DNA of 63,919 bases, taken from assembly GCA_003427395.1 (NCBI GenBank), contig BFEA01000045.1, positions 1,617,264 to 1,681,182 on the forward strand. The letters are read 5' to 3'. The DNA is from Chara braunii. Its lineage: Eukaryota > Plantae > Charophyceae. Position numbers and translations under genes: made by a program. Of this stretch, positions 1-63,919 are shown in pieces. The first letter of the stretch is position 1. Every line of letters begins with the position of its first letter. The notes below the pieces were generated by a model. It saw nothing but the letters and a program-made list of their open reading frames with translations, made no database searches and was not told the origin of the DNA.

Positions 1-16
1 TTTTTTTTTTTTTTTT

Positions 17-104
17 CCCCCTACGGGGGGCCGGGGTCCCGGGTGCCGACCCCCGGAACCCCGGAACCCCGGCGGGGTCCCGGGGCCGGGGTTTGACAAC
101 CCTG
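17..104. mobile_element. Probable right terminus of a DNA transposon (GC-rich subterminal repeats ending ...GTTTGACAACCCTG)
   Basis: The reverse complement starts CAGGGTTGTCAAACCCCGG, a typical TIR-like start, and CCCCGG motifs are repeated. The partner TIR is not in the window. Confidence 0.35.
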
Positions 105-129
105 GCTAAAAAATTGTTAAGTTTTAAAA

Positions 130-3100
130 GAAGAAAAAAACGAAAAATATTTGTAATCTTCGGCGAAGTCTTTGGGAGGGCCAGTGGGTGGGAGACCCTT
201 TACTTCGAGGTTCCCGAAAAAGAAAAAGAAAAAAAAGAAAGTTTAATCTCCAGTGAAAGCTTGGGGAGGGTTGGTCGGTGGAAGACCCCGTAAAAATAGC
301 GAGGTTCCCGACGAAGAAAAAAAAGAAAAAAAAGTGTAAGCTTCGACAAAGCGTTGGGGAGAGTTGGCGGGTTGGAGGCGCACTAAAAATGGCCAAGTCC
401 CCGAAAAAGACAAAAAAGAAAAAAAAGTATAATATTCGGCGAAGGCTTCGAAAAGGTTGCTGGGTGGGAGGCAAAAAGAAAAAAAAGAAGTATAAGCTTC
501 GGTGAAACCTTGAGGAAAGTTGGTGGGTGGGAGACGCCCTAAGAACGGCTAAGTCCCCGAAGAAGAAAAATAAGAAAAAAACGTATAATATTCGGCGAAG
601 CTTTCGAGAGGGTTGCTGGGTGGGAAGCGTCTAAAAACAGACTATGTTTTCGAAGAAGAAAAAAAAGACAAAAAAAGTGTAATCTTCGGCGAAGGCTTGG
701 CTAGGTTTAGTGGGTGAGAGACCTTTAAGAAACAAATAAGTTCTCGAACAAGAAAAATAAGAAAATTAAGTGTAATCTTTGGCGAAACCTTGGGGAGGGT
801 TGATCGGTAGGAGACCTCCTGAAAACGGCTCAGTTTTTGAAGAAGGAAAAAAAGAAAAGGAAGTGTAATCTTCAGTGAAACCTTAGGGAAGGTTGGTGGG
901 TAGGGGGCTCCCATAAAAATGGCTAAGTTCCGAAAGAAGAAAAATAAGAAAAGGAAGAAAAAGAAGAAAAAAGAAAAAGAAGAAAAAAAAGTGTAGTCTT
1001 CGGTGAAGCCTTGGGGAGGGTTAGTGGGTGGGAGACGACCTAAGAACGGTTAAGTTCCCGAAGAAGAAAAATAAGAAAAAAAGTGTTATCTTTGGGGAAG
1101 CCTTGGAGAGGGTTGGTGGGTGGAAGACCCCCTAAAAAAGGTAAGTTCCTGAAAAAGGAAAAAAAAAAAAAAGTACAATCTTCGGCGAAGTCTTGGGGAG
1201 GGTTAGTGAGTGGGGGATCCCCTAAAAGTGGTTAAGTTTCTAAAGAAGAAAAAGAAGAAAAAGAAGTGTAATTTTCGGCGAAGCCTTGGGGAGGCTGGTT
1301 AGGTGGAAGATTCTCTAAAAACGACTTAGTTCTCGAATAAGAAAAATTACAAAAAGAAGTGTAATCTTCAGCGAAGCCTTGGGTAGGGTTAGTGGGTGGG
1401 AGACCCTTAAAAAACGGGTAAGTTTTTGAAGAAGAAAAATAAGAAAAACAAATGTAATCTTCGGTGACGCCTAAGGGACGGTTGGTGGGTGGGAGCCGAC
1501 TAGAAAGTGGTAAAGTTATCGAAGAAGAAAATTAGAAAAATAAGTGTAATATTCAGTGAAGCCTTGGGGAAGGTTAGAGGGTGGGAGACCTTTAAAAAAC
1601 GGCGAAGTTCCCGAATAAGAAAAATAAGACAAAGAAGTGTGATCTTCGGCGAAGCTTTGGGGAGGGTTGGTGGGTAGGAGGTTCCTAAAAACGACTAAGT
1701 TCCAGAAAAAGAAATAGAAGAAAAATAAGTGTGAGCTTCGACGAAGAGTTGGGGAGGGTTGGTGAGTGGAAGACCCTCTAAAAACGGCTTAGTTCCTGAA
1801 GAAGAAAAAAAACAAAAAGAAGTGTAATATTCGGCGAAGAGTTCGAGATGGTTGCTTGGTGAGAGGTGGCTAAAAACAGGCTAAGTTCCCGAAGAAAAAG
1901 AAAAGAAAAAAAAATGTAATCTTCAGCGAAGCTTTGGGTAGGATTAGTGGGTGAGAGACCCTTAAAAAACGACCAAGTTCCCGAAGAAGAGAAGAAAAGA
2001 AAAAGAAGTGTAATCTTCGCCGAGGTTGCTGGTGAGGAGACCTCTTGAAAACGACTGAGTCCCCGAAGAAGAAAAAGAAGAAAAGAAAGTGAATTGTTCG
2101 GCGAAGCCTTGGATAGGGTCGTTGTGTGGAAGACCTTCTAAAAATGACTAAGTTCTTGAAGAAGAAAAAAACAAAAAAAAAGTGTAATCTTCCGTGAAGC
2201 CTTGGGGAGGGTTGTTGGGTGGGAAACCCCTTGAAAACGACTAAGTTCTCGACGAAAAAAAAAGGAAAAATAAAAAAAAGAAGTGTAATCTTTGATGAAG
2301 CCTTGGGAAGGGTTACTAGGTGGGACCAGACTAGAAAATGGTTAAGTTCATTACGAAGAAAAAAAAAAAAAAAGTGTAATCTTCGGCGAAGCCTTGGAGA
2401 GGGTTGGAGGGTAGGAGAGCCTTTAAAAACGGCGAAGTTCCCGAAGAAGAAAAATAAGAAAAAAAAGTGTAATCTTCGTCGAAGCCTTGGGAGGGTTGGT
2501 GGGTGGGAGACCCCTAAAAATGACCAAGTTCCCGAAGAAGAAAAAAAAGAAATATAAGTGTAAACTTTGGTGAAGCCTTGGGGAGGGTTGGTGGGTGGGA
2601 GACTCCCTAAGAATGACTAACTTCCCAAAGAAGAAAATAAGAAAAATAAGTGTAATATTCTGTGAAGCCTTCGAAAGGGTTGTTGGGTGGAACGCGGCTA
2701 AAAACAAGCTAAGTTCCCGAAGAATAAAAAAAAGAAAAAGAAAAAAATAAAATAAAATAAGTGTAATGTTCGACGAAGCTTCGGGTAGGGTTAGTGGGTG
2801 GGAAACCCTTAGGAAACGACCAGGTTCCCGAAGAAGAAAAAGAAGAAAAATAAGTGTAATCTTCGACGAACCCTTGGGAGGGTTGATAGGTAGGAGTCCT
2901 CCTGAAAACGGTTGAGTTCCCGAAGAAGAAAAAAAAAAAAAGGAAGTGTAATGTTCGGCGAAACCTTGAATAGGGTTGCTTGGTGAAAGGAAAACCCTCT
3001 AAAAACGACTAAGTTCTCGAGGAAGAAAAAAAACAAAAAGAAGTGTAATATTTTGCGAAACCTTGGGGAGGGTTGCTGGGTGGGAGTCCTCCTAAAAACG

Positions 3101-3295
3101 ACTAAGTTCCCGAAGAAGAAAAATAAGAAAAAAAAGTGTAATCTTCAGTAAAGCCTTGGGGAGGGTTGGTGGGTGGGAGACCTCTAAAAACGGCTAAGCT
3201 CTCGGAGAAGAAAAATAAGTGTGACCATCGGCGAAGCCTTGGGGAGGGTTAGAGGGTGGGAAACCCTTTAAAAACGGCGAAGTTCCCAAATAAGA
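130..3295 (+). repeat. Tandem satellite, ~115-125 bp unit, roughly 27 copies
   Basis: Recurring unit AAGTGTAATCTTCGGCGAAGCCTTGGGGAGGGTTGGTGGGTGGGAGACCCCTAAAAACGACTAAGTTCCCGAAGAAG plus an A-rich tail of variable length. Confidence 0.95.
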
Positions 3296-3311
3296 AAATA
3301 AAATAAAATAA

Positions 3312-3342
3312 AACATGTTATTCGTTAAAATAGGACATTATA
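3312..3342 (+). repeat. Left terminal inverted repeat
   Basis: AACATGTTATTCGTTAAAATAGGACATTATA; reverse complement of 34234-34264 with one mismatch. Confidence 0.8.
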
Positions 3343-3389
3343 CTGTGTCCTCTTTCTAACGAATTCATTTTTGGCTGCATTCTAAGCAA

Positions 3390-4210
3390 CGTAGGCACGC
3401 CCATCCAGAACTTAACCACATGCAGAAGTGTGCTGAGATCCGTACTTGTGAAACTTTATAAATGATATCCCAAATGAGGAAGCGTGCTCAGACCCGTATA
3501 TGTTAGGCACGCCGCACGGGAACCTTGTGCGGAAGTGTGCTGGGATCCTTACTTGTCGAACTTCAAAAACGTGGTAGTGTTGGGAATCCTGTGCGGAAGT
3601 GTGCTGGGATCCGTACTTGTTAAACTTCATAAACGAATAACGATAGGCACGCCCATCAGGGAACTTTATGCGGAAGTGTGCTGGGATCCGTACTTGTTGA
3701 ACTTCAAAGTCGTGTTGGGAATCCTGTGCGGAAGTGTGCTCGGATCCGTACTTATTAAACTTCATAAACGAATAACGATAGGCGCGCCCATCAGGGAACC
3801 CTGTGCGGAAGTGTGATGGGATCCGTACTTGTTAAACTTCAAGTTCATAATTGTGATGAACAAGGTGTCATGATTGCATCATCGTTGGATAATTAGTTTA
3901 GAGGACGTAGAGTAGCAATAGGCACGCCGATCCGGGAAGCCTGTGCGATAGTGTGTCGGGATCCACCCTTGTCAAACTTCAAGTTTGTAAATGTGATGAG
4001 CAAGGTGTCATGATTGAATCCTTGTTGGATAATACATTTGTTTCGGTTATGCGTAAGTTGTACATGCATGACAATCATCTCGCCCGAGGCGGTTGTTTGG
4101 ATGTTGTTGAGATTCAGACTTCTTTATAATACTTAGTGTCCGTAAAATACGCACACCATCTCGCCGGATGTGCAAAAATGTGATGAGATCCATACTTGTT
4201 TACAATTGTG
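3390..4210 (+). repeat. Subterminal tandem repeats (~60-65 bp subunits)
   Basis: Repeated GGGAA(C/T)CCTGTGCGGAAGTGTGCTGGGATCCGTACTTG..AACTTC, decaying rightwards. Confidence 0.85.
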
Positions 4211-4803
4211 ATGAGCCAGGTGTCATGATTGCATCATTGTTCGACATGTATGCTTTGAACAATGAGACATTCGAAACTTCAAGTAATGTAACAGTCACAG
4301 TAGCAGTCGAAGTACAAACAATTATTTTTGACATACAATTTCTTTTTCCCGGTCACGAATGCAAAATTGTCGGTTATATGCAATTCAGGCGGTCACAAGT
4401 ACATGATTCTCTGTGCACACAAGAGACGTGATGTCAGTGGTTTTTGACTCCTTGCATAACGAACCTCACACTCACACACTCGCCGAGATTTGTCTTGCAT
4501 CCACACTCCAATTCGTCATGTCGCACCACACACACGAATATCGTTTCGATGTGAATTATATGCACAACTCTGGATGACCTGGATACAATTTGAAACGAGG
4601 AATGCAATGGGACGAATTTAATGGCACGACAGACAAGCGGGACCTGACAGAGATTCCAAAGTCAACATGCGATGCCAGACTGGCAGTCAGCATACCAAAG
4701 ACAACTGAAACTCGCAACAACAAAAGAAAGTAATGTCGTTGTGAAAGCGACAGTTAAAATATGAAATATTCTGAAACGAAAGTTTGCAAATCAATCGAAT
4801 CCA

Positions 4804-5364
4804 TCAAAGACAACGGCATTCCAAGATACATGATGCCAATTGTCGTCTAATATGTGGAACATTTTTACAAGAGAACCTGAAAGGTGGTCGATCGCCACAC
4901 TGCAACAGTGTCGCAAACATCAACATAAACACCCCCCAACTAACTCCATCCACTTGTCTTGGAATTCCCTCTATAACAACATTTGTTGCTACCGACTTCC
5001 AACTCCTACACGACCGCGCATGTAATGTTTGACATTCCAAATAGTGTACGATTAACTCGAGAACACTAAGGTAAAAACTAGAATCGGCTACAACGCGAGG
5101 AAAAAAATCGAAAATCTCAAGAACATTATCTCTCAAGTTCACGGAAAGGAGGATCCAGTGATCATTATCTTTGTGGACTGGAACAAATATAATATCGTAT
5201 TGAAGCAGATCCACGTTTTTGGCCCATCTTTCCACCCCGCCGTGTCCTTGAAGTTGCAGTTTACTGAAGAAGAAAGAACTAAAGTTGAAGACTCGAAGGC
5301 CAGACGGGATGTCACGTATCCCGTATGCGGTCGTCCCCAATAGCGCAATGTAAGTCTCACTCAC
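4804..5364 (-). pseudogene. Ulp1/SENP-like C48 cysteine peptidase domain, probably inactive
   Basis: Motifs VFNFSSFF..KL, RWAKNVDL, IFVPVH..DHWILL, IFD, IPRQxDGxS(W)GVF. The catalytic Cys position after Q-x-D-G-x-S is TGG (Trp). Confidence 0.85.
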
Positions 5365-7720
5365 ACGGGTGGCTCAACTCTCACATGATGGCATTCCGTT
5401 TCAAACTTGGTTGCATTCATGAGTCATGAGCATATGTTTCAACAAGTCTCACTCACATATATGGCTCAACTCTCACATGATCACATTCCGATTCATACTT
5501 GGTTGATCTTTCCTCTATGTGCACGTGTTTCAATAGTTCAAACATCACATTGTCAAGTTCATGTGTGTTTTAGTGTTCCGGTTCATACTTAATTCATCTC
5601 TCCTCCATGTGCATGTGCTTTTCACTAGTTCAATCTTGACATTGTCAAGTTCATGTGTGTTGTAGTGTTCCGATTCATCACTTGGTTGCTCTCTCCTCCA
5701 TGTGCATGTACCTTTCACTAGTTCAATCTTCACATTGTCAAGTTCATGTGTGTTGTAGTGTTCCGTTTCATACTTAGTTGATTTTTTCTCCATGTGCATG
5801 TGTTTTTCACTAGTTCAATCTTCACATTGTCAAGTTCATGTGCGTTGTAGTGTTCCGATTCATCACTTGGTTGCTCTCTCCTCCATGTGCATGTACCTTT
5901 CACTAGTTCAATCTTCACATTGTCAAGTTCATGTGTGTTGTAGTGTTCCGGTTCGTATTTAATTGATCTCTCCTCCATGTACATGTGCTTTTCACTAGTT
6001 CAATCTTCAAATTGTCAAGTTCATGTGTGTTGTAGTGTTCCGATTCATCACTTGGTTGCTCTCTCCTCCATGTGCATGTACCTTTCACTAGTTCAGTCTT
6101 CACATTGTCAAGTTCATGTGTGTTGTAGTGTTTCAGTTCATACTCAGTTGATCGTTTCTCCATGTGCATGTGTTTTTCACTAGTTCAATTTTCACATTGT
6201 CAAGTTCATGTGTGTTGTAGTGTTCCGGTTCGTATTTAGTTGATCTCTCCTCCATGTGCATGGGTTTTTCATTAGTTCAATCTTCACATTGTCAAGTTCA
6301 TGTGTGTTGTAGTGTTCCGATTCATCACTTGGTTACTCTCTCCTCCATGTGCATGTACCTTTCACTAGTTCGATCTTCACATTGTCAAGTTCATGTGTGT
6401 TGTAGTGTTTCGATTCATACTTAGTTGATCTCTCCTCCATGTGCATATGTCTTTCACTAGTTCAATCTTCACATTATCAAGTTCATGGGTGTTGAAGTGT
6501 TCTGACTCATACTTAGTTGATCTTTCGTCTATGTGCATGTGTTTCAATAGTTCAAACTTCACATTGTCAAGTTTATGTGTGTTGTAGTGTCCCGGTTCAT
6601 ACTTAGTTGATGTCTCCTCCATGTGCATGTATTTTTCACTAGTTCAATCTTCATATTGTCAAGTTCATGTGTGTTGTAGTGTCCTGGTTCATAGTTAGTT
6701 GATCTCTCCTTTATGTGCATGTACCTTTCACTAGTTCAATCTTCACATTGTTAAGTTCAGGTGTGTTGTAGTGTTCTGACTCATACTTAGTTGATCTCTC
6801 CTCCATGTGCATGTGTTTTTCACTAGTTCAATCTTCACATTGTCAAGTTCATGTGTGTTGTAGTGTTCCGGTTCATATTTAGTTTATATCTTTTCTATGT
6901 GCATGTGTTTTTCACTAGTTCAATCTTTACATTGTCAAGTTCATGTGCGTTGTAATGTTCCGGTTCATACTTAGTTGATCTCTCCTCCATGTGCATGTAC
7001 CTTTCACTAGTTCAATCTTCACATTGTCAAGTTAATGTGTGTTGTGGTGTTCCGGTTCATACTTAGTTGATCTCTCATCCATGTGCATGTGCTTTTCACT
7101 AGTTCAATCTTCAAAGTGTCAAGTTAATGTGTGTTTTAGTGTTCCGGTTCATACTTAGTTGATCTCTCCTCCATGTGCATGTATTTTTCATTAATTCAAT
7201 CTTCACATGACCAAGTTCATGTGTGTTGTAGTGTTCCGGTTCATCACTTGGTTGCTCTCTCCTCCATGTGCATGTGTTTTTCACTAGTTCAATCTTCAAA
7301 TTGTCAAACTCAAGTGTGTTGTAGTGTTCCGGTTCATCACTTGGTTGCTCTCTCCTCCATGTGCATGTGCCTTTTCACTAGTTCAATCTTCACATTGTCA
7401 AGTTCATGTGTATTGTAGTGTTCTGGTTCCTACTTAGTTCCTCTTATACTCATGTGAATGTGCTCCACTCGTTCTTTGTCAAGTTCAAGCATGTGTTGGT
7501 GTTCCAGTTCTTACTTAGTTGCTCTTCTACCCGTGTGAATGTGTTCCACTAGTTCAACCTTCACTTTGTCAAAGTTCAAGCATGTGTTGATGTTCCGGTT
7601 CATACTTAGTTGCTCTTCTACTCATGTGAATGTGTTTCACTAGTTCGACCTTCACTTTGTCAAAGTTCAAGCATGTGTTGATGTTCCAGTTCACACTTAG
7701 TTGCTCTTTCACTATGGAAT
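5350..7720. repeat. Tandem minisatellite, 92-93 bp unit, >20 copies, locally a 185-bp dimer
   Basis: Unit CACATTGTCAAGTTCATGTGTGTTGTAGTGTTCCGGTTCATACTTAGTTGATCTCTCCTCCATGTGCATG..TTTCACTAGTTCAATCTT. ORFs recur at 5545, 5730 and 5915. Confidence 0.95.
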
Positions 7721-7809
7721 GGGTGACTGACATTTAACTGCTACTACTATGGGATGGGTGACCGGCGTCTGGCTGCTACTACGAGGTGATGATTTGATTA
7801 GGACTAGAA

Positions 7810-8050
7810 GTCTCTTTCTCTCTATCTCTCTCTCTCCCTCTCTCTCTCACTCTTTCTCTATCTCTTTCTTTTTTCTTTCTCTCTCCCTCTCTCTCTCTCT
7901 CTTCTTTTCCCCCTCAGTCTTTCCTTTCTCTCTCCCCTTCTTTCTCGCATCTACATCTTGCCCTCTCTCTCTCTTTCCACCCCACTCTTTCTCTCTCTCT
8001 CCCCTTCTCTCTCGCATCTTCATCTTGCCCTCTCTCTCCCTTCCCCTCAC
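7810..8050. repeat. CT-rich low-complexity tract
   Basis: Degenerate (CT)n. Confidence 0.9.
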
Positions 8051-10743
8051 TTGGCATGTGACTAACTCTCTTTCCCTCACTTGTTACATTGCCAGGGAGT
8101 GAACGGTAAAAAAAATCAGACCTCACTTGGTGGAAAAAAAGGGCAAGGGAAGGGTAGCCGGTCCCTTGTGCCGCCACGAAGGCAAAGGAAATGACATTTG
8201 AAAAAGTGGAAAAAGGCGGAAGCGGGAAGAAAGTATAAGTTAAAGCAAGGTTAGTTTGACTCAACTATTTTCTCGACTGTATGACTACAAGAAGAGAATG
8301 GGCTGATTGAGCACAAAGAGAAGCCTAAGGGAAAAGAAAAGATAGGCAAGCGGGAAGGGCCATGTGTTGACCCCCAATGGGGGATTGTACCGGTTTTTGC
8401 TTGTGTGAGATTGTGCAGGTGAGTAAAGGCTTGGGATGCATTTAGCGGGATAGGGCCGGGAGAAACTGGACGGCGAAGGGAAGAGGAAGAGGGGCAAAGG
8501 GGCTAAGGGACCCCTAGCATAAAACCAATCCATGAAAGTGATCTTTGCATTTGTGTCCTGGAATGTGAATGAAAGAAGGAAGTGCAAACTTGCTAAGTGA
8601 GATGTGAAGTTGTCTGTGCATGCATGTAAAGACCCCGAAAAGACTAAGGAGTCTGCGTCAATAACGATGGGTGAGATGCTTTGGACTCGAGGGGTGCGTA
8701 GGGGCGAGGGTGAAGACGGTATCGCCGCACCCCGATGGCACCGTATAATTCCGATGCTTAGGGAAATGGTGCGCGGTCTAAGGATGACGCTTAGCCTACG
8801 CACAAGAGAAGAAAAACTCTCAAAGAACCCCTGGATTGCCTGTGTATTGGAAGGAGCAATTGCTTGAAAACACAACTAAGAATATAAAAAATCAGCGTTG
8901 CGGAACGACCAGCCAGACTACCACCCGGCGTGAGAGCTGAGCTATGTCCCTAATGTCAAAGCTCTCTCTCGCAATGACCCACCCCCATCCATCTCAAAGC
9001 ACTAGGTGGGGGTGACCCTGGGACGAACGGCCCGCGCCTTGAGCATGAGTGTGGGTGGGCCGAGCCAAATGAGACCCGCAGTGGGGTCGACCAAGGCTCG
9101 AAAGTCTACCGGGGTTCGCCCTACAAAAAATGGTGGAGGTGACGGGCATGGGGTTAAACTGACCCTTGCGATTCCCAAGGGGGCGCCTGACGCATTGACG
9201 TATACACAATCAAAGATAAGGAAATTGGACTTGTGCTTGCTCTTTCCCTTGTGAGAATCAGATTTGCGAGTGGCTGGGCGCATGGCATAGCTAGGCCTGG
9301 AGGTATAACATGCGTGCCATGCATCCAGTGCTGGTGTTCGCCAGTCCGGGGAAGCTTTGGGCAAGTCGCAGGTCGACCCTTCCTCTTTGTATGAAAGAAG
9401 GGCTCCGGTTACCTGTCAGACGGTTGGTGCTTCGGCTTCAGCTGGGTTCCAATAAAAATCCCACGGCGGAGTGATCCGACCGAATGAGTGCCCTTCTCTC
9501 TCCTTTTTTGAGCCCAGCGGGCTCATGCACTATACACATTGAAATGCTTGAAGGAACCAACATGAACACAACGAGTCATCAAGAAGGAATAATCCCTCCC
9601 TATGAAAGGACAGACAAATGAAGAGAAAGGAAATGAAGGGAGTTGCTAGACTCCAAGGAAAACTAGCTCACCCTCGAAGATTCTCACGAGAAGGAACCAA
9701 CCACTGTGTATGGAAGTAGGGGGAGTGACACTCATTGTCTTGAGAGAAAATTGTGAGCTATGGATAGGAAGCGCTGCTGGGTGCACCAAGGGAAAGGCAC
9801 TTGTACTATATGTCTCCCACTTGGGACTTGTGACTTGCATGATGGGATTTGAGCATCCTGCCTTTCGGAAGGAAAGGATGGGTCTGCACCGGCCGGTGCG
9901 GGTTGCAAAACGCCGCTCTCTTTAAAGTTCGCCGGGTTTCGTGTGTGGAGGTCAGGCCACCGAGCTGTCGAACGGGAGTCTGTCTGGCCCGTTGATTAGT
10001 AGCATTCTCGCCTGGGCAGTCCGAACTTGGCTCGATGATCTTGCCTGGACGGGGTGCGAAATATTTTCTTAGGCAGGGCTTAGCCTGTTGACTGGCGGGG
10101 GGAGTACTACTGCATGAGGGGCAAGGAAGGAACCTCGGAGACGATTAGTAGCTTCCCGTAGCACGGCTTGGGAAAGGCTGATTCTTGTCGGACCGATGGA
10201 AGTGAATGCCCGGACGAATGACTATTGCTCCTAACGGGGTGCGCGGGATGATTCCCGGTACCAACGAGGGTATGTAAGAGGCAAAACGGGATGGGGTATT
10301 TTGGGCGAATGGAGAGGGGTAACACCCTGTGTCGGAGCCTAGGTACCGCGCTCGCGACGGTTGAGTTGCGCTTGAGGTATGGGATAAAACTCTACCGATA
10401 GTACCAGCGGAGAGACCATATTGGGATAGGCCGGTGAGGAGATGACCGGCCCGTATGTGAGATTGTCTGATGTTTTTAATGTATTCCTCCTCTGTAATGA
10501 TTGAATGAGCTTGGACTGTTGGGCGGATATAATTCTAAGTCTATTCTCACCTCCCCATCTAAGTCCACACGAGTGAGAGATGATTGGAAGAAAGGAGGAT
10601 AGAGGTCAGTTGAAATGGAACCAAGAGAAAGAATGGTGGGTAGTGAATGCCCGACCGAGGATACTATGGGAAGAAGGTACTTAGGGATAGGGAGGTAAAT
10701 GAGGGAGACCTTGATGAGGGGTCTGAAATAATTCTCATCTAGG

Positions 10744-11628
10744 ATGTGGGTTGACCTGACCGGAAGGACCGTTGGTACTCTCTTATGGAAACAGGGGTCG
10801 GGTGCAAGAAACAAGATGGTGCGGTGGTTGTCATCCCCGATCTATACCAGCGGTCGGGAAATGGCAGTAGATGTAAAGGATGGGGTATCGGTCGTCCTTC
10901 CGGAAGATGGGACGTGGACAGATTTTGAGCCGGTATATCTAACCGTAATGCTGGAAGAGGAGGACACGTTTCTTTGGATAGAAACGATATGGACTAATGT
11001 AAGCTTGACGAGGTTGTCGCTAAGTTTAATGGATTTGGAGTTCCGAGGGACAGTGGAAGCCCGGGGGTGGGTCTACTTGTTGCAAGATGGGGAGGACGCT
11101 ATGGTCATAGATTTGGTGTTAGGAAATACGTCGGACGAATTGATTACGAAGGCGGAAAGGGAGGTTGTATGGGTCGCATGTCAGCGGGTGGAAATGGAAA
11201 TGGAAAGGGTAGATGTGCGAGTGGAACTCGGGGATAGAGGAAGCGTGAGGCGACCCGTCAGGACCATGCGGTGTGAGCTGCCTCCCTTTCTGGTGGATGC
11301 GGTCTTTGGAACCCGGAGCAGGCTAGTACGGATATGCCAGTCCATGGCGACCATCGGGCTATACCAATGCGCCAGGCAGGACTTCTTTCGGTTGTCGGTA
11401 GAAATGAAACCGTTTGAAGGGAATTGGGTGGAGGAGCTGGCCGAGATGCTAAACTGCCTTAGCATAGACAATGTCTTCATCCCTAGCTTTGTGCATTGGG
11501 GGATAGTCTACAAGAATGTGGCAGTAGGGAAGACATTCCTTGAACGTGTGAGGGAATTGTTCTATAACGAAGAGGACGACTTCAGTGACGAAGACGAAGG
11601 GGATGAGATAGAGGATTGTGACTTCTAA
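10744..11628 (+). CDS. Hypothetical acidic protein (294 aa), no family recognised
   Basis: Uninterrupted, protein-like ORF with an acidic C-terminal tail (EEDDFSDEDEGDEIED); the longest non-transposase, non-gap ORF in the window. Confidence 0.5.
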   Translation: MWVDLTGRTVGTLLWKQGSGARNKMVRWLSSPIYTSGREMAVDVKDGVSVVLPEDGTWTDFEPVYLTVMLEEEDTFLWIETIWTNVSLTRLSLSLMDLEFRGTVEARGWVYLLQDGEDAMVIDLVLGNTSDELITKAEREVVWVACQRVEMEMERVDVRVELGDRGSVRRPVRTMRCELPPFLVDAVFGTRSRLVRICQSMATIGLYQCARQDFFRLSVEMKPFEGNWVEELAEMLNCLSIDNVFIPSFVHWGIVYKNVAVGKTFLERVRELFYNEEDDFSDEDEGDEIEDCDF

Positions 11629-11859
11629 GGTGGGGGACTTATTTAGGGAGACTGAGTGGCCTGGCATTGTGCAGGACGGGGAAAGATGACTCGAGAAGAA
11701 TTGCTGATGGACTGCACTTTCAAGGGATGGGAATCAAGACGACTCAGAGGGGGAATACAAATGCGTATATGAGCAGAAAACGAATGAAGGGGGACCACGT
11801 ACGACTGGGTCGGATTTGAAGTTGGCAAGTTGCCCCGGGATTATCATACGTATGGATAG

Positions 11860-12236
11860 AGCGGATTTGGAACCCAATAAGGGAAGAGGAAGGTTGGGAT
11901 GAGATAGCGGAAGACAGAGTGGATTCGGTCGGAACGGTTGTTCTCTCCGAAGACGGATGGCGCCTATTCTGCACTATGATAACAACGGGATAGGATCCAA
12001 TGTGGCTTCTAGGGAATGAGGAGGCGCGAACCCGAAGGGAGGGCGAGAGGTTCGTCAACGAAGGATGGGATGAAGTCAGTAGTAGAGTTGTAATGGGGGG
12101 ATGGAAGGAAGTCAAGCCTCCCAGCCTGCGGACGACAGCTTGGGTACCTGAGTTCGTGGCCGACTGGTTTGGGGGTTTCGACCATATCTTGGATGTGGTC
12201 GACTCCATGAAGGAGACACATATAGAATGTGCCTGA
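11860..12236 (+). pseudogene. Decayed probable paralogue of the 10744-11628 ORF
   Basis: The frame of ORF 12000-12236 extends upstream through one TAG. DSVGTVVLSEDGW resembles KDGVSVVLPEDGTW, and VPEFVADWFGG resembles LPPFLVDAVFG. Confidence 0.4.
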
Positions 12237-12330
12237 CTGACTGAGGAATTCTATAAGACCTCGTTGAAATACGGGCCCTTCTACGGTGATAAGGTATGAC
12301 GGCCTAGAGGTAGACGCGGCAGCCTGAGAT

Positions 12331-12825
12331 GCCTCCACCAATCAGGCAAGTTCCACTATTGATTATTTTCTCTCTCGCTCCTCTAATAATAATAATGATA
12401 ATAATAATAATAATAATAATAATAACTATAATAATCGTATAATAAAAAAAATAATAGTAATGATAATAATAATCATAATAATTATAATAATAACAATAAT
12501 AACGTATAACATCAAACTTCAACAATCAAACAGTATCATACATACGAGACCAGATAGTATTGACCTCGAGCTGTCAGTAGAACTGCATCACGAGATTCAC
12601 CAGATAGGAACACACCAAGAATTCATGACTGGCAATGCTGAAATAATCCCATCATCATCGCCAATGAAGATGGGATTATTTCAACATTGCCAGTCATGAA
12701 TTTTTGGTGTGTTTCTATCTGATGAATGTCGTGATGCAGTTCTACTGATAGCTCGAGGTCAAGACTATCTGGTATCGTATGTACGATACTGTTTGATTGT
12801 TGAAGTTTGGTGTTATACGTTATTA

Positions 12826-12876
<51 letters not shown>

Positions 12877-12929
12877 GAGGAGGGAGAGAGAAACTAATCA
12901 ATAATGAAACTTGCCTGATTGGTGGAGGC
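12331..12929. repeat. ~600-bp foldback palindrome (two inverted copies of a ~300-350 bp unit containing (AAT)n)
   Basis: Starts GCCTCCACCAATCAGGCAAGTT and ends AACTTGCCTGATTGGTGGAGGC, with the centre near 12660. A single arm recurs at ~20186-20535. Confidence 0.9.
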
Positions 12930-13234
12930 AAGGGGGATGGAAGGAACTCAAGCCTCCCAGCCTGCGGACGACAGCCTGGGTGCCTGAGTTCGTGGCCGAC
13001 TTGTTTGGGGGTTTCGACCATATCTTGGATGTGGCCGACTCCATATATCAACTTACGAGAAGAGTACTCTTGTAGGAATACCCTAAACCCTCGTCTTCCG
13101 TCTAAGCTAACACAGTCTCAGATTGGTCAGCTTCAAAAGGGCAACAGGATAACCTTGTTAGGATTATCCTAATGCTCTCATGAAGAGGATGCGCGGCGGT
13201 TCCACACCCTACCGGGAACGCAGAACCTCACGGT

Positions 13235-13530
13235 CGTGTCATGCAGGATGTATTCCTGAAAAAGAATCAGTCACCACTCCGACCGTGCGCGCGTGCTATA
13301 CCTCTCACGACACCCCATGACAGGTCGGGGAGCCACGAGGTACAACTTACCTCTACCCGAGGGGCTGTCACCACCTTCAGGTAGGCGTATCCCTGCTGAG
13401 CTACCGGCCAACATGTGAAGGCTTTTACATGCCTTTGTAGAGGTAGGTCGGCCGAGGGTGTTTGCTCGATCGCTGTAGCATAAAATGGGGTACGCGCAGT
13501 AGGACGCCTAGAACTGACCCGTTAGATATT
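13235..13530 (-). ncRNA. Conserved structured block at the LTR 3' end (U5), element B copy
   Basis: Reverse complement aligns by eye to 48470-48780, with compensatory changes. Confidence 0.5.
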
Positions 13531-15389
13531 CAGGTCGAACTTTTAAACGGCAGTTTATTTTCGCTATTACGTAATGTATCGTTTTCCCACTAAACATCAA
13601 CGAAACCATCTTTCTATCATAGAGCGTCCTATCTTTCTTAACAGGTTAGGACTTAACTGAACATCAGAATATATAGGAGTTAAATTGGACGTTTGATGAA
13701 TATGGAAGTATTATCGCCGAGAACCCTTCCCACTTTCACGTGCTGTGTGTCCGAGACTCTTCAACAATCCAGATCCAGTTCAATCCAAAATCACGCACAA
13801 AACAAACCTGCACAGAATAATGCAAAGACAGTTCACATACCATGCACTAACGGAGTCAACCATCAACCATTGACCTTATCTCTCACTTCCCAAATCATGT
13901 ATGACAACCCTATCTTTCTTGAGACGTAAGCCTAGCCCCCTCACATTTCTTCAAAGGACCCTTGAGAGTGACCATGACCTTTTAGGCAATGACCACAGGT
14001 GACAGTTTTACTGACCACAGGGTTTGAATTTAGAGGTGGGTATCAAGTCCAAGGGGAAAGTTGAATCGGTAACAACCGACCTGTTATTGAGAGGTAACAA
14101 AAAACTTGGTCCTTTCTGTAAAACTTTTTTCTTCAAATGCAATAGATAATCAGGGACATGCACACACAGATCAACAAAGATTCAACACCCCCACTTGATT
14201 TCTCACATATTGATATCTAAGGGTCGAGCCCTTAGACATGGGTAGTGAGCTCTGGGATCGCCATCCCAGGTCTAATCCCTTGTCTTACCCTCACAACCCT
14301 ACCCTAAGCCGTCTATCACTTTCTCCTTTCTCTAAAGGAGTCTCATGCCTGTGTCATAAGTCGTCTTAAGGAAACTCATATTTTTCCTACTCTCAGTCCT
14401 TGCATTTTCTCTCTTGGAAATAAACGTACCGTTTGACGCTTATGTAGACGAGATATAATTCATTCATCGTCGTGACCTTCCATCCGAAAGCCATCGACAA
14501 CTATGGACTACACGGTGATTCTTTTTCTACCAATATTCTTTTTTCCGCGGTCCTATCTTCTTTCCTTGTTTCCCTTTCCGGATACGTGAAGACCTTGCTC
14601 CAACAGGAGCATTATTCTTTCCTTTTTCTTCAATTTGTCCTGTCACACTCAAGTAGTAGATCGATTCAGACATGAATTTTCTGCTACTTGGCCAATACCA
14701 AGCAATTTGTTAGTCGAACAGACAGGTGAGTAAGCCGCACATGAGTATTGATCTCCCTTTTTGGCCCCACTTGATCTAATCAGAGTAGCAGGATAGCTCA
14801 CACATGAGCATCCTTCCTACAACAAATAGTTGAGGCTCCTACAGAAGCACCCTACTACTTGCTTTAGGTATCTTTCTGAAAGATTCGGTTGTCAGTATCC
14901 TTCCATAAGTTAATAACGGTCTGCGTGAAGAATAGGCGACCCGCGCAAGAGCCCCTACTATCACGTGACAAGGTCCTCTTCATGAGAGCATTAGGATAAT
15001 CCTGACAAGGGTACCCTGCTACCCTTCCAAAGTCGACCGCCCTGAGTCCCGGTTAGTTTGGGCAGATGACGAGTGTTTAGGGTATTCCTACAGGAGTACC
15101 CTTCTCGTAAGTGAATATAGAATCAAGTAGGTAATACACAGACCCCAACAAAGACCCGTCTACTACTTTCCTCGGGTAATGAGTAGTCCAGCCGTTAGAC
15201 AAGTAATAGGATGACTCCTACAGAAGCCTCCCTAGTACCGGTCTGGTGGTCGGACTGTCTGAGGGTAAGTAAGTCACGAAAGGAAGAGTAGAAATGTGAT
15301 TTCCTACTTTGTTCGTCAGCCTTAGATTCCCTCGAGCGAATAGGATGGCCCACCCTGGAGCCTTCTTTCATTATTTTCTAAGAATCAGA

Positions 15390-16300
15390 CCCGTCTTCCC
15401 GTCACGACGACAGTCAATTCGGTAGGGAGTAAGGTAACCCACACATTAATATCTAGTGTGGTTCCCAAGTCAACGTCAGACACCCCTGCTCGTCACGACG
15501 ATAGTCGTTACGGTAGAGAGTATCTAATTTATCTCATAAGTATGTTAGCACTCTTTTCCCATCACGACGACAGTCGATCCGGTAGAGAGCACCTAATCTA
15601 GCTCATAAGTTGCTATCAGGTACCTCTGCCCGTCAAGACGACAGTCGATCCGGTAGAGAGTACTTAGATTAGTTCGTAAGTAGTTGTTCGTACTCTCGTC
15701 CCATCATGACGACAGTCGATCCGGTAGAGAGTACCTACTTTAGTTTATGAGTATTTGTTTGTACCCTCGTCCCATCACGACAACAGTCGATCTGATAGAG
15801 AGTACTTAGATTAGTTCGCATGAGTTTGTTTGTACTCTCGTCCCATCACGACGACAGTCGTTCCGGTCGAGAGCACTTAGATTAGTTTATATGTATTTGT
15901 TTGTACTCTCGTCCCATCACAACGACAGTCGATCCGGTAGAGAGTACTAAGATTAGTTCATAAGTGATTGTTTGTACTCTCGTCCCGTGACGACGACAGA
16001 TGTTCCGGTAGAGATTACGTAGATTAGTTCACATGCATCCGTTTGTACCCTCGTTCCATCACGACGATAGTCGATCCGGTAGAGAGCACCTGGAATAACT
16101 CATAAGTATTTGTTAGTGCTCTCTTTCCGTCATGACGACAGTCATTACGGTAGAGAGCACCTAGTTTAGTTCCTAGGTTATTGTTAGAACCCCCTTCCCG
16201 TCACGACGACAGTCGATCTGGTAGAGAGTTCCTAATTGATTTCATGAGTTATTGTTAGATACATCTGCCCTTCATGACGACAGTCGATCTGACAGATAAC
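15390..16300 (-). repeat. Hairpin array of element B: ~13 units, ~71-bp period, ~45-nt conserved hairpin + ~26-nt variable linker
   Basis: Minus-strand consensus GTACTCTCTACCGGATCGACTGTCGTCGTGATGGGACGAGAGTAC. Stem variants are GTAC/GTAC, GTGC/GCAC and GAAC/GTTC. Confidence 0.9.
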
Positions 16301-16661
16301 AAGGTAACTCACACATGAGTACCTACGTGTCAACTCTTAGTCACGTCATGTGTGAGTACCTAAGTGTCAACTCTTAGTCACATCAGCAAATACATAAGTA
16401 GTGTGACGGCTCATACATGAGCCTCCATCGTCCTACTTCATTTTTCAAGTTCAATCAGTCTAGGTTCCTTCTTAGTTAATTTAGGTTCCTTCCATTTCAC
16501 CAAGCAGGATTCTTATTCCAATCATATATCATTTTCCCCTTTTGATTACCGTAGTCCTGAGGAAAGTACAAACAATATATCATACAATCATACGAGCGCT
16601 CCAATAGAAGGGCGTAGCCTGTAAGGGTATATGGGAAGGAGATAGTCATGCTTACCTCATG

Positions 16662-16712
16662 GTTCCCTGCCTCCAGAGTTCCTCCTGAACTCCGGCAGAG
16701 CTCCCGCAATCG
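16662..16712 (-). promoter_or_regulatory. Conserved hairpin upstream of the array (element B)
   Basis: CGATTGCGGGAGCTCTGCCGGAGTTCAGGAGGAACTCTGGAGGCAGGGAAC on the minus strand, followed by GAG|GTAAGC. Confidence 0.65.
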
Positions 16713-17642
16713 CCCTGTTTACTCGGTCACACCCAGTCGTCGTTATTACTTGTCCAATCCTTAGAGTCGGTAAGCCAGAATCACCTTAATGGGAATACAT
16801 CAGTCATGGTTGAAGAGGCAGGTGTCTTGAGGAGACCACACAATGATAAGTAGGGAGGAGGATGGAGCGGGGGTAGGCACCATCACATAGTGACCATGTT
16901 TCTCTCCTTCCCGTTGCCCCATAACCTCCGTCTCTCTCCGGCCGCCGTTTTGTATATATGTCAATTGAAAATAATCAAATAATAGCATTATTAAGGAAAT
17001 AAACCAACAATAATAATGGTTAATTATAATAATAATGATATAATATTAATAATAATAGCAATTATAACAATATTAGAAATAATAACATCATTTCTGATTA
17101 CTTTTTGTCAATGCTCTAAGATGATTCTGTAAATAGCAAGGGATAAGGAAAAGGAAAACATTTTAATCAATGTCTCTCATGCCAAAATTTTTCCCTACTT
17201 CTCACTCCTTCTTCTCATTAACTTCTGCCACACAGCCTTAGGTACAATCACATGCACGTCGTTCCGCATGCGACTCTCTAGGATCAAGTAGGCGTGCTTG
17301 TGGTCCCGCCCGCAGATTATGCTGACGCAATGCTCGTTGTTTCCGTGCATACGTTTGCAGCCGTGCGGGTGCATGCTTGCTGTTCCGCGTGACTGACCAT
17401 AGTCAGCTAATATCCCAGTCCTCTGGCTACCACACACACCACGTCGTACTTGAGCGCAGATATGGTGACAATGTCGCGTTCCCCGCGGCTACTATACAAT
17501 GGATTGTCCTTACGCTGCGTGTCCCTGCGCGCATCCACCCTCCTTACGCCCAATCCCTGCCTCTTGTTCAATAAGGCCTCGTACGTTCACAGTTGAACCT
17601 GCTGCTGTGACTAAGTTACCATTAATACTTCCTAATGATAGC

Positions 17643-17685
<43 letters not shown>

Positions 17686-20299
17686 TTTAATGATTCAAGG
17701 AAGGTAAGATGACAGACTTCTATCTGCCAGGCCATATTGAAAGTAAGAAAGTCTGACATAGTCTGGAAAACAGGACTGCACTTGATACCGTACCAGAATA
17801 CTGAGGTCGAGTATCAATGAGAACATGCTCTCGCCATCACCAACATACGTGTCCAGATTCTTCTCTTACTCGACGCCCAACCTACTCCCTACACAAATTG
17901 GCAATGCAACTGTCGACGTCGGCAATCAACAAGACACCTGAAGATGCCGACCATTGCAGGCTGTCGCCCATAGCAGGTATGTGCCAGCACATTTCCGTCA
18001 TCGTTATCCTTCTCTCTTTCTCTTTTCTCCCTTTCTGTGCCATGTTTGCCCTTTTGTTTGTCTGTATTCATCTATCTGCTCGGTACTTCATGTGTGTCTT
18101 ATTCGTGTCTTGGTTGTTTGTGCAGTTGTCTGTCTGTTTGTTTCTGTTTGTCTGTCTGTCTGTGTTGGTTTCGTATGCCTGACGCTGCCTGTCGCCGCCG
18201 CCGGCCTTTAGCTGTCAGTCTGTATCTGTTTGTGACAGGTCCGCCACATCTGTCAGGTATCGTATCTCACCCTCTTGCTTCACTCGCATGCATGCGTCCA
18301 TTGGCGAGACGGTGAGCTCTTATCCTTCTGTCAAATGATCCATTGGGCAGACTACCTGTCTTGTCTGTTTGTTCTTGTCTGTCTGCCTCCGTATTCGTTT
18401 GTCGACATCCGTCTGTGTCGGTAAGCCAGTTTTGTACCCGTCTGTTCCGACTATCTTCTTGCCAGTCTTTCTTTCCTGTCTTGTTTGTCTGGTCGGTCTG
18501 AATGTCTGCTTGGTCTGTCTGCATATCTGCTCCTCATCCGTTTATCTGTCTGTCAGCGTATCTGTTAGTGTATTTGTCTGTTGGTCTGTGCATGTGCGTA
18601 TATCCGTCTGCTTGTTTGTGTATCTGCCTGAATCTGTCTGTTATGCATATTTGGTCATCTGTCCGACGCTATTTGTATGCGCCCGTCTGTGTCGTGGTCA
18701 CGACTATAAGATTTTAGTCATGGCCGTATCTGCCGTATTCCGGAAAGGCTAAGGCCGTTGCTGCTGTAGGGCCGACGGGCCAAATCCACAGGCTTCCTGC
18801 AGATCCGGAAGCGGCCCCTCATCCGTTGCTTATACCAGGCTAGAGGCAAGTGGGTTGTGGTAATTCCACCCCCACTGAGTCAGCGGTACCCAGTCCCTGT
18901 CTCACTCAGTCCAACCAGCGAGTACCATACGAGACCGTGTGTACCGGTCCTGGTCAGTCCGAGCCCAGTCCAGCAAGTACTGTATAGGCTTGTGTGTACC
19001 CAGGGCAAATGAAAAAGGGGTAGATCAGCGAGCTACAGGAGTATAGGCCGAGAGGCGGAGTCCTGTCATTCATTCATTCCTGCCTTGAGTCATGCGGAAG
19101 TGCTGCCACAGCGTCCCGAGCAAAGTGGTCTGTAGTGACCCCATAAACGAGGTGGGCGAGAGAGGAGCTTGGCCATAGTGATAGGGTAACAGCGGCCATA
19201 GCCGCCATAACTGTAGTGTTAGTGTTAGTGTGTGTGTGTTTATAATCTGCGTCGACATATCTGCGTCTGTGTTTGTTGGTTGGTCCGTCCGACTGTGTCC
19301 GTCGGTTTGCCTGTTTGTTCGCGTCTTGTGGTTAGAGTGTCTGTGTCTGTCTGTTTCCCTGTTTGTGTCCGTTACCTGCCAAGTTGGGCGATGAACATAG
19401 AAACCGAGGATCCGCAATGTGATAAAAATGACGGAATGGACAATGTTGTGCAAGCAAAATCTCAACAAGAAATGTGCATTCTAATACACACAAAATGGTG
19501 CCGAATAGCACAGGGAAGACTCAGATGCAAGGCCTGACCTGCCCAGGACTGACCTCGTTTACACAGTATTAGATAGCAAAGCAAAATGCAAGTGACTAAC
19601 CCAACCAATGTTTGTATGCAGACCAAACATACACCGTATCCTTTACTAGTTGTGAAGGAGCTTGGCGTTGTACACAAGAAGAAAGCGCCAGGTCCAGGTA
19701 TACACAGACGAAGAGGAGGTAATCAGACGAAAGGAAGGAGAGAAATGGGAAAGTCATCAATGCCAAGTCTCTGTCACAAGTCCCAAATAATCCCTTGTTG
19801 CAATGTCTGAAGTTCAAAGGTCGAGTCTGGATCCGATGTCATCAAACTCTTTCTCTCTTCTCTCACAGTCCGCAGATGTAGTGAAGTCAGAGGATGGGAG
19901 GGGGGAGAAGGAGATGGTGGTCAGAGAAGAGGAAGAAGAAAAACTCCCTCTCCCTGTTACGGGCCAGGTACTGTTGGCGCTGTGCTGCAGGTACCCTGAA
20001 GACGAAGCCCGAGTAACAACGCTACAGGTAAGTACCCCTTGTTTCGGCCCTGTTTCTTTCTCTCTCTCTCTCTCTCAAGTGCTATCCTACCTATGGCGCC
20101 CATACTATAGACGACAAATCCTAGATAGCCTATAGTACAATGTTGAATGACAATGGCAACAAATCTTTAAGCCCAAACAGATCTTGCCTCCACCAAGCAG
20201 ACAAGTTCCACTATTGATTACTTTCTCTCTCCCTCCTCTAATAATAATAATGATAATAATAATAATAATAACTATAATAATCGTATAATAACAAAAATA

Positions 20300-20363
<64 letters not shown>

Positions 20364-21859
20364 CAATAATAACGTATAACATCAAACTTCAACAATCAAA
20401 CAGTATCATACATACGAGACCAGATAGTCTTGACCTCGAGATGCCAGTAGAACTACATCACGAGATTCACCAGATAGGAACACACCAAGAATTCATGACT
20501 GACAATGATGAAATAATCCCATCATCATCGTCAACTAAGAACCAGAGCTGATTTCCTATCCGGCGCTCGGCGCCCAGACTACATGTGGCAGTTCCTAACT
20601 AGCCTATACTTCACTGCAGAGGCCGACGACAACAGCTCTAAGAAGCATGATCACACAACGACCAGTGTCGCATGCTTCCTGCACCAGGTATGCCTCTCCT
20701 TTCACTCACAACCTCGTTCCCGAACACACAGATGCCTCGTATTTCCAAGAACCACGATGCCCCCTCTTTCATCTCTCTCTTTCTCTCACTCCTCATACAC
20801 ACACACACATACACTCGTCTCCTTCCCATTCACTCATCCGCCTTCTTTAGTGAGAGCCCGTTTTCCAACTTGCCCGTGTAATTTATTCCTATCGCACTAA
20901 TTCCCCGCATGGTGCATAGCTGGTATTAAAGGTGAGACCCAATCGCATTAGTAGCAAAAATAATAATAATAATAATAATAAAATATTAATATTAATAATA
21001 ATAATATTAAAAAAAACGACTGTATACACTCCATCTTACTTGTCCGATACATTTGAATGGAGGGTGAGCTGCAATCGGGATGTGAAGGTCAGGCATCCGA
21101 CTAAGGTGATAACGAGCTACCTCGGTAAGCCTCTCTTTTTCTCACCTTCACACTTCCTCTCCCTTTCTTCCCTCCGTCCACCTCCTTTCCCTCCAAGTCT
21201 CTGTTCTTCTACCTACAACCCTCTTATCAGTCGAATCTATCAGATAGACGAGGGCCAAGTCATCAAGCAAAGCTGTAAATAGTCAGGGTCTGTGCGGTGC
21301 GTGTCTGGGCTGCTCGATAGCGTAAGCATACGCGCGATCCTTGCCAGTGGTTACGCTTCTCCTTCTCTCCCTCGTTTCTCACCGCCGACTTCATCCTCCT
21401 TTCTTTCCCGTATGCTAGCCCTTCCTCCTTCTTCATTACTTGTTTCCTCCTTCCCTCCAAATGGTAAGCTTTTAAAAGAACTTCTCATAGCGTCCCCAGA
21501 GGCAAACTGCCTCGATCTCCGCAATCCAGACCCTTCACTGGACCATTCAATTGGTAGGAGCAACGGTGGTGTATACAAAGGGCGGGGACGTAATCAGCGC
21601 GAGCTGATGACTCGTGCTTACTAGGCATTCCTCGTTCAAGTTCGATAATTTTACCAATCTACCACCGGTAATAATTAAACAATAGTTAATAATTCGTAAT
21701 AATAAACAATAAAAAATATAAATAATAAATAATAAATAATAAATAATAATAGTAGTAATACTGGCAATAATAAATCATAATAAAATATCCTACCTACGTT
21801 GACGGTCTGATTCATTCACGTTGGATCGTCCATCAGCAATTACGGCTTATACTCCCCTT

Positions 21860-22073
21860 CTCTCTCTCTCTCTCTCACACGCACACACATACGCATACAC
21901 ACATATACACACACATACACACACACACACACAGACAGAAGCTCCATCGATGGATGAGCAAGAACGAAATGAATTTTCAGCTGAAACATGGAAATATACA
22001 CTGTCACTTTTCGATTTGTTCGTCCTATCGATCCAAGTAGCGCACGTTGAGCAACGGGTGGGAGACTTATCTG

Positions 22074-22112
<39 letters not shown>

Positions 22113-22158
22113 TACACACACATACACACACATACACACACATACACACACACACACA

Positions 22159-22199
<41 letters not shown>

Positions 22200-22355
22200 G
22201 CTCCATCGATGGATGAGCAAGAACGGGATGAATTTTTAGCTGAAACATGGAAATATACACTGTCACTTTTCGACTTGCTCATTCCATCGATTTAAGTAGC
22301 GCGCGGCAGGGTGCGTGTTGGAGACTTAGCAGTTGGCCAAGATTGGAGACTTATC

Positions 22356-22426
<71 letters not shown>

Positions 22427-22850
22427 NNNNNNNNNNNNNNNNNNNNNNNNNNNNNNNNNNNNNNNNNNNNNNNNNNNNNNNNNNNNNNNNNNNNNNNNNN
22501 NNNNNNNNNNNNNNNNNNNNNNNNNNNNNNNNNNNNNNNNNNNNNNNNNNNNNNNNNNNNNNNNNNNNNNNNNNNNNNNNNNNNNNNNNNNNNNNNAACG
22601 GAATGAATCTTCCGCTGAAACGTGGAAATATACATTGTCACTTTTTTATTTGCTCATTCTATCGATCCAGGTAGAGTGTCGTGAGGTGCGGGTTGGAGAC
22701 TAGCCGCCTCTCTCTCTTTCTCACACACACACACACACACACGAATGTGAAAATATATACTTTCACGTTGTAGGAATAGATTCATTCGATTTTTATTTAT
22801 TTATTTATTTATTTATTTATTTCGCTTTGCTCATCCTATCGAGGGAAGTA
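21860..22850 (+). repeat. 3-4 tandem ~250-bp units with embedded (CT)n/(CA)n, spanning gap 22427-22596
   Basis: Repeated GCTGAAACATGGAAATATACACTGTCACTTTT core between microsatellites. Confidence 0.8.
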
Positions 22851-23466
22851 GCGTGAGGTCGCCCCGAGGTTAGAGACTTACCCGTCCTCTCTCTCGCTCC
22901 CTTTCTGTCGTCGTCTTCAACGTCGTTGTCGCTGTCAGTCGGTCGTCGTTGTCGTCGTCTGACCGCACTCTTAGGTACGTAGTCTTCCCTTCTCCCTTTT
23001 TCCTTCTCCTTCCTCCCCTTTTACTCCTCTTCTCCTTCCTTTCCTCTTCTTCCTCTTCTTCTTCTTCTCCTCCTCCTCCTTCTTCTTCCCCTTTACATTC
23101 TCGTTCTCCCCCTCCGCGTGCTACTTCCTCTTTCCTGCCGTCCTCCTTTCCTATCGCTGTCTCCACTAGTCGCGTGTTCTCTTCTCCCACTGCACAGTCG
23201 TTTCCCCTCTCGCTGTCCGTACTCCCGCACGCTAATATGCTCGCACGTTTTATTTGCTCGCATGCTCGTTCACTCGCACGCCCACGTGCATCTCTTGCTC
23301 GCACATTCGTCCCCACGCACTTGCCCTTTTCATCTACTTCGCGGGGATTTCCCTTCGCTCGAGATCCTCGAGGAACCGAGACCCCGACGAGGCACTCAGT
23401 CTACGGTTCTCACCGTCCTACTTTCGTGGGTAGTTAACGAATCTGCCCTCTCGTCCAGGGTAGATT

Positions 23467-23504
23467 CTGTCTCTTATACACATCTAGATGTGTATAAGAG
23501 ACAG
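23467..23504. other. Nextera mate-pair junction adapter (assembly artefact)
   Basis: Exact CTGTCTCTTATACACATCT+AGATGTGTATAAGAGACAG, flanked by a ~118-bp duplication (23349-23466 vs 23526-23644). Confidence 0.97.
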
Positions 23505-23924
23505 TTCATGTACCTCGCAGGGATCTTCCCTTCGCTCGAGATCCTCGAGGAACCGAGACCCCGACGAGGCACTCAGTCTACGGTTCTCACCGTCCTACTT
23601 TCGTGGGTAGTTAACGAATCTGCCCTCTCGTCCAGGGTAGATTCACGTGAGCCTTTATCATCAACGGAGTACTGTCAAAACGAATCTAACTAATAATGGT
23701 AAAAAAAAAAAAAAAAAAAAAAAGGAAAAAAAAAGAATCTAACCACTAACCTCCCGAGTAGACCAAGTGTCAGGCTCCCGTCGCGTGCGGCCGGTGGCCT
23801 AAATTACTAAATTACTAACTAACTTCTAAAGTCGTGGGTTCGAGCCCTGCTCATCTGAGGGCGGGTGAACAAAAATTTACGGGTGGCCCTAGTGCCGATT
23901 TTCGGCAAAAGAAGAGCTAGCCAC

Positions 23925-23998
23925 AGGTCGGGCGGATTCGATCTATGTACCTCTGGCTTGTCAATCCACGCTCGTACCTACTGGGCTAACTCCTAGCT
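23925..23998 (-). other. Degenerate tRNA-like sequence (SINE head or tRNA pseudogene)
   Basis: Minus strand has A-box-like TAGCCCAGTAGG, anticodon-like arm TGGATTGACAAGCCA and B-box-like AGATCGAATCC. The acceptor stem is poor. Confidence 0.4.
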
Positions 23999-24663
23999 TG
24001 GTTAGATTAAGAGCCTTCCCAGTATAAGTGTAGTACGGCCTTCGTCTCTTTTGGCTGATGCACGGCTTACAGTCTCTCCTAGGAGTAGACTCAGACTTCC
24101 ACTACTGCCGTAGCCCATTACGGCAGTCTGGCTATCTTACCCGTCGCCCCAGCCGCATGGCTGGGGCCTTTAGTAATTTCACCCTTTGTTTCAATTCGCA
24201 GCAAGTAGTCTTGTTCCCTTGTTGACTTGACTCATTTGTCATCAACATACCTTCCTAACCGTCAAAAACTTGGGGGAAAGGCGTCGTCACCATCCGTGCG
24301 ACCCTTCCTACTAGACTAATCTCCTGACCTTCGTGGTCGGAGGTTTTAATTTACTAACCCTTTTTCAGTCTTTGCGCAGGTCAAAGTGGCGCGCATGGTT
24401 ATTCAAACGTTAACCCCCTAATGTTTACCGTCTCTGCGTTTGTCGCGACAAGGCAGACGAGCACCCGAAAAAGTTCAACCATCGACCTTAGTTCATGTGC
24501 CATGTTCTGGTACTTCCGCAGGCAAATCCTTCTTGGCCATAGCGATTGAGGGGTTTGCCTCATTTCCCGTGTTTATCCGTCTTCAGCCTGTCCGTTGGTG
24601 CCGACATTGTGTCGACTATAAAAAACATGAGCGGATACCCTTGTAAGGGTATCAGCTGCAACA

Positions 24664-26340
24664 GTTTTCCCAGACCCCATTAAGCGACGTCCCCGTCGCT
24701 GGGGAAACTAAATGCAAACAAAGGCCTTCTGACGCAACAAGTTGTCAAAATCCGATTCCCTGGATGAAGTTGCGGTTTGAAGACCCTCACCGTCCCCCTT
24801 GGTACGTCCATACTGCCAGGATTTTAACCTGGGTCTCCCACATATCCAAAATGATAATGCCTAAGAAAGATTATTCCACATAAACCCAAGTGGGCATACT
24901 GGATCTGTACTACAGTTGGGGAGGCCACCAAGGACGACAATGATAGCTCCTCCCCCCAACTTTAGACTTTATTTTGCCAGGATCTCGTTGGATATCCGAG
25001 AAGTTAGGAACCAAAATCGAATCCCACTCTTCGGACGTGGGTCTTGACCTAAGTCAGATTTTACCATCCCACCCGAAGTCTAATGCGAGGGGATTGGCGA
25101 CCTTGGCCTCAACCCACCACAGCCGGTTGATCAGGCCGAAACTGCGGCCCACCGCATTATTACTTTAGCGATGGTTCCCGTATTGGTTACGCAATATCGC
25201 GTAAAATCCTCCTATCATACTAGACCTGACTCTTGATCCCTCCGATATCTACCTGAACCAGTTTCATCATTAAGAAACCCCCCCCTCAAGTTTCAGTTTT
25301 AGGCCGTAATCGGAAGGCCCGCTGCCTGGTTATACTTGGCCAGCAACCCACGCTGGGAGTTACGTCCCAACGATTTCCACCATAGGCTTGGTAATTTTAA
25401 GTCCCTCAGACTGACTGCCTAACATGGATGAACGATGATCATTTCGAACATATATAAAAACAATTGGACTAAAGAATTTCATCCCCTCGTCAATTTGAAT
25501 GAATGAACCTCTGTGAAAGTATATATGGAAAATTTAATATATCATGATTGACACATTGTCACTGAACAAGGGGCATCGTCAGAGCCACTTAGGGGTCGTG
25601 TCGCCCAGACCTCGATCACAGGCTGGACAGACACACGTCTTGGGGATCTTTAACCAACAGAAAAAACCAACCAAAATATCCATAAAGAAAAGTATAAAAA
25701 ATATTGTTTGATTCTTTGCCTTGTCAGAAGGCAGAAAAAAAAACAACCATTCCATTCATAACGTACACTTCCCTCACTTGCAGGGTTCCTCAAATGCATC
25801 AAAGCTTTTAACTTTTTCACACCTCCTTTTTAGGGTCATTCTCAACAATAACAATATAAGACAAAGCATGAAAGAATAATGATCAACAATGGCAAAGAAC
25901 ATTCAGACCGTATATGTCACATGTCACCCTATCTTTCTTGAACACTTAGGCGCTTTTATGAGCATCCTAGTTCAAGACTTGATTGCTCTGTTTGTACACA
26001 AATCCAAGATACTCATTTCACCAAACAAGACCAGACACTGAACCAACTCAATTGTGAAAGTGAAAGTGTTCCTCGTCGACATATCCCATAAAAATTCATA
26101 ATATATGACTCAAGAGAAGGAAGACAAAGTAAAGAAACGGTCTTACTCCCAAAAGAGGAAAAAAAAAACGATAGATGAAGTACGAGTTACATGTCTCTCT
26201 GTCCCTACTCACTAAAGCACATATGCCGAGCTAATCCTATATCAAGACAAAGGTTTCAAATTTGTTGACTCTCTTCAGCTGCTAATGTACATTATTGTGT
26301 CCCAAGAAAAGAGACCCTACCTACTTTACATTTCCTACTC
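24664..26340 (-). mobile_element. Element B internal 3' region remnant, with hairpin + PPT next to the LTR
   Basis: Minus strand AGCGACG-GGGA-CGTCGCT-TAATGGGGTCTGGGAAAAC directly precedes the LTR TG. 24790-25400 aligns to 51400-52040 of element A. The distal boundary is approximate. Confidence 0.75.
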
Positions 26341-26399
26341 ATAGTGTACAAAGTCTTGCTAAGAAAAGAAAGCGTGAATGGTTATAGAGAACATAGAAG

Positions 26400-29300
26400 G
26401 TCAAGGCACATACGCGCACGAAACAGCTCCACCGTCGTGTTTCCCGCTGACCAGCCCGTCCAATATGCGAGTTGCCACGCAGAAACCGGTTCCTCTCGAC
26501 TCTGGCGACCGCCAAGTTCGGATCCCGGCGGAATTTGAGGTTCGACTTGAATCTAACCGCCCTTTCCAACGGCCTCGACTTTCGCATATGTTTGGGTCGC
26601 TAGAGACCTTTGGGTGCGCAAAAGTGTCAGCCTTGAAAATTGCCTTGTAGGGGTTTAAGGGGGTTGTCGATGGTGGTGTCGTCATCGACATGCGTGCAAT
26701 CTCGTCGCTGACATTTCGACTGGATGAATCATGGTTAGATGGGGTTGAAGGGGGGTCCACCAGCCATGGTCATATTTTTCTGCTGATAAAAGTCAATATC
26801 ATTATGGATCACAACATTTGTGACTGAATCACCGCACGAGCTCGCTTTGTCGATCGGGAGAATCGGTGCCTATAGGGGTCTATTAGGGGCCGTGATGCGC
26901 CGATTTCTAACGTGGTGCACCTAGTACTAGCCTTTCTTCTGTGCGTGCTCTCGTCCAACAGACATTTGTAAGCAGCAGCAGGGCCTCCCTGGCCGTGCAG
27001 CCACGCATAGCGTTCCTTCTGTGCACTTCCCGACCCACCCTCCCAATATCCGACATGCCACGCACAAACCGGTTCCTCGCCACTTCAGCAACCGCCAAGT
27101 TCGGATCCCGACAGACTTTGAGGTTCCACGTAAATTTAACTGCCCTTTTCGACGGCCTCGACTGTCGCATATGTTCTGATTATAAGAGGCCTTTGGGTGC
27201 GCAAAAGTGCTCGCTTTTGTAATTGCCTTATGGGGGTTTGTGGAGGTTGCTGGCAGTGTGAGTGGTCGCAGGACTGTGGCCACTTGCAGTTTGGTTCCAT
27301 TGCCAGCTTTAGCAGGCACTACGAGGAACGTGTTCGTGCGATCGTTGGAACCCCCGATGTGGCGAACATGACGCAGACCTCGAAGTTCGTCTCGATCCGG
27401 ACTTGCAAGCGGCCGGATTCCCACGCTTGTTCAAACAAATTTCACGCCACAGAAATCCGCAGTGAGGGCACAGGTAATCGGGGTTTGTGGGGGTCGGTTT
27501 TGGGCGGCGATGAGCCGTTCCGAAATGCGGTGCGCCCACGCATCGCCTGCTTCTGTGCAAACGCCAACCACCCATTCCAATAGCTACAACCGCTCGAAAA
27601 CCTGTTACTCGCTGCACTCGCATCCGCCAAGTTCGGATCCGGGCGGACTTTGAGGATCTGCGCAAATCTAACCGTCCTTTGCGAGAGGACTATGGGTGCG
27701 CAAAATTGCTCGCCTTCTGAAATGCCCTTGTAGGGGTTTATGGGGGTTGCCGTCGCTGACAGCAGTCGTGTCCGTTATCGGTCTGCCGTCGATCTTTGTT
27801 GCCCTCCAAGGGTTTTGACCGTCGGGGTGCGTGGAGTCTTGTCGCAGACATGCTCGTGTTTCGGTGTGCTTTCCGGTTCGCGCTGTCACACGTCGACGTT
27901 CCCCACACGCGAATCGGGGGTCGCCTGGTCGACTGGACGAATCGGGGTTTGTGGGGGTTGTAGGGGGGGTCTTTCATCAATTTCTACATTTTTCTTGTCT
28001 GCGCAATGAGATGTACGAGTTCCACGAGCTCTTCTACTAGTACCCCTGAATGGAACACCGCACGGGCTCGCTTTGACGATGGTGAGAATCAGTGTTTATA
28101 GGGGTCTATTTGTGGTCGCGCTGCGCCGATTTGTGAGGTGGTGCATCCACCACTACCCTTTGTTCTGTGCGTGCTATCGTCCAACGAACACTTGAGAGCG
28201 GCAGAGCCTTCCTTCTGTGCGCCCAAACATAGCGTTCCTTGTGTGCACCCGCTGACATTCCCTTCTAATGGCACCAGCCGTGCAAAAACCGGTTTCGTGC
28301 TACTCCAGCACCCGCCAAGTTCGGATCCCGGCGAACTTTGAGGCTCCGCGTAAATCTGACCATCATTTTCAAAGGCTTGGACTTCCTCGTGCGTTTTCTT
28401 TAGCGGAGGCCTGGTGGTGCACAAAAGTGATCGCCTTGTGGTTTGCCCTTAAAGGGGTTTATTGGGGTTGACGACGGTGTCAGTGGCCGGGTCCATTTCC
28501 GGTCTGCCGTCGATCTTCGTTGCCCTCTAATACAAGCAATCATCGCGATACGTGTGCTTTAGTCACTGACATGCTTTTGCCTCGGCGTGCTTTGCGGTTC
28601 GCGCGGTCAGGAGATCGCCTTGTCGATTTCACGGATCGGGATTTGTTGGGGTTCCAGGGGGGTCTTTCAGCCATGGTTATATTTTTCTTCTCCACGCCGC
28701 GTGGATCTTGGAGTTGCGCGTTGTTCTACCGATACCTGTCAAAATCAGCACGGAATGTGACACTTGTGACTCGGACACGATCAAATTCTGCCTGTCAAGG
28801 CTCAACGCGTATGATGATAGTTCTGACTCGGACACCGCACGGGCTTGTTTAGTCGATAGGGATAATCGATGTTTATAGGGGTCTCTTGGGGGCCGCGCTG
28901 CGATGGTTTGTGAGGTACTGCACCCACGACTAGCCTTCCTTCTGACAGCGGCAGAGCGTGAACACGTTCATACCGCTATCAACACCCACCAAGTTCGGAT
29001 CACGACGAACTTTCGAGTTCCGGGTGATGCTAACCGTCCTTTTCCGCGGCCTGGTCCATCGCGTGTGTTTTCATTGTCGGGGAGCTATGGGTGCACAATC
29101 AAGCTCGCCGTGTGTATTGCCGTAATTGGGGTGTATAGGGGTTGTTGACGGTGGCAGTCATTATCGTAGTTCGCGTGCGAAGGCGGTTCGGTGTCGAAGC
29201 CGCGCGGGCTACAAAGGCTTTGAGTCCCAGCACACAGCCTCCGAATCGATGTGCAGTTACTCGGGGTTTGTGGGGGTCGACTGAGGTTCATTAAGCCATG

Positions 29301-29480
29301 TTTTCTTTTGTCTCCAACCTCTCATAGCCTTGCACTCGTTATGACGATTGGCCGACAGTCAGTTCACGGCGACCCATTGATAACCGGTTCGCCGTCGATT
29401 CAATTTCTGCCAAGTTCGGATCCCGGCGGACTTCTGTGATCTGCGACAGTTGGACCGTTCCTTGTGCACGTCTAACTCCT
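26400..29480. repeat. Diverged long internal repeats (~500-700 bp period) upstream of the transposase
   Basis: CCGCCAAGTTCGGATCCCG recurs near 26509, 27093, 27624, 28312, 28987 and 29410. CACCGCACG(A/G)GCT...TATAGGGGTCT recurs near 26830, 28057 and 28833. Confidence 0.85.
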
Positions 29481-30593
29481 AATAGGACACGTCCTCCTGG
29501 GCGCAACACACAAACAAAAATGTATCGACAAATTAACAACAAAGATTCACGCCTGGTCCGTGGAGTATCTGACCCATAACCAAATATCACTAACCACTTA
29601 CAAGCAGCTCGAGGTAGACATCTATTAATGTGGGCCGCACATAGGCTTCCTCATAACGACTAGCCATGCATGAGTTCGCAAGCTATCAAAGCGATGACAT
29701 GTTATATGTTGTTCATACTCGCGTGGCCCTCGGCGTTGTCGAGGGTCTCATTCGACAGTCAAGTGTCGACTGACACGCGCCTTGAGGGACTTGCCTCTCG
29801 ACGCTAAACAACCGCCAAGACGGTTGTGGTACCTACCCTCTTCAGCTACCTGCGGGAGTGACGGGTGGGCGGGCCAAGGCCCTTTTTAGCAGCTGAGTTC
29901 CATCTACGGAGGTCCTTAAAAAGGTCAAGGGGTTTGACTTTGATAGCTGATACGGACTTCAACGTCCAACTACAAAAGTATAAAAAGCAAAAGGGGGAAG
30001 GGTGTCTCCGTTTTCTATCGGCGCAATTCTTAACGCCAGAGTCGATGCAAGAAAAATTCGGCTGCCCTTCGGCACATGCATTTGATGCATTCAAAGGACT
30101 TCGATCTCTGCCAAGTTCGGATGTCGGCGCACATCGTATTTCGTGGTTTGTCAAATCGTCTGTGCCACCCATCTGCCAGACCACGCCTTCCATGTGCGGC
30201 AATTTGGCTGCAGTGGTTGTGATCGCCTACAGACGAGCTCGCCCTGTTCGGCTGCTGCGCCGGGAATCGGCTCTGGGGAGGGGGTGGGGGAGTGGGTGGG
30301 GGGTGTGTGTGGGGGGGGTAACCCTTAACTCTTTAGTAATCGTGCTTACAGTTTGCTCCGTTGTTTTGCAGGGTGTGGGGACGAATTCGAATGACCCGTT
30401 CAATCCGCACTGGAGAGTTTAATTGATTTCGCTGACGGTAATCGCATCCACTGCACCGACGGTTACATGACGGTGCCAAAGACGGCTCGGCGAATGGCTG
30501 CATGCGTTCCAACAATCCACTGCAGCTTTCCCCAGAAAACGAAGTCTCGCTTTTCCTGAGAGCTTTGGAGGTTGCATCCAACTAACTACGGAT

Positions 30594-32777
30594 TTGGCGA
30601 CAACGTCCGCGAGCAAAGAACCGTCTGCCTCCCGGATCGAGTTCCACATTCCTGACGAGGTGCACCCCACAACTTCGGCGCACAGAAGTTGCGTGCCAAT
30701 GGGTGCTTCTTTCGCAACATTTGATGACGAGAGTGAGAAGTTGGTGGCCACATTTTATAGCTACAAAAAGCGATTCGACAATGGCTATGTGCGTTCCGAG
30801 CATGGCCTGACGGGAAGATATCGGCCAACCAATAAAACGGTCGCCATGCTTGCCAGCATGAGAACGTTCATCGAGTGTCATGCGGATAGTATGCCGAATG
30901 AGGTGGCTAACGAAGGTGGGGTTTCCAGACCGAAGCTTAGACTCCCGACTGCTTTTACGAAGAGATCAATTTATGAGTCCATCAAATCAGACTTTCTGGC
31001 CGCTGGCCTCGCTGTCGTGTCTGAGTCCAACTTTTATAAATTGTGGCGGAAACACTTTTTCCACGTTTCCCTCGTGCACTCTAACACGTTCACGAAGTGC
31101 GCCGTCTGTCATGAACTGAAGGAACGTATACAATATGCTGCTCTTCCTCGAGATCGAGAACAAGCTCGAGAGGATATGAAAGCTCGGCAAAGGAGGCAAG
31201 TTGAACACAGATTGGACTATAATCGAGCGAAAACTGATTCGATGGTCCGTCCGAACGAGCGTTTGTGTCTCATCATTGACGGCATGCATCAGATGAAAAC
31301 AACTATCCCCCATATTGGTCAGGCAAACTACTCGAAAGCACTTAGTCACGAGATGATGATGAAGACGAATCTGACAGGCGTCATTGCACACGGTAGAGAC
31401 CCTAGTATATATGTATACACGTGGTTTCCGCATTTCAAACACGATTCGAATACGGTCGCTACTTGTGTTATGAGAACCGTTGTCGAAATTCAAGGGAGCG
31501 GGACGCCACTGCCACGGTTTTTGCGCATTTAAGCAGATAATTGTTGGCGAGAAAACAAGAACAAGTACATATGTGCGCTGGCTGCACTATTGGTTAAGTT
31601 CAAAGTTTTCGAAGAGGTAGAAATAGGTTTCATGCTGGTGGGACAGACCCATACAAACGTTAACGCTACTTTCAACATTTTTTCGAAGAAATTGAAAGAC
31701 ATAGACACTTATACTATGGACGAGTTCTTCGAGCTCATAGAGCAATCCCACAAAAAACCTCCCAAATGTATTTTCCTTGATACGATGGAAGATTGGATTA
31801 GTATAGTAGACCCGTGCGTTACGTCAAACATTACTGGTATTTCGAAACCGCACTTGCTTAAAATTTTAATGGTTGTAGATAATTCGGGCATGTTGTACAA
31901 GGAGTTTTGCGATGACGACAACTGGTTACCCGAGGAAGGTCCGATTTATTGGTTCAATCAAAACCCCGATGAAAGCTATGCATGTCCTTCGTGGCCATTT
32001 GACCCGCCTCATGTGCAACCCCTTCCTCGAAATGACTATTTGAATGGAAAAAATGGTGTTGTTCGATTCCGCGAGTTGCTTGAGAGTAGGAGGTCGACGT
32101 GGTGCACTTACAATGACCATGAGGTGAGGAGGAGAGAAAGAGCTTTGTGCTACTGGGAGGAGGTTATCAAACATGGCGATGAGATCATCACCAACGGGTT
32201 GTCCTCACAACCTTAGGAAAGTTTTTGGCCAAGACCACGACTGCCCGAAAGTGATCAACAACCTTCTCTTCGCAGTGTCAACATCGATGACAGGGAAACC
32301 CTGTTTGTTGGACGAAGAAAAGATCGCCCGAAGGCTAGTTTCGACCCCCTCGCGCATGTTGACGTGGACACTTTTCTTATCCTTCGCCCCTCCGACGATG
32401 ATCTGTCCAGCGGTGTGCCAATCTGGGTGGGCAAAGCTCTTTCTCGGGTGGTTGTTGAAAAAGATTCGCAGAATTATAATCAAGTGTTAGTGGAATATTG
32501 GGTGCCGACTGGGAGAGCAAAGTCGCTCGAACAACTGTATGAGAACGCATGAGAAAAACGATGGAAAATAACTGAGCAGACACAATGGTAGGATGCTGAC
32601 TCGATCGCTTTTGGTTGGGAGAAACCGGTCCGAGGTACAAGACCATTCACGACTGGACTTGTCATTCCTTCTAGTGTTCGACTGAATGCTGAAGCTGCAC
32701 TTCTGGATCTGAGTCCATCTGGTGAAGGGAGTGTAGATGGAGGGGACAAGAGCGATGAGTGCACGTCCGCCCAATAG
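30594..32777 (+). pseudogene. DDE transposase-like gene (Sola-like / DUF7869-type) disrupted by in-frame stops
   Basis: A single frame joins ORFs 30594-31532, 31590-32216 and 32364-32552 and runs to the TAG at 32777. Motifs: FYKLWRKHF, FTKCAVC, LIIDGMHQ, LRI*ADNCWRENKNKY, FMLVGQTH. Internal stops at 31530, 32214, 32550 and ~32590. A possible acceptor TTTTGCAG at ~30371 suggests upstream exons. Confidence 0.85.
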
Positions 32778-33010
32778 AGTGAGGGAGTGAGATTTTTTAA
32801 ACTGTTTGGACGGACGGGAATTCATTAGGGAGCATATTATTTTTGCGCTGATTTTGCGTTGCGAATTTTGTCCACGGTGTACGGTTGAATTTTTTAAGAT
32901 GGTTGGTGATGGTTCAGCAATTTCCGAAGTTAAGTTCATCATGAAGGCGATTTTTCTACTATTTCGACATTTCATTTTCATTTGTGTTTGCATTTCATGT
33001 CTTGTATAGG

Positions 33011-33850
33011 GAGTGCGACAGGAGTCATGGACCATCGGCATGATTATGCATGTCCCATTCACCCTTGTGCATATGGATTCCGTGGTTCGGGAGGCGATAC
33101 CGAAATTGTCGAGTCGATGACAACAGACTTCGAAAACGACCCGTGGATGAGTGTCGTCCCCTTCTTGGACAAACCTCTCGATGCGTGGTCCGAGGCAGAA
33201 TGGGATAGAACCATCTTGGCAAGGAAATGTCCATGGCATAAGGAGTACAAGTTTGCTTCCGCGATGGAGTGGGGAAGCCTGATTAAAGTACCCATTATGT
33301 CATTGGTGTCAGACAACTTCCGTCCCTTCGCGCCCCGCTCAGGCAGGAAGAGAATAACCGGTTTTACCTTCGCCTCGACAACGTCACGAGGTCACCTCGG
33401 GTGTGGTCTGCAGACTTGAAACGAGAGTTGTTGGACTGTGCATCCTACAATCCGTTTTTGGAAGTATATCCGCTGCGCGGTGTCGGAATACGGCCAAAAG
33501 ATGTGTCGTATTGTTGCGTACGTTTGTCTGTGGCCGGTTCCGACTTCTGCAGAGTGTTGTGTGTGGCATGTTCAAACCGAAAGCGGACTTTGGTAGACGC
33601 TGTAGTGCTAGTTTCTTGCAACCAGCTTAGAATCTATGGTCGCAACATGGGAAATTTGCGCCTTCTGTACGAGAACGGACAATCCGATTTGGAGATTACC
33701 GGTCAAATTGATGAGGTTCATAAGTGGCATGAGGTAGAGCAAGTAGCATGTTGTGTGTGTGACGCCATCAGTAAGTCCTTGGCAAGTGCCTGTAGGTTTG
33801 TAAGGATGAAGTACATTTCGGTGTTCTCAAGGGTGGCGACGAAGGGATAG
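33011..33850 (+). pseudogene. Cys-rich hypothetical accessory gene with an apparent frameshift near 33380-33420
   Basis: Two overlapping protein-like ORFs (32982-33419, 33401-33850) follow an acceptor-like TCTTGTATAG; CxxC pairs are present. No family recognised. Confidence 0.4.
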
Positions 33851-34233
33851 CCACAAACCCTTGCTTTCGGGTCGTCAATTAATGCTTTATACGGGTTTGG
33901 TTCTCATAGGACGTGGGGACATCGATACGAACTGTAAATTTTGTAAATGATAGTGTTTTAGAAAGTTTAGATTATTGTGGCTCGTAGCGTTTAATTTATA
34001 CACAAATCAATGTACAGTTGGCTTGTAGCGTTTAATTTCGACGTGCTTCAATGTACAATTTAATTTATACACAGTTCAATGTACAGTTGGCTTGTAAGTG
34101 ATCGCCTTGAATCTCCAGTTTAGATTCAATTTATGGCCTGTCAATTGCATTCTTTGGGTTCCTAAGTTTTATTCAGGTCCAAAATATAGCGATTTGAACA
34201 TGAAATTAATAGCTTGCGAGTACCAATTTAAAA

Positions 34234-34264
34234 TATAATGTCTTATTTTAACGAATAACATGTT
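34234..34264 (-). repeat. Right terminal inverted repeat
   Basis: TATAATGTCTTATTTTAACGAATAACATGTT; inverse of 3312-3342. Confidence 0.8.
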
Positions 34265-34768
34265 CTTCTTTTCATTGTACACTTCACTCTTGGTGCTGAC
34301 CCTCCCCCATACATACCTTGATCCTTTCCTTATTTTCCCCCCATTGGCGGCCCTTTTGTCTAAGTGTCGACCTCCGGGTTAAAACCACAAGACTTCGAAC
34401 AGTACATACGAGGGGGTCGTCACCACCTCGCGGCGAAGTATTGCGTCCTCGGTCCTGTCATCCACCTCGATTCGGTTGTCCTTAATAACTCTCAGAATGC
34501 TGACGACCTCTTTTGCTCTATCCCCATGGAAGGGTCCTTCTTCCAACGAGATCTTATAGTACGCGTCGGCCAGCCCCCAAAAGCCCAATTCTACTTTGTC
34601 CAAAGCTTCCGTTGTCGAGCGCATTGACTCCCGTCTTTTGCAAAGTGCGGGAGCCCTCCCGGCTATGTCACGCAGGAGCTAAAATAAAACAAAACAAATA
34701 TAATTATATATATAAATATATATACAAATATATATATAAATATATATATATTTATATATGTATATATA

Positions 34769-35365
34769 CAGGGTCACCAGCCCGTACGTTCGGAGGTCCC
34801 CGGGCAGACCTCCGTACGTACGGGCGTTCGGGGTCCCGTACGGGGTCTGAACCCGACGGCATGCGGCCCCTGCCAAAAATTATTTCGGGGCCTAAAAATA
34901 ATTATTTTTTTCGGAATTTGTTATGTGAGTTCTCTATGACGTGAGGTACATGCCTGTAAATTTTCAAGTCACTTGGCTGAGCCAAATAAGAATTAAAAAT
35001 CACCAAAGATGCCGGTGTCAAAACGTGCTCGCCCATATATTTTTTCACTTTTTACTTTTTGTTTTCACTTCAGTTCGGGGTCTAAACAATTTTATTTTTT
35101 TTTGAAACTTTTTTAGTGGGTTTTGTATTATGTGAAGTACACATCTGTAAATTTTCAGGGCATTTAGCTATGCAAAAAAAAAAAAATGAAAAATCGCCAA
35201 AGATGGCGGTATCGAAAACATGCTCGCGCACTCACTAATTTTAATTCTCTTTTTATTTTTATTTATTTTTATTATTAGTATTTGGTTTTCGTATTTTATT
35301 TTTATTTCAAATTTTGTAAGGAATTCGGATGTAATTCTCAGGCAAAGCTTGTTTAATTTATGTTT
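34769..35365 (+). mobile_element. Possible left end of a DNA transposon/MITE inserted in a (TA)n tract, running into a gap
   Basis: Abrupt start CAGGGTCACCAG after (TA)n, repeated CCGTACG motifs, and duplicated AAATTTTCA and CAAAGATG.CGGT.TC.AAAC blocks. Confidence 0.35.
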
Positions 35366-36304
35366 NNNNNNNNNNNNNNNNNNNNNNNNNNNNNNNNNNN
35401 NNNNNNNNNNNNNNNNNNNNNNNNNNNNNNNNNNNNNNNNNNNNNNNNNNNNNNNNNNNNNNNNNNNNNNNNNNNNNNNNNNNNNNNNNNNNNNNNNNNN
35501 NNNNNNNNNNNNNNNNNNNNNNNNNNNNNNNNNNNNNNNNNNNNNNNNNNNNNNNNNNNNNNNNNNNNNNNNNNNNNNNNNNNNNNNNNNNNNNNNNNNN
35601 NNNNNNNNNNNNNNNNNNNNNNNNNNNNNNNNNNNNNNNNNNNNNNNNNNNNNNNNNNNNNNNNNNNNNNNNNNNNNNNNNNNNNNNNNNNNNNNNNNNN
35701 NNNNNNNNNNNNNNNNNNNNNNNNNNNNNNNNNNNNNNNNNNNNNNNNNNNNNNNNNNNNNNNNNNNNNNNNNNNNNNNNNNNNNNNNNNNNNNNNNNNN
35801 NNNNNNNNNNNNNNNNNNNNNNNNNNNNNNNNNNNNNNNNNNNNNNNNNNNNNNNNNNNNNNNNNNNNNNNNNNNNNNNNNNNNNNNNNNNNNNNNNNNN
35901 NNNNNNNNNNNNNNNNNNNNNNNNNNNNNNNNNNNNNNNNNNNNNNNNNNNNNNNNNNNNNNNNNNNNNNNNNNNNNNNNNNNNNNNNNNNNNNNNNNNN
36001 NNNNNNNNNNNNNNNNNNNNNNNNNNNNNNNNNNNNNNNNNNNNNNNNNNNNNNNNNNNNNNNNNNNNNNNNNNNNNNNNNNNNNNNNNNNNNNNNNNNN
36101 NNNNNNNNNNNNNNNNNNNNNNNNNNNNNNNNNNNNNNNNNNNNNNNNNNNNNNNNNNNNNNNNNNNNNNNNNNNNNNNNNNNNNNNNNNNNNNNNNNNN
36201 NNNNNNNNNNNNNNNNNNNNNNNNNNNNNNNNNNNNNNNNNNNNNNNNNNNNNNNNNNNNNNNNNNNNNNNNNNNNNNNNNNNNNNNNNNNNNNNNNNNN
36301 NNNN
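35366..36304. other. Assembly gap (other gaps: 22427-22596, 54472-55191, 59128-59482)
   Basis: N runs. Confidence 1.
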
Positions 36305-37149
36305 ATGACCGATTAGAAATGACAACCTAATCTTTAACTTATGATTGGGTATGTCGACACTTACTAATTCCTGTAAGAAATAACTTCTCCAAGTAAATTT
36401 CACTGCAACCATTCAGATCAACAAGTGATCTGGTTCCTGGCCGAGGTTTGAGCTCTTGGTTCGACCATACCCCCGCAATATACATAACTCAGCTAGATGC
36501 GCATAAATTTTGTTGGTCGCTTTGTCCTCCTACCCAATAATTATCATTTTCATATCTTGAAAGATGAAGTATCAACCTTCACCTTCAAGACGCAAAAACC
36601 CTTATTCGTGTGTCTTCCGAACGAAATATTTAACTTGAAAAAATTATCCCCTCACTTCAGCCAAGTTACACACAGCTTGCATTGCCATGCGTGTGATTAC
36701 CCCTCAATGCACAAGCATGATAGTTCAATCATTGGGGCAATCCAAATAGTATTCATCTGGTCGGTCCTATCTATATATATCTATATATATATATATTGAT
36801 TACCCTCGTAGAGTCATATAAACTTGACTCTATCATAAGGACTACTCAACTTGGAGCCTGGCTTATGAAGACGTGTCTAGCCATGATAGAGTTGTCGGCC
36901 CTCGCGGGCCTCTGCCTCTATCTAATCGAGTGGCGCGAGTTCCTCGTTGTCAAAAATTAAGGCGGTAGTGCGTCCACCCAGCTTGACCTGAACCATTCGC
37001 GTATCATAGAGGGAAGCTAGTCCTGAAGCTCCAAACTATGGCGCGAAATGGTTGTCGCATTCGAAAAATGTGCCTCGTCAAAGTGTCTCTAATCAGAATG
37101 ACGTCGTAACATTCTAAATGTAGCGTCCTCTGGACAGGGTAAGTGTAAC

Positions 37150-37853
37150 ACTCACAATAACCCGAGAAAGACATTGGAGCTTACTCGCGCGATGGAAATA
37201 CAAAGTATATCCATAAAAATCTTCCGGAAGTCAGGCCACGTTGGCACGAACATCTGCGCGGGAATTAGGAATCATTGCCCACTCCTGAGCAATCCAACAA
37301 AACCAACCCAACGAGTGCGTAATCCATCCTGCGCAAATAAAAGTCGTTCTGCACGTTGAATCAGATCTTCATGCACAGTGTCGCGTACCAGCAAATATCT
37401 AGCCTGAGTAAGATTCCGCCGTCCGCTAGCCATCTTCACACCCGAAAGAGTCGCCAATTAAAAGAGACGTTCCCAGATCTTATAAGCCGCATCATCGAAT
37501 GCGACGACGTCAAAACGTTCAGAGCGAAAGACATTAAATCTATTCGCTCGTACCCGTCTCACGTGATGAAGGAGACTGAAAGGTCCTTGCTGATCGTTCA
37601 ACCATAGTACAATATAAAGAAACATTCCTTTAATCTCAGGAATATCTTCTCTAACGGGATTTGCTTCGTGAATTACGACGAGATTCATGTCTCCGTAATC
37701 TCGGGATGGATTAGGAGACACAAATTCATACCGCACAATATGTTGTTCCTGCTCTATCAAGAAAATATAACTTCGCGGTGGGTTCCTCACACGTCTATCC
37801 CAAAACCACGGCTCATCTCGTTCCGAAAAAACTTCAAGCGGATTATAAACCAA
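37150..37853 (-). pseudogene. Possible decayed coding sequence of unknown family
   Basis: ORFs 37458-37853 and 37272-37457 are contiguous in one frame across a single stop and have globular-protein-like composition. Confidence 0.3.
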
Positions 37854-40800
37854 ACGTCATTTTAGTATCAAACCAGTACGTGACCGTGTCGGCACTGCTA
37901 TCCAAGATATCGCCGCCTCACGCGTGCTGAACAATCGAAGGATCACTACTCATGTGGACATCTGGACGACAAAGCAACAACTTTGTCAAAATAAATTTAT
38001 ATATATCAATCTCTGCACTCATCCTCCCTTTTCCCTCGGCCGCGATTTTTGTGTCACGGTCCAACCGTGAAGGTAGTGCCTACTTGCACTGCTTTAACAC
38101 TATTTGAAACATGAAATTGGGCTTCTTTTGGCACCAGTTCCCCATACGTTGGTGATGACCATCAAAGAAAAGGTGCTAAATTCAGTCTTCCTCCATTTGA
38201 AAGCATAAGAAAAGTGACTACCCCCTTGCTATAGGACATCCTACCCTCTAGAAAGTGGTCAAGAATACCCCTTCTCCTCGTCCGAACAAATTGTTAAGAT
38301 CTCATAAGTTAGGCTGGCTTCACTGCAATACAGCATGATATTCCCCCTTTAAACGGTCCACTCCGGGCCAATAACAAGGCCGACTCCTAAGGCAACGTAC
38401 CCCTGCCCCGGATGCCTCCTAGTGAGAAGAAGTCCCAATCTCCAGGTGTAGACATTTTTTCTATACCTTCCTACTGAGGGTTGACTTAGACGAATCAAAA
38501 AATAGTTCAAGGGAGGAGTTAAAACTCTTTTTGGACGGGTACAGAGGGAAATGGTCATTCGGGATAGAATAGGATGATCCTTGGGGAAGATACTAAATTA
38601 TTTCTTTTCTTCATTTTCGTCATCTACGAATTCTATTTTTTCGACACCCGTCAATTCTTCTTTTTCACTATATTCTTCTTGTGACATACAGACAGGTAAA
38701 GAGTTGAAGAAGAGTAACATTTTCATCTTCCCTTAAACAAGCAAAATGTGGATCCCTTCTCACACATATTTTTTTACCTACCTGCACGATCAACAAAAAA
38801 AAACATCCCAACTCATCCATATCCCAACCAAAGTCAGCCCCCTTCTCACAAGCATGACATCACACACTTTACCTTTCCCTGAATTCCAAGCAAGGTCATG
38901 CAAGGTGTGGGTTCACACAGGTGTGCAAGGGAAACTGGGTCAACTTACAGGCAGACTGACCTTGAGTGAAGTTTGCCAAAATGTTCCACTTAAGAAGACC
39001 GTTTAAAACCTCGCCACTTGATAAGAGGATTGTCACAACAAGTCGTCAACAAGGTGTTAACACCATACCCGCAAAGTAATCACCTGCCGCAACACTCCCC
39101 CAACACACTATCAATCTCAACAATTTAATAGCACCTGAGTGTCGTCATCACTCGCCTCCAATTTCACTGCGCCACTATGGTGTCACACTCACCCCACTTT
39201 CAAGAGCACCACCACTTTGCGGTACCTTCCTTGCACTAATGCCCAGACACCACTTCTCGCAATTAGCACAAAAATACTGCCTCCACCGCTGTCAAAAATC
39301 AGCAACGCTTCTGCACCACTGCTGTTAAATCCAGCACCTGTTGTCGAATGTCGGTAGTGCTTCCGTGTTACCACCACCAAATACCAATGTTGCTGCTGCA
39401 AAATTTTGGCAGCGCTTCCCCGTCACCACACCCGCCGCCGTTACAAAAATTTAGTATCGCTGTCGGTGCGAATACCCTTACAAGGGTATCCGCCCTGGTT
39501 TTTGCAAGTGACAGAAGATAAGGTTTATTCAGGATCTGAGTATACCGTGCGAGGTTGCGGTCATGTTTGATTCGCGTTGACTAAATGGTTGGCGAGGAGA
39601 AGAGAGTGTTTGGGCGCGCAGTTTTGAGGCGCGCGCGGTGGTTTTTTTTCTCTTGAGGCTATAGAGCCGGTGTGTCCGCCGACAACATCTTTTGGCTTGA
39701 GTAAAGCTAAGGAAAGTTTCGTTTATTGAACTGACCGTGGTGCACCTTCATTCATGCGGCATGCGCCGTTCATAGTAGATTTGCTAGGTGGCGGCACACT
39801 TGTGCTGCATGTGCGACGGTAGCAAAAGGAAGAAATTTGCCCCTTCATACAACAAGGGTCGGAGCGTAGGCACCATAGACGCAGGCGGTGGCCGCCGCGC
39901 GGTATCATGGGGGCCACAGGTGTGACATACCGAGCAAAATACGGCCCCTATACGCATGTGCGTGCGTACAGGTCCGTGGGCTTGAGTGGGGGATCACGCA
40001 GCAGCCTTAGTACCGCTGCTACAGGCCCAGGCTGGCTGCGGCTACCGTTCATATACGGGGCCGCGCACAACCAGTCCAGGCTTGGGCTTAGCCCTATTGG
40101 TTATAGTGCCAGACTTTCACCAGGTGGATCCTGGGTTTGAGGCCAGCAGGGAGCAGCGGAGGAGTGCATTGGAGTGAGCTGAGGGGTTGAGGGTCCCGCA
40201 GGGCTATCCCCCTTGGCTTTTTGTTGGGGGCTCCGACAGCGGGCCCGCGAGGTGGGACCGAGGTTGGGTTCCGACGGTTCCGCTCCGCCTAGCCGCTCTT
40301 TCCTAAATTCTCTTCTAGAATTGTTATTATTCTTGTTTTTATTTTTCTTTTTATTTATTATTTATCTTATCCCACTACGGGACGCAGTCCGGTACCGGTC
40401 TCAGGACCGGCCGTGACCCCACGCATGAACTGTTGAGGCACGGGCCGAGGAGCCCAACGTACATGCGAGTCGGACGGTGATTAACCCACGAGGCGGAAGA
40501 AACCTGTGTGGCAGTTCAACGTCCGCCAACCCCGGTCTGCTAAGAAAAGGATTGAGTGGGAGTATGCCCGTCGGGGCCCGCGAGGCGCAGGACCGGTGAC
40601 ACAGATTCACCAAAGTCCTAAATGTATCATTTGTGTGCCTGTTGGCAGGCAGCCTGTGTGGTCGCGGGACAAGGGGAATTCGTGGTCAACAACTCTTGCA
40701 CCGATCGTGGGTGGTGTCGTAAGACCAACAAAGTATCAAGTCGTCACAACCGCGGACGGCCAGGGCCTTGTCCCATCTGAAAAGGAACAGCAGTGGGACC

Positions 40801-42489
40801 TGACCATGCCCAAAACTTCAGATTGGTCTGTCCCAGATCTGCATATTTTGTAGATTTGGGGCGTAGTGTGAGCATGCCTGTTGGGGCCTGAGAGGTGGTG
40901 AACTGTGCCAGGGCGGAGCGGCCCAAGGCACAGTGGGGAGGCATGTAACTGTAGCCAGCTGGTCGCATAGAAACCCCCCGTCCTGCTGTTTCATTTTATT
41001 TTTGTTTTATTTTTATTTTCGTGTACCCTTTTGTTTCCGGCCTGAGACACGGCCCATGTGCTGGTTCCGGGACTGGCAAAGGTACCCAAGAGCCTAGCTC
41101 AGTGGGTACGCGCATGAACTGTTGAAAATATAGACCTCTGCGTAAACCCAGATACAATCAGATGTTTAGAGTAATGTATTTTTTTTAAATTACCTAGAGG
41201 CCAGCCAGTCCCGAGGTATTACCTCATGGCCATGCCCACAGGTTGGTCCTTCGGGATGTCCGTTATGATTGGAACAATACCGAGGCTGCGGGGGCGGTCA
41301 CATGCGTTTGGGCATGTGCGGTGACTGAAAATCCGTGGGCTTTGCTGCTCCCCGAATTGTAGTCATGAGAGGCAACTTCTGCAGTAGGCCTGGCACCAGT
41401 TCCGAGACTGGTAGTAACACCAACTGGCTCGGCTCAGTTGGTACACCCGTGAACTGTTGAAGTGCAGACCTGTGTTCCTGCTCCGCTGGTACCAGGTAGG
41501 TGATACCAGCCGTGGGCCAGTCACTGTGCGTCCCCTCCGGTCCACTCCCCCTTTCGTTGTTCCTAATTCTTCTTCTAAGTTCTATCAATATTTTTAAATT
41601 TTTTATTTTTCTTATTTCTTATTTTAGTCTCAGGGGGACGCGGCCCGGTGCGGGTACCGGGACCGTCCGTGAGGGCCAAGAGCCTCGTTCAGTGGATACA
41701 CCACTGAACTGTGGAAATACAGACAGTGTCCCAGTCCTTCGGGACATCTAGTAGAGTTGGAACGGTATGGACGAGATTTGCATGGCCCCTGCGCAAGGTT
41801 GGCCCTACACGAATAAAGCCGAGGGGCAGCCCGACATCTCAGTTGCAGTGGCATACAGTGGGCTGCCGATTGCTGTGTGCCCACTCAGTCGAACCAGTCG
41901 CCGGGCGCTGCGCTAGCAGCAACGGGCGGGGGGAGGATGGTCGGGCAGCACAGCGCGAGCAGGGAGGAGGCAAGTGGTAGAGTCACGGACGAATCCGGGC
42001 TGGTTCTGGCGCAAGATGCACGTGGGGGAAGGGAAAGAAGGTGGCAGATGGGAGAGCGGGGCGCATCGAGGAAGTGGGGAAGAAAAAGGAGATAAGGTGG
42101 GGAGGAGAGTGACAACAGCGGGTGGTGTGCAGAGGGAGCGAGGCGGAGGAAAACCAGACAGCAGGCGCCAAGATCAGGAGAGGGAACCCGACCAAGAACT
42201 GGGCCGGGTGCAGGCTGAGATGGTGCAGAGGGAGATGGGATAAGCATTGAGCCTGAGGCAACGGCCGACGGGCACTAGGAGAGGTGAGGTGAGGTCGGAA
42301 CGAGCGAGCCGTAGAGCCACAGGGAGGTGCTTAGCAATAGCAGGTAGAATAACGCAGTAGGCAAGGAGCGCAGAGGGAGACAGGTTACGAAGGAGGGGAA
42401 AAGAATGAATGAACCCGGACAGGGGCAGGCGCCGGGTACATCCGGAAACAAAGATGGTGGAAGGGAGGGGAGAGAAGAGGTAGAGAGGG

Positions 42490-44700
42490 CGTACCTCGCT
42501 CATTCCGTGATGAAAGTGAGCAAGGAGAGGTGGTAAGTATAGGTTTTTTAGCCGGGCGAAGCGGATGGTAAGGTTAGATTGGTGGGAGGATTACTGGTTA
42601 GAGTGAGGAATGGAGAGATGGTTGCGCCTAGGCATCCGAAGATGGATACGGCCGGGAATGGAGATCGAGTATCTCTCTCGTTTCTTGGCGAAACCGAGCA
42701 AGAGAAGACTCGTTTCAGAGGCTTTTGGGCCAGGGCGAACTCATTAGTAAAGTTAGTTCTGCTGTTAGAGAAGTGGGAAAAGGGTGAGTAGGAGAAAGTA
42801 GCGCGAGGAGCTCGGGGAACGAAGATATGGAGGGAGCAAAAAGCAGATATCCCAGTCGATTCTTGATAGAATCGAGTGTGGGAAGGGGCTAATCTGGGTT
42901 TTTTGGCCATGACGAACAGGATGGCATAGTTAGTTTTCAGGTTGGGGCAGTGGTTTTCGAGATACAGTAGGTTTGGGCTGCGCCCAGGAGAAAGTGGTAA
43001 TGTACCTTCCCATGTTGGGGTGGAAGATACATTCTCAAGTTATATAACTTTTTTTATCACTAGTAGAGTGATGAATCTCGGGCTCATTGGTGTGGTCCTT
43101 GTCAGGATATGGTTCTTTACGTTCGTCACGATCGCGTTGCTCACACAATTGTTGGTGGTTATTCTTGTAATTCATCTCTTAATCTGAGTTGTGCTCGTCA
43201 GTACGATAGTATTCGTCGGGATGATCACAGCCATGCTGATTCGTGATCCTTTGTTGCTACACGGAAGCCTCCCTGTCCTTCAAAAGATCACGGTAAGCCT
43301 CCTCTGGAGTGATGACCTGTGCATGAGAGAGAGAAAGAGAGAGAGAGAGGGAGAGAAGATGAATAGGACGCTCAATACCTGGTTAGTTGAGCTGTCCAAT
43401 GCATCGCTTTACCTGGCCTGCACAAGACCAAGAAGATGGCATGTATGCATTTTTTTTTATTTTATTTTTTTTCTCTCTCAACTTTGATTTAGTTTTTGTT
43501 TATTATTATTGTTATTATTTTTTATTTTGAGTTAAGTTGACCGTAATTTTAGTCAGATGCATTCATGATAGTTGAGTGTAAGGGGGGACGAGTGATGGGA
43601 CGAGCACACTAAGAAGCCGTAGAGGGGCAGTTGTATGGGGGTAGCAGGTACAAGTACGAGGAGAAAAGTCATGCTGCCCATCTAGTAAGGAGCACGTACC
43701 TGGCCAAGATTGCACACTGATCCCTTGGAAACACAGGCTACAGATACTGAGGGAGACTCGTGGCAAAAGCTGATCTGTAGACTCACTTCTGAGAAAGAAC
43801 GCTTTGATTAAGCAAGGGACAAATTTGTGCATCTTGCCGGCACTTTGGCCCGACTTATTGAAAGGACAAAAACATGGTGAGCACGGGTAGCGCGACAAAA
43901 AGGGGGGGGGGCAGCCATAAGGAAGACAGGATGACTAATGCAGGGATGTAGAGCGGGACTGAATGAGAATGAGAGCAATGAATACAGTATGAGGAAGGGG
44001 GCATACCTGTCTGGCGGCAGTTTGTTCGAGCATCCTCGGTAGGTGCTCTAGTTGAAGATTGCAGGGAGGTTCACCTACTGGCTGCACTACCTATCCTACT
44101 CACCACGAGAGAGAGGAGCCAGCGGCAGACCTGAAGATTCGTTCGCTGGTCTGGGGCGCCGACAGTGCTACACAAAGCAGATGGAGTGAGGGCTGGTCGC
44201 TGCACGCTGCGCCATGCTGCCGCCCACTGCGGTTGAACCGCTGCTGGATGCTACTGCATGCTGCTGGATGCTACCTCATGCTGCTGGATGTTAGTGCATG
44301 CTGTCGGGGACTATTGCTTGCTACTATATACTGCTGTGCACATGATGCACACTGCTGCATACGGCGGGATAATGCTGCCTACTGTTGCAAGACTTGCTGC
44401 TAGGAGACAACTGTATGAGCAGAGAAAGCGGTGATCCGGCGACATGACAGACTAAATGGGCAGGCGCTATTCGCAGCAGACAGGAGTGGGCAGGTGTGGC
44501 AAGCTGTGTGGAACTTAGCGGGCGGCATCTGTATGTGGCTCACGGGTGTGCTTGCGAGAATCTGTCGTGGTTCGATGTTGCACTTCTGGCGGAGGGTGCT
44601 GTTTCCCCCACTCTGCTGGCATTGCTGCGCTACCGTGCGTAGCGGAAATTGCGGGGTTGGGCAGTACAGACCACTGCCTTGGCCGTACCTTGTCGTATTG
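42490..44700 (-). other. Putative antisense multi-exon transcription unit within LTR A (copy at ~55200-57420)
   Basis: Minus-strand splice signals: (CT)n-CATGCACAG acceptor ~43318, TTGTGCAG-GCCAG-GTAAAG ~43410, CAG|GTACGT ~43698, CAG|GTATGC ~44006, GAG|GTACGC ~42494. ORF segments at 42548-42910 and 55272-55724. Confidence 0.45.
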
Positions 44701-45178
44701 CTGCTCGCTGATTACGTACAATCGCTGTGAAGACAACGCCCTGTTGGTTCCGACTGCGACTATTGCGTTTCGAATACAACACGGGGGCGTGCTGTATTTG
44801 GACGTTGCATTTCTAGGCTGCGTAACTACGGTTTGGTCAGAGGGTAGTGTTGTGACTTTGGAGGAGAGGTTAGACTCAGCAAGGGGGTTCGGGGCTACGA
44901 CCTAAAGGTCCGTCAGGGTGCTGTTCTCTACATCCTGGTCGTTGTTTGACCACTCTTACTTCGTGTTCTTGGCCATCATTGTGGGGCCCTCAGACACATC
45001 CAGACTCCAAGTCCCTCTCCCGTGAGTCTGAGCGCACCTCCCTTGTATCTGAGAGTCTAAATATCTCCACCTCTACCCTTCTTACTCTAAGTCTAATCTA
45101 AGGTTGCAAGAGGAAGGCGGCAGGCGCGATTGCAACCCGTAGGACCGCGCCAAGGCCTCCGTGCGAGGTTCGCCTGAC

Positions 45179-45229
45179 CGATTGCGGGAGCTCTGCCGGA
45201 ACCCAGGCGGGGTTCTGGAGGCAGGGAAC
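45179..45229 (+). promoter_or_regulatory. Conserved hairpin upstream of the array (element A; copy ~57872-57922)
   Basis: CGATTGCGGGAGCTCTGCCGGAACCCAGGCGGGGTTCTGGAGGCAGGGAAC, followed by CAG|GTATAA. Confidence 0.65.
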
Positions 45230-45472
45230 TTCAGGTATAACATCGTTGACATGTGTGATCCCTTCCCCTAATGGCTATCCCTGGGTATCTAAATATAACA
45301 ATGACAGGATATTACTATTTCTTTTGTTATGTATGTAAGGACATGCTTGGTGAAAGGATAAATGAACAAGTATATATGAGAGGTCAGACAATGTTTGAGT
45401 AAAGTCAGACAGAATGAACAGGGGGAGGGTGGGAGGAAGGTGTATTGCATGCTTTGACCGGGGCAACCCAAG

Positions 45473-46737
45473 GCTGAGCTCCTCTAAGTTGACGTGTGCT
45501 TAGGGCTGTGTTTTATTTATGGTTGCTGGTAGATTGTATGATTTTGAGGGCAAGGCCTATCCTAAGTTGGACGGACCAGTCACTGTTTTTTTCTGGGGTT
45601 GCTGAACAGGAGGATGGGCACCCTAAGTTGGGAGGTCCCATAACCCTGGTGTTTCTTTTGTGGGTTGTTGAAAACAGGACTGGGCATACTCCAAGTTGCG
45701 TGGATCCAGTTCTGTGTGTTTCTTTTGAGGGGAATACCGGTATAAGGATGAGCGTACCCTTAAGTTAGGGCGGCTCAGTCATAAGCCATGAACGTAAAGG
45801 CTGACCAAAAGTATGCAAATTTGATATATATTATACGAACTTATATCATGTGGCAGACCGGGCACCCTAAGTTGGGAAAGCCAGTCCATAAGTCAGGAAG
45901 AATAAAATGAAGAGAAAGGTGAATGAAGAATATAATGAAGGTAACCAGGGCAGGCTGAGCGTACCCTTAAGTTAGAGCGGTTCGGTCCTATGCTCGTAAT
46001 AAGACAAAGGTGCAGAGAGTTAGTATAAACTTGTTTTATTTTCCCTTCTAAACACAAGGTAGGATTGGGTGTCTCCCTAAGTTGGGTAGGTCTGATTATC
46101 TGCCTAATAAGAAAGAAACATATGAAGTTCGTGCGAGTACATCAATGGTTGTTCGCCTATATTGTCGTTACGGAGGCCAAGCGTACCCTTAAGTTAGGGC
46201 GGCTTAGTCATACGTCGTTGTACTTTGTTCAGACATATCATGTCTTATGTAACTTAAACTGTTTAAGTTAGCTAGGCGTACCCTTAAGTTAGGGCGGTCT
46301 AGTTATATGCTCTTGTCGTTGATGTTATGTAGGTTGGACGTACCCTTAAGTTAGGGCGGTCTGACCATTCGTCGTCCGTACTCGTTTTAGGCAGGTTTGG
46401 GACACCCCTAAGTTGGAGCAGTCTAATCCTATGCCCTATGTGACTTGTGAAAAGCTGGTTAGACATACCCTTAAGTTAGGGCAGTCTACTCGTATGCTTC
46501 ATGTCGTCAGTTAAGCAGAAGCCAGACGTACCCTTAAGTTAGGGCGGTCTTGTCATATGTTTTATGACTAGAGTTTATCTGGTGTTGGGCATACCCTTAA
46601 GTTAGGGCAGTCTAGCTATGCGTACTTTACTTGTTTACTTGGGCAGGTTAGGCATACCCTTAAGTTAGGGCTTTGTCTGATCTTACGCTGTGCTTGGGGG
46701 CCCTTACTTAGGCAGGTTAGGCATACCCTTAAGTTGA
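45473..46737 (+). repeat. Hairpin array of element A: ~17 stem-loops with TAAGTT loop separated by dissimilar spacers
   Basis: Core GTACCCT-TAAGTT-AGGGCGGTC. Loops near 45485, 45563, 45624, 45692, 45761, 45868, 45968, 46078, 46190, 46285, 46347, 46409, 46472, 46535, 46598, 46661 and 46730. Confidence 0.9.
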
Positions 46738-48469
46738 CCTACTACTTGGGCGAATTGATGTGGGATTGTGAGAGATGTTTTTTATGCATGCTTGGGGGCT
46801 CTCACTTTGGGGCGTCCTTTGATAGGATAGTTGCTTTAAACGCTCGCCGAGTGCTGGAGCTATAGGTAGATAAGATGGATGATGGGAGGGAAAACTTGGG
46901 ATGAAGATAGGACTGACCCTGCTAGGAGTTAGGATCAGTGCTAGCCCACAATCTCATCTAGAGGTTGTACTGGCTCTCCTTGATCCTAAATGATCAAGCA
47001 GGTGCCGGAAGTTAGTCCCAATATAGTTGTTTTGTCTTTTCTGTCTTTTCAGCTATGTATAAATCTTCGCAGGCTCCTCTTCATATGGGAAGCCCTGCCG
47101 AAATTTCTACAAATGTAAAAGAGTTAGTCATTTTTAGACTTGTAGAAATTCTGAGAGGGCACTTTTCCTACTGGAAGCGCAGCCGAAATTTTGTAGAACT
47201 TGGAGAGTTAGATTATTTTAGCTAGGGGAAGTCTGACAATCCATCCTGTTTAGGGGATATGCTGCCGAAGTTTCCTACATAAACATAAGAGGTTAGTTAG
47301 GAAGGTAGGGTTATTTTTTTATCACTCAAGCATGGCTTGGGTACTGGCCTGGGCTGCATTGCAGGTCATCTTTATTCAGATTGATTCAAGGCTTGACTAA
47401 CATCAAGCTGATCCTACGGGGATCATCTTCTGTTTCCGGTTCAACTCTGATTCACTCTTGCCACTTAACCTAAAGGCTTTGGCCGTATGGTTTGATTTAT
47501 TCGTTGTGTTTTTACCCGGACTTTAATTGAATGGCCATTTAATAAAGATGCTGAGTACTTTATTTTGAGAGTTGCACAAAGAGTGAGGCTTGTATGGGTA
47601 AAGCAAGGGGTGTGAGCGCAAAGAATGGTTCAAGTTGACCCCGTGTAGTGTGTGCTCTGTTGATGTGGATCTTTGATGTGATTACTGATATGTTCTGTGA
47701 ATTGAAGTTCAGACTTGGTTTTGCGTATGATTATATATGTATATATATATTTGAAGGAAACCACACCGTGATTGTGAGAGTGATCGTCTCCTATCTCATA
47801 ACTTTACATCATATTTTCTAGTGTCAGCACGACCCATTGAGGTCGCGAACAGTGAGTAAATAAGTTATGCATCGAGAGAAAAGAGAGGTCCCTTCTTAAT
47901 TTTTGCGTTTTTAGAGTAACTACGGTTGGACGTTGTAGTCTGTGGCAACCGTCAAAGTCAAACCCCTTGATCTCTGGCTGCCACGACAGTTTGAGGTTGT
48001 CTACTCAACCCCCCTGCACAGGGTGCAGAAGAGGGTGTGGTCGTGAACCGCGCGTGGCGGTTGTCTGGCGTCGAGAGGTTATCCCTCAAAACGTTTGTCA
48101 GCCGACACTTGAGTGTCGAGCGAGACCCTCGAGATTATCAAGGGCCGCGAGGCTACACGTACCGTGCTGTACCCCATCAGCACGAATGCTTGCGCAGGCT
48201 CGCATGATTGATATAAGAAGGCCCTGCGCTCGCGCCATTTTATATTTAGTTCAGCGCGCGATGCTTATCTGACTTTGTTTCAAGGTTATGGGTCGGATAC
48301 CGAAGGGACTAGGAGTTGTGTTGTGGCGTTGTTTGTAGTGGTTATGTGTCTGTGTGTTAAGCGTGGTAAGTGTGAGTATTGCGGCGTAACGCGTGGTGTA
48401 TGTAGTGCGTCCTAGTCGACCGGCGACGAGTCGAGTCTGGGACCTCTGCCCCCCAGTACGTCGATTCGC

Positions 48470-48780
48470 GTACGGGTTCGATTTTTGGGCGTTCGACCGC
48501 GAGTACCCCCTATGCTACAGCGAGCGAGAAACGCCCTCGGTTGGGCCACCTCTGCAATTGCATACGAAAAGCCTTCGCATGTGGTTCAGTAGCTCGGCGG
48601 GGATACTCCCACCTAAGGGATGGTGACAGCTCCCGCAGGTGGAGGTAAGCGGAGCCTCGTGTGACCCTGTCCTGTCGCAGGGACTCGTGAGAGGTACGGC
48701 TGGCGCACTCGGCCGGAGCGGCAAACCGCGCTCTCCGCGACAAGTCCTGCCAAATCCTGCGTGACGCGGTCGGGAGGGCC
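48470..48780 (+). ncRNA. Conserved structured block at the LTR 3' end (U5), element A copy
   Basis: Homologous to the reverse complement of 13235-13530, with covarying helices. Confidence 0.5.
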
Positions 48781-48808
48781 CCCGTGCGGGACTGATGCGC
48801 ACGACAGG

Positions 48809-48828
48809 TGGCGCCGTTGCCGAGGATC
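48809..48828 (+). promoter_or_regulatory. Primer-binding site complementary to plant tRNA-Asp 3' end
   Basis: TGGCGCCGTTGCCGAGGATC, one mismatch to TGGCGCCGTTGCCGGGGATC, the usual Athila PBS. Confidence 0.92.
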
Positions 48829-49848
48829 TCGGCTGCCTACCGGGGTCCTTAAAAGAACGAACCCAGGTTAAGTAAAGGCTGATGATCCAAGCAAAACGAC
48901 AAATTTTGTTAATGGTGTTAGGTAAATGAGCGATGAGTAGTGTATTGAGGGTTTTTATGGGATTAGACTATTGAACGGGGATGCGAGATAAGAGACGTCT
49001 GTGTACCTTGACACCTAGTAGTGGTAACTGCNGCTAGAAGTTTGCGGGTTAAGGCACCATAGAGTAATACGGATGGTGCTATGCGTATCTAATGTCATAG
49101 ACTGATCGTCGTTCGCATTTGATGTGACTCTGCATATTCAGTTACCCAAGAAAGGATCTTTAGTACTTTAACATAATCGATGAGTTGCCTAAGTTGTCAT
49201 GGCAGTATCACAGTACGCTAGCGATAGGAAATAACTTGGCTAAGGAAGATATATTTTCTGCTTACCTAAGGACTCTCGTAATGAAAAGTCATAGACATTT
49301 TATCTATCTAAGCATTTGAGTTTGTCATTTTGAGATGAAACTTTTCAGTCTATCTATAAAATTCATCCATCTGCATGAAAATTTTTCTTTTAAGTAAGCA
49401 TGTATAAATATTGACCCATATAAGACTATGAACTTGATGTTATTTATCTTAGCCTTATTCATCTATGACTAGCGACATGAACTATCTGTCTACTTTTATT
49501 CTACTTATGTATAACCCTTTGGATCTGTGTTTCATATCTAGTTTATTTTTGAATCTATATGCATGGGATGATCTTTTAAAAGGGGTCAGAAATGTTATAT
49601 AGAATCCACGTCCGATGCGGATTCGGAGGTGAATGGAGTGACCAGTTCCTTGGGAAAGTGAATTTCGCGAGAAAATGGTCAATGTGTGAAGTCTACTCTA
49701 AGAAAGTTACAACCCCATGTTATTATTTCCATGAAAGATGGCTTTGAAGAAATTATAATCTAGTCTTGAAAGTGGTAGTGAGACCCACGCCGGAACTATG
49801 TTCCTGGTCCATAGTGGGGTGTTGTCATCTGATCCCTCGTGGTAAAAT

Positions 49849-49872
49849 GACTACACTACTACTGAAAAGGAA
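49849..49872 (+). pseudogene. Possible pol (RNase H) remnant
   Basis: Translates DYTTTEKE, matching the Ty3/gypsy RNase H motif NYTTTEKE. A weak integrase-like trace lies near 50720-50810. Confidence 0.45.
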
Positions 49873-52143
49873 GAAAGTGTTTGGATCTTGTTAGACTTGG
49901 TCTTAGACTTGGTCTATGAGGGAAGTAACTACTACGTGCCGCAGGAAAGTAGGGGGTGAATCCCTAATCTTCTCTGTGACATGTGGGTTCGCCAACATAG
50001 GACGAGACAGTACATCTCGAAGCATGTATGATGAGGTTGTTTACCAAATCGCCAAGGGTCTACAAGGTGCAAGTGCTGGAATCGGAGGGAGATGCAGTGA
50101 GGCTTGATCCTTGAGCGGGGTTCAGGAATAAGATGTTATGCCTTAGAGAAAGGATTACACTGCCCTTCGACATAATATATTTCTGTCAAAGCTTCGGGAA
50201 GTATAATATAATGTTTTTTATTACTGTTGCATTTGAAAACCTTCATGGTTGAAAAATTTAACTTGATCATGATATCATTATTTATTCATGATTACTACTT
50301 CTCCATTACGATACATGACATTACAAATTATTATTATTATTATTGCATGATCAGGATCATAGGAAGAGATAAATTTTAAAGAGCGAATGAGAGTTTAGCA
50401 ATAAGGTCCGGTAAGGAACTGATAAGACAGACTGACTCTAAGGCAGGGACTATCCTGCATATCCTTGAGTTGAGGTTGTTCAAATCTGAGTATGTGTGTG
50501 GCTTTGAGGCTATTTTTGGTTCGTTTTAAGTGAGATATCCCAACTTTATACATAATAAAGGTCTGAGGCTTCTTCTTTGTCTGACGATCGCTATTACTCT
50601 CACGTGCGGGGATTTATCCTGATGTATGATGATTTTTTGTGCAAGAGGTGTACAGGACGCATCTCATACGTTTTGTGAATGTGAAATGTGTAAACTGTCT
50701 ACTCTCTGATATACTCGCGCAATCTGCCTACAGACAGACGATAGGCTCGAGTATAAGAAGGAGGCGCGCAGTCCGTTTGGTGAAAATGTGTGAAAATCCC
50801 AAGGGATTTATGAGTCTTTTGATACTCAAATGCTTTTCCATGCCGAACGTTATTTGTTGAGTTGAGACGAGGACCCACAAGTTGGTCTCTCAGTAATGAG
50901 TATTTATGGTTAATTCCCCTCCATGTGGGAGGTGGTTGTGAGAATTTATGGTTGGCTTTCCTCCGTGTGGGAGGTGGTGATGAGACTTTATAAGTGAGTC
51001 CCCTACAAAAGTGGAAGGTGGTTAAATGATTTAAATGGCATGGAAAGCGATTTGAATGATAAAGTCTGACGAGAAAGACCAAGAGAAATTATTATTTTGG
51101 TGAAAATTTTGGAAGGTCGAGAAATTGGTGAAATTTTGAGAGATGTCTGTAAGATGTGTGGTCTGCTTCACTCTGATCAAGTGGGAGGCCATGGCCCTGT
51201 GAATCTGGCGGTGATGTTTTTATGTGGATTTTTGAGAGGACGCAGTGCTCTCTATATTGTTTTACAGAGAGCTGGTAAATGCCTCTGAGACTTTTGAGTG
51301 CGACAGACCTCTGCGTAGTCCCGCAGTAGGCCTGAGATTATTGCGACACACTGTCCAATCACTGTGATGCTGATCTTAAGACATATATGAGAGACCCAGC
51401 TAGGGGTTAATCTGGCATCACTAGGGCGCAACCCTTAGTGTTGGCTGCTGACCGGCGTAAGTTGGCAGCGGGTCCACGTCTCACCAAAGGGTAAGGCTTG
51501 AAGGGTGTGGCCGCCTCAAGAGAGTCTTATTCCCGCGGGATGTCGGAGAGATAAGAGTCGAGTCGTATTTTTTGTGATTCCTGATAGTATCATTTATCAG
51601 GAGAATCGCCAATCGTTGCGCAACCAACGAGGGTACCGTCGCTAAAATAACAACGCGTCGGGCCGTAGATCTGGCTCGATCAACCAGGCAATGGTGGACC
51701 AATATGGAGACCTGACTCTACTGTACTAGACTGCAGGAGAGATATGTGATAAAAGTTATATATATATATATATATTTTTTTTTTTTGAGTATTTCGTGAG
51801 AAAGGCGATGGTGCCTTCAAAAGGTCTCGGTTAGGGCCCGCGTCCTAAGTTATGACCCTGCATGTAGGACGATGACTAAACAGGACACCCAACGATGAAC
51901 CGGCAGATGTCTAGGACAAAGGGAGACGCTTATCAGCAACTACCCAGCATGAACTTTATGTTGTAGTACTGATCTAGTATACCTGCCTGCGCAGGAGACC
52001 CAGAGTAAAACCCTCGCAGCAGCAAGGCATATTGGGTACTGTCTGTTAAACACTCGAACGGATTCAGTCGGCCAGTCGGATTGGTCATTTTCTTGTCAGC
52101 ATTTGGAGTGGTGGATGAATTGATAGTTTTTTTATTATCTGAT

Positions 52144-52178
52144 GTGACGGGGACGTCACTTAATAAGGTTCGGTAAGC
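52144..52178 (+). promoter_or_regulatory. 3' hairpin + degenerate polypurine tract
   Basis: GTGACG-GGGA-CGTCAC-TTAATAAGGTTCGGTAAGC immediately before the 3' LTR; same arrangement as element B. Confidence 0.7.
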
Positions 52179-55100
52179 TGTCGGCGCGAATACCCTTACA
52201 AGGGTATCCGCCCCGGTTTTTGCAAGTGACAGAAGATAAGGTTTGTTTAGGATCTGAGTATACCGTGCGAGGTTGCGGTCATGTTTGATTCGCGTTGACT
52301 AAATGGTTGGCGAGGAGTAGAGAGTGTGTGGGCGCACAGTTTTGAGGCGCGCGCGGTGTTTTTTTTTCTCTTGAGGCTATAGAGCCGGCATGTCCGCCGA
52401 CAACATCTTTTGGCTTGAGTAAAGCTAGGGAAAGTTTCGTTTATTGAACTGACTGTGGTGCACCTTCATTCATGCGGCATGCGCCGTTCATAGTAGATTT
52501 GCTAGGTGGCGGCACACTTGTGCTGCATGTGCGACGATAGCAAAAGGAAGAAATTCGCCCCTTCATACAGCAAGGGTCGGAGCGTAGGCACCATAGACGC
52601 AGGCGGTGGCCGCCGCGCGGTATCATGGGGGCCACAGGTGTGACATACCGAGCAAAATCCGGCCCCTAACCGCATGTGCGTGCGTACAGGTCCGTGGGCT
52701 TGAGTGGGGGATCACGCAGCAGCCTTAGTACTGCTGCTACAGGCCCAGGCTGGCTGTAGCTACCGTTCATATACAAGGCCTCGCGCAACCAATCTAGGCT
52801 TGGGCTTAGCCCTAGTGGTTACAGTGCCAGACTTTCACCGGGTGGATCTTGGGATCGAGGCCAGCAGGGAGCAGCGGAGCAGCGGAGGAGCGCATCGGAG
52901 TGAGCCGAGGGGTTGCGGGTCCTACAGGGCTATCCCCCTTGGCTTTTTGCGGGGGGCTCTGACAGCGGGCCCGCGAGGTGGGACCGAGGTTGGGTTCCGA
53001 TGGTTCCGCTCCCCCTAGCAGCTCTTTCCGAAATTCTCTTCTAGAATTGTTATTATTCTTGTTTTTATTTATTATTTATCTTATCCCACTTCGGAACGTA
53101 GTCCGGTACCGGTCTCAGGACCGGCCGTGACCCCACGCATGAACCGTTGGGGCACGGGCCGAGGAGCCCAACGTACATGCGAGTCGGAGGGTGATTAGCC
53201 CACGAGGCGGAAGAAACCTGTGTGGCAGTTCAGCGTTCGCCAACCCCGGTCTGCTGTGAAAAGGGTTGAGTGGGAGTATGCCCGTCGGGGCCCGCGAGGC
53301 GCAGGACCGGTCACACAGATTCGCCAAGGACCTAAATGTACCATTTGTGTGCCTGTTGGCAAGCAGCCTGTGTGGCCGCAAGACAAGGGGAATTCGCGGT
53401 CAACAACTCTTGCACCGATTGTGGGTGGTGTCGTGCGACCAGCAAAGTATCAAGTCGCCGGTACCGCGAACGACCAGGGCCTTGTCCCATCTGAAAAGGA
53501 ACAGCAGTGGGACCTGACCATGCCCAAAACTTCAGATTGGCCTGTCCCAGATCTGCATATTTTGCAGATTTGGGGCGCAGTGTGAGCATGCCTGTTGGGG
53601 CCTGAAAGGTGGTGAACTGTGCCAGGGCCAAGCGGCCCAAGGCACAGTGGGGAGGCACACAACTGTAGCCAACTGGTCGCATAGAAACCCCCCGTCCTGC
53701 TGTTTCATTTTATTTTTGTTTTATTTTATTTTTGTGTACCCTTTTGTTTCCATCCTGAAACACGGCCCATGTGCTGGTTCCGGGACTGGCAAAGGTACCC
53801 AAGAGCCTAGCTCAGTGGGTACGCCCATGAACTGTTGAAAATATAGACCTCTGCGTAAACCCAGATACAATCAGATGCCCAGAGTAACGTATTTTTTTTG
53901 AATTACCTAGAGGCCAGCCAGTCCCGAGGTATTACCTCATGGCTATGCCCACAGGTTGGTCCTTCGGGATGTCCGTTATGATTGGAAAAATACCGAGGCT
54001 GCGGGGGCGGTCACATGCGTTTGGGCGTTTGCGGTGACTGAAAATCCGGCTTTGCTGCTCCCTGAATTGTAGTCATGAGAGGCAACTTCTGCAGTAGGCC
54101 TGGCACCAGTTCCGGGACTGGTAGTAAGACCAACTGGCTCGACATAGTTGGCACACCCGTGAACTGTTGAAGTGCAGACCTGTGTTCCTGCTCCGCTGGT
54201 ACGAGGCGGGTGATACCGGCCGTGGGCCAGTCACTATGCGTCCCCTCCGGTCCCCTCCCCCTTTCGTTGTTCCTAATTCTTCTTCTAAGTTCTATCAATA
54301 TTTTTAAATTTTTTATTTTTCTTATTTGTTATTTTAGTCTCAGGGGGACGCGGCCCGGTGCGGGTACCGGGACCGGCCGTGAGGGCCAAGAGCCTCGTTC
54401 AGTGGATACACCACTGAACTGTGGAAATACAGACAGTGTCCCAGTCCTTCGGGACATCTAGTAGAGTTGGANNNNNNNNNNNNNNNNNNNNNNNNNNNNN
54501 NNNNNNNNNNNNNNNNNNNNNNNNNNNNNNNNNNNNNNNNNNNNNNNNNNNNNNNNNNNNNNNNNNNNNNNNNNNNNNNNNNNNNNNNNNNNNNNNNNNN
54601 NNNNNNNNNNNNNNNNNNNNNNNNNNNNNNNNNNNNNNNNNNNNNNNNNNNNNNNNNNNNNNNNNNNNNNNNNNNNNNNNNNNNNNNNNNNNNNNNNNNN
54701 NNNNNNNNNNNNNNNNNNNNNNNNNNNNNNNNNNNNNNNNNNNNNNNNNNNNNNNNNNNNNNNNNNNNNNNNNNNNNNNNNNNNNNNNNNNNNNNNNNNN
54801 NNNNNNNNNNNNNNNNNNNNNNNNNNNNNNNNNNNNNNNNNNNNNNNNNNNNNNNNNNNNNNNNNNNNNNNNNNNNNNNNNNNNNNNNNNNNNNNNNNNN
54901 NNNNNNNNNNNNNNNNNNNNNNNNNNNNNNNNNNNNNNNNNNNNNNNNNNNNNNNNNNNNNNNNNNNNNNNNNNNNNNNNNNNNNNNNNNNNNNNNNNNN
55001 NNNNNNNNNNNNNNNNNNNNNNNNNNNNNNNNNNNNNNNNNNNNNNNNNNNNNNNNNNNNNNNNNNNNNNNNNNNNNNNNNNNNNNNNNNNNNNNNNNNN

Positions 55101-58100
55101 NNNNNNNNNNNNNNNNNNNNNNNNNNNNNNNNNNNNNNNNNNNNNNNNNNNNNNNNNNNNNNNNNNNNNNNNNNNNNNNNNNNNNNNNNNNGGGAGAGAA
55201 GAGGTAGAGAGGGCGTACCTCGCTCATTCCGTGATGAAAGTGAGCAAGGAGAGGTGGTAAGTATAGGTTTTTTAGCCGGGCGAAGCAGATGGTAAGGTTA
55301 GATTGGCAGGAGGATTAGTGGTTAAAGTGAGGGATGGAGAGATGGTTGCGCCGAGGCATCCGAAGATGGATATGGCCGGGAATGGAGATCGAGTATCTCG
55401 CTCGTTTCTTGGCGAAACCGAGCGAGAGAAGACTCGTTTCAGGGGCTTTTGGGCCAGGGCGAACTCATTAGTAAAGTTAGTTTTGTTGTTAGAGTAGTGG
55501 GAAAAGGTTGAGTAGGAGAAAGTAGTGCGCGGAGCTCGGGGAACGAAGATATGGAGGGAGCAAAAAGCAGATATCCCAGTCGATTCTTGATAGAATCGAG
55601 TGTGGGAAGGGGCTAATCTGGGATTTTTGGCCATGACGAACAGGATGGCATAGTTAGTTTTCAGGTTGGGGCAATAGTTTTCGAGATACAGTAGGTTTGG
55701 GCTGCGCCTAAGAGAAAGTGGCAATGTACCTTCCCATGTTGGGGTGGAAGATACATTCTCAAGTTATGTAACTTTTTTTATCACTAGTAGAGTGATGAAT
55801 CTCGGGCTCATTCGTGTGGTCCTTGTCAGGATATGGTTCTTTACGTTCGTCACGATCGCGTTGCTCACACAATATCTGGTGGTTATTCTTGTAATCCATC
55901 TCTTAATCTGAGTTGTGCTCGTCAGTACGATAGTATTCGTCGGGATGATCACAGCCATGATGATTCGTGATCCTTTGTTGCTACACGGAAGCCTCCCTCT
56001 CCTTCAAAAGATCACGGTAAGCCTCCTCTGGAGTGATGACCTGTGCATGAGAGAGAGAAAGAGAGAGAGAGAGAGGGAGAAAAGATGAATAGGACGCTCT
56101 ATGCCTCGTTAGTTGAGCTGTCCAATGCATCGCTCTACCTGGCCTGCACAAGACCAAGAAGATGGCATGTATGCATTCTTTTTTTTTTTTTTTTTTTTTT
56201 CCTCTCAACTTTGATTTAGTTTTTAATTATTATTATTGTTATTATTATTTATTTTGAGTTAAGTTGACCGTAATTTTAGTCAGATGCATTCATGATAGTT
56301 GAGTGTAAAGGGGGGACGAGTGATGGGACGAGCACACTAAGAAGCCGTAGAGGGGCAGTTGTATGGGGGTAGCAGGTACAAGTACCAGGAGAAAAGTCAT
56401 GCTGCCCATCTAGTAAGGAGCACGTACCTGGCCAAGATTGCAGACTGATCCCTTGGAAACACAGGCTACAGATACTGAGGGAGACTAGCGGCAAAAGCTG
56501 ATCTGTAGACTCACTTCTGAGAAAGAGCGCTTTGATTAAGCAAGGGACAAATTTGTGCATCTTGCCGGCACTTTGACCCGGCTTATTGAAAGGTCAAAAA
56601 CATGGTGAGCATGGGCAGCGCGACAAAAAGGGGGGGGGGGCAGCCATAAGGAAGACAGGATGACTAAAGCAGGGATGTAGAGCAGGACTGGGGCGTACCT
56701 GTCTGGCGGAAGTTTGTTCGAGCATCCTCGGTAGATGCTCTAGTTGAAGATTGCACGGAGGTTCACCTACTGGTTGCACTTCCTATCCTACTCATTACGA
56801 GAGAGAGGAGCCAGCGACAGACCTGAAGATTCGTTCGCTGGTCTGGGGCGCGGACAGTGCTACACAAAGCAGATGGAGTGAGGGTTGGTCGGTGCACGTT
56901 GCGCCATCCTGCCGCACACTGCGGGTGAACCGCTGCAGGATGCAACGACATGTCGCTGAATGCTACCGCATGCTACTGGATGTTACTGCATGCTGTCGGA
57001 GACTATTGCTTGCTACTATATACTGTTGTGCACATGATGCACACTGCTGCATACGGCGGGCATACTGCTGCCTACTTTTGCCAGACTTGCTGTTAGGAGA
57101 CAACTGTATGAGCAGAGAAAGCGGTGATCCGACGACATGACAGACTAAATGGGCAGGTGCTGTTCGCAGCAGACAGGAGTGGGCAGGTGTGGCAAGCTGT
57201 GTGGAACTTAATGGGCGGCATCTGTATGTGGCTCACAGGTGTGCTTGCGAGAGTCCGTCGTGGTTCGCTGTTGCACTTCTGGCGGAGGGTGCTGTTTCCC
57301 TCAACCTGCTGGCATTGCTGCGCTACCGTGCGTAGCGTAAATTGCTGGGTTGGGCAGTACGGACCGCTGCCTTGGCCATACCTTGTCGTATTGCTGCCCG
57401 CTGATTACGTACAATCGCTGTGCAGGCAGCGCCCTGTTGGTTCGGACTGCGACTATTGCGTTTCGAATCAAACATGGGGGCGTGTTGTATTTGGACGATG
57501 CATTTCTAGGCTGCATAACTACGGTTTGGTCAGAGGGTAGTGCTGTGACTTTGGAGGAAAGGTCAGACTCAGCAAGGGGGTTCGGGGCTACGACCTGGAA
57601 GTCTGTCAGGGTGCTGTTCTCTACATCCTGGTCGCTGTTTGACCACTCTTACTGCGTGTTCTTGGCCATCATTGTGGGGCCCTGAGGCGCATCCTGACTC
57701 CAAGTCCCTCTCCCGTGAGTCTGAGCGCACCTCCCTTGTATCTGAGAGTCTTAATATCTTTACCTCTACCCTTCTTACTCTAAGTCTAATCTGAGGTTAC
57801 GAGAGGAAGGCGGCAGGCGGGATTGCAACCCGTAGGACCGCGCCAAGGCCTCCGTGGGAGGTTCGCCCGACCGATTGTGGGAACTCTGCCGGAACCCAGA
57901 CGGGGTTCTGGAGGCAGGGAACTACAGGTATAACCTCGTTGACACAAGTGATCCCTTCCCCTTACAGCTATCCCTCGTTATCTAAATATAACTATGACAG
58001 GATATTATTCTTTCTTTTGTTATGTATGTCAGGACATGCTTGGTGAAAGGATAAATGAACAACTATATATGAGAGGTCAGACAATGTTTGAGTAAAGTCA

Positions 58101-60426
58101 GACAAAATGAACAGGGGGAAGGTGGGAGGAAGGTGTATTGCATGCTTTGACCCGGTCAACCCAAGACTGAGCTCCTCTAAGTTGACGTGGGCTCAGGGCT
58201 GTATTTTATTTATTGTTGCTGGTTGATTGTATGATTGTGAGGGTTGGGCCTATCCTAAGTTGGACGGACCAATCACTGTTTTTTTCTGGGGTTGCTGAAC
58301 AGGAGGATGGGCACCCTTAGTTGGGAGGTCCCAGAACCCTGGTGTTTCTTTTGTGGGTTGCTGAAAACAGGACTGGGAATACTCTAAGTTGCGTGGACCG
58401 AGTTTTGTATGTGTTTCTTCTGAGGGGAACATCGGTATAAGGCTGAGCGTACCCTTAAGTTAGGGCGGATCAGTCATAAGCCATGAACGTAAAGGCCAAC
58501 GAAAAGTATGCAAATTTGATATATATTATACGAACTTATATCATCTGGCAGACAGGGCACCCTTAGTTGGGAAAGCCAGTCAATAAGTCAGGTAGAATAA
58601 AATGAAGAGAAAGGTGAATGAAGAATATAATGAAGGTAACCAGGGCAGGCTGAGCGTACCCTTAAGTTAGGGCGGTTCAGTCCTATGCTCGTAATAAGAC
58701 AAAGGTGGAGAGAGTTAGTATAAACTTGTTTTATTTTCCCTTCTAAACACAAGGCAGGATTGGGTGTCTCCCTAAGTTGGGTAGGTCTGATTATCTGCCA
58801 AATAAGAAAGAAGCATATGAAGTTCGTGCAAGTACATCAATGGTTGTTCGCCTATATTGTCGTTACGGAGACCAAGCGTACCCTTAAGTTAGGGCGGCTT
58901 AGTCATACGCCGTTGTACTTTGTTCAGACAGATCATGTCTTATGTAACTTAAATTGTTTTAAGCTAGCTAAGCGTACTCTCAAGTTAGGGCGGTCTAGTT
59001 ATATGCTCTTGTCGTTGATGTTATGTAGGTTGGACGTACCCTTAAGTTAGGGCGGTCTGACCATTTGTCGTTCGTACTCGTTTCAGGGAGGTTAGGCACA
59101 CCCCTAAGTTGGGGCAGTCTAATCCTANNNNNNNNNNNNNNNNNNNNNNNNNNNNNNNNNNNNNNNNNNNNNNNNNNNNNNNNNNNNNNNNNNNNNNNNN
59201 NNNNNNNNNNNNNNNNNNNNNNNNNNNNNNNNNNNNNNNNNNNNNNNNNNNNNNNNNNNNNNNNNNNNNNNNNNNNNNNNNNNNNNNNNNNNNNNNNNNN
59301 NNNNNNNNNNNNNNNNNNNNNNNNNNNNNNNNNNNNNNNNNNNNNNNNNNNNNNNNNNNNNNNNNNNNNNNNNNNNNNNNNNNNNNNNNNNNNNNNNNNN
59401 NNNNNNNNNNNNNNNNNNNNNNNNNNNNNNNNNNNNNNNNNNNNNNNNNNNNNNNNNNNNNNNNNNNNNNNNNNNNNNNNNNTTGTGAGAGATGTTTTTT
59501 ATGCATGCTTGGGGGCTCTCACTTTGGGGCGTCCTTTGATAGGATAGTTGCTTTAGACGCTCGCCGAGTGCTGGAGCCATAGGTAGATAAGATGGATGAT
59601 GGGAGGGAAAACTTGGGATGAAGATAGCATTGACCCTGCTAGGAGTTAGGATTAGTGCTAGCCCACAATCTCATCTACAGGTTGTACTAGCTGTCGTTGA
59701 TCCTGAATCATCAAGCAGGTGCCAGAAGTTAGTCCCAAGTATAGTTGTTTTGTCTTTTTTGTCTTTTCAACTCTGTATAAATCTTGGCAGACTCCTGTTC
59801 ATACGGGAAGCGCTGCCGAAATTTCTACAAATCTGAAAGAGTTCGTCATTTTTAGACTTGTAGAAATTCTGAGAGGGCACTTTTTCTACGGGAAGCGCTG
59901 CAGAAATTTTGTAGAACTTGGAGAGTTAGATTATTTTCAGCTAGAGGAAGTTTGGCAATCCATCCTGTTTAGGGGATATGCTGCCGAAGTTTCCTACATA
60001 AACATCAGAGGTTAGTTAGGAAGGTAGGGTTATTTTTTTATCCCTCAAGCATGGCTTGGGTACTGGCATGTGTTGCATTGCAGGTCATCTTTATTCAAAT
60101 TGATTCAAGGCTTGACTAGCATCAAGCTGATCCTACGGGGATCATCTTCTGTTATCTTTTGATAACAGGTCGGTTTCCGACTCAACTCTGATTCACTCTT
60201 GCCACTCAACCTAAAGGCTCTGGCCGTGTGGTTTGATTTATTCGTTGTGTTCTTACCCAAAGTTTAATTGAATGGTCATTTAATAAAGATGCTGAGTACT
60301 TTATTTTGAGAGTTGCGCAAAGAGTGAGGCTTGTATGACTAAAGCAAGGGGTGTGAGCGCAAAGAATGGTTGAAGTTGACCCCGTGTAGTGTGCGCTCTG
60401 TTGATGTGGATCTTTGATGTGATTAC
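52179..60426 (+). repeat. 3' LTR of element A, truncated ~1.1 kb before the expected end
   Basis: Collinear with the 5' LTR up to GATGTGATTAC, then unrelated. Contains two gaps and the second array copy (~58165-59127). Confidence 0.9.
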
Positions 60427-61309
60427 AAGTATGCAACAGAAAATTTATAAACTGAAATCATGTGGGAAAATTGAACTTTTAGTTTAACTTTAAAGTTTTT
60501 CATCCATATGACAACTTTCAGTTTTAATTCAAGAGTCATGCTGAATTTCTCTCCATCCATTATCATTCCTTCTTCCTTGGAACAAATTTTGTCATTTTAA
60601 TTTTTTTCACCCTGCTTTGTTCAATTATGATGTTGTTTTGGACTTCTTTCTTCCGCTAGAGCCACCCCTTTTGCAGGGCACATTTTTCTGTAGGTGGTAC
60701 TGCTTCACTTAGCCTTCGTCGGGTTCCAATGGCTGTTTATGAGCGTTGGTTATGACCAATGCTTGCCTGTTTATGAGCGTTGGCCATGACCAATGCTTGC
60801 CAGTTTCCGGGGCATAATTGTAGTGACCGCACTCAGGTGGATTTCCAATAAGGGCGGGTGGGGCATGGCCTTAGGAAATCAGGGGTGGGTTAAGAGATCG
60901 GTCATTTTCAGCATTGCAGCCAGATCTGTCCGCCCCTCAACCACCAATCTTTTTTTGTGCCTAAAACGACCCATTATTTTCGCCGCCGAGCCTGCGCCTG
61001 CATTCCAACGGTCACACCTGCTCCAAACCTTGGCGCGGCCGAAAGTACTCAGTGCGCCATGCCCGGGCCACGCCTTCGTCGGGTTGGAGGGGTCAGGCAA
61101 GATCGACAGGTGGGTAAGCCACTATTGTTGTGGAGGCTCCGGGTAACCCACTGTTGTCGTGGAGGCTGAGCACATCCAACCACCTCCCGTTTGTAGCCAG
61201 CAGCGTGCGAAAAAAGTGCTCGTCACACGGAGCTGAGCAATTTCTTGTTGGCAGCGACATTCGTGGTTCTTGCTTGAGCTGAAGGCGCGCCACACCGAGG
61301 TGAGCAATT

Positions 61310-61318
61310 CTTTTTTTT

Positions 61319-61374
<56 letters not shown>

Positions 61375-61945
61375 TCCGTCTCTCTCTGTGCCGCGCACGT
61401 ACAAACACTCTTCTGCATCCGCCTGTCTGTCTCGCTAACTCTACTGCTAGCTATCCCTATCCATAGTTGTTGAGCTGGCACCCAACTGTTTCGTAATTGT
61501 TCGTCAAGCTACAACTTCAAGTTGGCGAAAAGGAGGAGGATGAGCAGTGCCATACGTGCTCGTGTGCGTGGTTGTGCATGCCGGTGTGTTGGGCCGGTGT
61601 GTCAATAACATAGGGGTAAGCAACGAAGCTGTGCATGCGGGTGTGTCAGTCACAGCGTGGTGAGCAATTGTTCTCTCTCACATTATCTCNCCCCCTCTTG
61701 CGTGGTTGGGCACGCACACATACTTTTTCCTGTTTTTGTGTGATAAAGGTTTCCTTGTCATCTTACCAGCTACAAGCCTACAACTATTTCTTGTTTGAAA
61801 GATAGATGATTCTAAAAGATTAAAAGAAAGAACAAAAAGATCCATCATCTATTCATTGAGTAAGAAAATTAGCTCACCTGTATTTTGTTAGGTTTTCCTT
61901 TTTATTAGAATGTTTCCATTTAGTTTAATCTTTTGATTTACTATC

Positions 61946-61996
<51 letters not shown>

Positions 61997-62184
61997 GAGA
62001 GAGAGAGAGAGAGACGGGCAATCAATCAAATCCGTCAACAAGTAATTCAGGGAGTGCAAGAAACGAAAAGCGCTGCTTGGAGGAGAAGGGGAGAGAGACA
62101 AGGGAGAGGAGTCTTTTTGTGCTTTTGTTTCACACCCAAGCTCGTGGGGTCTACAATCAGTCGATTGTTTAGCAAACCTTGGAC

Positions 62185-62261
<77 letters not shown>

Positions 62262-62761
62262 GACGTGCAAAAAAGACGACAAAATACCAAAAAGAAGAAC
62301 CCATTTATAGTCAGATTCTCTATTGAAAGTCTTAGTGCGAATATCCTCTCCAACTTGCTTGTGCAACCACAAACATTTCCAAATGTCTTTCCATAGATTA
62401 CTCCCCCTCTGACAGTTCTCTTTTCCCTTTTTTTGGTTTCATTTTGTCTCTTTTTTTCCTTATCATTTCATATCTCTTGCTCCATCTCCATTTGCCCCTC
62501 GGCAAAGGTACCTGACGGTTGATCGAATCTGGAGCACTCTTTCTCTTTCTCCGCATCATTATCATCATCATCATTATCAACCGCTCCAGTCCAAATGAAG
62601 ATTACAACTTACAGTTCAAAAGCCTGTCCGTCACCTTTCCCCTCTTAACCCCCACCATTTCCGGTGACCAATCAACCACATCAGAACTGTGTACTATTTT
62701 TTCTCCCAACCCAACCAGCCCCTGTGCATGAATATCACAGACACGTTTAGAACTGGTAATG

Positions 62762-62829
<68 letters not shown>

Positions 62830-62830
62830 A
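61310..62830. repeat. Microsatellite cluster: (CT)n ~61323, (GA)n ~61949 and ~62187, (GT)n ~62766
   Basis: Perfect dinucleotide runs. Confidence 0.95.
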
Positions 62831-62899
62831 ATAAACTCCACGTGCAGCACACCCGTTTTTTTTTTTTTTTTTGTTCAATCAATCAATCTATCCATCAAC

Positions 62900-62932
<33 letters not shown>

Positions 62933-63118
62933 AATGGAAAAGAAAAACAAAGAAAGAAACGATTAAAACGTATTGAAAAAGTGAAAAACGGATTGGGGGG
63001 GAGAATCAAAGCTCTTCCCCCACGTTTCCCCCTTGCCCATTGCCGCCCTCCCCTGCCCTTTTCATTTTCCCTAGGCCTTCCCTGCCTTTCCACGTTGTTC
63101 CCATCTCTCCCCCTCTTC

Positions 63119-63172
<54 letters not shown>

Positions 63173-63173
<1 letters not shown>

Positions 63174-63899
63174 GAGCTCGAAACTTGGTTGCATCAGATG
63201 GATACAGCGAATGAACAAAAGTTCTTATCTCCATAAAGGTCAGAAAAAAATGGTTCATGGTAATAATGATTTCTGCCTATCATTCTTTATTGCCAGACTT
63301 CATGATAATCCTCTCTGTATTGCCAGGCTTCATGATAATCCTCTCTGTATGGTTCTTTTTTCCCGAATATTGGGATGGGCCACCTCTCTGTGCAAATGAT
63401 TAGTGCATACTCACGCTAGCACGGTTAGGATGTATTTGGTCGCAGTGATGACCCACCGTGGAGGCATGTGGCCACAATTACGGCCAGAGCTCAATTGAGA
63501 AGGTCCTAGTATGAGTATTCTCTTATCCGAAAGGGTGAGAGGTATATCCCTCCAATTTTGATGGAATGACTGGCCCAGAGGCATAGTAACTGCGCCATTG
63601 CCACCCCTCCCTTACGCAGCCCCCCCCCCCCACCACACACACAAAAAGAAAAAGGAAAAAAAAAGACCAAAGAAAAGACGTCACTTCCCGCCAAAAACAA
63701 CAGCCCAGCCCGTACGTGTGAAGAAACCTGTGNTGTCTGATCGCCCATCCAATGGACAATGTGAAAATGGATTTCAACAATGACTTCGCGGCCTAATGAG
63801 CCGAACCCTTCCATTTGGCCATTTTTTTCGGAACTTTATGGAGATAAGAACTTTTGTTCATTCGCCGTATCCATCTGATGCAACCAAGTTTCGAGCTCA
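63173..63899. mobile_element. MITE with ~85-bp TIRs and TA flanks (Tc1/mariner- or Stowaway-like)
   Basis: TA|TGAGCTCGAAACTTGGTTGCATCAGATGGATAC...GTATCCATCTGATGCAACCAAGTTTCGAGCTCA|TA, with a non-coding interior. Confidence 0.8.
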
Positions 63900-63919
63900 T
63901 ATGTGTGTGTGTGTGTGTG

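Follow-up and report, generated by a model that had tools for sequence, protein, structure and literature searches.

The locus raises the question of whether two long elements, A and B, that have only short blocks of sequence in common maintain the same RNA architecture, in which a conserved leader hairpin is followed by an array of further hairpins. Both lie within a 63,919-nt window (the whole stretch of DNA analysed) on contig BFEA01000045.1 of Chara braunii. The parts that define element A are as follows.

39461..48806, plus strand: 5' LTR of element A, 9,346 bp, TG...CA
48807..52178, plus strand: internal region, 3.4 kb
48809..48827, plus strand: primer-binding site TGGCGCCGTTGCCG..., ATHILA tRNA-Asp/Asn type, 2 nt after the CA of the LTR
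51616..51697, plus strand: conserved 3' internal block (counterpart in B, 25114-25194)
52144..52159, plus strand: small hairpin immediately before the 3' LTR; a compensatory change separates it from B 24684-24699
52179..60426, plus strand: 3' LTR, truncated at 60426 and with two N gaps inside; holds a second leader hairpin (57872-57922) and then 12 visible array units

The elements are copies of LTR retrotransposons with very long LTRs and without recognisable protein genes. Element A, more than 20 kb in total, has two direct LTRs bounded by TG...CA (the second copy truncated; K2P distance 0.056), and its tRNA primer site directly follows the 5' LTR, at 48809. Position 39461 was the end point of 185 DNA contigs with unlike flanks, which supports an LTR start there. 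Stop-free frames of the internal region reached at most 75 aa on the plus and 129 aa on the minus strand, and a six-frame Pfam search of 39400-52301 returned zero matches. Since neither gag nor pol was found by Pfam in the scanned regions, there is no domain by which to place the element phylogenetically, and no Gag or other partner gene was present within the window. Summed DNA depth across the internal bins (1,200 to 21,000) indicates that the internal part, compared here in a single full copy, is repeated. The tract before the 3' LTR is only moderately purine-rich in both A and B, and is preceded by a conserved hairpin. Of the flanks in which a 4-6-bp target-site duplication would lie, the 3' end of A and the 5' LTR of B fall outside the window.

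13190..24663, minus strand: 3' LTR of element B, 11.5 kb in the assembly, a length that counts an N gap and an adapter-like artefact
24664..26400, minus strand: 3' internal region of element B, lacking any retroelement Pfam domain
29655..29985, minus strand: fragment C, a related LTR piece homologous to A 47910-48215

The 5' half of the B LTR contains an N gap (22427-22596) and, at 23329-23644, a palindrome resembling an adapter together with a duplication of 140 bp, which leave its continuity unproven; it also has microsatellite repeats and a piece recurring at 12330-12932. These features favour reading B as unrelated pieces joined together, or as an assembly error, with an order that matches that of A by coincidence. 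We consider this extremely improbable, as the 3' half is free of gaps, six blocks common to A and B keep their order and orientation, and the distance from the 3' internal block to the LTR start is 451 nt in one element and 482 nt in the other. Furthermore, another family, L001, independently joins the upstream (TAA)n region to the leader hairpin.

39472..39493 and from 52190, plus strand, and 24631-24652, minus strand: LTR-start hairpin motif ATACCCTTACAAGGGTATCCGC, identical in A and B
45179..45229, plus strand: conserved leader hairpin of A, 51 nt, 14 pairs
45232..45240, plus strand: predicted splice-donor motif of A, CAG/GTATAA, cut at 45234/45235
16662..16712, minus strand: leader hairpin of B, followed by GAG/GTAAGC, cut at 16656/16655
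45467..46755, plus strand: array A, 17 hairpins spaced 61-112 nt
15394..16289, minus strand: array B, about 12 tandem 71-nt units
48488..48721, plus strand: conserved U5 block of A, with the highest summed DNA depth of the element
13274..13508, minus strand: U5 block of B

As first noted, LTR start, 51-nt hairpin, donor motif, hairpin array and U5 block follow one another in the same order in A (plus strand) and B (minus strand). The LTRs start with TG at 39461, 52179 and 24663, and the common motif ATACCCTTACAAGGGTATCCGC was exact at all three sites (chance expectation, 0.00). The array follows the hairpin after 256 nt in A (to the first core) and 372 nt in B, and ends 2,066 and 2,204 nt, respectively, before the LTR end. 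Overall, the leader hairpin lies 3,628 bp from the LTR end in A and 3,523 bp in B, a difference of 3%; the extra LTR length is mostly upstream of the hairpin (5.7 kb in A, 8.0 kb in B). BLAST joined no parts of arrays A and B, in agreement with the claim that they are unrelated in sequence. The expectation that other families with the hairpin would also have an array at this position was borne out by L001, in which the hairpin and donor motif are followed about 340-420 nt downstream by an unrelated hairpin array. Three families (A, B and L001) thus share the layout, each with an array unrelated to the other two.

The 51-nt hairpin was conserved at 45179-45229, 57872-57922 and 16712-16662, with AG/GT next in each. 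All 56 cells were paired across the four copies, with three pairs changed on both sides, eight G-U cells and no A-C cells; these three compensations represent one split between two lineages. The sense strand folded about 5-6 kcal/mol more stably in 4/4 copies, and the donor motif was located 5-6 nt 3' of the hairpin in each of them, despite differing flanks. At this point, 90 DNA contigs from other copies run on with GAGAG/GTAAAC (agreement 0.6).

The array A unit consists of a fixed NAAGTT loop, a 3-4-bp apical stem, an internal loop and a variable outer stem; AAGTT is invariant in 17/17 units, amid variable stems and unrelated spacers. The array B unit combines an 8-bp stem carrying a large loop with a CGAC-TGTC-GTCG hairpin. 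Compensatory change had been claimed for each array. This held for array A (covariation of 0.374 versus 0.283 ± 0.029, 0/500 shuffles) but not for array B (41/500), and such shuffle tests are inflated because the units are related by duplication. Likewise, two-sided cells numbered 22 in array A (9.5 ± 3.1 expected) and 3/165 in array B, and zero two-sided changes occurred among the three units of the L001 array. An ungapped test of the array A outer stems gave p values of 0.02 for Watson-Crick pairs and 0.06 when G-U was allowed. When the two LTRs of A are compared, the array's outer stems differ at 19/192 sites and the spacers at 28/605. In array B, the stems vary less than the loops (12% versus 18%, p 0.03).

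Strand-specific signals were mixed. The proposed excess of sense-strand G-U over A-C pairs was evident by cell (27:11 in A, 16:6 in B), but by column it was only 6:4 and 5:3. Only 10/17 array A units folded better on the sense strand, 8/11 array B units folded better on the antisense strand, and 100-nt windows of array A showed no unusual stability (z of -1.9 to +1.2). Pair-preserving change is a property of the leader hairpin and array A, and selection for an RNA hairpin platform is only moderately supported: the leader hairpin and array A covary, while array B fails the covariation test and prefers the antisense fold.

The U5 block was conserved between A and B as noted (75% identity over 238 columns). 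Of the conserved fold proposed for it, the stable sense strand was recovered (z of -4.2 versus -1.6), but the 11 compensatory pairs it contains are close to what shuffling yields (8.0 ± 2.4), and the antisense fold gives 13.

Two poly(A) libraries (X5 and X7) read the hairpin region on the sense strand, presuming the usual library strand convention; first mates in the hairpin bin were at 14 and 25 on the minus strand and at 0.5 and 0 on the plus strand. The ratio of hairpin to array depth was 29 and 47 in X5 and X7, versus 6.3 for DNA and 3.4 in X6, whose signal is strand-symmetric. Hairpin-to-U5 ratios were 12 and 10, versus 0.45 for DNA and 0.63 in X6. This drop in RNA depth after the donor motif fits splicing there. 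However, it could instead come from expressed copies of other families: their hairpins map at 85% likeness, while their arrays and 75%-identical U5 would not. Among the 15 of 581 joints listed, no RNA reads joined the donor to an acceptor. Summed DNA depth peaked at shared blocks (485,000 and 850,000, versus about 10-30 for unique sequence), which suggests a very abundant lineage, perhaps fragmented by standard annotation.

Taken together, these observations make it plausible, if slightly short of an even chance, that the array marks unspliced RNA for packaging or export. Transcription would start upstream of 45127, which would place the leader hairpin in exon 1 of the sense RNA, and the motif directly after this hairpin may act as a splice donor. 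The array, U5 fold and primer site would then be retained in unspliced RNA alone, with the array as a repeated protein-binding site selecting this RNA. Mobilisation would depend on an autonomous Ty3/gypsy partner, and the LTR part upstream of the hairpin collects element-specific cargo. Retroviral leaders have a TAR-like hairpin near the 5' end, a major splice donor and a structured packaging RNA found only in unspliced transcripts, with donor and packaging signal downstream of the primer site. Here, in contrast, the candidate donor and array would sit within the LTR, upstream of the primer site. A start site upstream of the hairpin also implies strong-stop DNA of at least 3.6 kb, which far exceeds the usual length. 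A precedent exists in BARE, where the RNA that is translated and the RNA that is packaged form separate pools (PMC3735527).

The cargo upstream of the hairpin includes the following.

40380..41727, plus strand: four mutually related modules, located in the 5' portion of the A LTR
41728..41805, plus strand: U6 snRNA 5' fragment (Rfam RF00026, 44 bits, E 6e-08, model 1-77 of 105), adjoining the fourth module
42494..44688, minus strand: antisense donor-rich segment of A, near single-copy
17242..20688, plus strand: antisense donor-rich segment of B, lacking sequence similarity to that of A

The modules resemble truncated tRNA/SINE heads, although ARAGORN at default settings found no tRNA in them. 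Contigs and reads from other copies extend the modules with the B-box-like GTTCGAATCC; this B-box part is absent from the modules of A.

An antisense spliced region had been proposed upstream of the hairpin, and the arrays could accordingly be binding sites for a protein from this unit, acting in anti-silencing or export and coevolving per family. Antisense AGGTA donor motifs were indeed enriched there in both elements (A, 9 versus 1.4 expected, 0/200 shuffles; B, 10 versus 4.0, 1/200), but acceptor motifs were not. Summed DNA depth of the A segment was 28-186, versus 9,000-16,000 for array A, which means that the segment is missing or strongly divergent in most copies that carry the array. 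Its RNA depth was at most 0.45 in all three runs, its frames are broken, no homologues were found, and protein-level likeness between A and B was limited to weak low-complexity pieces. The antisense gene is not a feature of the lineage, and an antisense-encoded protein as the ligand of the arrays is very unlikely.

The arrays could also be neutral passengers beside a functional leader hairpin and U5 fold, if reverse transcriptase slippage or template switching duplicates stem-loops and arm-to-arm copying mimics compensation. Array B would fit this, being a simple tandem repeat of 71 nt that shows no significant covariation, as would the lack of strand preference in folding. Large non-chromovirus elements, moreover, commonly carry tandem arrays in their non-coding parts (PMC6317226), and indels in Sirevirus LTRs cluster at palindromes (PMC4728375). 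Yet one position holds three unrelated arrays while the hairpin-to-end length barely differs, the array A loop is invariant on variable stems between unrelated spacers, and the stems of array B are less variable than its loops; we therefore regard neutrality as rather unlikely. Alternatively, the arrays might be DNA-level cis-regulatory repeats like those of Sireviruses, or their hairpins might serve as templates of silencing-tuning small RNAs; in either case they would retain structure while changing sequence between families. Sirevirus LTRs do combine conserved symmetric structure with family-differing sequence (PMC4728375), and the weak strand preference of our arrays is compatible with a role in DNA. 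However, Sirevirus palindromes occupy the cis-regulatory half of the LTR, on its upstream side, whereas here a transcribed hairpin and donor motif precede the arrays, and sense-strand G-U exceeds A-C. The stems are also short (3-12 bp, with internal loops), and such stems are poor Dicer substrates. Among the 24 sequencing runs listed, none was identified as a small-RNA library. This alternative seems to us unlikely.

The description of a candidate new system was overstated, because non-coding LARDs, arrays in large non-chromovirus elements and family-specific Sirevirus palindrome arrays have already been published. These are probably LARD-like elements with an ATHILA primer site. LARDs such as Sukkula are described as having two LTRs, a primer site, a protein-less core with conserved RNA structure and assumed trans-mobilisation (PMC7215508). 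Element A likewise is large, with LTRs, a primer site and a core without a protein product (no Pfam match, longest frame 129 aa). It differs in that its 9.3-kb LTR exceeds the internal part and its conserved structures are mostly within the LTR, internal conservation across copies having been compared for two short blocks only. The label Athila-like draws solely on the primer site, which equals the ATHILA tRNA-Asp/Asn motif TGGCGCCGTTGCC exactly (10.64898/2026.03.20.713144) and matches that of FIDEL at 18/19 nt (PMC2844528). Non-autonomous derivatives are reported to be common in the ATHILA lineage (Ty3/gypsy non-chromovirus OTA). Brassicaceae ATHILA elements are given LTRs of 1-2 kb (the ATHILAfinder default) and an AT-rich 3-6-bp LTR-PBS spacer (10.64898/2026.03.20.713144), whereas A has a 9.3-kb LTR and the spacer GG. 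An ATHILA ORF1/env-like extra frame had no Pfam match in the scanned regions, a weak criterion given its presence in only 16% of Athila elements (PMC6317226).

Large LTRs (up to about 5 kb) and non-coding tandem arrays are described for Ogre/Tat/Athila elements in the same survey; A resembles them in both respects, but array A is composed of loop-conserved hairpins with unlike spacers rather than a whole-unit satellite. Sirevirus LTRs carry several hairpin-forming repeats whose structure is kept while the sequence varies by family (PMC4728375), as is also the case here. Those palindromes, however, are symmetric and occur in Ty1/copia LTRs of about 1.3 kb, whereas the present arrays consist of asymmetric stem-loops that come after a sense-transcribed hairpin and donor motif. 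Cassandra, Helenus and Ajax are TRIMs of 0.3-1.3 kb driven by a captured promoter (PMC10886601). The LTR of A likewise carries tRNA-like and U6-derived pieces, but they are truncated cargo of a 9-kb LTR, and no role as promoter has been shown for them. Unlike TRIMp3 elements, which stay below about 1.3 kb and whose LTR carries an intact Pol III promoter, A exceeds 20 kb and its modules miss the B-box part.

The 9.3-kb LTR exceeds both the maximum of about 5 kb in PMC6317226 and the 1-2 kb ATHILAfinder default, and LTRs of 9-11 kb are about twice the upper size in that green-plant survey. Extending our preferred reading of the array as a mark of unspliced RNA, an abundant lineage with such LTRs may have moved the retroviral logic of donor and packaging signal into the LTR. 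One splice would remove array, U5 and primer site and leave the spliced RNA uncopyable. The array would be a multivalent, family-specific packaging code, exchanged completely from one family to the next against a constant leader hairpin and 3.5-kb spacing, and non-coding copies would parasitise only a helper whose Gag reads their code. We offer this extended scheme as a doubtful conjecture.

Little is known of the way in which Ty3/gypsy plant elements select their RNA for packaging, or of how a non-coding derivative finds its helper. The present families form a natural comparative series, in which a single position, behind one fixed hairpin and donor motif, is filled by at least three interchangeable hairpin arrays. 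Such a series lends itself to placing array types on a gag phylogeny and to binding assays that use short RNAs.

Similarity between elements A and B, LTR retrotransposons of opposite orientation, is confined to short blocks, and the layout of a leader hairpin, a splice donor motif and a hairpin array was observed in all three families examined, albeit a small number.

Elements, blocks and other features of the window.
39461-60426, plus strand: element A (5' LTR 39461-48806, 3' LTR from 52179)
24663-13190, minus strand: element B, an LTR
29655-29985, minus strand: fragment C, a related LTR piece
45179-45229 (A) and 16712-16662 (B): 51-nt leader hairpin, donor motif AG/GT right after
45467-46755 (A) and 15394-16289 (B): hairpin arrays downstream of the donor
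42494-44688, minus strand: antisense segment of A
40380-41805, in A: four modules resembling tRNA/SINE heads, with a U6 5' fragment fused to the fourth
41728-41805, plus strand, upstream LTR part of A: the U6 5' fragment (Rfam, 44 bits)
21442-21660, B sense strand: degraded 18S rRNA 3' fragment (Rfam E 0.066, under gathering)
26449-29445: degenerate modular repeat with recurring GATCCGAACTTGGC motif, between the B internal region and fragment C
30471-32213: DUF7869 gene interrupted by a single stop codon (matches at E 3e-11 and 1e-31), probably a DNA transposon
10732-11628, plus strand: intact-looking 298-aa ORF, no Pfam match
103-3313 and 5486-7707: unrelated tandem arrays of 93- and 92-bp units
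3504-4033: 135-140-bp array

The start of the leader hairpin lies 3,628 (A) and 3,523 nt (B) from the LTR end and 5,718 and 7,951 nt, respectively, from the LTR start. As the former distances are alike and the latter unlike, the downstream part of the LTR is near-fixed in length and the upstream part variable. The third family is one further locus (L001), found in metagenome contigs by hairpin pattern, which may come from the same host as A and B. Its leader hairpin is the same and is followed by GAG/GTATGT and, starting ~340-420 nt downstream of the hairpin, by three ~160-nt units with GATAAG...CTTATC-type hairpins, for which BLAST gave no match within the window. The L001 hairpin and upstream flank are nearer to B than to A, and the L001 array is unrelated to that of B. 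The original prediction that arrays are unrelated in sequence between families while the layout is kept was thus borne out, with L001 adding a third array type at the same site. Some 130-200 nt before the hairpin, B (16830-16875) and L001 (~1570-1625) have a pyrimidine-rich motif in common, which is partly present in A (~44965-44995) and is a candidate promoter or start region. The leader hairpin pattern matched no viral contig and no prokaryote genome, and the LTR-start and U5 patterns (U5 being the conserved block near the LTR end) matched no viral contig. Beyond its 4 training copies, a leader hairpin covariance model gave a single match, at E 0.67. At gathering score Rfam found nothing in the window, and at E up to 2 its matches in 13000-53000 were U6, part of 18S (weak) and a single chance one.

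In a self-comparison of the window, 39459-47685 of element A recurs at 52177-60426, N gaps aside, and TG opens both LTR copies (39461 and 52179). The flanks of 185 DNA contigs that stop at 39461 are unlike, as expected for the terminus of a repeated insertion. The first LTR copy ends with CA at 48806 and is followed at 48809 by a primer site (TGGCGCCGTTGCCG, the sole match within the window with up to 2 mismatches allowed), which sets the 5' LTR at 9,346 bp; the 3' LTR is truncated at 60426. Divergence between the LTRs is K2P 0.056 (7,134 sites), and these differences were dropped as a selection test because they arose after insertion. The internal part spans 3.4 kb with a longest stop-free frame of 129 aa, and no Pfam family was detected in six frames of 39400-52301. 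The LTR-start hairpin (39472-39493) and the commonest array A core both contain TACCCTTA...AGGG, a sharing that may be chance or possibly marks the LTR-start hairpin as the source of array A.

Element B begins with TG at 24663 and a 22-nt LTR-start motif identical to that of A. Upstream of its LTR, two internal blocks are common to A in the same order, namely, a small hairpin that carries a compensatory substitution and an 80-nt block lying 451 (B) versus 482 nt (A) from the LTR start. The CA end of B at 13190 lacks a primer site, which makes B a 3' LTR. To the right of B lies an older, oppositely oriented piece of the B family (13044-13189 versus 14974-15119, 81.5%). The region 13190-24663 is very unlikely to be a set of unrelated fragments, as it holds blocks shared with A in order and its 3' half is free of gaps; in the 5' half, however, the sequence crosses an N gap and a 140-bp duplication with a palindrome like an adapter, and the 11.5-kb length is therefore uncertain. 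At 23329-23644, the duplication flanks a 38-bp perfect palindrome that we take to resemble a mate-pair junction adapter, and it is a probable assembly artefact. Further repeats in and near B include a set of about four related units, each roughly 150-260 nt long, with CA/TC microsatellites between them (21930-22880). A (TAA)n-bearing segment is duplicated as a palindrome at 12330-12932, between the copies of a 113-bp direct repeat (12096-12208 and 12932-13044), and occurs again at 20185-20540. No Pfam retroelement domains were found in six frames of 7700-22401 and 24664-26405. The six-frame scan comprised these two regions and 39400-52301; in 22402-24663 and most of 26406-39399 three ORFs only were covered.

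The leader hairpin has good support as an RNA-level structure. Its 14 pairs are formed in 56/56 cells, with 8 G-U and 0 A-C, and 3 pairs differ on both sides (a level that 3/500 shuffles reached), all three marking one split. The sense strand is ~5-6 kcal/mol more stable in 4/4 copies. Array A and U5 are fairly supported. Array A consists of 17 units with an invariant AAGTT, spaced 61-112 nt apart; 75.9% of 199 cells are paired, and 22 two-sided changes were counted versus 9.5±3.1 in shuffles, covariation as high occurred in 0/500 shuffles, and every slid control was lower. The outer stem gave a weaker signal in an ungapped test (p 0.02 and 0.06), and sense-strand folding was better in only 10/17 units. 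The U5 alignment fold favored the sense strand (z -4.2, 0/100) over the antisense strand (-1.6). Its compensatory count of 11 did not exceed shuffles (8.0±2.4), and the two-sequence compensatory pairs were dropped as evidence. Array B is weakly supported: in an alignment of 11 units, edge units omitted, 90% of cells were paired, and 41/500 shuffles reached the observed covariation. Compensatory substitution, originally noted for each array, therefore holds for array A but is not significant for array B. Stems of array B were less variable than loops (40/330 versus 81/449, p 0.03), and a different selection of 11 anchored windows had better antisense z-scores in 8 cases. Sense-strand G-U pairs were likewise noted; array B has 16 G-U and 6 A-C cells, but such counts are non-independent, and by column the excess shrinks to 6:4 (A) and 5:3 (B).

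DNA and RNA depths were obtained over 39400-52300 at 85% likeness, with 6-13% of each RNA run sampled. Summed DNA depth in A, which is not copy number, was very uneven: it reached 184,000 at U5, 84,000 where the LTR starts and 83,000 at the hairpin, against 9,000-16,000 in the array and as little as 28-186 over 41986-45002. The lineage behind the conserved blocks is very abundant, and the antisense segment is almost private to element A. First mates in the hairpin bin were minus rather than plus in two RNA runs (14 versus 0.5 in X5, 25 versus 0 in X7) and represent sense RNA under the usual library convention; these reads extend upstream at least to 45127. In a third run (X6), the bin was strand symmetric (45 versus 44) and followed DNA depth, from which we infer a DNA-like component. 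Hairpin/array depth was 29 (X5) and 47 (X7) versus 3.4 (X6) and 6.3 (DNA), and hairpin/U5 depth was 12 and 10 versus 0.63 and 0.45. This fall is compatible with an exon ending at the donor and likewise with expressed families whose array and U5 sit below the mapping threshold. Among the 15 listed of 581 RNA joints, none left from the donor.

AGGTA, a motif picked after sequence inspection, was in excess on the antisense strand of A (9 versus 1.4 expected, 0/200) and B (10 versus 4.0, 1/200), without enrichment on the sense strand. The antisense segments of A and B showed no acceptor-motif enrichment and no shared sequence, and RNA depth in that of A was at most 0.45. Two read-through searches with the antisense frames, at near lengths only, gave 599 and 23 candidates, all with E above 0.01, and Atlas returned nothing above 0.79. 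The A segment may be what is left of a divergent transcript with several exons. The lineage does not conserve it as a gene, and the antisense spliced gene proposed as a lineage feature was not upheld, the segment being near-private, scarcely covered by RNA and without a homologue in these searches.

The upstream LTR part behaves as a cargo region. Other genomic copies of the A modules run on into B-box-like GTTCGAATCC. ARAGORN found no tRNA at default settings, and its relaxed-setting matches were scattered and not trusted. Strongly expressed poly(A) RNA of a related locus, not of this copy, maps to 40447-40512 and 40865-40900 on the sense strand, with an abrupt start at 40447/40448 (~44,000 reads in X6, 1,200 in X7, 300 in X5). 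This start lies 20-21 nt past the module anchor, and the U6 fragment starts 22 nt past the fourth-module anchor. Near the B LTR start (23760-24010), each strand has a tRNA-like stretch with a B-box-like motif, and one of the two shares ~27 nt with an A module.

Element A works like a LARD (PMC7215508) but with the ATHILA primer site: the ATHILA primer motif is that at 48809 (10.64898/2026.03.20.713144), and the FIDEL site (PMC2844528) differs at 1/19 nt. This plant-type primer site and the weak 18S fragment suggest a green-lineage eukaryote as host, possibly a charophyte alga. Brassicaceae ATHILA are unlike A in LTR size and spacer, and A is likened to ATHILA by its primer site, with no pol domain in the scanned regions. 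LTRs of non-chromoviruses reach ~5 kb, with tandem arrays in noncoding parts (PMC6317226). The 2-kb R and 1-kb U5 assigned to Retrosat2 (PMC3485330) are a precedent for a long R-U5. Separate RNA pools are described in BARE (PMC3735527), and spliced ATHILA env RNA is mentioned (PMC7197481). LTRs derived from small RNAs are the subject of PMC10886601. No paper title or abstract with this layout or LTR size was found in a search that mainly covered open-access literature. The architecture is real and unusual, but it is a variation on known kinds and not the new system originally proposed.

Several explanations of the arrays were weighed. Neutral expansion of hairpins is rather unlikely; array B, with its shuffle result, is the more easily accommodated, and the two-sided changes of array A are less so. 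A regulatory or small-RNA role as in Sireviruses is unlikely: palindromes in Sirevirus LTRs also keep structure while sequence varies (PMC4728375), but they occupy the upstream LTR half, unlike the arrays of A and B. That the arrays are sites for an antisense protein is very improbable; the AGGTA enrichment speaks for it, the near-private A segment against it. Mis-assembly of element B can be all but dismissed; its 5' half holds the gap and probable artefact, and its 3' half is gapless.

Instead, we tentatively entertain a mechanism built on the layout, the pairing and the RNA depth pattern, all of which were observed directly. As a whole it is the likeliest of the explanations, though we stop short of considering it probable. 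We infer that transcription would begin upstream of the leader hairpin and that the donor would be used, giving a spliced RNA from which array, U5 and primer site are gone. The unspliced form would keep a multivalent, family-specific hairpin array, and a helper's protein would bind and recognize this array, leading to packaging or export of the unspliced RNA.
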